Below, piece after piece: positions 1 to 64,000 of a DNA stretch of 64,000 bases (positions within the stretch are counted from its first letter, which is position 1; each line of letters starts with the position of its first letter). The translations under genes were made by a program, and so were the position numbers. Below the pieces are notes generated by a model, which saw only the letters and a program-made list of their open reading frames with translations, ran no database searches and was not told the DNA's origin. Source of the DNA: Botryllus schlosseri (lineage: Eukaryota); assembly GCA_051294905.1 (NCBI GenBank), contig CM119371.1, positions 7,442,001-7,506,000 of the forward strand. The letters are read 5' to 3'.

Positions 1-161
1 CGTCACCCACCTTTTTACATCGGAATCGACTGACTTTTCCTGTAGGCACCCGAACCAACAGTGGGTCTTGGGAAACTTTCTGGCGGTTCACTCCCAGCTA
101 GTGGGCGGACATTTTATCAATTGGGTGCCGTGCCGGAAATCCTTCCCGAGCAAGGGTGACA
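1..161 (-). pseudogene. Exon-like relic 'B' (copy 1, cut by the window edge)
   Basis: Homologous to 25972-26188 and 63394-63616. On the minus strand it is preceded by CTGAC + pyrimidine tract + CAG (acceptor at 162-163). Confidence 0.4.
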
Positions 162-417
162 CTGGAACAAAAGGGTGTCAGTTTTTTGGGCAACACGAAG
201 CAAATTGCGACACTGACACGATTACAATCATACACAGCGTCTTCTAAATTACATATAAGTAGAAGTTTGAAAAAAATCACATTACAATTACTGAATTTCT
301 GAAAACTTGAACATTGAATGAAGTTCAGTTCATATTAAATAAGAGTTCAACTCATAAGCATGAAAATGGCAAATTCCTGTTTCTTGGCTCGATTCAAGCG
401 ACACAGTTCGTCTAGAT

Positions 418-1191
418 CAGTGGTTCCCAGCCTTTTTCGACTCATCGCCCCCTTTTGAAGCTCCACACCAATCATCGCCCCAAACCAAAACCAAAAAACA
501 GCATTTCTTGACATAGGATGATAAACCAAACCCCAGTCCCCCTCAGCCAGTGGGCTTTTTGTCGGTACATATCAGCTATACCCTAATTCATGTACTGTTT
601 GGTGAGTCACCGCATTTCGCCTAAACGGGCAAAGCGCGACAAATTTATATAATTCATGTTTGAATCGGTCAATATGGTCGATGCGGTATGTTGGTAAAGA
701 TAGGAACCCTAAATATTAATCAAACATCTTCGGGCGGAATCGTTGTTATATTGACTTCTTTACATGGTGCTTCATATGTCTCGGTGCGTTCTGGGCGCAG
801 TAATGGCCGCTCCCATTTCCATAACTCATGTGTATTTTTGTTGGGTGACGGGGACCCCAACAACAAGATACATAAAAAAGATTAAATCGCGCAAGACGCA
901 AAAATTTTTTGAAAAAGTCACATGGATTTTTAATAAAATGACTCTATCATTCATGTTAATTCACGAAATAATTTTGGGCTTCCTTCGATTTCGGGCCCCC
1001 CCAACCCCAACTGGGGGGTTTGGGGTGCGGTAGTTACGGTCCCGACTCCAATATAGCCGTTTTAACGCGCCATCGCCCCCTTATTGCCCCTTCGTTGTTT
1101 TCGACCCCTTCGTCCGTTTTTGCCCCCCTATCGCCGCCTTCGTTATTTTCGCCCCCCTAGACCGCCACATCGCCCACGTTGGGAACCACTG
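418..1191. mobile_element. Non-autonomous hAT (Charlie-like) element
   Basis: Ends CAGTGGTTCCC...GGGAACCACTG. Perfect 8-bp TSD GTCTAGAT at 410-417 and 1192-1199. Confidence 0.85.
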
Positions 1192-2278
1192 GTCTAGATC
1201 CATTTCAGGAAAGCCAGAAAATAGATACGTTATAAAATTAGAGCATAGAAATATTTCATAAATGAGATAAGAATCACACAACTAAAAATATCTAGTTGTC
1301 CAAGTCTGCACATTGGTGGTCACCAACAAAGTACTTCTACTTTTCCCAAGTAATCGAGTATTTCCCCACTACTGGTAGCAACTACTAGAGTAACTATAAT
1401 TTCCGCTACTTTTACTTGTGATCTGTCATATTTCGTAACTTGACTACTTTTCACTATTTCCAGTTTGTCAAGCGGAAGTGTTATGTTCTTCTGATAAGAG
1501 AGATAGAGTGACTAAGGCGGAGAAATTCAAGTGCTGCTGTAGCGGAGAGCCCAGACTTGTCGCGCTTTGCGCGAATATATAAGGCGACCAATATCTTTCC
1601 ACTAAAGCAAGGGTGGCCAACAGTTTCGGCCAGAGGTCCACATGCGATCTAAGAGCCTTTGCGCGGGCCACTTGAATGTTGATGACCTTTTCAGTCGTCC
1701 GATAGGAGTGAACCAGACTAGGTAACGGTGAAAGACTTATCTGACTACTCATCAAAATTGGTACCTATTATTTCATGAAAACTCCTAGCTGCGCGAGAGG
1801 AGAAAAATTTCAAAGTTAATGAATCAATTCGGTCAATTATACTGTACCTTGCACATATTGCAGGCCGTCTCTGTTAACCGCTAGGCACATTTGGCAAGGG
1901 CAAGGAAGTCGCACGTTGGACGACACGTTCGCATAATCGCAAATATATAGTTATGTTCAATTCCGTATTCTGGGCGTATTTGGGGATACCCATACTAAAA
2001 GCAAGAAATCAAGTGAAAATAAATCGGGCGAAGTGCTGAGAGAAATTAATTAATTAATCTGCCTTGCTATATTCTACTTAATGGTCATATACGAAGATCT
2101 ACGGAAATTGTGACTGACCCGTGGCTTATAGCCTACGCCTACGCGTCGTAACTGATTTTGCGATCAGGCTAGTCAAATTTTTGGTTAGCCTTTGCAAGTT
2201 CATAACAAATTACCTGGGTAATTCATTTTTATATTATTTCCAATTTCGAGAATTATCGGGCCATGGGTTGGCTACCCC

Positions 2279-2670
2279 CAGGGTTGTAATGACTCGAGTC
2301 ACGATTTTCTGATGACTCGACTTGACTCGAGTCAATTGCGTATGACTCGAACCAAGTCATATGAATCGAGACTCAGACGGCCAAGACAGACATTCCATTG
2401 TAATTTCGAAGAATAGTGAAGTCACCACACTGTTGGGATAAAGTATATTAGTGCTAGTACTTGAAGTTGCGACCAGAAACTACTAAAAGTGAGGGAAATT
2501 AGTATATTATAAATGCTAACCATTCGATACCATCAAAGTTATGAAAAGTGTGTTTAGCAAGAATTTAACTGGAAACTGAGCAGTCAACACAATGACTTTG
2601 ACTTGGACTTGAGTCATAATGCTGTGACTCGGACTCGACCCTCTGCTCGATGACTTGGACTTGACTTGTG
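2279..2670. mobile_element. Truncated member of the GACTCGAGTC-rich hAT MITE family (CAGGGTTGTAA ends)
   Basis: Starts CAGGGTTGTAATGACTCGAGTC and is colinear with the complete copy at 59319-59895. Right TIR not seen. Confidence 0.7.
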
Positions 2671-3469
2671 GTTGTGGCTTCTGCATCTTTTAAGCCCAAA
2701 ACCAGCTTTCTAGTGCAAGCGGTTATCAATATGTAGGGAAATTATCCAATTTTGGCTCATTCGGTAAATTTGCACAACCACTAGACTAGAAGGTGCACGA
2801 GGTCAAAATTATTATAGAAATTATTTTTTTGATCTTTGGCACCACATAGCAAGTGTCCGATTAGAAATTCAAAATTTTCCATTTTCAATCCACCCTAATA
2901 TAGGAGTTTCATGACAGTGAACAGTCCTAAAATTCAGCAAAACGTTTGAAATCATACAACCTGCCGTACAGTATTTCAGTTTCCTTCCTAATAGCGCAAA
3001 ACATCAAGGTAGTGTCTGAGCAGAACTTATTCATATCGGTCATTGTCTTGTTAACTACAGGCATTGTAATACAACTTAGGGCATCATACCATCACATTTT
3101 CTGAAAGTAGGCACTGGGGTGAAAAAGAGGTCAAGAGCCACTGTTCTTATGCAATGGCGTCATTTGTAGGCTATCACATGATACATTTGAATCCTGACGC
3201 TGTCAAAATAGATATATCTCCCGGGATGTAACAACATAAACCCAGCTCTCTGCACCGTCCGCATATGTCAGTTTCCAGGTTCCGAGAGCGTATTTATGAC
3301 TGATTTTCAAATCCACGAACATAATTCTGTAGTTTTCAGACAGCAAAATCTACTTCTACCTTAAATTAGCTACTTTTGGAACAGCAACACTATTACTCAT
3401 ACTTGAATGAAATATGCATCGTACTTCTACTTGAGCAGCCTTCTTGACTACTTTGGCAGCTTCTGATCC

Positions 3470-3940
3470 TGCATGCGGAATAGGCTTGTTCAGAAATAAC
3501 TCTCAAATTCCGGGGATTCACTGGTTAAATTGTAAGGTTGCCTAAAAAAGAGGCTGCACAACAAATTCGGCTCAATTCCAACAAGCCAAAGCCGCTGTAG
3601 AGCGAATAGAAGTTTTTGAATTGATTTAAAAAAAATTCTACTGTCAACCCAAGGAAATTGATTTGCCTAAAAGAATGATGCATACCGTAACATTTTTGAT
3701 CACTTCCAACCCGTAGAAGCGAATTTATTGCAATTGAAAGTTTTGGATTTGCAAAATTAGCATTGACGGTGGGTAATCTCAGAATTATTGATAAAAAACT
3801 TAAATAACTTAGCTTCTACTGGTAGGAATTGCGCCAAATTTTGTGTGCAGCATTTTTTTACGCAGCCTAACATTTCAATCAGTGAATCTCCGTCCCCGGG
3901 ATACGGAAAAAGATTATTTTTGGATAACCCTAAAGCATGC
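3470..3940. repeat. Imperfect foldback/palindromic MITE-like element (related copy at ~26470-27075)
   Basis: Left ~130 bp (..GATTCACTGGTTAAATTGTAAGGTTGCCTAA..GCTGCACAACAAATT) is an imperfect reverse complement of the right end. It sits at the same position of the repeat unit in both copies. Confidence 0.55.
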
Positions 3941-3986
3941 AATCGCGTATAGGTATTTTTTGTGACTATTTCGCGACAACTTAACA

Positions 3987-6737
3987 GACTTTATCCCCTC
4001 CGAATTTACTGAAAATCAGAGAGCCATATTTAGTGCATGAATTCTTTGTCCGCTCAGAATGAGCTGGAAATAGGAGTCTGTAGGGTGTAAATATATGATG
4101 CGCTGATGTTAAGGAAGATAACATGTTGATAAGAAAATCTATGGGATTCCACTTGATTCATTAACAATGAAATTGTCTACATTGTGGTATATATTTTCAC
4201 ATTGTCACCAATTCTGGACATGTCACAAAATTACACAGAAACTCACCTGTCGCCATCATTCCTGGAAATCTTACTGTCGGAATCTTGTCTTTTAGCCGGT
4301 GACAAAGCCTGAAAGAAAATCTCATAATTACACAGCCGAAAAAATAGACTTGAACAGTAAAATTAAACAGTGGTTCCAGCAGCCACCTCGAGCTGTATAG
4401 AGCACAAAAATGCTTTCATTTGGTGTAGAAAATATGTTGGTGCCCACAGGGAAGCGGTTCACTTTGGTTTATCCATTCCATCTTTACGACATTACAGAAA
4501 CGTCACAGTGCATGTTTATACAGTTTAGGAAGATTTGGTTGTTGATTAAACTCTGGCCTGTGCCCAATGTCACATCAACGGTGTAATCAAGTACCGGTAT
4601 CTCATAAAAGAGTTCAACCACAATTGCCTCTAATAAACATAGAGGCATGCATGGTTGCTTGCTTCTCAACGGGATTTCAAGAACATGCAGCTCAGTTATT
4701 AGCCATACCTCAATTGTTCTGCTAGCAGTCACGCGTGGTTCAATCACTTCCTGTAAAACGGATTGGTAGCTTCAGCGTGGGAGCAAATGAAAAACTGATA
4801 ACCTCCGGATATGAGCTGGTAGCTGCGATGCGAATAGAATGACGATGTCCATCCTAAATGTGGCTTGAAAATATAGCCAGATAAAACTCACCTTGAATGA
4901 CAATTGGTAAATTGCTTGAAACACGCAACTTGCTTACTTCTGATCGAAAGAAAACCCTTGCCTGTGATGATAAAGACGGATACATCGTGTTGGAAACGAT
5001 TCAAATTCGACCTTTACAGTCACCCAATGTGTTGAGGCTTGTTGTCACAGATAGATATAAGATCGTTACTTGTGGTTGCGTTGAGTTTATTGGTAATAAT
5101 TTAATCATTTCAAAATTCTATAGCAGGGGTGGGCAATTATTTTCCTCCGCGGCCCAAATGAGAAGTAGAAAACACGTTGGAAGGCCGAGTGAAAAATTTT
5201 AGCTATATTCTCCAGCATATTTTAATTTTATTTCTAAATTGCGTTGTTAGTAAATGCTGCTCAGTGAATGTGTCGGTAATGAGAAATTGACGGTTAATTA
5301 AAAATATCCATTTGTCGTCATAATTGGCAACAATGTTAAACATGATACTTATTTACCTCTCATTAAACCCCTATCCACGTTCTGGTATTAAAACTCTAAA
5401 ACCGTGGTTCTCAAGCTTTTTTAGGCACGCCTTCCTTTATGATAGTGAAAAATTTCGCGGCCGCCTTATCATGATATTACAAAATAATAAAAAGTGTAAC
5501 CAGAATGCTAGCAATCCCAATGGATAGGTTGATGGCATGGAAGGTTCTGGCTGTTGATGAGAGAATTCTGAAATATAAAAGTCAGAGAATACACAGAGCA
5601 TAAACGATATGCTGGGGTGCTGGGGGTGAATCACGCCAAGCGCGAAATTTTTTTTCGGTGAACTTTGGCGTCGAGACATCCTTCGGATGCTTCAACGCCC
5701 TCAGTTCGAGAACCACCGTACTGAAATGTATATAACAAAGCTTGTTTTCTTGTTTGCTACCTTCCGAGGTGTGTGCAGCTTGAAAGCCTGTATGTTGCGC
5801 GAAGCTAGCAGATTTTCTGAACTGCGCCCTCCCTTGACCACACGTTTCGTGTTTTTGTCATAAGACCAACTCTAACTAATATCCTTAATCTCGGCAACAT
5901 GCTCGTCAAAAACTAAAAGGACGGATTAACCCCTGAATCCAGTATACAAATAATTAGTGCTCTAGTCTATACCTAAACCTTTTTTGGCTTTTTTTGGCAC
6001 GTCCGTTAATAATTTATGGATGATAGATATGATGAGTCATATAGCAATCACAAGCACTGATTGACTTGTTTTTAATTGGGGATTTGGAAACGTATCAATT
6101 TGAAACACATGCCGTATAATGCGTAATGTGACATTGTCACAGTGACAATGGCAATGAAGAAGGTTTGAACTAAACTATATGGCAAGAGTAACTTCTTGCG
6201 ACTTCAACTGCTACTCATACTTTGCCATATTGCCTTTATTTTGAATCTGGATTACGCATGCGAGGTGCGTAGGCAATGTAATTGTGGCATATTAATGAAC
6301 AGGCTCCAAAGTAAACCAATTTCCTGTTCATTTGATACATCCTACGATTTTAGTCCTGCAAAAAGTTTTATATTTTGAATTCCAAGCAACCTGTCGCGGA
6401 CCGCATTTGGCCCGCACTTTGCCCAGCTCTGTTCTATAGCATTGATGGCAAATAATCGAATCCGAAATTATTGATTTTGTAAATGAATAAATTCAGAATT
6501 ACCCACTTTTATCTCCTGGATGGACTTGTCATACATTGATGCATGTCAGATTCCAACTGATCGAGGCTGAGATTGCAATGCAAACTTTTTTTATGACCAA
6601 AGCCATTTCCCATCCGACAACCAGACTATTAAACGATATGTTATCCGATATGATGATATTCTGATTGCAATCCACTATAACAAAATGAAGAGTGGTTATG
6701 AAAAGTAAAATCAATGAATCTATATACACCACTACAC
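3987..6737 (-). pseudogene. Decayed putative secreted/surface FN3-like glycoprotein gene, copy C1 (interrupted by MITE 5124-6431)
   Basis: Homologous to the four other copies. Minus-strand ORF pieces include LILLFITTLHFVIVDCNQNIIISDNISFNSLVVGWE (6529-6750) and RTIEVWLI..ELFYE..TLGTGQSL (4484-4747). Many stops and frameshifts. Confidence 0.45.
5124..6431. mobile_element. hAT (Charlie-like) non-autonomous element
   Basis: Ends CAGGGGTGGGCAA...TTGCCCAGCTCTG. TSD TTCTATAG at 5116-5123 and 6432-6439. Absent from the paralogous units. Confidence 0.8.
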
Positions 6738-7876
6738 CAGTGGTTCTCAACCGCCGGTCCGCCAGGTATATAATAACTTTATAAAGTATTTTTTAAATTT
6801 CGTTCAATGCGATTTGGCGTCACTAATTGTCTTGATTATTGGGTGCCCTTCCTCCAAGAAATACCCATGACAATGACATATTGCAATAGGCATTCTGGCT
6901 TCAATCATTACCGCACCACGACGCACCATCCCATAATGAAGTTTAGGCTAACATAGGACTCTGAAAAGAGTACCGAAAATTCGGCAGCGAGAAAACCTTG
7001 GCTGAAAAGGATTAGCCTTTGTTGACAGAAAACATTGATATATATATATATATTGTCCATATGTGCTTAAACGGCTGTCACCGAATCTCACTGTCCTGGC
7101 CATCTGTACCTCACAGGACAAATGCCATCCCACAGAGAATAAAATTGTTTGCCAGCGAGCAAATACCACTTTGGAATCGTGTGCGTCTTCTCACCCTGCT
7201 CCACTGGAAAATCGGATAATTCTGAGATAATAAAAAATTGATATCAATATGTATGCAATTACCAATAGTATTGACCAACTCAGTAATGAATTATAAAATA
7301 TTTTCACGCTTCGCGCGATTACGCTACATAAACACTCTGCCTACACTGAGTAGAATGAATGCGCTCACAAGTACTGGGAAAAACATCCATCCAACTGTGG
7401 GGAGGTCGTTTTTGGGGTGTGGGCTGACAAAGTGCTTTTTATGCGCTGATTTTATGGATGATCAGGTACGGTATAGGTGTTATCATGCAGGTGTTTTCGT
7501 GCCGCATTTTTCATTCGTAGTAGCCAGAGTATCCTACGTTTTGTCGCAGAGAGCAATCGCCAAGGTGGCACGACAAGGTACTTAGTTCTATTGCAAAACG
7601 CTTCATCTCTTAATATTGTCGAAGAGAAGAATAATGAGCCGAGAGATTGTAATCGGGTGTAAGCTACTTCAAAAACTGATCACATACTCCAAAAGACGCC
7701 CACGCTGAATATGGGATATCGTAAATTACGACAAATATATCCATCAGAGGACATAGGAAAGGGAAAGTGTATCTTTTTAAGAACAGTAATATGTTTGAAA
7801 TCGGCAATGAATCACAGTAACATGCTAAATACTTGCTGTCGATTGCTGACACAGCCAGTGGGATACCCCTTACCAC

Positions 7877-8072
7877 CAATGTTCCCTCTAATTTTTGACG
7901 AGTCTGCGCACGATCTCCAACTTGCTGCGCAGACCCTTGGACAACAGTGCGTGACGACTAAAAAAAAAAGGTCATCACTTCGGATTTTTTGTGCGCAACG
8001 GATATTTTCTGTGCGCAGAGACCGTTTCAGCACTGCGCATTTGCGCACGTGTGCAGCTTAGAGGGAACATTG
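7877..8072. mobile_element. ~200-bp hAT MITE (decayed relatives at ~37883-38037 and ~48790-48963)
   Basis: TIR CAATGTTCCCTCTAA...TTAGAGGGAACATTG. TSD CTTACCAC at 7869-7876 and 8073-8080. Confidence 0.85.
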
Positions 8073-8571
8073 CTTACCACAATATGTTATTTATAAGTCC
8101 CAATTGCTGAAGGCATGAGGGGAAATTGAGATAAGGGATGAATAAGGGGGCATTAGCCTTCATAAACCACCCATTTTTTGGGGGGGGGGGGGGATTAGGT
8201 AAAAATCATGCAATAGGCCAGACATATACTATTTCGATTCAGTTTTACCCACTGCTCTCATCAACGCTTACCAAATAACCTCATTTACGAGGTAAAGGCA
8301 TACAAAAAACTACATCGTCCAAAGTTACTCCACATGCCGGGATAACTTTGGATACGGATAATTCACAAAAATTAGGTACTTATTTATGACCATGAAGATT
8401 CTGGATTAGTTAATTCTAATCTTTGCTCCATGACTCCTGAAAAACACAAAACTTGCCTCCCCTACACCCTAGCATTTCCAAGATGCAAAGTGGAGTTGTT
8501 GAAAATTGTCCATAGTTACCCCAGTTTACGGTACTTATTCTTATACTCAGTAACTTTTTCAAGACAGCTAA

Positions 8572-10045
8572 GAGACTTTACCTCCGTCCCAATTTACCGC
8601 GGTCTCAGTGTGCAATTTTTATTGCATGATTTCTTAGTCAGCTCGGAATGAGTAAATGCAGGAAGTAAACGTAGGTAGAGTGTAAATATTGGTGTGCTCA
8701 TGTCACGGGAGATAGCATAGTGCTATGAATATCCATATTTGGATATGTCACGACTCACCTGAAGTCATCACGATTACTGAAAATCTTGATATAGAGGTCT
8801 TGTGTTTTGGCAGGTGACCAAGCCTGCAAGAAAATTTTATAATTACACAGCTATTAAAACATACGTCTTAAATGCAACTTGGATATAAGAACAGTAAAAG
8901 TGAACATTTGTTTCACCAATCATCTTGAACTGTATAGAGCAGAGGTCCTTGAACACCGGTCCGCCAAGGACATTAGAACTTTATGTATCAATTCCAAAAC
9001 GCAAGAAGGTAAACCCTTGTTCATTTTTGTAGGAATGCACAACAACTGTGAAGTTGCTTTGGAAGTATGATGTAATAATTGGGAGTTCATGGTCTACTTT
9101 GGGCATACATAACAATGGTGCAACTGCTGTACAAAACTGCTTGAAAGTAGCCTACAACTTGTGACAAGTTACACATGAAAGCTACTGAGACTTCCAAACA
9201 AACTTCCTTGACTTCCGACAGTGGAATTAATCACTTGTCAGTATAATAAAGACGATAGCAAACATCAAAGTCGCATTAGCCATACCTCAATTGTTCTATT
9301 AGCAGGCACATAAGGTTCATTCAGTTCCTACAAACCGGGGTAATAACTTCAACGTAGCCTCAAATTGAAAACTTATATCATGACGGCAGTAATCAATTGC
9401 TAAATACATAGGTAGGTTCGAATATAATGTCGATGTTCAGTCCATCCTAATTGTGGCTTGAAAATACGTAGTAGGATAAAACTCACCTGGAATGAGAATT
9501 GGTGAACTTGCTTGAAAGTTCCAACCTGTTTGACTCTGATCGAAAGAAAATGCTTGCCTGTGAGGATAAAGAAACGATAGATCGCGTTAGAAACGATTCA
9601 ATTTCGTACTTTTCAGTCACCCAACGTGTCCCTACTTGTTGTTACAGATAGATATAAGATCTTTACTAAGTTGAGCTGAGTTTATGGTTAATAATTTTAT
9701 CATTTCAAAACACCCTACCACAGCATTGATGGCGAATAACCGAATCCGAAATCATTGATTTTACTAAAAGATAACTTCAGAATAACTCGCTTACATCTCC
9801 CGGGTAGAATCGTCACACATTGATGCATGTCAGATTACAACTGATTGATATCGTTTGAGACTGTCATGCGAACTTCTTTTATCACTGAAGCCATTTCCCA
9901 TCTGACGACAAGACTATGGAATGATAAGTTTTAGAGTATAAACTTCTGATCTTAACAGACTGTAACAAAATGAAGAGTGGTTATGAAAAGTAACATCAAT
10001 GAATGTATTGTATATCCACCATAGGTTGTTCAAGCCTGGCTATAT
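8572..10045 (-). pseudogene. Decayed FN3-like glycoprotein gene, internally deleted copy C1'
   Basis: Colinear homology with 27130-28635, 35738-37568 and 45948-48486, except for a replaced or deleted middle (~8900-9270). Confidence 0.4.
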
Positions 10046-10736
10046 GCCAATAGAAGTGGTAGCTAACAAGTTGCCGATAGTCACCTCATATAAACAGAAT
10101 CGAAATGCTTTATTTTTAGAATGCATATAAATTTGGTATCTTGATCATGAATAACGAAAAACGAATGACTTTTTTAAATCAGCATCCCCAAAAGCAGTTT
10201 ACACCTGACAATATTTGTAAAACCGAACGCACGAATTTCTGCGGCATTGAAACAAAAAGATACACAATTTTAAATGCAATAATAATGAATATAGCTTGAT
10301 GAATTGAAAATATCAAGTGTGAGCACTTTTATTATATATCCCGACTCAGCAGAAGACTTGCACAAACTACTAATCGAGTTAGTTTGACGGTCAAGACTAG
10401 TTCTAATTAGAGATTTTGAAAGCGAATAGTTCTAGTGTTGATTTTGGTGTGAATACCAATAGTGGCATAGCCTAGTCATGGGTGGGTGGAAAACTGTTAC
10501 ATTTCAAACTATTAACAAAATTCTTTTTAAACGCCGATTCTATCTCCGATGTTTTCAACCCCATCTCAAATTCAATGATTCGCATTATCAGTATTGCAGT
10601 TGCCAGTTACGAATTTTCAATGCATGTTAGTCGTATTTCTAGTAGCCAGTTTCGAACAGTGAGTGGTTCTAGTTCTACATCAAGTTGTATTTTGAAGATC
10701 CAGTAATTTGTACAAGTCTGCTCAGGTGAGTGCAAT

Positions 10737-12157
10737 CTATCTCTTTACAAATACAGATTTGTAAATTTTAAAACCTTGATCTACTTTTGGCGTAACTATA
10801 GTCCATTTGTCTCGCGATATATCATACTTTTCAAATTCATCAGAGGTTTCGCAATCTGTTACTGCAAAAATGCACTTGTCAATGTGATACGCAGAAACTC
10901 GACCGTGACGAGCATTCATAGAAGATAATGAACTCCATTGAGCTGAAGTAACATCGTAACATTCTACGCTGTCGACTTCTATTCCTTTTGTCCACCCGCC
11001 GATCACAAATATCTTTTGATCAACTGCAACAACACCACTCGCACAAACAAGATATCTCATTGGGTCGAGATCAACCCACTCTGATGAGGATGGAGTGAAT
11101 CTGCAGAATGAAGAAACTCTGACATCATCTTGTCCTCTACCTCCGATACAATAGATTGAATCATTCAATGATACGAGACTTGTATTTCGAATCGCGGTAG
11201 GTTTGTCTTTTAGTTGAAACCATTGATTCGTGAGGGAAGTAAATATTTCCACGTCACTTGTTGCTTTAGTATAACCACCAACAACGAATATTGATCCCGG
11301 CAAAGAAACTGAGTAAGGAAACTATCCATGATCACAAATCATATCTTTGATCCTTTCCCATTTTGAATTTTTGCTCTGAAAATCGAGTCGACGAACTGAT
11401 TTATCACAACATAAAACGTAGATATACGAGTCTAAAGAAATCGCCGAGAAATGTTTTAAATTCTTAAACTTAACATCATGAAAATTCTCTACTTTCTCAG
11501 TTACCGGATGGAAGGATCGGATACAATCTGCCTGATCATCAAAAAGAATTATCAATTCATCTTTGCTGATTACTTTGCTTGTTTTCTGTGATGCTTTCAA
11601 CAGATGACCATTGATCAACTTGTACAGTCCTAAGTCGTTACTGATAATTTGATTTGATTCCAAAAGACGTTGTAAATATGCCGGAGAGACTTCATCAAAC
11701 TTGATCGCTTCAAGACATTCGCGCAAATATTCCTGATTTTTGCGATTTTTCTCGACCCAATTGAACAGCAACGTTAGTTTTTCTTCTTCGCATAATTTTG
11801 ATTGTTCCAACTTCACAAAATTCCGGATGAAAGTTTTTTCAATATTTCCAAATTCAGGTTGGTTTGAAATTTCCATAATATTTTCATGAAAACATTCTCT
11901 ACATCGCGTAGACACGGCATCCAGTCCATACATATCGGCGACATTTCTTGTGGAAAAGTAATTCTCTACATTAACTGATTCCTCCAAAAAGTCGGATACT
12001 GCCTGTTTTATGTCATCCAACTGCATCATGATTGCGACATGAAGAAGATCGTTCATCTTTTCATCAGGAATCTCAAATTTGCCCGAATATATGAAATCGA
12101 TGCAGTTTTTCACACACTGAGAATCGACCTCTTTCAAAACGACTTTTCCTTCCCGAC
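10737..12157 (-). pseudogene. Kelch-like (BTB-BACK-Kelch) pseudogene K0, 5'-truncated with an in-frame TAG
   Basis: ORFs 11322-12191 and 10737-11303 are in the same frame, separated by one TAG (11322-11324; DHG*FPYSVSL vs DHGYHPRSVSL in K4). Homology begins abruptly at REGKVVL, so the first ~66 codons and the promoter are missing. Confidence 0.9.
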
Positions 12158-12192
12158 GGATAATTTGTACAGCCTGCTCAGGTGAGTGCAAT

Positions 12193-13824
12193 CTATCTCT
12201 TCACAAATACGGATTTGTAAATTTCAAAACATTGATCTACTTTTGGTTTCACTATAGTCCATTTGTCTTGCGATATATCATACTTTTCAATTGCATCAGA
12301 GGTTTCTCTATCTGTTACTGCAAAAATCCACTTGTCAATGTGATAAGCAGAAACTTGACCGTGACAAACATTCATAGAAGATAACGAAGTCCACTGAGCT
12401 GAAGTAACATCGTAACATTCTACGTTGTCGATATTATTGAGTTCATTTATTCTTCCGCTTTTCCCGCCGATCAAAAATATCTTTTGATCAACTATCACAA
12501 CACCACTCATACAAACAGGATATCTCATTGATTGGAGATCAACCCACTCTGATGAGGATGGAGTGAATCTGCAGAATGATGAAACCGTGGCACCATCTGG
12601 TGCTATACCTCCGATACAATAGATGGAATCATTCAATGATACGAGACTTGGTGAACGAATTGATGTAGGTTTGTCTTCCAGTTGAATCCATTGATTCACA
12701 GGTGAAGTAAATATTTCCACGTCACTTGTTGCTTTATTATAACTTCCACCAACAACGAATATTAATCCCGACAATGAAACTGAGGGAGGACTCCTTCCAT
12801 GGTCACGATTCATATCTTTCATCCTTTCCCATTTTGAATTTTTGCTCTGAAAATTGAGTCGATGAACTGATTGATTCCTGCATAAGACGTAGATATATGA
12901 GTCTAGAGAAATCGCCGAGAAATGTTTCAAATTCTTAAACTTCTCATCATGAAACTTGTCTACATTCTCTGTTACTGGATTGAAGGATCTGATAATATCT
13001 GCCCCACGATCGAAAAGAATTATCAATTCATCATTGCCCATTTCTTCGTTGGTTTTCTGTGATGCTTCCAAAGCTTTTAAAAGATGCCCAGTGATCAACT
13101 TGTACAGTCCCAAGTCGTTTGGGTTTGATTCCAAAAGACATTCTAAAAATCCCGGAGAGACTTCATCAAACTTAATAGTTTCAAGACATTCTTGCAAATG
13201 TTCCTGATTTTTCCGATCTTTTTTGGCCCAATTTAACAATAACGTTAGTTTATCTTCTTCACATAACTTCGATTTTTCTGAGATCATAAATTTCAGGATG
13301 TTCGATTTTTCAATACCTCCAAATTCAGGTTGGTTTGATATCTTCATGATATTTTCAATAAAAAATGCACTACATTGAGTAGAGAGCGCATCCAGTCCAT
13401 ACATATCGGCCACGTTTCTTGTGGAAAAGTAATTCTCTACATTAATTGATTCATCCAAAACGTCAGATACTGCCTGTTTCACATCTTCCAACTGCATCAT
13501 GATTGCGACATGGAGAAGATCGTTCATCTTTTCTTCAGGAATCTCAAATTTGCCAGAATATATGAAATCAATGCAGTTTTTGACACACTGAGAATCGACC
13601 TCTTTCAAAACGACTTTCCCTTCGCGACTCTCTTTAGTGTCGTGTTTCAACATAGCTTTGAAATAAGCGCAGCCAGCCGACAATACATTCTTGTGAGTGT
13701 AATAGACATCATCTTCTACTTGAATTATGAAATCACAATGATCGTTTTCTTGCTTCATTCGATGTAATTCTTCCATCATCTTCACTGAATGTTGCTCTAC
13801 ATTTCGAGACACAATCTGCACCAT
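12193..13824 (-). CDS. Kelch-like protein K1 (BTB/POZ + BACK + Kelch repeats; putative CUL3 substrate adaptor), single ORF
   Basis: BTB motif CDFIIQV..YYTHKNVLSAGCAYFKAML, BACK region NVENYFSTRNVADMYGL, kelch motifs IFVVGG/IYCIGG/IFLIGG..VECYD...W. The ATG is codon 4 of the listed TTG-start ORF. Confidence 0.92.
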   Translation of the reverse strand: MVQIVSRNVEQHSVKMMEELHRMKQENDHCDFIIQVEDDVYYTHKNVLSAGCAYFKAMLKHDTKESREGKVVLKEVDSQCVKNCIDFIYSGKFEIPEEKMNDLLHVAIMMQLEDVKQAVSDVLDESINVENYFSTRNVADMYGLDALSTQCSAFFIENIMKISNQPEFGGIEKSNILKFMISEKSKLCEEDKLTLLLNWAKKDRKNQEHLQECLETIKFDEVSPGFLECLLESNPNDLGLYKLITGHLLKALEASQKTNEEMGNDELIILFDRGADIIRSFNPVTENVDKFHDEKFKNLKHFSAISLDSYIYVLCRNQSVHRLNFQSKNSKWERMKDMNRDHGRSPPSVSLSGLIFVVGGSYNKATSDVEIFTSPVNQWIQLEDKPTSIRSPSLVSLNDSIYCIGGIAPDGATVSSFCRFTPSSSEWVDLQSMRYPVCMSGVVIVDQKIFLIGGKSGRINELNNIDNVECYDVTSAQWTSLSSMNVCHGQVSAYHIDKWIFAVTDRETSDAIEKYDISQDKWTIVKPKVDQCFEIYKSVFVKR

Positions 13825-14904
13825 GATTGTCAATCAACTATAATTATCCTACGATTATTATAATATAGTCAAGCACTGCTATTGAAGTAAAGATGATTAG
13901 TTAACTCTAGTAATGCCTGTTGAAAGAATCATAATACGTCCATCAACGTCACGAGTATGAATTGAAGGAAATTCAACTACACACAAGGTGAACACTGAAC
14001 AGTGCTAAATCAGAGGCATCCCTGCCATAATGCAGTAATGAAAACTTCTTACATCGATTTGCCTCAAGTTTTATTCTTGTATCAACACGAAACCAAAGAG
14101 TTATTGCGGTCGATTACCACCACCTCGCGAATGATAGAGTTGATTACCCGTATTTTGGAACATCAAAAATATTTTCATACTGTGGTATATTCCAGGGGCG
14201 GCCGCATCTGTTTCAATGCTCCAACCGAACATCACAAAAATTGGTTTTAAAGTAGCCGCAACACGAAAGATCACGCTTATTTCACTCAGAGATGCCACTG
14301 GGATATTTCAGAAAAACCCAGATGTGGAGGCCAAGTAAACCCAGATCCTATATTTTACTTAAATATCGATAAGATAACTGTGAAACTGGAGCCTGACAGT
14401 CATCAATTACAGTAATACGGTTATGGAATCCTTTAACATTGAATCTCCAATAGTTCAGGGAAGGAATGGACATAGTTTATTTTTGTCCTTGATGTTTTTG
14501 CGGTAATACACCGACTCACGATAGACATACACACGATCTGTGCATATGCAATGAATACCATGAGTGCATGATGTGCATATGCCGCTGGACAGTGGACAAG
14601 GAAGGTGCAGATAATAGCCTGATTCATGCTATATATTTTGCTCGGTTAACACTGCAAATATGTTGTTTTCCTCAAGACACATTGCTATGAAACAATTGCC
14701 GCGCGGCGTCAATACTTAATGGAGTATTAAATATATCATTGCACTGCAAATGGTCGTAAGCTCGTAACAGTGCCACCGATTCCCCATTTCTGAGGATGAT
14801 TTTCGTGTATTTTCAGTGACCTGACCAGATTGAAAGTAATAGCTTTCGATTGATTAATCCTGGCACAATCACTTTGATCTGAGATAATGACACATACCCA
14901 TTTT

Positions 14905-15952
14905 GGCCCCGTGGATATACTCAGATATCGCAGATATCGCAGATATCGCATATATCGCAGATATCACTACTGTGGATATACTCAGATATCGCAGATATCG
15001 CAGATATCACTGTGGATATAGTCAGATATCGCAGATATCACAAAAAACAGCAGACATAGAGGTCATATAAAGGTCACACGTTGTTTGAAACGTTCCAGGG
15101 TGCAGATATCGCGTCTGAAGCATGTCCGGGTCCATTCAGTGCGAAGATATCAGGTTCGCACCTTATCTGGGGGTATTTGCTGCGCAGATATCAGCTCCGA
15201 AGCATGTTCGAATCAAAATAATGCGCAGATATCAGCTCCGGAGCATGTCCGGATATATATAGAGCGCAGATATCAGGTCCGGGCCATACCTGGGTTCTTT
15301 CGATGCGCAGATATCAGCTCCGGAGCATGTCCGGATCAAAATAGAGCGCAGATATCAGGTCTGAGTCATGTCTGGCGCTGTTTGATGCGCAGATATCAGC
15401 TCCGGAGCATGTCCGGATATATATAGAGCGCAGATATCAGGTCTGAGTCATGTCTGGCGCTGTTTGATGCGCAGATATCAGCTCCGGAGCATGTCCGGAT
15501 CTATATAGAGCGCGGATATCAGGTCCGGGCCATACCTGGGTTCTTTCGATGCGCAGATATCAGCTCCGGAGCATGTCCGGATCAAAATAGAGCGCGGATA
15601 TCAGGTCTGAGTCATGTCTGGCGCTGTTTGATGCGCAGATATCAGGTCTGAGTCATGTCTGGCGCTGTTTGATGCGCAGATATCAGCTCCGGAGCATGTC
15701 CGGATCTATATAGAGCGCGGATATCAGGTCCGGGCCATACCTGGGTTCTTTTGATGCGCAGATATCAGCTCCGGAGCATGTCCGGATCAAAATAGAGCGC
15801 AGATATCAGGTCTGAGGCATGTCCGGCGCTGTTTGATGCGCAGATATCAGGTCTGAGGCATGTCTGGCGCTGTTTGATGCGCAGATATCAGCTCCGGAGC
15901 ATGTCCGGATCAAAATAGAGCGCAGATATCAGGTCTGAGGCATGTCTGGCGC
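14905..15952 (+). repeat. Left TIR arm: 9-bp CAGATATCG repeats followed by an array of 41-bp subrepeats
   Basis: Core GCGCAGATATCAG(C/G)TC recurs every 41 bp with a few interchangeable unit variants. Reverse complement of the right arm. Confidence 0.9.
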
Positions 15953-15966
15953 CAATTGGAGCGAAG

Positions 15967-18858
15967 ATGTCAGCTTTTGTTGCGCAGCACCGAATTTTGC
16001 AAGTTGACAAACCAGCGTTGGGATCAAGTCACTACCTTCGAGTCACGAGTCATTTCGAGTCATTGCACATTTTGACTCGAGTCAAGTCAAGTCAATCTAT
16101 TTTCAAAGGTGACTCGAGTCAAGTCAAGTCACTCGATTTTTGGAAGTGACTCGAGTCAAGTCGAGTCAAGTCAAGTCAAGTCACGAGTCAAGTCACATTT
16201 CAAGTCAAGTTGGCTATTCGAAGTATGAGACATGATTACGTCATTGCTATTTGCTAGCTGTCTGAACTACAGATTGAGTGGTCATTGATTCCGAACCGAT
16301 GAACGAATATAGAGTTAAATATAAACGCAAAAGGCGCTGCATCGCTCACATATAGGCATACGTAGAACTGTTTAACAGCGTAATTGCATAGCCTCAGTTT
16401 ATAGTTACCAGCCAAAATCGAGAATAGAGAAACAAATTGATAAGTTGCAATACATTACCCATTTACAAAAAGATATGATACAATTCGAGCCTGCGCCAAT
16501 GGTTGACCTTGAGAATTATATAAACTATAATCGAATTGAATTTCAAAAAAATATCATGTTTGGTTAAGGTAAGAACAGAGAACAGAAATAAACATTTGGC
16601 TATGTTATTACTTTACTACTAAAGTTACGACAGACAACGTAAGCTGTAAGCTTCGATCACTTCGTTTGCGGTCAATTTATTTTGTGAGAGAACAATCGAG
16701 GTTCAGTGAAACGCATGATCATTGAATGATTGGTCGCTCTCACTGGTTACTCCAGCGTTTCGCGAACAATCCGAACATATGCAATACAGTGATTTTAATC
16801 GACATCGATTACTTGATGACTTGAAATTGACTCGTGAATTTTGCTCCGAATCACGAGTCAATCCACATTTCTGATACGCCGAGTCAAGTCAAGTCAAGTC
16901 ATTTTAGCAAAGTGACTCGAGTCAAGTCAAGTCATGCGAAAAATGTGACTCGAGTCATCCCAACACTGTGACAAACTATATCGCTTCGAAGTATCAAAAG
17001 TCATTCACAAATATTTTTCCAATAGTTTGCCTTTTGTGTTTGATGACTTTTTCATGCCTGCTAAAAATGTCCAGCAGTTGGTGGAAGTACCCAAAGGAAG
17101 AAAAGAAAACGTTTACTTCGTTGTGAATAACAAATCAAATATTCGAAGACAAGGAGACAACCGTAATAATGTTTTCATAGACGATTGTGGTGCTTGGGTT
17201 AGTTTTCATCGATCCAAGGTGTACTACATCAAAGACAATGACAGTGATAATCTAAAAAATATCTACAAATACGAAGGGGAGATTTGTAGGCGGGTTAGAG
17301 TTGGAAAAGATGATTATGCATACATCCCACTGCCATCATCGTCCGATGATATCACCCAGCGCAATTCTGTTTAAGAATTGTGCATTTATTTTTGCAAAAA
17401 TAGGGTAAACCCAAATTATAAACGTAAAATATCATGGATAAAGGATTGCAACAAGGAAATTGCAGTGTATGAATACCTGGGAACACATCCCGGGCACGAT
17501 ATTCATGGAAATGCCGGATCTGCTTCAGCTAGTAATTATGTAAGAAGCTCAGTCGAGTTTCTGAAGGAAGTAAAGCGACTTACCACGTTCATGCCACCCA
17601 AAAAGGCCTACACAACCCTTATGAAAAATAATGATCTGAAAATGCAACCGGAAAATCATCAGCAAATGCGTGACCAAAAGCGACTGAGAAAAAGAAAAGA
17701 AATCCAATCGGAAACTTCCGTTAATAAGAGACAGTGCTCCATCTCAGACGACTATCAAAGGGTGATGAGCATGGTAACAAGTCACCCTTATGTGAGATCA
17801 TGCGTAATGGATAAGAGCGAACCATTTCGCGCAACCCTTTACATTAAGGATTAAATAAGAGACATTAAACGATGTTGCTTTTCAGGTCACACCCCGCTGT
17901 GCGTAGACAAAACGTACAATCTAGAGGGAATGTCTTTGCGACAATCACGGCCTATAAGAGCTTGACCGTAACAAGAACAGATTCTACAGATTCTGCGGAA
18001 TCAGCTATATTCATAGGCCCTATATTTCCGCATACGAAATCATCTAAAATGTCATACGCTAATTTTGCTAACCAACTGCAAAAAATCTTTCCGGACGCCG
18101 GCAAGCTAATAATTGGAACAGACGATGAAATTGCGATGCACAGCACGTTATTGAAAGCACTATCCGGTGTAGAACATATTCTATGCTTCAATCACTTGAA
18201 AAAAAATTTAAAGGATCACCTAATTAAGGTCGGGGCAAGTGAGTTTATTCGAAAGTCCATAATTGAGAGCGTAACGAGTCTATTGGAGTCATCGTGCCTT
18301 GCCATGTTCTCGTCACGAGAGGATAATTTAAGAAGTTATTGCGAGACTAATTGTCCGCAGATAATGTCATATATTAACCACGGATTCCTTGAGAAGGCTC
18401 GCTGTAAAGTCTGGGCACCAAACAAGACACTGCGCTCCCGCAATGCTGCTGCAGACAGATTTTTCACCACAAATAATGTGGAAACTGCAAATTTTATGAT
18501 TAAAGTTGAAACTCAGTGGAAAAAACATTCAAAAGTGTCGGACTTGATCGTAGTATTGTACGATTTAGTGACAAGCATGTTCTTAGACCTTCAACGATCA
18601 TTTTATAAAGCTGGGTTGTATCGGCTTAAGGAGCAGTTTTCGAAGTATCAGATGGGTTTGTATGAATGGGATGCTAAATCAGACAAAGAAAAAAGATTGA
18701 TATTTGATAGATTCCTGTCAGAGCCCATCATGCGTCATAAGAAATGTCAGACATCATCCGATGGAAAGTTGCTGGTAACAGTGCCTGAAAAAAACGCGGG
18801 GAAAAAGCCAGGCCATGCCGGCCGAAAACGCAAGACAAAACTGAGGACATTTCTGTGA
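15967..18858 (+). pseudogene. MULE DDE transposase, disrupted (MITE insertion, 2 stops, 1 frameshift)
   Basis: ATG 15967 is in frame with ORF 17027 once the MITE and one TSD are removed. Stops at 17372-17374 and 17852-17854; frameshift at ~17925. Motifs LCVDKTYNL (D1), IIGTDDEIAM (D2), HILCFNHL (CxxH), TTNNVET (E), basic tail GKKPGHAGRKRK. Confidence 0.85.
16013..16968. mobile_element. GACTCGAGTC/AGTCA-rich hAT MITE (CAG[C/T]GTTGGGAT ends) inserted in the MULE transposase
   Basis: TIR CAGCGTTGGGAT...ATCCCAACACTG. Perfect 8-bp TSD TGACAAAC (16005-16012, 16969-16976). Confidence 0.9.
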
Positions 18859-19776
18859 AACCTTTTAATCCTTATAACAATTGGATAATACAGTGCCTTC
18901 GTTTCAGTCTATTCGTTCTTGTTTCATTTATACAACGTCCGTAGTGGGCCTATACTCAGCATGTTTTTCATTTTTGTGTTTTTTTTGTGTGCTTTCAATA
19001 CATTAAATGCCAGTTAAATTGAACAACGCAATGGCATTAACAACAGAGCTTACCCGTGTCGTCTGCGCTGCGACTGTCAGCTTAATCGAATACGCAGGAT
19101 AGTCGGCAAACGACTCGCTATCACTCTCTCTCTCTCGTCTTCTCTCTTCTCTCTCTCTCCATCTTCCTCCTCTTCTCTATTCTCTCCTCTCTCCCCCACA
19201 CGTTAGCACCAAATACGAGCCGTGCCGAATTCTTCGGCCAGTTTGGTTTGGTTATTGGTTGTGGTATTCATGGTGTTTGTCGACTACTAAGGTAAATTGG
19301 TCATTTACATCAGGCCGATATTGCTCATTTAATTATTCAGTGTAGCTGCCGACTTGTAGCTCGGTCCACTTATTCTACGCTTTATGTAATACATCGATTA
19401 CGCGGATGAGATGGCGAAGAGTATCCTAGATAAACCTCCAACACATAGGTAGGAATTCTGGAGTCCACCTCGGTCGGACTCGAACCCACAACCTATCGGT
19501 GTCGTATTGTATATATAACTGTATAGAATAGTCTAAGATCAGACAGCCAACTGGGCCTAGGCGATGTAAAGAGGAGGCATGCACACTGAATGAAAGTAAA
19601 TAGAAGATAATATAAAGTGGCAAGTGACGGAAAGCGAGATCGATATGTCAGGCCGTGGTTCGGTAAATGGTGAGGGCTGACTAGTATGTATTTAAAGCGA
19701 ATTCTGTAGCCGTATTTCTTAAAATATACACTGCTGTGTCTCGAAAATCCGCGCTGTGCGCATGGAAGAGACTCCT

Positions 19777-20912
19777 GACCTGATATTAGCGCTCTATTTT
19801 TAACTGGACATGCTCTGGAGCCGATATTTGCGCATCAAAACAACCCAGGTATGGCCCGGACCTGGTATTCGAGCTCTATATATATCCGGACATGCTCCGG
19901 AGCTGCTATCTGCACACTATTTTGATTCGAACATGCTTCGAAGCTGATATCTGCGCATCAAACAGCGCCAGACATGCCTCAGACCTGATATCTGCGCATC
20001 AAACAGCGCCGAACATGCCTCAGACCTGATATCTGCGCTCTATTTTGATCCGGACATGCTCCGGAGCTGATATCTGCGCATCAAACAGCGCCAGACATGC
20101 CTCAGACCTGATATCTGCGCATCAAACAGCGCCGGACATGCCTCAGACCTGATATCTGCGCTCTATTTTGATCCGGACATGCTCCGGAGCTGATATCTGC
20201 GCATCAAAAGAACCCAGGTATGGCCCGGACCTGATATCCGCGCTCTATATAGATCCGGACATGCTCCGGAGCTGATATCTGCGCATCAAACAGCGCCAGA
20301 CATGACTCAGACCTGATATCTGCGCTCTATATATATCCGGACATGCTCCGGAGCTGATATCTGCGCATCAAACAGCGCCAGACATGACTCAGACCTGATA
20401 TCTGCGCTCTATTTTGATCCGGACATGCTCCGGAGCTGATATCTGCGCATCAAACAGCGCCAGACATGACTCAGACCTGATATCTGCGCTCTATTTTGAT
20501 CCGGACATGCTCCGGAGCTGATATCTGCGCATCGAAAGAACCCAGGTATGGCCCGGACCTGATATCTGCGCTCTATATATATCCGGACATGCTCCGGAGC
20601 TGATATCTGCGCATTATTTTGATTCGAACATGCTTCGGAGCTGATATCTGCGCAGCAAATACCCCCAGATAAGGTGCGAACCTGATATCTGCGCACTGAA
20701 TGGACCCAGACATGCTTCAGACGCGATATCTGCACCCTGGAACGTTTCAAACAACGTGTGACCTTTATATGACCTCTATGTCTGCTGTTTTTTGTGATAT
20801 CTGCGATATCTGAGTATATCCACAGTGATATCTGCGATATCTGCGATATCTGAGTATATCCACAGTAGTGATATCTGCGATATCTGCGATATCTGAGTAT
20901 ATCCACGGGGCC
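19777..20912 (-). repeat. Right TIR arm of the MULE (41-bp subrepeat array, inner units degenerate)
   Basis: Inverted copy of the left arm. The outer ~500 bp are nearly identical; inner unit order and number differ. Confidence 0.9.
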
Positions 20913-22453
20913 CCCATTTTTGGTCGAAATAATTACTGACGAATCATGAAATTCAGGCTATATTCGAATGCGCTGATAACCAACACCTCTGCCTAAATTG
21001 CTTGGGGTGTCCAACTGTCTCCCCGAGTATCTCAGTTGGAACTAAATATTTTAAGATAACAATATGATATATTAGTCAGATCATCACCGGGTCTATCCAT
21101 TTGGATACTTTACAGTTACACATGTTACGGTATTTATCGAATTTGTTGGAGTGGAGTGATACTAGTATTCAAGTCTTAAATCGTTTCAAATGGTAAAATA
21201 ACCTTTCCAATGATTCGCCCTATGAACATGGCTTTCTGCGAATTGAAGGCTCCAATTCAATGAAACTCCATCGCATCACGCCGAGGCTCCTCATTTTAGT
21301 AGTGAAACTATCGAATGTGACTACAGTCTCTACAAGACTCTGGGCGAACTGAAGTGCGTGGATTTTACGACATTATGATCTTACTAATATTATAATAAAT
21401 TTTTGAGCACAAAACTGACCTGACGAACATGATGTTGAAATGAACCCAGATTTCAAGGACAAAAACCCAGAAACCCAGTTGATGCTTAAAAAACCCAGAC
21501 CTGGGTGGAAAAACCCATGAGTGGCATCTGTTCACTCCGTGTTTGGAAACGAAATCAGCGAAGCATGTGGCATGTCAGTGCCACCTGACGGATTAGTTTT
21601 TGCATTTGTAGTGTAGTGCAGCCGTTACCGATGATATATATTATATATATATCATTGTGGTTACTGACGGGGTGAACCTTGTGCTATCAGTAACAATTAT
21701 TCAGTGTATCAATATTTTCATCCTTTCAAAACACCACAAGACTGCGACTAGGCGATGTAGAGAATAGGCATGCACGCTGAATGAAAAGTTAAACAGAGAA
21801 CATAAAAGGCATGCTAGCCCTACAAATGGGTACACGGTACAGTCTTTGAAAATATATACATTTACGATGATACAGGAGCTATTTAGTGCAGTTTTTACGA
21901 CTCACAAATGTGTATCAGATTCATCACAAAACTAATTTATACTTTTCAAAATCCAAAGTGTCGAAAGTAGATAGTTGTGGGCCTAAACAACATTTCAAGT
22001 AGTAGCGGAAGTAAAATTTTAAAATGTCACCATTAGGGCATGTGACGCAAATAAGCAAAACGTACTCAAGTACTGCGAATAGGAACAATCTTCAGCAACA
22101 TATTCAGTTACGATATGTGGCTATTTTACGGCCTTCTTATGACAATTTCACTCATTAAAATGATCCCAATTATCCAAAAGCTACTTTTTACTTTCCAAAA
22201 CCCAATGTGTGAAAAGTAGTTTGCATATAATCTGTTCAAGTAGTTGCTGTTACTAATGGTATAAAAAGATAGCCACTTCAGTACTCCCAAAAGTAGAAGT
22301 ACATTGTTATAGACCCCCTCTAGCAATATGTCAAAAAGTGGAGAAGATTATCTGGAGCCGCGTGGACTTGTCTCTCTCTCTCACACTGTAAAATCTGCAT
22401 TCACTGTGTACTCTTTGTTATTCATTTGTTGTTGATACTTGGTTGTTCTAAAT

Positions 22454-22885
22454 CAGGGACGGGCAACATGCGGCCTGCAGACAACTCCCGGTCGTATACG
22501 ATAATGTGACCGTCGTCTACATTCACTCGCGAGCCATCGTTTTTGACCATGAACATTAGCCTAACAAGATAAAGCCTCGTTCCAATCAAACTTTTACGGG
22601 CAGTCTCTACAGAGGGTTTGTACGTCCAACATGCAGCCAGATAGTTCAAAGAACTTTCTCGACCACAGATTAATTTTAGCAGCTCTTGAATTACATCACG
22701 TTACTGAATTCAGTAACTACTATTTTTGGTCTCTATGCTTTACGCTCAAAGTTTATATTATGTACGATTTGTTCCTTGTATAGGTAGATAAAGACGCGAT
22801 TGATGTATCGATTCAGCAATCCGGCCCGCCAAGTACTTCATGTTTCCATATCCGGCCCGCTGAACGGAGAAGTTGCCCGCCCCCG
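22454..22885. mobile_element. hAT (Charlie-like) MITE
   Basis: Ends CAGGGACGGGCAAC...GTTGCCCGCCCCCG. TSD TTCTAAAT on both sides; GGCCCG subterminal motifs. Confidence 0.8.
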
Positions 22886-22896
22886 TTCTAAATGTT

Positions 22897-23060
22897 CATC
22901 ATCATCATCATCATTGGTTTATTAGCAATTTTATCAGTTCAATACACCACAAAAAATGCGATACAATGAAAAGACAGGAGTAGTCTATGGAATCTGACAC
23001 CCACCTTGGCCTAGGCGATGTAAAGAGGAGGCATGCACACTGAATGAAAGTAAAGAAGAT
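22897..23060 (-). mobile_element. Possible 3' end of a LINE/SINE-type retroposon (short related pieces at ~19553-19600 and ~21748-21790)
   Basis: The minus strand ends in AATAAA + (TGA)n tail. The block CTAGGCGATGTAAAGAGGAGGCATGCACACTGAATGAAAG recurs three times in unrelated contexts. Confidence 0.35.
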
Positions 23061-23745
23061 AGAATAGAAAAAGAATGCGACAAGAAATACCGCATAATAA
23101 TCAGGTTGACAACTCGCTAGATTCCCAATTTCATGCTTTCAACACAGTTTATTTTTTACAAACAGTATACAAGTGAGAAACCCAATTATTCGTGATTCAT
23201 TTCGCAGGAAATTATAAGAGTTTACTCTTACGCAGTTGTAAGCAACAGATAGAACGAAGACAGAGAGACATTGAATTTCAAGCTTAACCTGAACACAGTC
23301 GTGTCTTAGAATGTGCAACCTATATTGCAGTTTCCTCAAGTCAAGAAAGAGACCGTGTTTCGTCTTCGGGAATAGTGAGGGTTAACATATCTGCAAAAGC
23401 AATGGTTCTTGTCCTTTTTCGTAGCCATGGCACAATTTCCATTTTGCAAATATGCCATGACCCACCACTAGGCCTCAGTCTCATTTTAAGCCACTGCAAT
23501 ACGGCAGGTTTAGGCATAGAAGTTCATATTAAATCATAGTTCGTTCTCATGAGCACGAGAATGGCAAACGTATGAATCGCAAGCTTGGCTCGTTTCAAAC
23601 AATACAGTTCTTCTGTAGCCTTTACAAGAAAACCAGAAATTAAAGTGGAACATTTCCCAAATTAGTTTAGAGTCATATTACTGGCACTTTACTCGAATTA
23701 GTCGAATAAGTCAACTAAAACTATCCATTTGTCCAAGTCTATCTG

Positions 23746-23998
23746 TTACTTGGGGCCTGCAGTGCTCTTCGCCTGGTCACTAGATGTCGACAAAGTGAAG
23801 GAGGCACTTTTCATAAAGAGTTCTCCCTCGCCACATTTGAAATTTTGTCGGTGCCGGATTCCGTCGTTGTGACAACCTGTGACCCAGGGAGGGAGTCTGG
23901 GGTTTAAATTTTACGAATTCTTCGTTTGACTGAGCCACCAAATAATTACTCGCTTAGGAACGTCGAACAGGACTGGGCCGGTTCACGTCCTCCTCGGT
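23746..23998 (-). pseudogene. Terminal-exon relic 'A' (copy 1)
   Basis: Minus-strand acceptor CTGAC..TTTTTGCAG. Encodes a disrupted ..EEFVKFKPQ..AGPK*. Paralogues at 34126-34376, 43495-43741 and 62929-63159. Confidence 0.4.
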
Positions 23999-24951
23999 CT
24001 GCAAAAAATAGTAGGGGGTCAGTCAATACTAGTATTGGAATCACGGGGTTTCAAGGTATATTTCTAATCCCGATCCCGCGATTAACTCTATTGAAATCCC
24101 TGGATATCGAGAATGCATCTATCAGAGCTCAAGTAGCGCTAACTTTATTCTTAAAACGGCGTTACAATACAAGCTGACTGCGACTATGGCACAATAATGA
24201 CCTGCGCCAGTGGTCTTCAATCTTTTTCGTCATGGTACACCATAGGTCACTCAAAACTTGTCCATCACAGTTCACATAATAAATTGAATTCATAGTAATC
24301 ATAATCAGAAGAGGGATGGGTTCGGCTGCAATCTATCGGAGATTCTAATGCTAGAAAGTAATCAGAGCTCTGGATTACCAGATAAAAATATAGCAGTGGT
24401 TTTCAACAGGAGGTCTACGAAACACTTTCAGGATACCGCAAACCGATTGATAAATATAATTTGTGATATTGGAAACCAGGGTAGATTATCTGAAGCAGTT
24501 TTGCTTCATAACTTATGAAACTTTGTAGGTTACATCAGCCGGATGGGCGTTTGAGACATGATATCAAGCTCTGCCAGCTCATTTTATTTGACTGCAAGCC
24601 ATGTAGTCAATGGGTCGACCTATTGATACGAACTTTTGGCTGTATCGGGCTGTTTCGTTGAGGTTTACGGATTTACTGCAAATTTGGAATAGAAAGGTCA
24701 AAAAGAGTGATCACAATCAGAAACCGCTCAAGCGATGACATTCTCGCTGCTCTCACGATTTTGCGTCAGTAAATGAATGTAACTTCGCTAATCTTGGGGT
24801 TAAGGAGTGAAAATCCCAATCCTGGGATTCAAATTTTAATCCCAAAATCACAACTCTAGTGCAGGACTTCCCCTAAAAACTCGCCATCTTCCGTGGGTCC
24901 TGCACTTATTTTGGTATCCCATCTTGAAAGATACTTTTCAAAACTCTTTAA

Positions 24952-25653
24952 GGGGACTAGCAAGTCAAATTTTAGAAAAAATATGAAAATTTTCAATTTT
25001 TTTTCTTTGCTTGAAATATCGACATAGTAGGCTACCTATACTCTTACCTTATGGCCTTATCTTACCCAAAACATAACTAATAACTTCATAATTTCGATTT
25101 TCATCGGCACCGGGTTTAGTATCTTTTATTACTGGTAAAATGTTTAATAACGTTTTTCTCCATTGTAAAATTTTGTTAAACAGCTTCACGGTAAAATAAA
25201 AATTTGTATGACATACATGTCATATAGTATTCAGTGACGATTTTTTGGAAAAGCTAACAAAGAGACCTGTGTTATGCTAAGAGACGTTTGGCCTAGGTCT
25301 ACCTTGCTCTGAATTACAGAGCTTCACAGCAGACTTTTTGAGAAAATGACCTGAAATTTGAAATTTCAAAATGGAATTTCTCCTAGGGGGGTTGCACATA
25401 TTCCTTCAAATTTTAGCATAACACAGCACTGTCCTAGTACTTCCTAAAGAAGGCGTGAGATTGAAAAAAGGGCTTCACAATATTGAGATGTAGCATTCCT
25501 CGTGTCGGTGCATTTTTTCTCCTTCAAATCCACAATCTGCAGGGTAAAACTAAACTTTTTGTTTTTTGTATATAACATAGCGACATCCAGCGACTGAAAT
25601 TCATGGTGATGGGGTAGCCATCAGAGAGTTAGGTTTTTGACTTGCTAGTCCCC
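24952..25653. mobile_element. TTAA-target non-autonomous element, Kolobok-like
   Basis: TIR GGGGACTAGCAAGTCAAA...TTTGACTTGCTAGTCCCC flanked by TTAA. Purine-starting ends fit Kolobok better than piggyBac. Confidence 0.75.
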
Positions 25654-25971
25654 TTAAGTAGGTTCGCTTTACTTCTACAACTACCTCCAGTGGCTCGTTT
25701 TTCCACTCTTACACTTCTACTGAACAGATTTGTAGGAAAAACTAGTTGTTTGTTACACTTTGGCTCCCGTGGGAAGAAGTTTTGTGATACTTGCAATTCT
25801 TACTCGAGTGGTAACAATTTCAAACTATTTCCATTGCAGTTTTTTTGCAAACTAATCCTAGAATAATTAACTTTTTCACTAATTTGGAAATTTCTACTTC
25901 TACTTGTAGCCTACTTGAGTAGAAATTTACAACACTGCTTAGCCTCTTATTTGAGTGGCAACGATGAATAC

Positions 25972-26188
25972 CTTGATATCTGCTCACGAAACAGCAATCT
26001 CGATTCAATCCCAACCTTCACCCACATTCGTCACTCACCTTCTTACATCGGGATCAACCGACTTTCCCTGTGGGCACCAACACCAACGGTGGGACCTGGA
26101 GCACTTTCTGATGGACAACCGCACGTTGCTGGGTCGATCTTGACCAGTTCGGTGGTGGGCCAGGAATCCATCCCGAATGAGGGGGACT
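25972..26188 (-). pseudogene. Internal-exon relic 'B' (copy 2)
   Basis: Acceptor CCCTTTTATTCCAG and candidate donor AAG|GTATT on the minus strand. Homologous to 1-161 and 63394-63616. Confidence 0.4.
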
Positions 26189-27129
26189 CTGGAATAAAAG
26201 GGATTCAGTTTCTAGGGAAACATGAAACAATTTGGAGGATATTACATGATACGTTTGAATCATTACACTGGTAAAATAGATATCTCTGGTTTCGAGAGTG
26301 TATTCATGACTGGTTTTCAAATCTAGTTACATAATTCAGTGGTTTGAAACACCGCAAATTCAACTGCTACCTGAAGTAGGCTACATATGGGTTGCTTGGA
26401 ACAGCAATACTATTACTAATACTTGAGTGAAATATGCACCTTCTTGAATACTTTGACAACTTCTGATCATGCATGCAGACTGGGGTTGTTCAGAAAATTT
26501 TTTTTTTCGAATTCCGAGGATTCACTGATTATATTGCTAGGTTGCCTTAAAATCGCTCCACACCAATTTGGCTCGACTCCATCTAGTGAAAGCCGACGTA
26601 GAGCCATTGAAATTTTGGAAATTATCATGAATTTTTTTTCTTCAAATTTCACTGTCAAGGCCATAAAATTGTTAAGTTGCTTAAAAGAACAATGCATAAC
26701 AATTTTTCTCAATTCAAGCTGGTAGAAGCAAAGTTACTGCAGTTGAAAGTTTTAGGTTTGCAAAAGAGTGTTGATGGTGAGTAATCCCAGAATTATTAAT
26801 GAAAAACTCAATTAACTTCTCTATTACGGGTTGGAATTGCTTCAAATTTGCTTTGCAACTTTTTGTAGACAACTCAACAATTTCATGAGGTTCAGAGCAA
26901 CAAAAAAAAAATTCTAATAAATACAGTAATAAATTTCAATTGACTCTGCCTCGACTTCTACTGGTAGGAATTCAGCCAAACTTGGTGTGCAGCAGTTCTT
27001 AGGCAACCTGACATTCTAATCAGTGAATCCCGTGGATATGGAAAATAAGTTATTTTTGAACAATCCTAATGAATGCAATCGCTGATACCGGTAGTTATTT
27101 CTATCTGTGACTATTTCGTGTCAACCAAA

Positions 27130-28635
27130 AGACTTTACCCCCCTTCGAATTTGCTGGAAATCAGTGAGCCATATTTAATGCATGATTTCTATGTCAGTTC
27201 GTAATGAGTAAATGCTGGATGTAGGAGTCAGTAGGCTATAAATATATGGTGCGCTGATGTTAGGGAAGATAATATGTTGATATGAAAACCATGGGATTCC
27301 ACTTGATTCATTGAAAACTGATATTGTCTACACTGTGGATAGAATGTTTGCTATATATTTCTATATTGTCACCATTTCTGGATGTGGTACAAAATTACAC
27401 AGAAACTCACATGTCATCACAATTCCTGGAAATCTTGATATCGAGATCTTGTCTTTTGGCAGGTGACAAAGCCTGAAAGAAAATCTCAAAATTACACAGC
27501 CGATAAAATAGACTTCAACAGTAAAATTGAACAATGGTGCCTCAAACTGTATAGAGAACAAAAATATCAGAAAATACTTTCATTTGGTGTAGAAAATATG
27601 TTGGTGTCCACAGGGAAGTGGTTCACTTGGGTTTATCCATTCCATCTTTACAACATTACAGAGACCTCAAAGTGCCCGTTCTTATAATTTAGGAAGATTT
27701 GGTTGTTCATTGAACTCTGGCCAGTGCCCAATGTCACATACATGATGTAATCAAGCATCTCATAGAGCTTCAACCATAATAGCCACTAATGAACAGAAGC
27801 ATGCATGAATGTATGTTTTTCAACGGGATTTCGAGAACATGCAGCACATGCAAGGATAGCTATTTGGCCATACCTCAATTATTCTACTAGCAGTCACATA
27901 AGGTTCAATCGGATCACATAAAACAGGATAGTAACTTCAGTGTAGGAGCAAATTGAAAACTGACAAGCTCCGGATATCATCTTGGTTATTGTAATGATAA
28001 TAGAATGTCCATGTTCATTGTTTACCCCAACTGTGGCTTGAAAATATGCGCCCAGATAAAACTCACCTTGAATGACATTCGGTAAACGTGCTTGAAAGTT
28101 GCAACTTGCATGACTCTGATCCAAAGAAAATCCTTGCCAGTGCTGATAAAGAAAGGATACATCGGGTTAGGAATGATTCAAATTAGAACTTTACAGTCTG
28201 CAGTCCCAATGTGTTCAGACTTGTTATTATAGATCAAAAATAAGATCGTTAATAATGATTAACTTTATTGTGAATAATTTTTATCATATTAAAACACATC
28301 AACGTTAATGTCACATTCGATTGTTTGCCTTCAAAATAAAAAAATAAAATTGTAAAACGATAAATTTAGAATTACTCACTTTCATTTCCCTGGTAGAATT
28401 GTCGCACGTTGATGCTTGTCAGAGTCCAACTGATTGACATCTGTCGAGATTGTCATGCAAACTTCTTTCATCATCAAAGCCATTTCACATCCGACGACCA
28501 GACTATTGAATGATATGTTATATATATATGAGTATGATGATCTTCTGATTGCAATCCACTGTAATAAAATGAATAATGGTTAAAAAGTAAGAATAATGAA
28601 TTTATATGCAGCACATATTGCTCAACCCTGGAAAT
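27130..28635 (-). pseudogene. Decayed FN3-like glycoprotein gene, least-interrupted copy C2
   Basis: Nearly open minus frame over ~27170-27650: MEWINPSEPLPCG..FNFTVEVYFIG..FNESSG..FPNISAP, with several N-x-S/T sequons. Also GEFYLGAYFQ (ORF 27894-28124). Confidence 0.45.
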
Positions 28636-29884
28636 CGTACCAGCGGATGTGGTAGGCCTACATAACAAGTAGCCGATAGTCGCCTCATACAAATATAATC
28701 AAAATGGGTTCATGGTTGATTATGCGCACAAATTTAGTATCCTGATCGCGGATAACAAAAATGTGCCGACAGTTTTTGAATCAGCGCTTCCAAATATGTC
28801 AAAAACAATAAAATAACAAGATAAACAAAAATTTAATCCCCTATTATCAGGCCTACATAGTTGATCACTGTTAATCCACGATTCTCATCAAGTAAGATAA
28901 CCAATTACGCATACAAACTTGTAACTTGTAACCTAAGCTCAATTTGCAAGCACATACTGAGTATAGCCAACGATTTGAAGAGTGAATAACATGAGCAAAT
29001 ATCGTATGCAGCTCAACAAACAAACTGAATTACGGGATGATTGAAACTTAAACAGCCTACAGCAGGGGTGTGAAACTTGAATTGCGTTGCGGGCCGTATT
29101 CAAGCCTTCAAATCACTCGCGGGACAGATCAGTCAACTAATTGAAAAATGTTACCTTGCGCTCTTGCTTTTCAACATAATAGCATATATATATATAATAG
29201 ATAATACACGGCTCAAAGAGTTTGTAAAGTAGCAAGTAGCAACACCTTTATTCGCAAACAATGAAATTGGCAAAATATGGTGATTGTCTTTTTGTATACA
29301 GTTCAGACCCGTTAAAACAGTAGCAGCAAAGACGATATAAGTTGGCACATTCTATACTATGCTCCCTTTGAATCAGTTGTAATCTGGCGTTAGCCTCGTA
29401 TATGCATTGGAGTTACATACATAGGCTACATACAAGACATATATTTGGACACGCGACGGTTGGTATTTGGTTTATTATTATTACATGGCAAGTCCGGTTA
29501 GTTTCATGTCTGTTGACCCATTGGGTCGAAAGTGACACAGCAGTGCGTCCATAGATATGCCCTGGCCTACAGAAATCAGTACGTTCCAAACTCCGGACAT
29601 TTCAGGACTCAGCTGAACACTTGTACAAACTACCAATCTAGATTGTTGACGGTTAAGAGTAGCTCTAGTGGCTGATTTTGGGAAAGCGAGTAATTCTAGT
29701 ATCGTCGTTTGGCGTGAATAATGATAATGGTGCTCCAAAAACCGTCCATTTCACATTCTCAAACCCATTTTTTAAAGGTATATTCTATTACCAACTCAGT
29801 AAATTGTATTTCAAGTACCGCAGTCTTTATGGAACTGAAAATCCATTTTTGTACCAGTCTGCTCAGCCGAGTTATGAGTGCAAT

Positions 29885-31516
29885 CTATCTCTTCACAAAT
29901 ACGGATTTGTAAATTTGATAACCTTCATCTACATTTGGTTTCACTTTGGTCCATTTGTCTTGTGATATATCATACTTTTCAATTTCATCAGAGGTTTCGT
30001 AATCTGTTACTGCAAAAATCCACTTGTCAATGTGATACGCAGAAACTCGACAATGACAAGCATTCATAGAAGATAACGAAGTCCACTGAGATGAAGTAAC
30101 ATCGTAACATTCTACATTGTCGACTATCTTGATTTTACTCCTCAACCCACCGATTACAAATATCTTCTGATCAACTGCAACAACGCCACTAACACAAACA
30201 GGATATCTCATTGGGTTGAGATTAACCCACTCTGATGAGGATGGAGTGAATCTGCAGAATGATGAAACTGGGACATTATCTTGTCCTGCACCTCCGATAC
30301 AATAGATGGAATCATTCAATGATACGAGACTTGTTAAACGAATCGTTGAAGGTTTGTGTTTCAGTTGAAACCATTGATTCGCGGGGGAAGTAAATATTTC
30401 CACATCTCTTGTTGCTTCAGGATAACTTCCTCCAACGACGAATATCGATCCTGACAAAGAAACTGAGCGAGGATCGGTTCCATGTTCACAAATCATATCT
30501 TTCATCTTTTCCCATTTTGAATTTTTGCTCTGAAAATTTAGTCGATGAACTGATTTGTTCTCACATAAAACGTAGATATATAAGTCAAGAGTAATCGCCG
30601 AGAAATGTTTTAAATTCTTAAAATTCTCATCGTGAAACTTCTCTACTCTCTCAGTTATTGGGTTGAAGGATCGGATAGAATTTGCCTCGTCCTCAAAAAG
30701 AATTATCAATTCATCCCTGCTAGTTTCTTCGTTTGTTTTCTGTGATGCTTTCGAAGTTTTCAAAAGATGTCCAGTGATCAACTTGTACAGTCCTAAGTCG
30801 TTACTGACGATTAGGTTTGATTGCAAAAGACGTTCTAAAAATGCCGGAGAGACTTCATTGAACTTGATTGCCTCAAGACATTCGTGCAAATGTTCCTGAT
30901 TTTTGCGATTTTTCTCAACCCAATTGAACAATAAGGTTAGTTTTTCTTCTTCACATAACTTTGACTTTTCCGACATCACAAATTTGAGGATTTTAGATTT
31001 TTCAATATTTCCAAATTCAGGTTGGTTTGAAATTTCCATGATATTTTCATGAAAAAATGCTTGACATCGTGCAGAGATGGCATCCAGTCCATACATATCG
31101 GCGACATTTCTTGTGGAAAAGTAATTCTCTACATTAACTGATCCCTCCAAAACGTCGGATACTGCCTGTTTCACGTCTTCCAGTTGCATCATGATCGCGA
31201 CATGGAGAAGATCATTCATCTTTTCATCAGGAATTTCAAATTTACCCGAATATATGAAATCGATGCAGTTTTTCACACACTGAGAATCGACCTCTTTCAA
31301 AACAACTTTTCCTTCGCGACTCTCTTTAGTGTCGTGCTTTAACATAGCTTTGAAATAAGCACAACCAGCCGACAATACATTCTTGTGAGTGTAATAGACA
31401 TCATCTCCAACTTGAATTATGAAATCACAATGATCGTTCCCCTGTTTCATTCGATGTAATTCTTCCATCATCTTCACTGAATGTTTCTCTACATTTGGAC
31501 ACACAATCTGCACCAT
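29885..31516 (-). CDS. Kelch-like protein K2 (BTB-BACK-Kelch), single ORF
   Basis: Full-length open paralogue of K1 with the same BTB, BACK and GG-kelch motifs. Ends IYKSVFVKR*. Confidence 0.92.
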   Translation of the reverse strand: MVQIVCPNVEKHSVKMMEELHRMKQGNDHCDFIIQVGDDVYYTHKNVLSAGCAYFKAMLKHDTKESREGKVVLKEVDSQCVKNCIDFIYSGKFEIPDEKMNDLLHVAIMMQLEDVKQAVSDVLEGSVNVENYFSTRNVADMYGLDAISARCQAFFHENIMEISNQPEFGNIEKSKILKFVMSEKSKLCEEEKLTLLFNWVEKNRKNQEHLHECLEAIKFNEVSPAFLERLLQSNLIVSNDLGLYKLITGHLLKTSKASQKTNEETSRDELIILFEDEANSIRSFNPITERVEKFHDENFKNLKHFSAITLDLYIYVLCENKSVHRLNFQSKNSKWEKMKDMICEHGTDPRSVSLSGSIFVVGGSYPEATRDVEIFTSPANQWFQLKHKPSTIRLTSLVSLNDSIYCIGGAGQDNVPVSSFCRFTPSSSEWVNLNPMRYPVCVSGVVAVDQKIFVIGGLRSKIKIVDNVECYDVTSSQWTSLSSMNACHCRVSAYHIDKWIFAVTDYETSDEIEKYDISQDKWTKVKPNVDEGYQIYKSVFVKR

Positions 31517-32480
31517 GATTGTCAATCATCCACAATAGGTTATATAGAATGATCATACGATTAATATGATATAGTCAAGCACTGTTATTGAAGTAAGGAT
31601 GATTAGTAGGGCGATTTTTTTGATATGTCAAAGAAAGTTAAAATTGAGGCGTTAAAATTGTTCACTAAGTCAAAATTCTTTTCACCTCTGCATTTCGTTT
31701 GTATCATAGATTTTGCACTGTCGGTGAACTTATTTGATATTTTACAGCTTGTAGACTATTTTATAGGCCTACCGTTGTAGACGGAGCATTGTCTGCTCAT
31801 TGTGGATCATAAACGGTTACAAGCACACACATTCTCACAATGCTACAGTGATAAACATTGGTCAGAAACGAAATTTATGAAGTAGTCAAATAGCATATCT
31901 ATAGTCTACATGCACTTGGTCAAGTATTCAATTGCAGTCTTTCTTAATCATTTTTTCGATCCAAGCAGCTGAGCTACACTACAAATATTTTTAATTTGGT
32001 CAAGTGGGAAGCAGCGCTTGGTTATATTTACACCAATATTACAATTAAGCGAAAGCAGACAATGTATTTACTTAGTCACAGTATCACGGTATAATTCCAA
32101 AAATTGCATCAATCTGGGACTGCATCGAGAAGATGCATATTGCGATTTTCTTCCTCTGTGCAACTGAATTGCAATTTACAAATTATGTCCAATTTTAAAA
32201 ATATCGTTACTAATAACAGGGATTGATGGTACATAAAAATCCTATTTTAGTTATTATTAGTAATTTCAAGATACTTTTGAAAGCAATACTTTTCATAATA
32301 AAGAAGTTGTCACTCAAATACTCAGTGATTTTGCGTTTTACTGAGCCTCCATTGTTCTATCAATAATAAATTGGCCGCAAACAAAGTGATCGGAGTTCAC
32401 AAACTAGTAGTATAGTAACCTAATGGCACAGTATATATCCATTTTTATAGAATGTTCATAGTGGTCGGTACCCGCCTTAA

Positions 32481-33141
32481 AGGGGCACTGCGCTCTAAAA
32501 ATAATGTGGTCTCAAATTGAAGGGCAAAAGGAAAAAAAAATTGGCCGCAGTCATTTCCTTCAGAACGCCACCGTAATGAAGCTGCAATGTATTGAAATTT
32601 CCATAGGACCCTCATGATCCAGCTGGCGCGGCTGCACGTCATTTCTTAACCCGTTACATGGCACGATGTCTTCACCGGTGCACTTGGTCGACGCGATTAG
32701 GCAGTCACGCAGAAAACGAACCTTATGTATTTGTCAGCCGATGCTATGAAGGAAACATTTCTTACACGTCAAGGTGGTTTAGATACGGCTTTCAACGGAC
32801 GATGTTCAGCCAGGAGATTGATGTCTAAATTGGGCCAAGTGTATTATATTTCTTCAGGACAGAAATATATCACGTCCTATTCTTATACATAAAACATGAT
32901 CATCACTAATCAGTATGATGGTGGGCTGATAACTATCTAAATTTCGTTTTTTAAGTGATTGCCTAATCTTGTCGAGAAAGTGCAACGGCGAAGATATCGC
33001 GCCATAAATTTTGTCAACGGCTTGAGAAACGATGCAGCTCCATTACGGTAGCGTTTTGAAGAAAATGGCTGCCACCAAATTATTTTTTTTCGTTTCGCAA
33101 TTCAATTTCAGAGCACATCATTTTTAGAGCGTAGTGCCTCT
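32481..33141. mobile_element. TTAA-target non-autonomous element, Kolobok-like
   Basis: Ends AGGGGCACTGCGCTCTAAAAAT...ATTTTTAGAGCGTAGTGCCTCT with TTAA on both sides. The empty site CCCGCCTTAATCAAACCC is seen in the paralogous sequence at ~42293-42310. Confidence 0.8.
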
Positions 33142-34125
33142 TTAACCAAACCCAGTGTATGATTTGAATCGGATTATAATCAGGTTAATAAGTTTATTTT
33201 ACTAGTCAACCATTGGCGCTGGCTTAATTTGCATCTCACAGATGTGTACGAAGCCATTTTTGCATGTGTATTCAACTCTGTATTCGTCCCCCTATTCCAA
33301 ATAAATGGCAGATTTCGTGACTGGACCTGACTCGAGTCACCTTTAAAAATCGATTGACTCGACTCGACCGAATTCAAAATGCGCAATGACTCAAGACGAC
33401 TCGTGACCCGAAGGTAGTGATCTGATCCCAAACATTGATCACACTTAGCAAGAGAGGTGACCTATTTATGGATGTCACAATTCCCTTGTCATCGATACAG
33501 GTTATTGTTTCAACTCATAGCGGGTTGCGAGTTGAGCACGGGCCGTCGGTATCATTTACGAGCGGCACAGTGAAATTTTACGATTCTTGTGGACCTCGAC
33601 TTAAACAACGAGAACTTTTCAGATTTTGCAAATCAGGGTACAATCAGATATATAGCTATAATGTTGTTTCCAAATTAAGGGTAGAATCAGAATTATAGCT
33701 AAACAGTATTTTCTAAACTAGATTAAAATTAGGAATATAGTTACACTTCTTTTCCAAATGATATTAGAATTGCTGAGTTCACGAAAACTTGGACATTGAA
33801 TCAACTTCATTTCGTATCAAATCATCGTTCCGAGCACGAGAATGGAAAATGTCTGTACCGCAAGCTTAACTCGTTTCGAGCTATACAGTTCATCTGCAGC
33901 ATTTACGGGAAAGCCGGAAATTAGATCAGAATAAAAACTATAGCATAAAAACATTTCCAAAATTAAATTAGAATTAAAGCAAGGACACATTTCATGAATT
34001 CGATTACTGGCATTTCAAACTAATTAGTCAAATTGTACAACTAAAATTATGTAGTTGTCCAAGTAGGTCTGGACAGTCTCCACCTTTTTTTGTCAACTGT
34101 TTGATTTGGAGTCCGACTTGGGTTG

Positions 34126-34376
34126 TCACTTGGGGCCTACAGTGCACTTTGCCCGGTCACTAGATGTCGACAAATTGAAGGAGGCGCTTTTCGTAATGAG
34201 TTCACGACAAATGTGAAATTTTGTCGCGTCGGTGTCTGCTTCTGTGACAACCTGCGATCCAGTGATGGGGCTGGGGTTTGAATTTTACGAATTGTTTGTT
34301 TGGCTGCTTCGAGCCACCACATTCTTACTCCCCTTGAAACTTTGCCGAGTTTGCACTGCTACACGGCCTCCTTGAT
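34126..34376 (-). pseudogene. Terminal-exon relic 'A' (copy 2)
   Basis: Homology to the other A copies; acceptor ..TATTTTTGCAG retained. Confidence 0.35.
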
Positions 34377-35511
34377 CTGCAAAAATATTAGCGAGTCAGT
34401 CAATACCAGCATTGGAATCACAGGCTATTGAGGTATTTTTTAAAACCCGGGAATTCGAAAAAGCATCTTCCTGAACTAAAGCAGCGCTTTGTTTGCTCTT
34501 AAAGCAGCATTATAATATCATCTGAATATCTTGAACACGCTACATTGCTGTGATAATAATACCACCTATTGCATAATAATGAACTACAATCTTCTTCAAT
34601 CTTTTTCGTAATGGTACACCATTTTAAAGAATGTTCAAAATTTGGCCACCTCAGTTCAAATAATACATCGAATCCGTAGTATTCCTAATCAGAAGAGGGA
34701 TCTTACCCTGCTGCAATCTATAGGAAATGCTAATGCTACAAACAAATCAGCTTCCGACATAACTGGATGACAATCGAACACAGTGGTTTTCAACCAGGGT
34801 CTTGGAAACAGTATTAGGAAACCGTGAACCGATTGATAAATATAGTTTCTGTCATTGTAAGCTAGGGCAGACCAACACAAACCCAGCTCTCTGCACCGTC
34901 CAGTCAGATTCCATGTATCGAGATTGTTTCAAAGACAGCAAATTCTTTTTCTCATTGAGGTAGTCTACTTCCGAGTTGCTTGAAAATAGGGTTACAATAC
35001 GTCTTCCTTTTTCACGTTTTTGAAAATGTCCTCCGAGGACGCCTAAATGTCTTCCTTTTTGGCAATTTGTCCCCCTTTACAGCTTTTACAGCTACGATAA
35101 TGGATAGATTCGAGTGAAAATGGGCATAAATGACGCTAAATGGGAAATTCGTGGTTAGATCGAAAGTGACGATCTCTTATTTCAAGTAACACCACCAATT
35201 TTAAGTAAAAAGTCTGTCAAACGGGTGTCGAACGAAAGTGATGACCTTTTTTTAGTCAAGCAACCATCAAGTCAAGAAAAAAATTAACATTTTTTTCGGA
35301 CGTTGCTCCTGTATTGTAAGACTGAAAATTTTGAAAAAGTGTCTTCTTTTGAGATTCCCTATTGGAAAAGCAATACTTTTACTCGTACTGGAGTGAACTT
35401 TGCATTGCTACTCTTACTTGGAGTAGCTTTTTCGACCACTTCTGATCATGCATACGAGCTCATGCAATCGCATAGTTATTCTTAGTAACTTTTCCGAGAC
35501 AGCTAGGAGAA

Positions 35512-35735
35512 AGAGAGAGAGATATATGATATTCTTTTTCGCCTGTCCCATCGAGATGCTTTGGCGACGGAGTTGCGATACTGCCGTGAGGTCATCTAGT
35601 CTGTGCCACCGTTTTTTTTCCCTCCACCATGCTATCCGTGATTGCTGAGTCTTTGGTATGACCTGGCCGGGGATCGAACCCACGACCTACCGATCGAGAA
35701 GCAGGACATATAACCATTACACTATCTCGCTCGGT
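35512..35735 (-). mobile_element. tRNA-derived SINE (internally deleted relative to the 45680-45945 copy)
   Basis: Minus strand: A box TAGTGTAATGG and B box GGTTCGATCCC, then a non-tRNA body and a simple-repeat tail. Confidence 0.75.
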
Positions 35736-35737
35736 GG

Positions 35738-37568
35738 ACTTTACTTCCATCCAAATTTACTGGTCTTGGTGTGCAATATTTATTGCATGATATCTTTGTC
35801 GGCATGGAATGAGTAAATATTGGATGTAGACATAGGTAGAGTGTAAATATTGGTCTGCTCATGTCACAGGAGATAGCATAGTGCTATGAATATCCATGGG
35901 ATTTCATTCTGAAATTTTCAACATCACGGACAGAATGTTTGCTATATATTTGTTACACTGTTGACATTCTGGATATGCCACAGTATTTTATAGCAACTCA
36001 CCTGAAATCATCACGATTCCTGAAAATCTTGATATCGAGATCTTGTCTTTTGGCAGGTGACATGGTCTGAAAGAAAATCTCACAATTACACAGTCGGAAA
36101 ATGGACTTGAACCAGACTTGGACAACTGGAAAATTTCGAGCTTTTTTGAATTAAATTCGAGCTACAGCTACAAAGTTTTTCCAAATTTGAGTAGAATTGA
36201 AATTATAGTTACACGGTTATTTCCAAATTAGATCAAAATTATAAGTATAGCTAGCTTTGTCCCAATTGAATTACAATTACCGAATTCGCGAAAACTTAGA
36301 TATTGAATCAAGTTCCGTTAATACCAAATCATGGTCCATTCTGATGAGCATGACTTGAGTATAGCATGCTGCATGAAAATAGCAAATGTCTGTAGAACAA
36401 GCTTGGCTCGTTTCATACTATACAGTTCGCCTGTAGCATTTACAGGAAAACCAGAAAGTAAACTAGAAATAAAATGATAGCATGGAAACATTTTACAAAT
36501 TAGATTAGAATTAGATTACCGGTACCAACATTTAGGAAAATTTGTTCGGTTATTAGAATCTGCCCTGTGCCGAATGTCCCATTAACAATATAATCAACTA
36601 TCTCGTAAAAGAGTTCAATCATGATGATCACTAACAAATACAAAGGCATGCTTGAATGAATGCTTTTAGACGGGACTTCAAGAACATGCAGCACTGGGAG
36701 GGTAGCTATTAGTCATACTTCAATTGTTCTATTAGCAGCCATTCACGGTTCAATCAGTTCGTACAAACCGGCATAATAACTGCAGTGTTAGAGCAAATTG
36801 AAAACTGATATCATTATGTTAACTTCACTAATCAATTCTTTAATTACTTCTGTAGGTGCAAATAGAATGTTGATGTCTGTCCGAATTCTGACTTGAAAAT
36901 ACGCAGCCAGATAAAACTCACCATGCATGAAAATTGGTAAATTGGTAGAAATAATAGCCAAAAGACGTTCTAAAAATGCCGGTGAGACTGCATCAAACTT
37001 TATTGCTTCAAAACATTTGTGCAAATGTTCCTGATGTTCAAAGTTGCAACTTGCTTGAATCTGATCGAAAGAAAATGCTTGCCTGTGATGATAAAGAAAT
37101 GATACATAGGGTTAGGATCGATTCAAATTCGAACTTCACAGTCACTCAATATGTTCAGACTTCTTGTTATAGATATAAATATGATTGTTACTAGTGTTTA
37201 AGTAAAGTTCATTGTGAATAATTTTATTATTTCAAAACACCCCACCATAGCATCGATGGCAAATAATCGAATCCGAAAGCATTGATTTTACGAAAAGGTA
37301 AATTCAGAATTACTCACTTTCATCTCCCGGGTAGAATTGTGACATATTGATGCATGTCAGTTCCCAAATGATTGATATCGGTCGAGATTGCTATGCGAAC
37401 TTCTTTTATCACCGAAGCCCTTTCCCATCCGACGACCAGACTATTAAATGATACGTTATCCTATATGATGATATTCTGATTGCAATCCACTGTAACAAAT
37501 TGAAGAGTGGTTATGAAAAGTAAATTCAATGAATCGATATACACCACAGATTGCTCAAGCCTGGCCAT
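35738..37568 (-). pseudogene. Decayed FN3-like glycoprotein gene, copy C3
   Basis: ACCATGG start at 37568 gives MARLEQSVVYIDSLNLLFITTLQFVTVDCNQNIII*DNVSFNSLVVGWE. Downstream GEFYLAAYFQ and ANRTIEV. Interrupted by repeat insertions. Confidence 0.45.
36958..37035 (-). other. ~78-bp fragment of KLHL coding sequence inserted in intergenic DNA
   Basis: Encodes QEHLHKCFEAIKFDAVSPAFLERLL, matching the BACK region of the paralogues (e.g. 30824-30900). Absent from the other C copies. Confidence 0.85.
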
Positions 37569-38852
37569 GGTACCAGCAGAAGTGGTAGATAACGAGTTCC
37601 CGATAGTCGTCTCATATAAACATATTCGAAATGGTTGGTTTCAAGTAAAAATCAGGAATCTTGATCATGGATAGCGAAAAAATTGCACTTCTTTATTCGG
37701 TGCACTTAAATTCATCAAAAACAATAAAAATGACAAGATAAACAAAAATCTCTCATCTGATTTTATTTTGTACTTGATCATTGTTCATCCAGGATTCTCA
37801 TAAAATAAGATAGGCATATAAACTCGCAACTTGGAAACCAAACCCTACTTGGAAGCGCATCCTGTTGTGAGCAATAGGCCTATTCCCTCTAAGCTGCGCA
37901 TGAGCGCAAATGCGTAGTACTGAGACGGTCTCGGCACACAAAAATATAAAGTGATGCCTTTTTTTATCCGTTACGCACTTTTGCCCAAGGGACAGCGCAG
38001 TGAGTTGGCGAGTGTGCGCAAAAATTAGAGGGAGCACAAATTGTGAGTGTTGCTCTTGAAGAGCAAATAACTTGATATCATTTGCGACTCAACAAGGGAC
38101 AGATTATCGGCAATCACTTGAAAATTTTAACATATTGAATTATGGGAAGGGTGAAAATCATACTGCCTACAGTAGGTTCCCCAGTCCTGATATTGGCCTT
38201 ATAAGTCATGTGGAATAAATTGCACAAGTCATCAAAATCAACGACTATATTTCTATTGAGTAAGGAACTACTGTAAATATATGAAGGGCTGTTTCAACTG
38301 AAATTGCTGGCAGATTTATACACTTTCTGTATTTCTCCACAAAATTACTGGTTACTATTGCTATGATATTCATCAAATAGTACAAAACTGGACCTACAAA
38401 GTTTCGCTGCTTTGAAACAAAAAATGCACAATCTTCGAGGCAATTATGATCGATTGAAAATGAAATGAATCGAAAATTGTAATTGTGAGCGACTTTATTT
38501 TAATCACGTATCAGCTGCAGACTTGTACAAACTACTAATCTAGTTGCTCCATGGTCAAAGAGTAGTTCTAGTAGCAAATTTTGAAAGCGAGTAGTTTGGC
38601 GTGAATAGTGATACTGGTGTTCTGTTGTGTGACGTTCTTGCAGCTATTGTTAGCTTGGAGTCAACACTACTAACAATGGCGTAGCCAGGGAATGGGTTTT
38701 GAGGGTCGGAAACCGTTCATTTCGAATTCTAAACCCTGTTCTTTTGAAACGCAGATTCTATTTCCAACTCAGTAATTCACATTATAAGTACTGCAGTTGC
38801 TTCAGAACTGAAAATCCAGTAAATTGTACAAGTCTACTCAGGTGAGTAAAAT

Positions 38853-40487
38853 CTATCTCTTCACAAATACGGATCTGTAAATCTTAAAACATTCATCTAC
38901 TTTTTCTGTCACTATAGTCCATTTGTCTTGCGATATATCATACTTTTCAATTACATCAGAGGTTTCGCAATCTGTTACTGCAAAAATCCACTTGCCAATG
39001 TGATATGCAGAAACTCGACTATGACAAGCATTCATAGAAGATAATGAAGTCCACTGCGCTGAATTAACATCGTAACATTCTACGTTGTCAATGTCGCCTA
39101 TCATTCTTCCACTCCGGCCACCGATCACGAAAATCTTTTGATCAACTGCAACAACACCACTTGAACATACAGGATATCTAATTGGGTCGAGATCAACCCA
39201 CTCTGATGAGGATGGAGTGAATCTGCAGAATGATGAAACTAAGAAACCATCTTGTCCTCTACCTCCGATACAATAGATGGAATCATTCAATGATACAAGA
39301 CTTGTTGAACGAATCGCTGAAGGTTTGTCTTTTAGTTGAATCCATTGATTCATGAGGGGAGTAAATATTTCCACATCACTTGCTGCTTTAGGATAACTTC
39401 CTCCAATAACAAATATTGATCCCGACAAAGAAACTGAGCGAGGATGGTTTCCATGGTCACAAATCATATCTTTCATCCTTACCCAATTTGAATTTTTGCT
39501 CTGAAAATTGAGTCGATGAACTGATTTATTCCGACATAAAATATAGATATATGAGTCAAGAGAAATCGCCGAGAACTGTTTCAAATTCTTAAACTTCTCA
39601 TCCTGAAACTTCTCTAGTTTTTCAGTTACTGGATTGAATGATCGGATACAATCTGTCTCATCATCAAATAGAATGATCAATTTATCATCGACAATTTCTT
39701 CATTCATTTTGTCCGATGCTTCAGGAACTTCTAAAAGATGTCCAGTTATCAATTTGTACAATCCGAAGTCGTTTCTGATGATTTGGTTTGATTTCAAAAG
39801 ACGTTCTAAAAATGCCGGAGAGACTTCATCAAAGTTGACGGCTTCGAGACACTTGTGCAAATGCTCCTGATTTTTCCCATTTTTTTCAACCCAATTGAAC
39901 AGCAATGTTAGTTTGTCTTCTTCACATAACTTCGATTTTTCAGACTTCACATAATTCAGGATGTTAGTTTTTTCAGTATTTCCAAACTCCGGCTGGCTTG
40001 ATACTTCCATGATATTTTCATGAAAAAATGCTCTGCATCGCGTAGAGACGGCATCCAGTCCATACATATCGGCGACATTTCTTGTGGAAAAGTAATTCTC
40101 TACATTAACTGATCCCTCCAAAACATCAGATACTGCCCGTTTCACGTCTTCCAACTGCATCATGATTGCGACATGAAGAAGCTCATTCATCTTTTCTTCA
40201 GGAATCTCAAATTGGCCCGAATATATGAAATCGATGCAGCTTTTCACACACATAGAATCGACCTCTTTCAAAACAACTTTTCCTTCGCGACTCTCTTTAG
40301 TATCGTGCTTTAACATAGCTTTGAAATAAGCACAACCAGCCGACAATACATTTCTGTGAGTGTAATAGACATCATCTCCTACTTGAATTATGAAATCACA
40401 GTGATCGTTCTCTTGCTTCATTCGATGTAATTCTTCCATCATCTTCACTGAATGTTTCTCTACATTTCGACACACAATCTGCACCAT
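38853..40487 (-). CDS. Kelch-like protein K3 (BTB-BACK-Kelch), single ORF
   Basis: Full-length open paralogue with the same motifs. Ends IYRSVFVKR*. Confidence 0.92.
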   Translation of the reverse strand: MVQIVCRNVEKHSVKMMEELHRMKQENDHCDFIIQVGDDVYYTHRNVLSAGCAYFKAMLKHDTKESREGKVVLKEVDSMCVKSCIDFIYSGQFEIPEEKMNELLHVAIMMQLEDVKRAVSDVLEGSVNVENYFSTRNVADMYGLDAVSTRCRAFFHENIMEVSSQPEFGNTEKTNILNYVKSEKSKLCEEDKLTLLFNWVEKNGKNQEHLHKCLEAVNFDEVSPAFLERLLKSNQIIRNDFGLYKLITGHLLEVPEASDKMNEEIVDDKLIILFDDETDCIRSFNPVTEKLEKFQDEKFKNLKQFSAISLDSYIYILCRNKSVHRLNFQSKNSNWVRMKDMICDHGNHPRSVSLSGSIFVIGGSYPKAASDVEIFTPLMNQWIQLKDKPSAIRSTSLVSLNDSIYCIGGRGQDGFLVSSFCRFTPSSSEWVDLDPIRYPVCSSGVVAVDQKIFVIGGRSGRMIGDIDNVECYDVNSAQWTSLSSMNACHSRVSAYHIGKWIFAVTDCETSDVIEKYDISQDKWTIVTEKVDECFKIYRSVFVKR

Positions 40488-41885
40488 GATTGTCAATCAT
40501 TCACAATAGGCTATATAGAATGATCCTACGATTATTATGATATAGTCAAGCACTGTTATTGAAGTAAAGATGATTAGTAGGGCAATTTTTTTGACATGTC
40601 AAGAAAAGTCAAAAATGTAGCGTTAGTTCAAAAATTGTCTAAATTGTTCACGAAGTCAAAATTTTTTTGACCTCTAAATTTCATTTGTATCGTAGATTTT
40701 GCAATGTCGGTGAACTTACCATTTGATATTTTACAGCTTGTAGGCTAGTTTATAAGCTTACCGTTGCAGACAGCATATTGTCTGCTCATTGCAAATCATT
40801 AACGGTTACAAGCACACACACTCTCACTCCTAACAAACATTGGTCAAACATTTATGAAGTAGCCAAATAGCACATGTCTCGTCTACATGCACTTAGTCAA
40901 GTATTCAAGGACTAGGAAATGCAGTCATTCTCAATCATTTGTTCGACTCCGGCAGCTGAGATACACTACAAATATTTTGAATTTAGTCAAATGGGAAGCA
41001 GCGTTTGGTTAAATTTGTAACATCAATTTTACAACTTAACTAAACCAGACGATGTATTTACTCAGTCACGGCATCATGGCAAATTTTAAAAAATTGCAAC
41101 AATTAGCGACTGCATCGCCAAGATGCATATTGCGATTTTTTTCCTCTATGCAACTGAATTGCAATTTACAAATTATGTCCAATTTTATCCATATCGTTAC
41201 TAATAAAAGGGATTGATGGTACAAAAAACTCCTAATTTCCTTATTCTTAGTAATTTAAAGACACTTTTGAAAGCAATTGTTTTCATAATAAAGAAGTTGG
41301 AGTCAGGGTCCTTTTCACAAATTCTGACTCCAGCCACTATAGTTTTCACGACTCCGACTCCAAGGCATGCTTTTAGACTGCGACTACATTCAGCGAAAAA
41401 TTAGCCACACTCCAACTCCAAAACCCTGGTTGTAAGCAACAGATAGGACAAAGGCAGAGAGACATTGAATTTCAAGCCTAACCTGAACACAGTTGCGTTT
41501 TAAATTTAGTGTAGATAAATTTATAAAATCTGATATGCCAAAGCCTCAGGTTCCGCAAACAACAACTCAATATTATTCAAAACACTGAGGCGAAGTGAAT
41601 GTGTCAAACTAGCTGTAGTAACAAAAGCGAAAGAATCAAAACTTCTGTACATAGTAGCCCAGGTATTACAAATTTACAATATCCATCCTAAATTGCGTAT
41701 TTTCCTTAATTCAAGAAAGAAATCGTATTTTGGCTTTGGGAATAGTCAGAATTTATACATCTCCGAAATGCAGTGGTTCTTGACCTTTCTATAGTCGTGG
41801 CCCGATTTCTATTTGTAAATATGCCATGACCCACCACTCAGCCTCAATCTCCACTTAAGCGGCAGCAATACGGCAGGGTTAGACC

Positions 41886-42786
41886 CAGCGTTGGGATGGC
41901 TCCAGTCATGATTTGACTTGAGTCACATTTTCGTATGACTAGACTCGAGTCACTTTGCAAAAATGACTTGACTTGGCATTTCAGAAATGTGGATTGACTC
42001 ATGACTCTGTGCAAAATTTACGAGTGAATTTCAAGTCGTCAAGTAACGGCGTTGATCAAAATGACTGATCTTGCAAATATTCGGATTGTCTTGATACGCT
42101 GGGGTGAAGTTTGAGAGTGAGCATCGAGCAATCACTCAATGATTTTGCGTTTTACTTCGCCTCCATTGTTCTATCATTAATAATTTGACCGCAAACAAAG
42201 TGATCTGAGCTCGCAAACTAGTAGTATAGTAATCTAATGGCACAGTATATATCCATTTTATATAGAATGCTCATTGCTCATAGTGATCGGTACCCGCCTT
42301 AATCAAACCCCGCATGTGATTCGAATCGGATTATAATCAAGTTAATAAGTTTATTTTACTCGCAACCATTGGCACAGGCTTAAATTGTATCTCACAGATG
42401 TGTAGGTGGCTAGTACATTGCATCATATCAATTCCTTATAACTTTCTGAGGTTTCCTATTCTCTATTTTGGCCGATGATTAGAGGCTATACAGGTACTTG
42501 GGTAGTTCTGCGATACGAAGCCATTTTTGCATTATATTCAACTCTATAGTAGTCTCTCGATTACAAATAAATGGCAGCTTTCAAACATCTTTCAAAATGC
42601 AATGATGCAATTTTGCCCCACACTTCCAAAAATTAACTTGACTTGAATTGTGACTTGACTTGACTCGAGACACCTCCAAAAATCGAGTGAATTGACTCGA
42701 GTCAACTTTGGAAATTGATTGACTTGACTTGAGTCAAAACGTGCAATGACTCGTAACTCGAAGGTAGTGACTTGATCCCAACACTG
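41886..42786. mobile_element. GACTCGAGTC-rich hAT MITE (same family as 16013-16968)
   Basis: Ends CAGCGTTGGGAT...ATCCCAACACTG. TSD GTTAGACC/TTTAGACC. Confidence 0.8.
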
Positions 42787-43494
42787 TTTAGACCTAGCAA
42801 GAGAGGTGAGAGGCCCATTCAATGGATGTTACGTCACAGTTCCCTTGTCATCGACACCAAGTTATTATTTCAACTCAATAGCAGGTTGCGAGTTGAGCAT
42901 GGGGCGTCAATATTATTTACGAGCGGCACACTGTAATTTTACGATTCGTCAAGGGGTATCTGGACCTTGACTTGAACAACTAGAACTTTGATATTTTCCA
43001 AATTAGGGTTAAATCAGAATGATAGCTACACTGTTTTTCGCAATTAAAGGGTAGAGTAAGAATCATAGCTGACCAGAGTTTTCCAAACTAGATTAAAATT
43101 AGAAATATGGTTACACTCTTCTTCCAAATGATATTAGAATTGACAAGTTCACGAAAACTTGGACATTGAATCAAGTTCAGTTCATATCAAATCATAGTTC
43201 CGAGCACGATAAATCTAATGTATGTTCTGCAAGCTTAGCTCGTTTCAAGCTTTACAGTTCTTCTGCAGCATTTACAGGATAACCGGAAATTAGATTAGAA
43301 TTAAAATTGGAGCATAGAAACATTTCTGAAATTTAATTTTAGTTAGAGAAAGAACACATTTCAAGAAATCGATTACGTGCATTTCAATCTAATCAGTCAA
43401 ATTGGACAACTAAAATTATCTAGTTGTCCAAGTACGTCTGGACATCCTCCGCCTTTTAGGGTCAACTGTTTGATTTGAAGTCCGACTTGGATTG

Positions 43495-43741
43495 TTACTT
43501 GGTGCCTGCAGTGGGCTTCGCCCGGTAACTAGATGTCGACAAATTGAAGGAAGCGCTTTTCGTAATGAGTTCACGACAAATGTGAAATTTTGTCGGTGTC
43601 TGCTTCTGTGACAATATGCGATCCAGTGATGGGGGCTGGGGTTTGAATTTTACAAATTCTTCGTTTGCCTGCTTCAAGCCACCGCATCCTTACTCCCCTT
43701 GAAACTTCGCCGGGTTTGCGCTGCTTCACGGCCTCCTTGAT
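43495..43741 (-). pseudogene. Terminal-exon relic 'A' (copy 3)
   Basis: ORF piece ANEEFVKFKPQPPSLDRILSQ..AGTK*; acceptor TTTTTTGCAG. Confidence 0.35.
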
Positions 43742-43842
43742 CTGCAAAAAAATAGTAGCGAGTCAGTCAATGCTAGCATTGGAATCGCAGGCTAATAAGA
43801 TATTTTTTAAATTCAGGGATTTTGAGAAAGCATCTTCTTGAG

Positions 43843-44849
43843 CAGTGGTTCTCATCTGGGGGTCCGCGGAGCCTCGAAATAGTTGATAAGCTACTTCGTA
43901 TATTTTCAAATTCGGAAAATCACGAGGCACTTTCGCTTCATTACCCGTATAACCCCTGAGCTGACATCAACAGAATGGCAGTCTGAAGTGAAATATCCGA
44001 CTGTGCAGACTCGTTTTAATTGCTAAATAGCTGATAGCCTACCGATACAAACATTTTCCTGTTAGGAGATGTTTTGTTGGATGAGTAAGGTCAAGCACGG
44101 TCACTCCGAAATGTCTACAAAAAACCATTTTCTCCTGCGATAACCATTTTTTCATCATAACTTCAAGATAAGCTGCGAGATAGAAATGACCGGGATTGAC
44201 GTTAACGTGCGGGGCGTGCAACTTCTCGGCTAGTCGGCTATGGAAAAATTAGGTACTAGGCGGGCCGGATTCCTGAATTGATACACAAACCACATATTCA
44301 TCCACCTATATATTTATTGTAACCTTCAAGTTCAAAGTACAGGGATTATTGGATTATTCGTAATGTAATTCAATAGCTGTTGAAGTCAATGAGATATCTG
44401 TGGTAATCAAGTTGTCAACAAATTCTTTAAACTCTGGGTGCATTTCAGCCGTAGAAACCCTTGGGAGAGAATGCAAGTGAACGTCAGTTAGATTATTAAT
44501 GTTTATGCATTGCTAATGTTTGCTCGCAAATGTATGTTGACCCGCGGGTCACATTATCATGGGAGACTGTTCGTCAATTTTAGTGCCATGTTTATTGCGA
44601 TCATACCCAAATGAGTCATCGGAAGCGTTACGTATTATTATTTCATTCTCCAACACCTGTATTTGTGGAAATGGATTTTCGGCACTCGTTAATATCCAAT
44701 CGAAGATGCCAATTTTCAACACACGACCACGTATTTCAAGAAATGCAATTGCTGAATTCGCTTTGAAGTAATAGGAGTAAACACAATTTCTAGATCGATA
44801 TAATGATCTTATTTTCAAGTATACAACAAAAAAAGGTTGAGAATCACTG
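43843..44849. mobile_element. hAT (Charlie-like) non-autonomous element
   Basis: Ends CAGTGGTTCTCA...TGAGAATCACTG. Degenerate TSD TTCTTGAG/TTCTAAAG. Absent at the paralogous site ~34470. Confidence 0.65.
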
Positions 44850-45679
44850 TTCTAAAGGTAAAGCAGCACTTAGTTTGCTCTTAAAGCAGAGTTACAATAT
44901 CCTTTGAATGTCTTGGACACGCTACATTGCTGTGATAATAATTCCAACTACCGTATTGCATAATAATGAACTACAATCTTCTTTAATCTTTTTCATAATC
45001 GTAGACCTTCACCATTTTAAAGAATGCTCAAAACTTGTCCACCTTAGTTTCCATAATATAGCGAATCCGTTGTGATCCTAATCGGAATAGGGATGATACC
45101 CTGCTGTAACCCATCAGAAATGCTAATGCTACAAACCAATCATCTTTCGACATAACCGGATCACGATCTAACACATTGGTTTTTCAACCAGGGTCTACGG
45201 AACATTATTAGGTAACTGCTAACCGATTGATAAATATAATTTGTGACATTGGAAGCTAGGGTCGACCAACACAAACCCAGATCTCTGCACCGTCCAGTCA
45301 GATTCCAGGTTTTTAAGAGTGTATTCATGACTGACTATCAAAACTACTTATATAATTCAGTAGTTTTCAAAGACAGCAATTTTTATTTCTCCTTGAAGTA
45401 GTCTACTTCTGGGTTGCTTGGAAAATAGGGTTCTACGTCCTCCTTTCTCAGGTTTCTGAAAATATCCTCCGAGGACGCAGAAATGTCCTCCTTTTTGGCA
45501 TTTCGTCCTATTTTACAGTTAAGATAATGGATAGATTGGAGTGAGAATGGGCCTGTGACCTTTGCATTGATACTTTTACTTGGAGTAGCTTTCTCGACCA
45601 CTTCTGATCATGCATACGGGCTCATGCAATCGCAGATAGTTATTCTTATTCTTAGTAACTATTCCGAGACAGCTAGGAG

Positions 45680-45945
45680 ATATATATATATATATATATA
45701 TATATGATATTCTTTTTCGCCTGCACCATCGAGATGCTTTGACGACGGAGTTGCGATACGGCCGTGAGGTCATCTAGTCTGCGCCCCTGTTTTTTCTCCT
45801 TCATGCTATCCGTAATGGCTGAGCGCCTAGCAGGATAGTTGCGGATACCAAATTTCGAGTCCTTGGTATGACCCGGCCGGGGATCGAACCCACGACCTAC
45901 CGATCGAGAAGCCGGACACATAACCATTACACTATCTCGCTCGGT
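45680..45945 (-). mobile_element. tRNA-derived SINE
   Basis: A and B boxes as in 35512-35735, (TA)n tail. Same insertion point as that copy. Confidence 0.8.
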
Positions 45946-45947
45946 GG

Positions 45948-48486
45948 ACTTTACGTCAATCCAAATTTACTGGTCTTGGTGTGCAATATTTATTTCATGA
46001 TTTCTTTGTCAGCTCGGAATGGGTAAATATTGAATGTAGACATAGGTAGAGAGTGTAAATATTGGTGTGCTCATGTCACCGGAGATAGCATAGTGCTATG
46101 AATATACACGGGATTTCATTCTGAAATTCTCAACATCACGGACATAATGTTTACTATATATTTGTAACACTGTTTTCAATTCTGGATATGTCACAGTATT
46201 TCATAGCAACTCACCTGATGTCATCGTGATTACAGAAAATCTTGAGGTTGAGATCTTGTCTTTTGGCAGGTGACAAGGTCTGGAAGAAAATCTCACAATT
46301 ACACAGCCGGCAAAATAGATTTAAACCAGAATCGAACAACTGGAAAATGTTCAGCTTTTCCAAAATAGAGTCGAGTTACAGCTGCAAAGTTTTTTCCAAA
46401 TTAGAGTAGAATTATAGCTACACAGTTATTTCCAAATTATATTAAAATCATGTTTATAGCTAGCTTTGTTCCAATTAGATTAGAATTCACACAAACTCAT
46501 GGTTCATTCTTAGGAGCGTGAATTGAGTATAGCATGCTGCATGATAATAGCAAATGTCTGTAGAGCAGGCTTGGCTCGTTTCGCACTATACAGTTCTCCT
46601 GTAGCATTTACAGGAAAACCAGACATTAGATTAGAAATAAAATTAGAGCATAGAAACATTTTACAAATTGGATTAGAATTAGATTACCGGTGCCAGCATT
46701 TAGGAAGATTTGTTTGGTTATTAGACTCTGCCCTGTGCCCAACGTCACATCAACGATGTAATCAACTATCCCATAAAGCAGGGGCGGGCCGGATCCGGCC
46801 CGGGAAGGCATTTTTTCCAGCCCACGGACAGTTTTCTGTCTTACATGATAATGTGGCCCGTGGCCCCAGTCTGCCAAGATTCCCCACTACTTGTTTATTA
46901 CGTCAAATTTTAGTAAACTTATGTTATTATATACGTGTATTCGCAGCGTTGCGAGAGTGGAGCTTACGCGTAAGTTCGTCGAAGCGAGAAGACTTGCATT
47001 ATCGGCATTTACGATGCACTCAACCCTAATGTCGTCTGTGGTAATCATGATTTTTGTCGACTTCAATGGCCATTTACACCAGGCTGATACTTCTTATTTT
47101 TGATTCCGTAAGCGCCGACTTGTAGCACGGCACACTTCTAGACTTCTGTAAGGCATCGCTTATGCCAGAGGTTGCCAACTCAAAACGGGTCGCAGGCCAC
47201 TTTTCAGATTTTGTAGAGGATGCGGGCCGCACGAATTCAATATCGAGATTAATTAGGCCACACAGTTGAACAACGACGCTATCTCGTCACCTACTTAACC
47301 CTAATGAATTGATATCTTGGTAAATCAGGGTTACCGGGCTTATCGAACGCCTCGAAATCTTAATTAGTGATTGCACCCTGTGTTGATTGATCAGATAGAA
47401 GCAGACATGGTGGCGCCTGTATGACAATGCTGTTCTCAAATCCACATTGTCTTCGCCATTATCAGTGAGAAATGGCTTTGAAATGACATCGCTGTTGTTA
47501 AAATACATTCATTAAATTCGACACATTCTTTGTATGTGTGGATAAATGGGCGTATAATGAATCCGGCCTGCCTAGTACTTAATTTTCCTATATCAGGCCC
47601 AACGACTGGACAAGTTGCCCGCCCTTGCCATAAAGGAATTCAATCTTGATCAGCACAAACGAATACAGAGGCGTGCTTGAGTGAATGCTTTTAAACGGGA
47701 TTTCGAGAACGTGCAGTACTGGCAAGGATAGCGATTAGCCATACATCAATTGTTCTATTAGCAGACACACACGGCTCAATCAGTACCTACAAACCGGGAT
47801 AAAAACTTCAACGTAGGGAACGAATTGAAAACTGATGTCATTAAGTTGACTTCAGTAAGCAATTCCTAAATACTTAGGCAGGTGCGAATAGAATGTCTAT
47901 GTCCATACTAATTGTGGCTTGAAAATACGCAGTCGGATAAAACTCACCTTGAATGACAATTTGTAAACTTGCTTGACTCTGATCGGAAGAAGATCATTGC
48001 CTGTGCATATAAAGAAAGGATACATCGGGACAGAAATGGTTCAAATTTGAACTTTACAGTCACCCAATGTGTTCAGACTTGTTGTTACAGATAGAAAGAA
48101 GATTGTTACTAGTGGTTGAGTTGAATTTATTGTGAATAATTTTACAATTCAAAACACCCCACCATAGCATTGATAACAAATAGGTAATCGAATCCGAAAT
48201 CATTGATTTTACGAAAATATGAAATCAGAATTACTCACTTTCATCTCCCGGGAAGATTTGTCAGACATTGATGCATGTCAGATTCCAACTGATTGACGTT
48301 GGTCGAGATCGTCATGCAAACTTCTTTCATCACCAAAGCAAATTCACATTGGACAACCAGACTATTAAATGATACGTTATAAATGATGATCTGCTGATTG
48401 CAATCCACTGTAACCAATTGAAGAGTGGTTATGAAAAGTAAGATTAATGAATCTATATACACCACAGGTTACTCAAGCCTGGCCAT
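45948..48486 (-). pseudogene. Decayed FN3-like glycoprotein gene, copy C4 (interrupted by MITE 46779-47627)
   Basis: ATG at 48486. ORF 48241-48465 reads VYIDSLILLFITTLQLVTVDCNQQIIIYNVSFNSLVV. Colinear with the other copies. Confidence 0.45.
46779..47627. mobile_element. hAT (Charlie-like) non-autonomous element
   Basis: Ends CAGGGGCGGGC...GCCCGCCCTTG. Perfect TSD CCATAAAG. Confidence 0.8.
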
Positions 48487-49770
48487 GGTACTAGCAGATG
48501 TGGTGGATAACGAGTTACCGATAGTCGCCGCATATAAACATAATCGAAATGGTTAGATTTGAGTAAAATCAGGAATCTTGATTTTGGATAGCGAAAAAAT
48601 GACACTTCTTTATTCGGCACACTTAAATTCATCAAAAACAATAAAAATGACGAGATAAACAAAAATTTTATCCGATTTTATTTCGTACTTAATCATTGTT
48701 CATCCACGATTCTCATAGAATAAGATATTCATATCAACTCGCAACTTGGAACCTAAACTCTATTTGGAAGCGCATCCTGTTGTGAGCAATATTCTCTATA
48801 AGCTGCATACGTGCGCAAATGCGCCGTGCTGAGATGGTCTCTGCACACAAAAAAATCGAAGGGATGACTTTGTTTTAGTCGTTAGTCGTTACGCACTTTC
48901 GTCCAAGGGTCTGCGCAGTGAGTTGGCGAGTGTGCGCAGACTCGTCAAAAAATAGAGGGAACACAAATTGTGAGTATTCCTTTTGAAGAGCGAATAACTT
49001 GATATCGTATGCGATTCAACAAGGGACAGATCATCAGCAATGACTTGAAAATTTTAAAATATTGAATTATGGGAAGGTAAAACTCACACTGCCTACAGTA
49101 ATGAGTAGGTTCCGCACTCCTGATATTGGCCTTATAACTCATGTGAAATCAATTGCACAAGTAATCAAAATCATCGACCATATTTATATATTGAGTAAGG
49201 AACTACTGTAAATATATGATGGGCCGTCAGCTTTATACACGTTCCGTATATCTGCACAAAATTACTGCTTACTATTGCTATGACATTCATCAAATGGTAC
49301 AAATCGATCACACACCAAAATTTGAAAAACTGGACCTACAAAGTTCTGCCGCTTTGAAACAAAAAATGCACAATCTTCGAGGCAATTATGACGGATTAAA
49401 AATGAAATGAATCGAAAATTGTAATCGTGAGCAACTTTATTTTCACTCATCTATCAGCTGCAGACTTGTATAAACTATTAATCTAGTTGGTTCATGGTCA
49501 AAGAGTAGTTCTTGTCGCAAATTTTAGTGATAATTTCTAGTGATACTGGTGTTCGGTTGTGTGACTGCTAGCTTGGAGTCAACACTACTAACAATGGCGT
49601 AGCCTGGGAGTGGGTTTCAAGGGTCAAAAATTGTCCATTTCGAACTCCAAACCCTGTTCTTTTCAAACGCAGATTCCGTCTCCAGCTCAGTAATTCGCAT
49701 TATAAATACTGCAGTTACTTCGGAACTGAAAATCCAGTAATTTGTACAAGTCTGCTCAGGTGAGTGCAAT

Positions 49771-51384
49771 CTATCTCTTCACAAATACGGATTTGTAAAT
49801 TTTAAAACATTCATCCACTTTTGGTGTCACTAGAGTCCATTTGTCTTGAGATGTATCATACTTTTCAATTGCATTAGAGGTTCCTCCATCTGTTACTGCA
49901 AAAATCCACTTGTCAATGTGATAAGCATAAACTAGACCGTGACAAGCATTCATAGAAGATAATGAAGTCCACTGAGCTGAAGTAAAATTGTAACATTCTA
50001 CGTTGTCGACATTATTGGCTTCATTTATTCTTCCGCTCGTCCCACCGATCACAAATATCTTTTGATCAACTGCAACAACACCACTCGTACAAACAGGATA
50101 TCTCATTGGTTCGAGATCAACCCACTCTGATGAGGATGGAGTGAATCTGCAGAATGATGAAACCATGACACCATCTTGTCCTACACCACCTATACAATAT
50201 ATAGAATCATTCAACGATACGAGACTTGGTGAACGAATTGATGTAGGTTTGTCTTCTAGTTGCATCCATTGGTTCACAGCGGAAGTAAATATTTCCACGT
50301 CACTTGTTGCTTTATTGTAACTTCCCCCAACAACGAATATCGATCCTGACAAAGAAACTGAGCGAGGATGGTATCCATGGTCACAAAGCATATCTTTCAT
50401 CCTTTCCCATTTTGGATTTTTGTCCTGAAAATTGAGTCGATGAATTGATTGATTCCAACATAAGACGTAGATATGAGAGTCTAGAGAAATCGCCGAGAAA
50501 TGTTTCAAATTCTTAAACTTCTCATCATGAAGATTCTCCACTTTCTCAGTTAATGGATTGAAGGATCGGATACAATCTGCATCATCATCAAAAAAAATAA
50601 TTTCTTCGTTGGTTTTCTGTAATGCTTTTAAAGCTTTCAAAAGCTGTCCATTGATCAACTTGTGCAATCGCAAGTCGTTAGGGTTCGATTCCAAAAGACA
50701 TTCTAAAAATGCCGGAGAGACTTTATCGAACTTGATTGCTTCGAGACATTCGCGCAAATGTTCCTGATTTTTCCGATCTTTCTCAACCCAATTGAACAAT
50801 AACCTTAGTTTTTCTTCTTCGCATAACTTTGATTTTTCTGAGATCACAAATTTGAGGATGTTGGATTTTTCAATACCTCCAAATTCAGGTTGGTTTGATA
50901 TTTTCATGATATTTTCAATAAAAAACGCTTCACATCGCGTAGAGAGGGAATCCAGTCCATAAATATCGGCAACATTTCTTGTGGAAAAGTAATTCTCTAC
51001 ATCAACTGATTCCTCCATAACGTCAGATACTGCCTGTTTCACGTCTTCCAACTGCATCATGACTGCAACATGTAGAAGATCATTCATCTTTTCATCAGGG
51101 ATCTCAAATTTGCCCGAATATATGAAATCGATGCAGTTTTTCACACACTCAGAATCTACCTCTTTCAAAACAACTTTTCCTTCGCGACTCTCTTTAGTGT
51201 CATGTTTCAACATTGCTTTGAAATAAGCACAACCAGCCGACAATACATTCTTGTGAGTGTAATAGACATCATCTCCTACTTGAATTATGAAATCACAATG
51301 ATCATTTTCTTGCTTCATTCGATGTAATTCTTCCATCATCTCCACTGAATGTTTCTCTACATTTGTACACACAATCTGAACCAT
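49771..51384 (-). CDS. Kelch-like protein K4 (BTB-BACK-Kelch), single ORF
   Basis: Full-length open paralogue; shares the short ESNPND linker with K1. Confidence 0.92.
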   Translation of the reverse strand: MVQIVCTNVEKHSVEMMEELHRMKQENDHCDFIIQVGDDVYYTHKNVLSAGCAYFKAMLKHDTKESREGKVVLKEVDSECVKNCIDFIYSGKFEIPDEKMNDLLHVAVMMQLEDVKQAVSDVMEESVDVENYFSTRNVADIYGLDSLSTRCEAFFIENIMKISNQPEFGGIEKSNILKFVISEKSKLCEEEKLRLLFNWVEKDRKNQEHLRECLEAIKFDKVSPAFLECLLESNPNDLRLHKLINGQLLKALKALQKTNEEIIFFDDDADCIRSFNPLTEKVENLHDEKFKNLKHFSAISLDSHIYVLCWNQSIHRLNFQDKNPKWERMKDMLCDHGYHPRSVSLSGSIFVVGGSYNKATSDVEIFTSAVNQWMQLEDKPTSIRSPSLVSLNDSIYCIGGVGQDGVMVSSFCRFTPSSSEWVDLEPMRYPVCTSGVVAVDQKIFVIGGTSGRINEANNVDNVECYNFTSAQWTSLSSMNACHGLVYAYHIDKWIFAVTDGGTSNAIEKYDTSQDKWTLVTPKVDECFKIYKSVFVKR

Positions 51385-53449
51385 GATTGTCAATCAACCA
51401 CGATATATAGGCTAATTATCCTACGATTATTATTACTATACAGTAGTACTGTTATTGAAGTAAAGATATATAATTCTCAAGTAATGCCTGTTAAGCTGTT
51501 GGAAGAATCATACTACTAATAACGCCACGAGTATGAATTGAAGGACAGTCAGCAGCAAACAAGGCACTAAACCAGGGGTTCTCAAAAGATGGGCCATGGC
51601 CCACGAGTGGACCACAGGAATAATTTTAGGTGAGCCACAGAGCTATTTGGAAAATTGTACAATTAGTGAAAGTTTAATTTTATTTGTTATGTTCATATAT
51701 TAAAAATATAGTCGTGTTATCGGATTATACGCATGCTACATGATGCTTTTTATCCGTCTCTGATCAGTCACAAAGTACAGTCGACATAGCAGGAGAAATT
51801 GTGGCTTTTCTCCCTCCGGCTATGAAAACCTATGGCCAACAGCAACGAAAATAATTGCGATTAGATAATAACTGGACGTTAATTCTGAAATAACCAAGTA
51901 TTCCGGCCGGGTCATACACCGTATGCCCTTGAAAAGTGCTTGCATTGAACTCAGACCTTTTTCTTACATAAATCAATCGAGCCCTTGACTGTATAACTTA
52001 TTATATGGTAATAGTGTGGATTTTTATATGATATGGAAAAGTAAAATGGCTAAATTCGTGAAAATTTACATATTTTGGGCCTATGTCGTAGGGCAAAAAG
52101 TTGACGTGATCAAAAAATCAGTGGCATTTTTGGAACCAGCAAGCCAAATTTTGCCTATATCAAGTGCAAAATCGAAGTCAACAAATTTTTAGTTCAAAAT
52201 TATTGCCCAGTGTAATAACTGGCCGTATGCTGAAGCTGTACAGTTACTCACATATTTCATTAGCAGTTCTACGTGTACGTGAGGGATACAACGTATTTTT
52301 GGATGTATATTTAACTAGATTTGTTATTTGATTCAAGATAAATGTCTTTCACACAGCTAGCAAAATGTAATGACTTTGAATAATCACTCATACTTTGAAA
52401 ATTAAATTTGACTTGAATCGCGACTTGACTTGACTCGAGTCACCTTTGAAAATCGATTGACTTGACTCGAGTCAAAATCTGTATTGACTCGAAGGTATTG
52501 ACTTGATCCCAACACTGTTACTTTACTTGATGATTTGAAATTGACAAGTCCTTTTACCAAAGTGACTGGAATCAAGTCAAGTAATACGAAAAACTTGAGT
52601 CATCCTAACACTGCCCTGCGCGCACTAAATCTATTATAAAAACACCAGGATCAGAAGTGTCACCTCTGAGTCCGACTAATCTCAACTTTCAACTGTTGCT
52701 AAGGCTGCTGCTTATGTTTACATCTCTCGCGGACAGTAGGTGTCGCTGTAAACAAAAACGTTGATTGATGGAACTATGGAATTTTTTTTAAATTTCTATA
52801 ATGGAACGCTCCAATCTCCAAGCCAAGGCCAGCGAGGAGCGACGCTGTAAATTGCTTTGGTTTTAACATAGTGTCTTTAACGAAATATATTGGTATAACG
52901 CCATTTTCATACTATTCAATAAGGAGTTGGTAATTACCTGAACTGAGACCAGTGTTGGGATGATTCGAGTCATGACTTGACTCGGGTCAGACTCGAGTCA
53001 CTTTGCCAAAATGAATTGACTTGACTTGACTCGGCGTATCAGAAATGTGGATTGACTCGTGACTCGGAGCGAAATTCCCGAGTCAATTTCAAGTCATCAA
53101 GTAATCGGTGTCGATAAAAATCACTGTATCTTGCATATCTTCGGATTGTTCGCGAAACGCTGGTTAAACCCGTGATAGCGACCAATCATTCAATAATCGT
53201 GCGTTTCACCTCCATTGTTATTTCATAAAAAATGGACCGCAAACGAAGTGATCGAAGCTTACAGCTTATACTTTGTTGCAAACCGGTAGTAAAGTGATTT
53301 ACAAAATGCAGTGGCGGCTCGTGACAATATCGGGTGGTGGGGCAAGGGCTGCAAGCGACTTTTTATCAAGATGACGTCACATTGGCGTTTCCAACGTAAA
53401 CAACTAACTTGGTGGTACGGTAACACTATAGAATGTTTACATTCTATAG

Positions 53450-55624
53450 CAAGGATCGGCAACCTACGGCCCGCGGGCCGGATCCGGCCCGCCACGCGAA
53501 ATCGTCGGGCCCGCGGCATCATAATTAGTTGTCACAAGAATACGGCCCGCCGTTTCTTGTTGAGTTTCAAACTTCAGTGCCAGCACTGTTTAGAAAAATT
53601 GTGGCATTGCTAAGATATAAGTACGTTGTACTACTCCATTGTTACGACATAAAACTGATGCGTAGGAGGAATACTGGTATTATATCGTACTAAGTGCAGT
53701 GCAATATTGTATGCAGAGTTAACGATAGTTGCCAAGAACAGTGCTCTTCAACCGAGTGCGCACACCCAATAGTATACCATATATTTTAAAGGGTGTATCA
53801 TGTGCCACTCTGATGAGTTGTATATCGCATTTCATTCGGCCGATGACTAGCTATCACAACAAGGAATTTGCTACAGGCTGATATTTCAGAAGGGGTCGAC
53901 TGGATGTAGAATACAGTATGATGCTCCCAAGTGTACGCACTACGCAGCTTGTAAATTACATACTATTAGGCATGTCATCAATGGCTACACTTGTATGTAG
54001 GGGAGATGTGGTACCGATGGATCACTGGGACCGAAAATACTTTGAAAATTCTCTATGATAATTCCATGATTACACTCCGTGAACTTGTCTACAATTGCAT
54101 GCTGGCAAAATCTTTCCTCACATACAAAAAAATTCGACGTGAGCGAGCTATGGGGTCTCTCACAGATGTTTTTTTTGTTTTGTGGGGTGTAAAGTAAATT
54201 TAGATCGACATCTACACTTTTCTTTGTAACCTTCAACACTAACAAACCAGCAATCATTTTTATTGTGAAGTGTAGGGCTTGTATCAGGCTGTATAATGGC
54301 ACCTATTATTTTTTTCAGTACTTTCCTTGAGTGGAATTTTTTTCGATTCATGTATAAAATTCGTAGGGTGGGGACCGATGATACAATAGCCAAATCAAGC
54401 AAAATAATCAAGCATACTTATCATGAAACAAATGAAACATGCCTACGCACAGAAAATCTTTATGTAATAATTGCATATGATGTTTTATCGCTATAACGAG
54501 GTATTTGGAAGTCACACTGTCGATTTTCGGGCAATATGTATGTACCGTCAAAATTATAAGCCCGAGCCTGAATCGTAACGTGATTTTATGACAACATTTG
54601 AGTTAATATTTATTCTATTTTTTGACGGTTGCAATCAAACATTCTTCTTTGGCTTGCTGTAACTTAGATTATAATACTGAGCAAGAAAAGTTGTCACATC
54701 TGAGTTTTTTAGGGTATATGTGTCATAGGTCGCCGGGTCGTGTGCCATTGGACCTACCGGGTGGGGACCGATGACACGTTCGAGCAACAAATTTTGAACG
54801 TCCATAAATTTTCTTTGAAAAGACGGATAGTCATATATATGTGCGCGATAGGTAGAGCTTGTATCAAAGTGCTGAGCCAGCAAAAGATCTGCTGTTTTTG
54901 GCTGAACATTTTGGGGCCAGCGATCATTTTCCAATTTTTGATCCATCGGTACCACATCTCCCCTAGTATTTGTGTTGTTTTCCGACTGCAATGTCATTTA
55001 CACCAGGCCGATATTCCTTATTTTGATTCTGTAGATATGCCGACTTGTAGCACGGCCTACTAATTTAATTACTGAATTTTTTCTCACGCTTTCCGAAATT
55101 TGTTCTCTACGAAATAAATTCAGGCTATTCAGTACTCCGTTTGCTGTAAAAGGCATTGCCATACCCACAGAATTTCAAAATGATCTTATTGAAATGCAAT
55201 TCAGTGACGAATTGAAGGAAAAATTCCGTACAAAGACCATATCGCTACTTGACTTTTACAAAAAGTGCCTCCTTGAAAGTGGTCTTTATCCCAGCTTGAC
55301 CAGCCATGCAAAAGAAACGAAGGGCAAACTAAGATCGCGCATTTCCGACGCCCATTTAGAAAATGTTTTGGTTCTTGCATCATCTGACTTGGTACCAGAT
55401 GTTAAAAAACTTTCAAAAAGCAAGCTGCATCAAGTTTCACAATAATGCTGTGTTGTTGAAGTGTGAATATGCATTTGCTCTTTTTGTGATTGGTATGGTT
55501 GAGATTGAGCAATGTAGCGTAATATACTAAAGTGAGTATGAATTGTAGTATGAGAAGTCCGGCCCGCCTATGAGTTGTGCATTTGATATTTGGCCCGCGA
55601 CCAGCAAAAGGTTGCCGACCCCTG
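53450..55624 (+). mobile_element. hAT Charlie/SPIN-type deletion derivative with a transposase C-terminal remnant
   Basis: Ends CAAGGATCGGCAACC...GGTTGCCGACCCCTG, TSD TTCTATAG. ~55130-55445 encodes FQNDLIEMQ..SLLDFYK..YPSL..KLRSRISDAHLENVL, typical of Charlie/SPIN transposase ends. Confidence 0.8.
54000..54963. mobile_element. TA-flanked MITE (Tc1/mariner-pogo-like)
   Basis: Perfect 25-bp TIR GGGGAGATGTGGTACCGATGGATCA; TA on both sides. Confidence 0.75.
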
Positions 55625-57024
55625 TTCTATAGCAACACGAACTTCCCGACAACAGTGATTTTAACGTATGTGCCGCGAGAAGTCTGCCGGTGAGCTGTGA
55701 CTTGAAATGTAGTAACTGCGTAAACGGCGTACGGAACAAAGATTCGACAGGGTTCATGTTCGCACTATACCTGACTAATTATCTGCAGAAATGGAAATGA
55801 CTATAACTCGGGAGATTGCGTAAGCCTAACTGGAAAGGTCAACGAGTTCGGACACATACGCAATAGTTATCTCATAGATTGGACAATTGGACATGTCATA
55901 TTGAATCCAAAACATCATTCTGAAGAACTACGAATAGCAGCCTCGGAAATTCGGTCCCGGTACAGCATAGGAGATTTTGGCCTCGAGGCTGGTTGACTGT
56001 CACACGACACATACGGCTTACGGTCTATATGTCTGCTGCAAAATCACCTTTGGAGAATATATTACCGAATAAATACGTGGATGAAAGCCGAAAACTTGGT
56101 ACATTGTTACATGAAATCATCGAGAAGTAGCCTCATGACCGTTTTCGGTATGGTACACTGTCAAAATTAATACGAACAGACGAACACCGAATTTTGCGTA
56201 AAATTTACTGAGAAATAGGCTGATCAAGCGATCAGCTGTTAGCCGCCATCGAAAACGAAACAGCTATCGCGCTTGACAGGGGTTATAATCGTAAGCAAAT
56301 TGCTGAAGGCCACAATTTCACGGTGAAATTGACATTGGAGAATATAAAATAAAACTAAATATTTGAATGCAAACCGAGGATGTTAGTAAACTGTTTCATG
56401 ATATCATCATCTCATCACCTCACAGATATACCGGCTTTTGCGTGAAATCTGCAATGCGTTAGGTAGGCTAAGTGTCAGATCAGCGCACATCTATACCATA
56501 CTCGACCTTGATAACGAAATTGCTGGCCTAATCATTGAGTGCCAACCTTGAGACTTGGCACAGCGTTTGATACTAACATTAAGACTTACCGTACCAAGTG
56601 TCATGACCGATCTCGGTATGGAACATCGTTAAAATCAATGGATACCAATACCGGCTTTTGAGTAAAATCTGTTTGCGATACATGACGGATCAGCACACAC
56701 TCAACTTCGGAAACGGAATTACTACCCTAAACTTTGAGTAGAAACCCTGAAACTTAGGACGGTGTTAAATATCACCATCACGACACGACATACCACGTTT
56801 CAAGAAATATCATGGTGTGAAACACCATCAAAATCGACCTATACCAGCAAAGGTCGACTAAACGCATATGACGGTAACCGAGTTCAGATATAGATACGAT
56901 TGTTACATCACACCTTAGGGGCGACCAGGCAAGTTGCCCTACCTGCTCGGTCATTTTATGAATAGGAGAGACTAAATCACTGTTTCTTTATTGTGCGCGG
57001 CTTTGAGAGAATAGACAGTGAAAG

Positions 57025-57048
57025 CATAGTGTCCTATAGGACACTATG
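57025..57048. mobile_element. 24-bp TIR-only remnant or footprint of the CATAGTGTCC family
   Basis: Perfect palindrome CATAGTGTCCTATAGGACACTATG flanked by a 7-bp direct repeat GTGAAAG. Confidence 0.8.
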
Positions 57049-58276
57049 GTGAAAGCTTGTTATGAGCGCTGCCGGGGCATGCCCCGGCTAGGCATTCGCA
57101 AAGCGAAAACAAGGAAGAGAATTCGATTTTCGCAGAGACTTCGCTGTATATAGGCATTTACAAGCGAAAGGACAAGAAGAATACGATTTTCGCTGTGATT
57201 TCTGTATATATAGATTGCGGTGCGTCTATAAATGGTAACGAATTGTTATTGAACATAATTTTAGGTGGGGCAATGCCCCAGTTGCCCTATAGGACGAGCC
57301 GCCACTGACAAAATGTCTATTTCCGTTCTATTTTCTCGCGTACCACAGGTTGGGAACCACTGCCTTAACATAAACTCTTGTTTTATTGAAATTGAACTCG
57401 AATATGGTTTATATAGTCCTCAACAATAGGTGCAGGCGTGAATTGAATCATATCAATTTGTAAATAGGTAATGTACTGCAGCTTATCCTTTCGTTATCTA
57501 TTCTCTATTTTTACTGGTAACTATAAACTGAGGCTATGTAATTATTTCCGTAGTTTAGCAGTTCTACTTATGTGTGAGCGATACAGCGCCTTCTTACGTG
57601 TATATTTAATTCTGTATTCGGTTCGGAAAGTATGGCCACTCAATCTGTATTTCAGTCAGCTTGCAAACTGCAATGACGTAATCATGCCTCATACTTCGAA
57701 AAGTCAACTTGACTTGACTCGAGTCACCTGCCCAAAATCGAGCGACTTGACTTGACTCGGTTCACCTTCGAAAATCGAGGGACTTGACTTGACTCGAGTC
57801 AAAATGTGCAATGACTCGTGACTCGAAGGTAGTGACTTGATCCCAACACTGACTGAGACCCGATAAGACCTTTGTGAGTCGTATATTTTGTCGTATGAAC
57901 GTAGATAACAAAATATGAAATCGTACGATGTTAGGTGCCTGTACTCTCTCGTGGCTATATATGTGTATTGTGTATGTAATACGACGTAGAGATATTCATT
58001 CATTCATTTATTCGCTGATTCGGAACTCCGTGGCATTGCCGTGGGTGATTCAATAAAGTTACAAGTCGTGGAGACTGAAACAAAATATATTCGTCAGTGT
58101 GATCCATCGAATACGCGTGCAATAGACAGGCTTCGTGTGCGTCAGCCATTAAGGCCGTACGGCGTGGTTACGCCGGTCCGTCGAACGCAAGGGAACACAC
58201 AGGGAATTGTAAACGCAACCTTCTGGAGTCAGATTATACAACTATAACATCTACAAACATTCGCTCTGCGTTATAT

Positions 58277-58877
58277 CATAGTGTCCTATATGGTGTCGAC
58301 ACAAGCAAATCTCACGGCTCAGTGAAATTGATTCACGTCACAATTTCCATTTGGCTACAGGCAATTTGACGGCCATTTTTGACCGGCTTGCCGAGCATTA
58401 AATTTGGTGAAACGGGTATCAATCGAAAGCTGACTCTGCACTGATTACGAAAATATAAATTTTATTCAGCTCGCGGCCCTGGAACCCCCACAATCAGCCT
58501 CTAATTTTTCATTGTTATGGAAATTGGCATTGGGACGCAACAATGCTGTCTGGCGAAACGAGAGACACAACAATGCTGTCTGGCTCCTTTTTTCTTGAGC
58601 TACTATCTCGTTTCGCAAGACAGCATTGTTGCGTCACACTGCCAATCTCCTCAACGATCAATAATTTGGGGCTGATTGTGGGGGTTCCAGGGCCATGAGC
58701 GGAATAAATTATATATTTTCGCAAGCAGTACAGCGTCAGCTTTCGATTGATACCCGGTTCATCAAATTTAATGCTGGGCAAGCCGGTCAAAAATGACCGT
58801 CGAATGGAAATTGTGACGTGAACCAATTTCACTGAGCCGTGAGATTTGCTTGTGTCGACACCATATAGGACACTATG
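58277..58877. mobile_element. Hairpin (almost fully palindromic) MITE with CATAG ends and 7-bp TSD, P-superfamily-like
   Basis: Arms of >200 bp are near-perfect reverse complements (CATAGTGTCCTATATGGTGTCGACACAAGC...). TSD GTTATAT (58270-58276, 58878-58884). Confidence 0.85.
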
Positions 58878-59318
58878 GTTATATTATAGATAACTAACCT
58901 ACGAATAGATGCGCAACACGTGACTCACGGTCGAGTGATGCGCCGAAGGCAGATTTGTTGTCGCTTCATAGCATAAAAGGGGAGAGTAATGCTAATGGCT
59001 AATCACAAAGATGACGACCCTAGCGCTCAAATTTATTAACATTGATCTTACTTGAAAACTACAGTTGGGCTGATTCTGATAATATACATTAAATTTTCAT
59101 CAAGGCAATGGAACCACCCCGAAATAGCCTTCAAAATCTTAAAATCAGCATTGTTCTAAACAATCGCAACCACGCACGGACCGTTGTTATGGTCATTGTG
59201 CTGCGCTGTTGCGCAGTAGCACGAATAAGCCCAATAATGTCTGATTTATTTCGCAGAAAATGATGAGAAAATTTACTCTACGCAGTTGTAAGCAACAGAT
59301 AGGACAATGGCGGAGAGA

Positions 59319-59895
59319 CAGGGTTGTAATGACTCGAGTCGTGACTCGACTCGAGTCAGACTGGAGTCACGATTTTCAGATGACTCGACTCGAGTCATTT
59401 TCTCAAAATACGGAAATGACTGGACTCGACTCGAGTCAATCTGTGTATTGACCCGACTTGGACTCGAGTCATTGCGCATGACTCGAAGCAAGTCATTGAC
59501 TCGAGATTCAGACGGCCAAGACCGACATTTCATTGTAATTTCGAAGCCAACACACTATTGGGATTTCGTTTGTTGGTACTGGTGCTTGGAAATGCGACCA
59601 GAAACTGCTAAAAGTGAGGAAAATTGATATATCATAAATGCGAACCATTCAATATCACCAAACAGAGTTGAAAAAGTGGGTTTAGGAAGACTTTAACTGG
59701 AAACTGAGCAGTCAACACGATGTTGGACTCGGACTCGTGTCATAATACCATGACTCGGACTCGATCCTCTGTTCGCTGACTTGGACTCGGACTTGACTCG
59801 GTGGGAATTGAAAATGACTCGACTTGACTCGAGTCAAAAATATAAAAGAGAGATTGACTTGTGACTCGGAGCCTTGTGACTTGGTTACAACCCTG
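59319..59895. mobile_element. GACTCGAGTC-rich hAT MITE (CAGGGTTGTAA ends)
   Basis: TIR CAGGGTTGTAA...TTACAACCCTG. TSD CGGAGAGA/CAGAGAGA. Empty sites at ~23260 and ~41455. Confidence 0.85.
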
Positions 59896-60115
59896 CAGAG
59901 AGACATTGAATTTAAATTGAATTCAATCCTAACCTGAACACAGTCGCGTCTTAAATTTAGTGTTGATATATTTATAGAAACCTGCTCTTGCAAAGCCTCA
60001 GGTACAGCAAGCAACAACCCAATATTGTTCAAAACACTGAGGCAAAGTGAAGATGTCAAACTAGCCGTAGCAACTAGAAAGCGAAAGAGTCAAAACTTCT
60101 GTACATGGTAAATAT

Positions 60116-62115
60116 CAGGGTTGTAATGACTCGAGATTTTTTGACTCGACTTGACTCGCGTCATTTTCTTGAAACGGGAAAATGACTCGACTCGACTCGA
60201 GTCAATATTTGGATTGACTCGACTTGTACTCGAGACATTACGCATGACTCGACCCAAGTCATTGACTCGGCTTATTTTATATGACTAGAAGATAAAGAAA
60301 TTTGCGAATCGTAATGGTTAGATCAATGCATCTGACGAATTCTGCCGACATCGCTATTTGTCACCACTGCTTTTGTTGCACTCGTCTGATATCAGATATG
60401 CCGCCGTAAAAAGAATATACAATGGTACATAGTAGCAATGCATATTGCATTGTACAAAATCATCCAGTGAGAGGTAATAGATCCTCCGCAATCTATGTGG
60501 GCTACTCAAGACTTTTCAATTATATAAGCAAATAGTCGAAGCAAAGTTCAATTAGAGCCAATGAAATGACTCAGATGGTCAAGTACTTGGAAGAGACTGT
60601 AAGCTCATGAGTAGATTTGATGATGGTGATTCTTTGCATTTTTGAGCGACTAGAGATTGAGTAGCCTATCCAATGCTCTTCAGTGTGGTTAAAAGATGCT
60701 TGTCAATTCCTGCATCTAGTGCGCCAGCGGAACGTGTATTTAGTAGATGTGGATTTATTCTAAGGCCATGCCGCTTTAACATATTCGAGGATCTCCTTTC
60801 AACTTATGTATTTTCGAAGTGTAACTCATTGATTTGATCTGCTGTCTGTGAAAACACACAATACCTCCCCGTCCATTTGACGTTTTTTTAGGTATGCACA
60901 TTATGCATGTGAGTAATAATGAATGGCTGATGTTGTGTGATGTCTGTACAATGGGGCTGTTCAAAAATAACTTTTTTTTTATTCTATTTGGTAGCTTTGA
61001 TAAAATTATTACGTTGCATAAAAAGAACACCGAATCTGGCTTAATTTTAAAAAGTAAAATCAATGATATGAGTGGAGAAAATTTTGGATTTCAAAATAAA
61101 TGGAGTATTTTTAGAGGGAAATTCTTGCATATAATATAGTAGTAAGCCGACTATTTTTTCATATCCCAAATATTCCACTCTAATAACTTCGCTTCTTCTT
61201 GTTGGAATTGAGACAAATTTGCTCTGAATCATATTTTTACACTATCTAACAATATCATGAGGTAGCCGGTAAAATTCAAACGTCTCTATTTGTAATTATT
61301 CCAAAATTTTATCTCATAGCATTGCTTTCTAGAGGTTGGAATTGAGCCAAATTTAAGTACTTTTAGGCAATCTAATAATTTTAACAAGTAGTCTCCTTTT
61401 TAAGATTTTGTCCTTTTTTGAGAATTTTGGTAAATGTAGGGCAAATTCGACTAAGATAGAGCAAATCAGCACTGAAGTAAAGCTCCAGCGGCTATTTCGG
61501 GAGCTGAGTAGGATAGTTGACCTTTTCTTTAGTCAACCACCTTATAGCGTGAAAGAAAAACTGTACCTCTACAGAAGCATGCATCTGCTGATTCTCTATC
61601 AGCTGGTATCTAGACGTGAATTCGTTGGTTCTCTATAAGCTATTTGCGAGCTGTCGTCGCTGTGCTCGTAATAAAAACTGAATGCTTATATTTGTGATGT
61701 ATCAGACTGACAAGACACATATTTGATTTATGTTCTAAGATTAGTAGGCTAAAGTTATCATATTGGCGGCCTGTCTCGTCTATCTGTAGCATCGGTAAAT
61801 GAGGTCAGGAAATATCCGTCATCTGCCTAAATAAACATGTGCCAAGACTCAGATAGTGTCAAAATAACCATGTTTGGCAAGCAAGGAATTCGATATCACC
61901 CAAGCAGGATGGAAAACATAATTTGAACATGACTTCAATACTGTGACTTGGACTCGAACTCGAGTCATAACACTATGACTCGGACTTGACCCTTTAAACG
62001 GTGACTTGGACTCGACTCGGTGATTAATTGAAAATGACTCGACTTGACTCGAGTCAAAACCACAAAAGTAAGATTGACTCGTGACTCGGAACAGTGTGAC
62101 TTGGTTACAACCCTG
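60116..62115 (+). mobile_element. 2-kb hAT deletion derivative (CAGGGTTGTAA ends) retaining the hAT dimerization domain
   Basis: Perfect TSD GTAAATAT. 60661-60837 translates YPMLFSVVKRCLSIPASSAPAERVFSRCGFILRPCR..VFSKCN, a hATC dimerization motif. Confidence 0.85.
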
Positions 62116-62928
62116 GTAAATATTAGAATGTGCAACATAAATGGCATATTTTTCCAAGTCAAGAAAGAGAGTGTATTTTGGCCTTGGCAATAGTCAAGGT
62201 TAACATATCTTAGGGTCACCATACGTCCTCTTTTGAGAGGATTTGTCCTCTTTTTTGACTTTTTTGAAAGTGTCCTCGGAGGACACCCTTTCGTCCTCAT
62301 TTTTGAGATTTTGTCCTATTTTTTGAAAATTTAGGTCATATTTAGAGCAAAATGCGAGTGATATGCCGTAAATTAGCACAGAAGTGACACTCCGGCTGGG
62401 CGAAAAGTTGGGTTTTTTTTAGTCAACCACCTAGCAATGTGTAGAGAAAAACGGTATTTTGAGCTCCGAGCGGAAAGTTTACCTTTTTTTAGTCAACCGA
62501 TCACAAAGTTGGAAAAAATCACCGATTTTTGAGAATTCCTCTCCGGATTTTCAAGTCTCAAATTTCTGAAAAAGTGTCCTCTTTTTAGATATCCAAAATA
62601 TGGTAAGCCTAACACATCTACAATAAGCAGTTGTTGTTGTCCTTTTTATAGCTGACGCCCAATTTCCATTATGCAATATGCCATGACCCACCACTCGTCC
62701 TCAGTCTTCTCTTAAGCGGCGGCAATACAACAGGTTCAGGCCTAGCAGTTCATATCAAGGCGGTTTGTTCTCGTGAGCAGGAGAATGGCAAATGTATGTA
62801 TCGCAAGCACGGCTCGTTTCGAACTATACAGTTCTTCTTCAACGAAATCTGTCCAGTTGTCCAAGCCTGCCTGGACGGTATCTGCCATTTTGGGTCAATT
62901 GTTTGATTTGGGAGTCCGACATGGATTG

Positions 62929-63159
62929 TTACTTAGGGCCTGCAGTGCGGTTCACCCGGTCACGAGGTGTTGACAAAGTGATGAGTTCTCGACAAATTTG
63001 AAATTTTGTTTGTGTCTGATTCCGTCGTTGTGACAACATGCGACCCAGGTAGAGGGTCTGGGGTTTGAATTTTACAAACTCTTTGTTTGATTGAGCCGCC
63101 AAATAATTACTCGCTTTGGAACGCCTCGCAGGACTGGGCTGGTTCACGTCTTCCTCGAT
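62929..63159 (-). other. Terminal-exon-like segment 'A' (copy 4, frame open from acceptor to stop)
   Basis: CTGACCCCCTTCTATTTTTGCAG acceptor, then 77 codons IEEDVNQPSPARRS..EFVKFKPQ..TAGPK*. Confidence 0.4.
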
Positions 63160-63393
63160 CTGCAAAAATAGAAGGGGGTCAGTCATTACTAACATTGGAA
63201 TCCCGGGAATTTATGGTATATTTCTGATAGCGAATCCGCGATCAACGAGATCTGACACTACTTCCACTTACAGTTTTTTTCCAGCAAAACTAGGCCTATA
63301 ATACCCTAATTTTTACTCAGGAATTTGTACTTGTACTTGAGTATAAATTTACGACGCTACTTATCCTTCCATTTGAGTACCAACAATGAATAC

Positions 63394-63616
63394 TTTGTTC
63401 TTCTCCTGAAACAGCGATGTCGAATGACCTCCAACCCCAATCTTCACCCACATTTGTCACCCACCTTTTTACATCGGGATCGACTGACTTTTCCTGTAGG
63501 CATCCGAACCAATGGTGCGTCTCGTTGAAACTTTCTGGCAGATCACTCACAACTAGAGGGCCGACCTTTTATCAATTGGACGGTGTGCCGGAAATCCTTC
63601 TCGAGCAAGGGTGACA
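63394..63616 (-). pseudogene. Internal-exon relic 'B' (copy 3)
   Basis: Acceptor CTGACCCCCTTTTGTTACAG. Partial frame SDLPESFNETHHWFGCLQEKSVDPDVKRWVTNVGEDW. Confidence 0.4.
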
Positions 63617-64000
63617 CTGTAACAAAAGGGGGTCAGATTTTTGGGAAACCCGGAGCAGATTGTGACACTGGCTCGATTACAAATATAATTGTAAATAATG
63701 TTTTCCAAATTAGATTAGCATTAGAACGATAGCTACAGTTTCCCCAGATTAGATTACAGAGGTGGTCACTAATGAAGTTTACCTATACTTACAACATTTA
63801 CCAAAGTAGGGCCTAAATCAAATTTTCCGCCACTTTTACTTCTACTGTGTCATGTTTCGTGACTTACCAACTTTTTTCTATTTACAGTTTGTCAAGTAGA
63901 AGTGTAACATTCTTCCAATAAGAGAGATAGAGTGACCAAGATGAAGAAATTCAGGTGCTGCTTTTGTGGAGAGCCCAGATGTTTTCTCGTACTTTGCGCA

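Follow-up and report, generated by a model that had tools for sequence, protein, structure and literature searches.

The tandem Kelch genes on this Botryllus schlosseri contig raise the question of what kind of adaptor they encode and whether the copies are being driven apart where they would contact their targets. The window, by which we mean the entire 64 kb stretch of DNA that was analysed, contains five copies of a BTB-BACK-Kelch gene: K1-K4 are intact, each consisting of a single ORF, and K0 is broken.

Array layout, duplication and gene death

All four intact proteins pass the Pfam cut-offs for BTB, BACK and Kelch_1 in the domain order of the KLHL family and, with all four reading frames on the minus strand (Table 1), the tandem array described in an earlier note on this DNA is borne out; the loop motifs quoted there were likewise found in the translations. 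The description of the genes as intronless holds for the coding sequence, but a 5'-UTR intron may exist. No Pfam match at E 0.01 was obtained for any of the 96 neighbouring frames of at least 75 aa, a search that small exons would escape, and no partner gene of the SLF-target kind was found among these frames in the window.

Table 1. Coordinates of genes, gene remnants, flanks and selected codons in the window.
Feature	Position	Strand	Remarks
K0 downstream flank	9275-10161		homologous and collinear (72-80%) with K2, K3 and K4 flanks
K0 pseudogene	10737-12155	-	5'-truncated; codons 1-66 and upstream DNA missing
K1	12193-13824	-	intact uninterrupted ORF, 543 aa
K2 flank matching that of K0	27864-28761		
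K2	29885-31516	-	intact single-ORF BTB-BACK-Kelch gene, 543 aa
K2 propeller stretch	29999-30562	-	six codons with M8 posterior >0.9
K2 codon 506	29999-30001	-	posterior >0.9
K2 codon 458	30143-30145	-	posterior >0.9
K2 codon 442	30191-30193	-	posterior >0.9
K2 codon 416	30269-30271	-	posterior >0.9
K2 codon 347	30476-30478	-	posterior >0.9
K2 codon 319	30560-30562	-	posterior >0.9
K2 codon 152	31061-31063	-	second BACK helix; S/Q/R/E in K1-K4; posterior 0.97
K2 codons 63-65	31322-31330	-	T-K-E in phi-x-E register; identical in K1-K4; Glu kept, phi = Thr
BACK-coding relic, K3 downstream flank	36929-37054	-	about 40 codons; tblastn E 8e-10 and blastn
K3 flank matching that of K0	37037-37681		
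K3	38853-40487	-	intact single-ORF BTB-BACK-Kelch gene, 544 aa
K4 flank matching that of K0	47734-48598		
K4	49771-51384	-	intact BTB-BACK-Kelch gene in one ORF, 537 aa; groups as sister to K1

The genes and K0 arose by DNA-level tandem duplication. Because the downstream flanks are homologous and collinear, the duplicated unit comprised a gene together with its flank, which rules out separate retroposition of each copy, though the ancestor may have been a retrogene. The 3' flank of K1 breaks off after about 35 bases and is followed by K0, which begins at codon 67, about 35 bases past the K1 stop codon; neither AATAAA nor ATTAAA occurs in the 1200 bases 3' of K1. K0 carries one in-frame stop (11322-11324) and no frameshifts, and it was inactivated recently because its terminal-branch dN/dS of 0.44 is similar to that of the other copies. 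Homologous flanks, a pseudogene and a relic fragment document both tandem duplication and gene death, as in birth-and-death adaptor repertoires of the nematode F-box type.

Compared with relatives that are 50%-cluster representatives, K1-K4 group as a clade by themselves, and the closest protein outside it shows 54-55% identity. A source name is known for 8 of the 20 relatives looked up; all 8 come from Styela clava and fall with K1-K4 into one clade (SH-like support 99, 35 rows). These divergent S. clava KLHLs carry the automatic names kelch-like 3, 8, 12, 20, 24, 28 and 30 (e.g. XP_039264566.1 and XP_077971152.1), are 25-31% identical to K1-K4 and include no orthologues of them. The words 'kelch' and 'BTB' are absent from the main text and one supplementary file of the S. 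clava genome paper, whose other supplements may bear on this family. Klhl duplications in tunicates have been noted for Ciona, and the accessible portion of that article contains no selection test on the duplicates (PMC7517041). We found no earlier description of the K1-K4 family in a search of mostly open-access literature. None of the four exact sequences is present in the protein collection, and a word-indexed search returned no extra close paralogue: one set of 4241 candidates contained 3 relatives, and another of 116 contained 2 short ones. In scans that reach close relatives only, neither the 231 pattern matches from metagenome contigs nor the 119 from viral contigs included a relative. 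Two public contig sets contain tens of sequence variants of the K2 locus. An index of RNA runs listed none for these genes, which does not bear on expression, but both RNA runs examined directly contain reads of the family. Over the 3-kb K2 stretch, repeats included, 744 of 818 and 1952 of 2074 RNA reads are less than 95% alike, and because this holds for most reads, they indicate transcription at the level of the family and not specifically that of K2. K1-K4 and K0 are probably a single local cluster of a KLHL subfamily that is young, is both expanding and decaying, and lies within an older ascidian-type KLHL radiation.

Predicted fold and putative CUL3 docking site

The K2 model (pLDDT 91.4) comprises a BTB domain, BACK and a six-bladed propeller closed by a C-terminal strand. 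In structure it most resembles the CUL3-bound KBTBD2 and KLHL22, at only about 20% identity, and comparison of the propeller with KLHL12 gives a target TM of 0.83-0.84. In the first model the propeller has six blades with 24 strands in total; the BTB of that model was unreliable (pLDDT <50, residues 1-115), and it was superseded by a second model sharing its strand registers. The BTB domain is followed by a 3-box helical hairpin (model helices 132-142 and 145-157; Pfam BACK from 134).

The phi of the phi-x-E motif is described as a large hydrophobic residue that buries the most surface against CUL3 (PMC3616122). In K1-K4 this register reads T63-K64-E65, with the Glu kept but Thr in place of phi, which counts against CUL3 docking. 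Across 92 aligned rows this position is Met, Leu or Phe in 49 and Thr or Asn in 32. By spacing, the KLHL3 residues A77, M78 and E85 that contact CUL3 correspond to A57, M58 and E65, which are identical in K1-K4, with E65 kept in 84 of the 92 rows. A short helix is modelled at residues 64-68, the site of the CUL3-contact helix alpha-3.1 in KLHL3. K1-K4 probably bind CUL3, and the N-terminal strand and helix suggest that they dimerise through the BTB domain.

Selection along the protein and in the pocket

Identity among K1-K4 amounts to 90-94% in the N-terminus and BTB (93.6% for residues 1-60), 74-86% in BACK (mean 80%) and 82% in the non-pocket propeller, and drops to 46% at 28 pocket positions. 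The almost invariant BTB region of the earlier note is consequently confined to the N-terminus and BTB proper, whereas BACK is as variable as the non-pocket propeller. The same note had substitutions and indels clustering in propeller loops. This is true of two of the five indel sites (K2 positions 364 and 463, both in b-c loops; the 5' truncation of K0 is not counted), but the other three lie in BACK or the linker (K2 positions 235, 254 and 265), and what appeared as hypervariable loops is variability at single pocket positions and not along entire loops.

Codon models were fitted with our own code and naive empirical Bayes on only four to five sequences. For K1-K4 (533 codons) the likelihood-ratio statistic 2dL is 23.6 for M1a-M2a, 28.7 for M7-M8 and 24.7 for M8a-M8, with M8 assigning about 3% of sites to dN/dS of about 6.5; sites with dN/dS above 1 are therefore present. 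Adding K0 (462 codons) gives 26.0 and 26.2, and permitting double and triple changes leaves M1a-M2a at 14.6 (p 7e-4). None of 28 plain and 29 mosaic-tree null simulations attained 23.6, the simulated peak being 7.3, and 2 of the 29 mosaic runs passed the nominal 5% level. Six of the seven sites with posterior >0.9 fall on the substrate face, in its d-a or b-c loops (Fisher p 3e-4), in agreement with the top-face location proposed for the variable residues; codon 152 is the only such site beyond the propeller, and at posterior >0.5 it is 5 of 14 sites that fall outside.

Partitioned estimates locate the signal more narrowly. The BTB domain (dN/dS 0.14), strands (0.22) and bottom loops (0.42) are constrained, and values for the top-face loops overall (b-c 1.04, p 0.81; d-a 0.59) rule out that entire loops are positively selected. 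The pocket was defined as 28 positions in register with the peptide contacts of KEAP1 (PMC4668279). These positions show a dN/dS of 1.96 (p 5e-4), or 1.64 (p 0.015) with multi-nucleotide changes, and in all seven fits (two frequency models, multi-hit, gap-flank removal and three trees) the value is 1.64-2.06 and exceeds 1 at p <0.02, these p-values being optimistic because the set was defined after variable columns had been seen. Registers shifted by 1-4 residues give 0.34-0.86 (eight of eight below 1), the observed value was never attained in 5000 random draws of 28 sites from the same loops, and adjacent loop positions evolve under purifying selection (0.50). The six positions aligned directly to KEAP1 contacts listed in the paper reach 2.7 (2dL 7.6), while two of the five register classes do not stand above 1 (R+1 at 1.3, 2dL 0.3; GG+3 at 0.94). 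Purifying selection on the cullin end thus coexists with positive selection on the substrate end, and the pocket residues of K1-K4 change faster than neutral drift allows.

A candidate recognition repertoire and its alternatives

In the mechanism that we propose, K1-K4 proteins would dimerise via BTB, dock on CUL3-RBX1 through BTB and 3-box, and capture a target for ubiquitylation in the shallow pocket of the six-bladed propeller; purifying selection would maintain the scaffold while positive selection would drive pocket residues apart. Because the pocket diverges by positive selection on a constrained scaffold, the copies may recognise different or changing targets. KLHL family membership, pocket selection and an adaptor role are together probable, target identity apart, and there is about an even chance that K1-K4 target fast-evolving proteins of foreign or selfish origin. 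By itself the selection pattern is an evolutionary signature, one that fits an immune or conflict role without proving it. It is rather unlikely, if conceivable, that the ascidian KLHL repertoire (tens) serves intracellular CUL3-based non-self recognition in an arms race, perhaps with mixed dimers; the opponents would then be viruses, selfish elements or foreign cell lineages. Mixed dimers are conceivable because the copies hardly differ in the N-terminus through which they would dimerise; having two different pockets, such dimers would multiply specificity combinatorially. Since about a dozen residues on a well-understood fold predict the specificity site, the idea is testable by swaps between natural copies.

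Nematode MATH-BTB adaptors form a comparable tandem birth-and-death repertoire with a cullin-binding end that is conserved, a substrate end that is selected and a proposed role in recognising foreign proteins, and nematode cullin adaptor repertoires were reportedly treated by Thomas in 2006. Plant S-locus F-box (SLF) proteins are clustered intronless cullin adaptors whose divergent binding domains jointly cover variable targets; unlike K1-K4, they are CUL1-type plant adaptors with a known target. For nematode F-box adaptors, the available part of one account describes tandem birth and death, a conserved cullin end and a selected substrate end, and proposes foreign-protein recognition (PMC8665587). 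Both nematode families use a different cullin adaptor and binding fold and number hundreds of genes, whereas the Botryllus family probably has tens and selection here falls on a structurally defined pocket. Among chordates, teleost finTRIM, btr and trim35-like genes are E3 multigene families in which the C-terminal binding domain is under positive selection, according to the accessible text of PMC3137616, but their products are RING ligases with B30.2 and not cullin adaptors, with antiviral data for some. With the KLHL CUL3 adaptors KEAP1, KLHL3, KLHL12, KLHL22 and KBTBD2, K1-K4 share domain order, six blades and the Glu of phi-x-E (PMC3616122), as well as a pocket built from d-a and b-c loops (PMC4668279). 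They differ in lacking the double-Gly in blades 1, 2 and 6, in phi being Thr, in their intronless coding sequence and in their tandem, short-lived copies. KLHLs are known as stable regulators, and across orthologues of KEAP1, KLHL2, KLHL3 and KLHL12 the pocket is the most conserved, slowest patch (bioRxiv 10.1101/346668), whereas across the K1-K4 paralogues of a family that is turning over it is the fastest. Our verdict is that the array is probably an adaptor repertoire in the style of nematode F-box or fish finTRIM genes, built on KLHL, which extends the candidate non-self-sensor idea for cullin adaptors from nematode F-box to CUL3-Kelch proteins in an animal closely related to vertebrates.

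Reproductive or germline conflict, in which testis- or germline-expressed CRL3 adaptors diversify against selfish elements or gamete proteins, is a variant of this explanation with another target class. The intronless coding sequence would suit it, as would a gene annotated Kelch-like protein 10, which may or may not belong to this family and is raised 224-fold in fertile Botryllus colonies in the accessible text of PMC4523013, but both RNA runs contain family reads; we regard a germline role as rather unlikely. Unlikely, too, is a one-off specialisation in which the copies, much as ordinary KLHL paralogues did long ago, each fitted their pocket to an endogenous substrate of their own and have since been stable, with no ongoing arms race. 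The d-a and b-c loops of KLHL paralogues do normally differ yet stay conserved within each (PMC10146909), and at a paralogue dS of about 0.16-0.41, depending on domain, the comparison gauges past divergence and not present-day polymorphism. Against this stand the recently dead K0, the BACK relic, the truncated K1 flank, the many variants at the K2 locus and the ceiling of 55% identity for outside relatives. Such gene turnover is unusual for fixed developmental adaptors.

That the proteins are CUL3-independent binders or decoys, whose propeller sequesters variable ligands or scaffolds something else after a change of the clade's CUL3 docking site, appears quite unlikely: phi is Thr or Asn in much of the ascidian-type clade and positive selection also acts on codon 152, which lies in the second helix of the 3-box, but the KLHL3-equivalent contacts are invariant in K1-K4, E65 is widely retained, BTB is constrained and the predicted 64-68 helix sits where alpha-3.1 would. 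Least probable is an artefact, with positive selection being mimicked by relaxed constraint on exposed loops combined with multi-nucleotide mutations, gene conversion or misalignment. The sequences are few, double changes improve the fit (rate about 0.04) and lower the pocket estimate, and 3 of 10 gene pairs contain an identical run at p <0.05, each ending at codon 146-147. The signal nevertheless holds under multi-hit models, gap-flank removal and wrong trees, adjoining loop positions remain purifying and null simulations stay far below the observed statistic. Gene conversion is unsupported as its source both by the mosaic nulls and by topology, which is unclustered among 51 informative sites (p 0.74).

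The tandem array and its protein fold

The array holds four intact genes (K1-K4), each one unbroken minus-strand frame of 537-544 codons with BTB, BACK and Kelch_1 above Pfam cut-offs, and a fifth, 5'-truncated pseudogene copy (K0). At the level of coding sequence, this upholds the tandem, intronless BTB-BACK-Kelch array proposed in the earlier note. Protein identity among K1-K4 is 78-84%. Downstream of K0, K2, K3 and K4, the flanking DNA is homologous and collinear (72-83% alike), and the copies therefore derive from tandem duplication at the DNA level.

Coding copies and gene remnants of the array
Feature	Position	Strand	Remarks
K1	12193-13824	-	uninterrupted ORF; Pfam BTB, BACK, Kelch_1
K2	29885-31516	-	uninterrupted ORF; Pfam BTB, BACK, Kelch_1
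K3	38853-40487	-	uninterrupted ORF; Pfam BTB, BACK, Kelch_1
K4	49771-51384	-	uninterrupted ORF; Pfam BTB, BACK, Kelch_1
K0 pseudogene	10737-12155	-	first codon = 67; one in-frame stop 11322-11324
Gene relic	36929-37054		ca. 40 codons

K0 starts ca. 35 bases beyond the stop codon of K1, most simply read as a deletion that took the K1 3' flank and the K0 5' end. Its inactivation is recent, because dN/dS on its terminal branch (0.44) does not differ from the rest (0.38) and lies below 1 (2dL 9.5). The sole in-frame stop of K0 occupies the codon matching position 347 (K2 numbering throughout), a positively selected pocket position. Two segments, 3813-5115 and 6436-6732, are homologous to the K2, K3 and K4 downstream flanks with no adjoining gene, possibly representing leftovers of more array units or dispersed repeats.

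The K2 model (pLDDT 91.4, 38-row alignment) consists of a BTB domain, a BACK domain and a propeller of six blades, which the C-terminal strand closes. Structurally it matches best KBTBD2 and KLHL22 as solved in complex with CUL3, and its propeller matches KLHL12 with a target TM of 0.84. By architecture and fold, K1-K4 are KLHL proteins.

Positive selection and the substrate pocket

Using our own code for GY94 codon models on the 533 gap-free codons of K1-K4, we find sites with dN/dS above 1, a check named in the earlier note (2dL 23.6 for M1a-M2a, 28.7 for M7-M8 and 24.7 for M8a-M8). The selected class comprises 3.4% of sites at dN/dS 6.5; with K0 added (462 codons), 2dL is 26.0 and 26.2 with 7% of sites at 3.4. 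None of 28 plain and 29 mosaic-tree nulls simulated under M1a reaches the observed statistic, while 2 of the 29 mosaic-tree nulls pass the nominal 5% level. Topologies do not cluster among the informative sites (p 0.74), but three of ten pairs share an extended stretch of identity around codon 146. For such a small set of sequences the signal is robust; the lists of selected sites are tentative. Posterior probability exceeds 0.9 at positions 152, 319, 347, 416, 442, 458 and 506. Six of these seven lie in top-face loops as delimited from the strands of the K2 model (6/106 vs 1/427 elsewhere, p 3e-4), where variable residues had been expected. Position 152 falls in the second 3-box helix.

By partition, dN/dS is 0.40 in BACK, 0.22 in strands and 0.42 in bottom loops. 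The claim of a conserved BTB beside fast loops stands for the BTB (0.14), but the loops taken whole do not rise above about 1 (b-c 1.04, d-a 0.59). PMC4668279 places the KLHL substrate pocket in the d-a and b-c loops; the residues that KEAP1 uses there, S363, R380, N382, R415, R483 and S508, align to K2 441, 458, 460, 490, 463/464 and 489, respectively. A pocket set of 28 positions in the KEAP1 contact registers of all six blades, hand-extended across blades with invariant positions kept in and chosen after the variable columns had been seen, has a dN/dS of 1.96 (p 5e-4). Allowing double and triple changes lowers it to 1.64 (p 0.015), and it exceeds 1 in seven of seven fits. The remaining 80 top-loop positions give 0.50 and slid registers 0.34-0.86; none of 5000 sets drawn at random within these loops matches the pocket value. 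Within the set, the signal lies in the register classes GG+1 (2.8), loop-end (2.8) and R+2 (2.1), and is missing from R+1 (1.3) and GG+3 (0.94).

Relatives, proposed CUL3 docking and possible function

A profile-free search of 1.84 billion representatives places the nearest relatives at 55, 46 and 43% identity. Of 20 among the top matches, eight carry a source name, all of them Styela clava kelch-like proteins; the other 12 have none. In a FastTree phylogeny of 92 rows (K1-K4 and the 88 of 152 matches with 480-660 residues), K1-K4 group on their own (support 100) within a clade of 35 rows (support 99) that contains all eight Styela proteins. The host is accordingly taken to be an ascidian. Tunicate-specific Klhl duplications are noted for Ciona in PMC7517041. 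The divergent KLHLs make up a wide clade that appears to be of ascidian type. Styela clava has at least eight of them, whose automatic names bear no relation to one another, and many members carry Thr or Asn at phi of the CUL3 motif.

Mutation of KLHL3 A77, M78 or E85 is reported to abolish CUL3 binding, and the phi residue (M83) to bury the most surface (PMC3616122). By spacing, the former three correspond to A57, M58 and E65, which do not vary among K1-K4. In the phi-x-E docking motif, K1-K4 have Thr at phi (T63-K64-E65); across the 92 rows phi is Met/Leu/Phe in 49 and Thr/Asn in 32, and most of these 32 belong to the ascidian-type clade. Thr at phi would mean that CUL3 is docked in a changed way in ascidians, or else that it is bound less tightly.

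We consider it fairly probable that K1-K4 encode dimeric CUL3 adaptors: the dimer would assemble on CUL3 with its scaffold constant, selection would keep changing the pocket, and each copy would mark different or changing proteins for ubiquitylation. Function is assigned by analogy, and foreign or selfish proteins would fit best as targets because of the likeness to nematode F-box genes (PMC8665587) and fish finTRIMs (PMC3137616). Reproductive conflict remains a candidate driver, a Botryllus 'Kelch-like 10' being linked to fertility in PMC4523013, as does one-off specialisation on host substrates (PMC10146909). This evolutionary mode is already known from other adaptor families. What differs here is a KLHL pocket under positive selection among young paralogues; among KEAP1, KLHL2, KLHL3 and KLHL12 orthologues, in contrast, the pocket is the most conserved patch (bioRxiv 10.1101/346668), so that paralogues are being set against orthologues. 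We found no earlier description of the K1-K4 family in the open literature searched, and the main text and one supplementary file of PMC7540406 hold no match bearing on it.

Family size, transcription and surrounding sequence

Four public runs were aligned on K2 at 80% likeness: two contig runs (X1, X5) and two RNA runs (single-cell, bulk). At 19 coding positions among the rows listed (40, with 1042 more), 22-56 contigs in X1 and 19-53 in X5 differ from K2. This points to a family of tens of related sequences, in counts that pool alleles, pooled animals and errors and in which depth does not stand for copy number. Reads from each of the two RNA runs span the K2 coding region. Most RNA reads are less than 95% alike to K2, and transcription is therefore shown for the family, not for K2 itself. 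The bulk evidence is weakened by the 96% of aligned reads that continue into unlike sequence, and none of the 15 joints listed (113 more) has RNA support. Single-cell coverage over coding bins is one-directional (4.6-98 vs 0-1.2); provided that read 2 has the sense orientation usual in common kits, these reads are sense. Single-cell reads peak (depth 71-98) at 31016-31217, within K2 coding sequence and close to where BTB gives way to BACK, not at either end. The peak would fit priming within the transcript or a family member that ends elsewhere.

Outside the array the window is repeat-rich, with Pfam matches in none of the 96 other frames. Between K1 and K2, a 6-kb insertion (14905-20912) has ca. 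1 kb inverted arms, 92% alike and made of a 41/82-base satellite, with an 8-base direct repeat on either side. It carries a 328-codon ORF (17872-18858) with likeness to MULE transposases (Pfam E 0.026, under the cut-off; very high Atlas score) and is probably a Mutator-like DNA transposon. A 600-base stretch at 58277-58877 is palindromic with itself, its two strands reading 82% alike.
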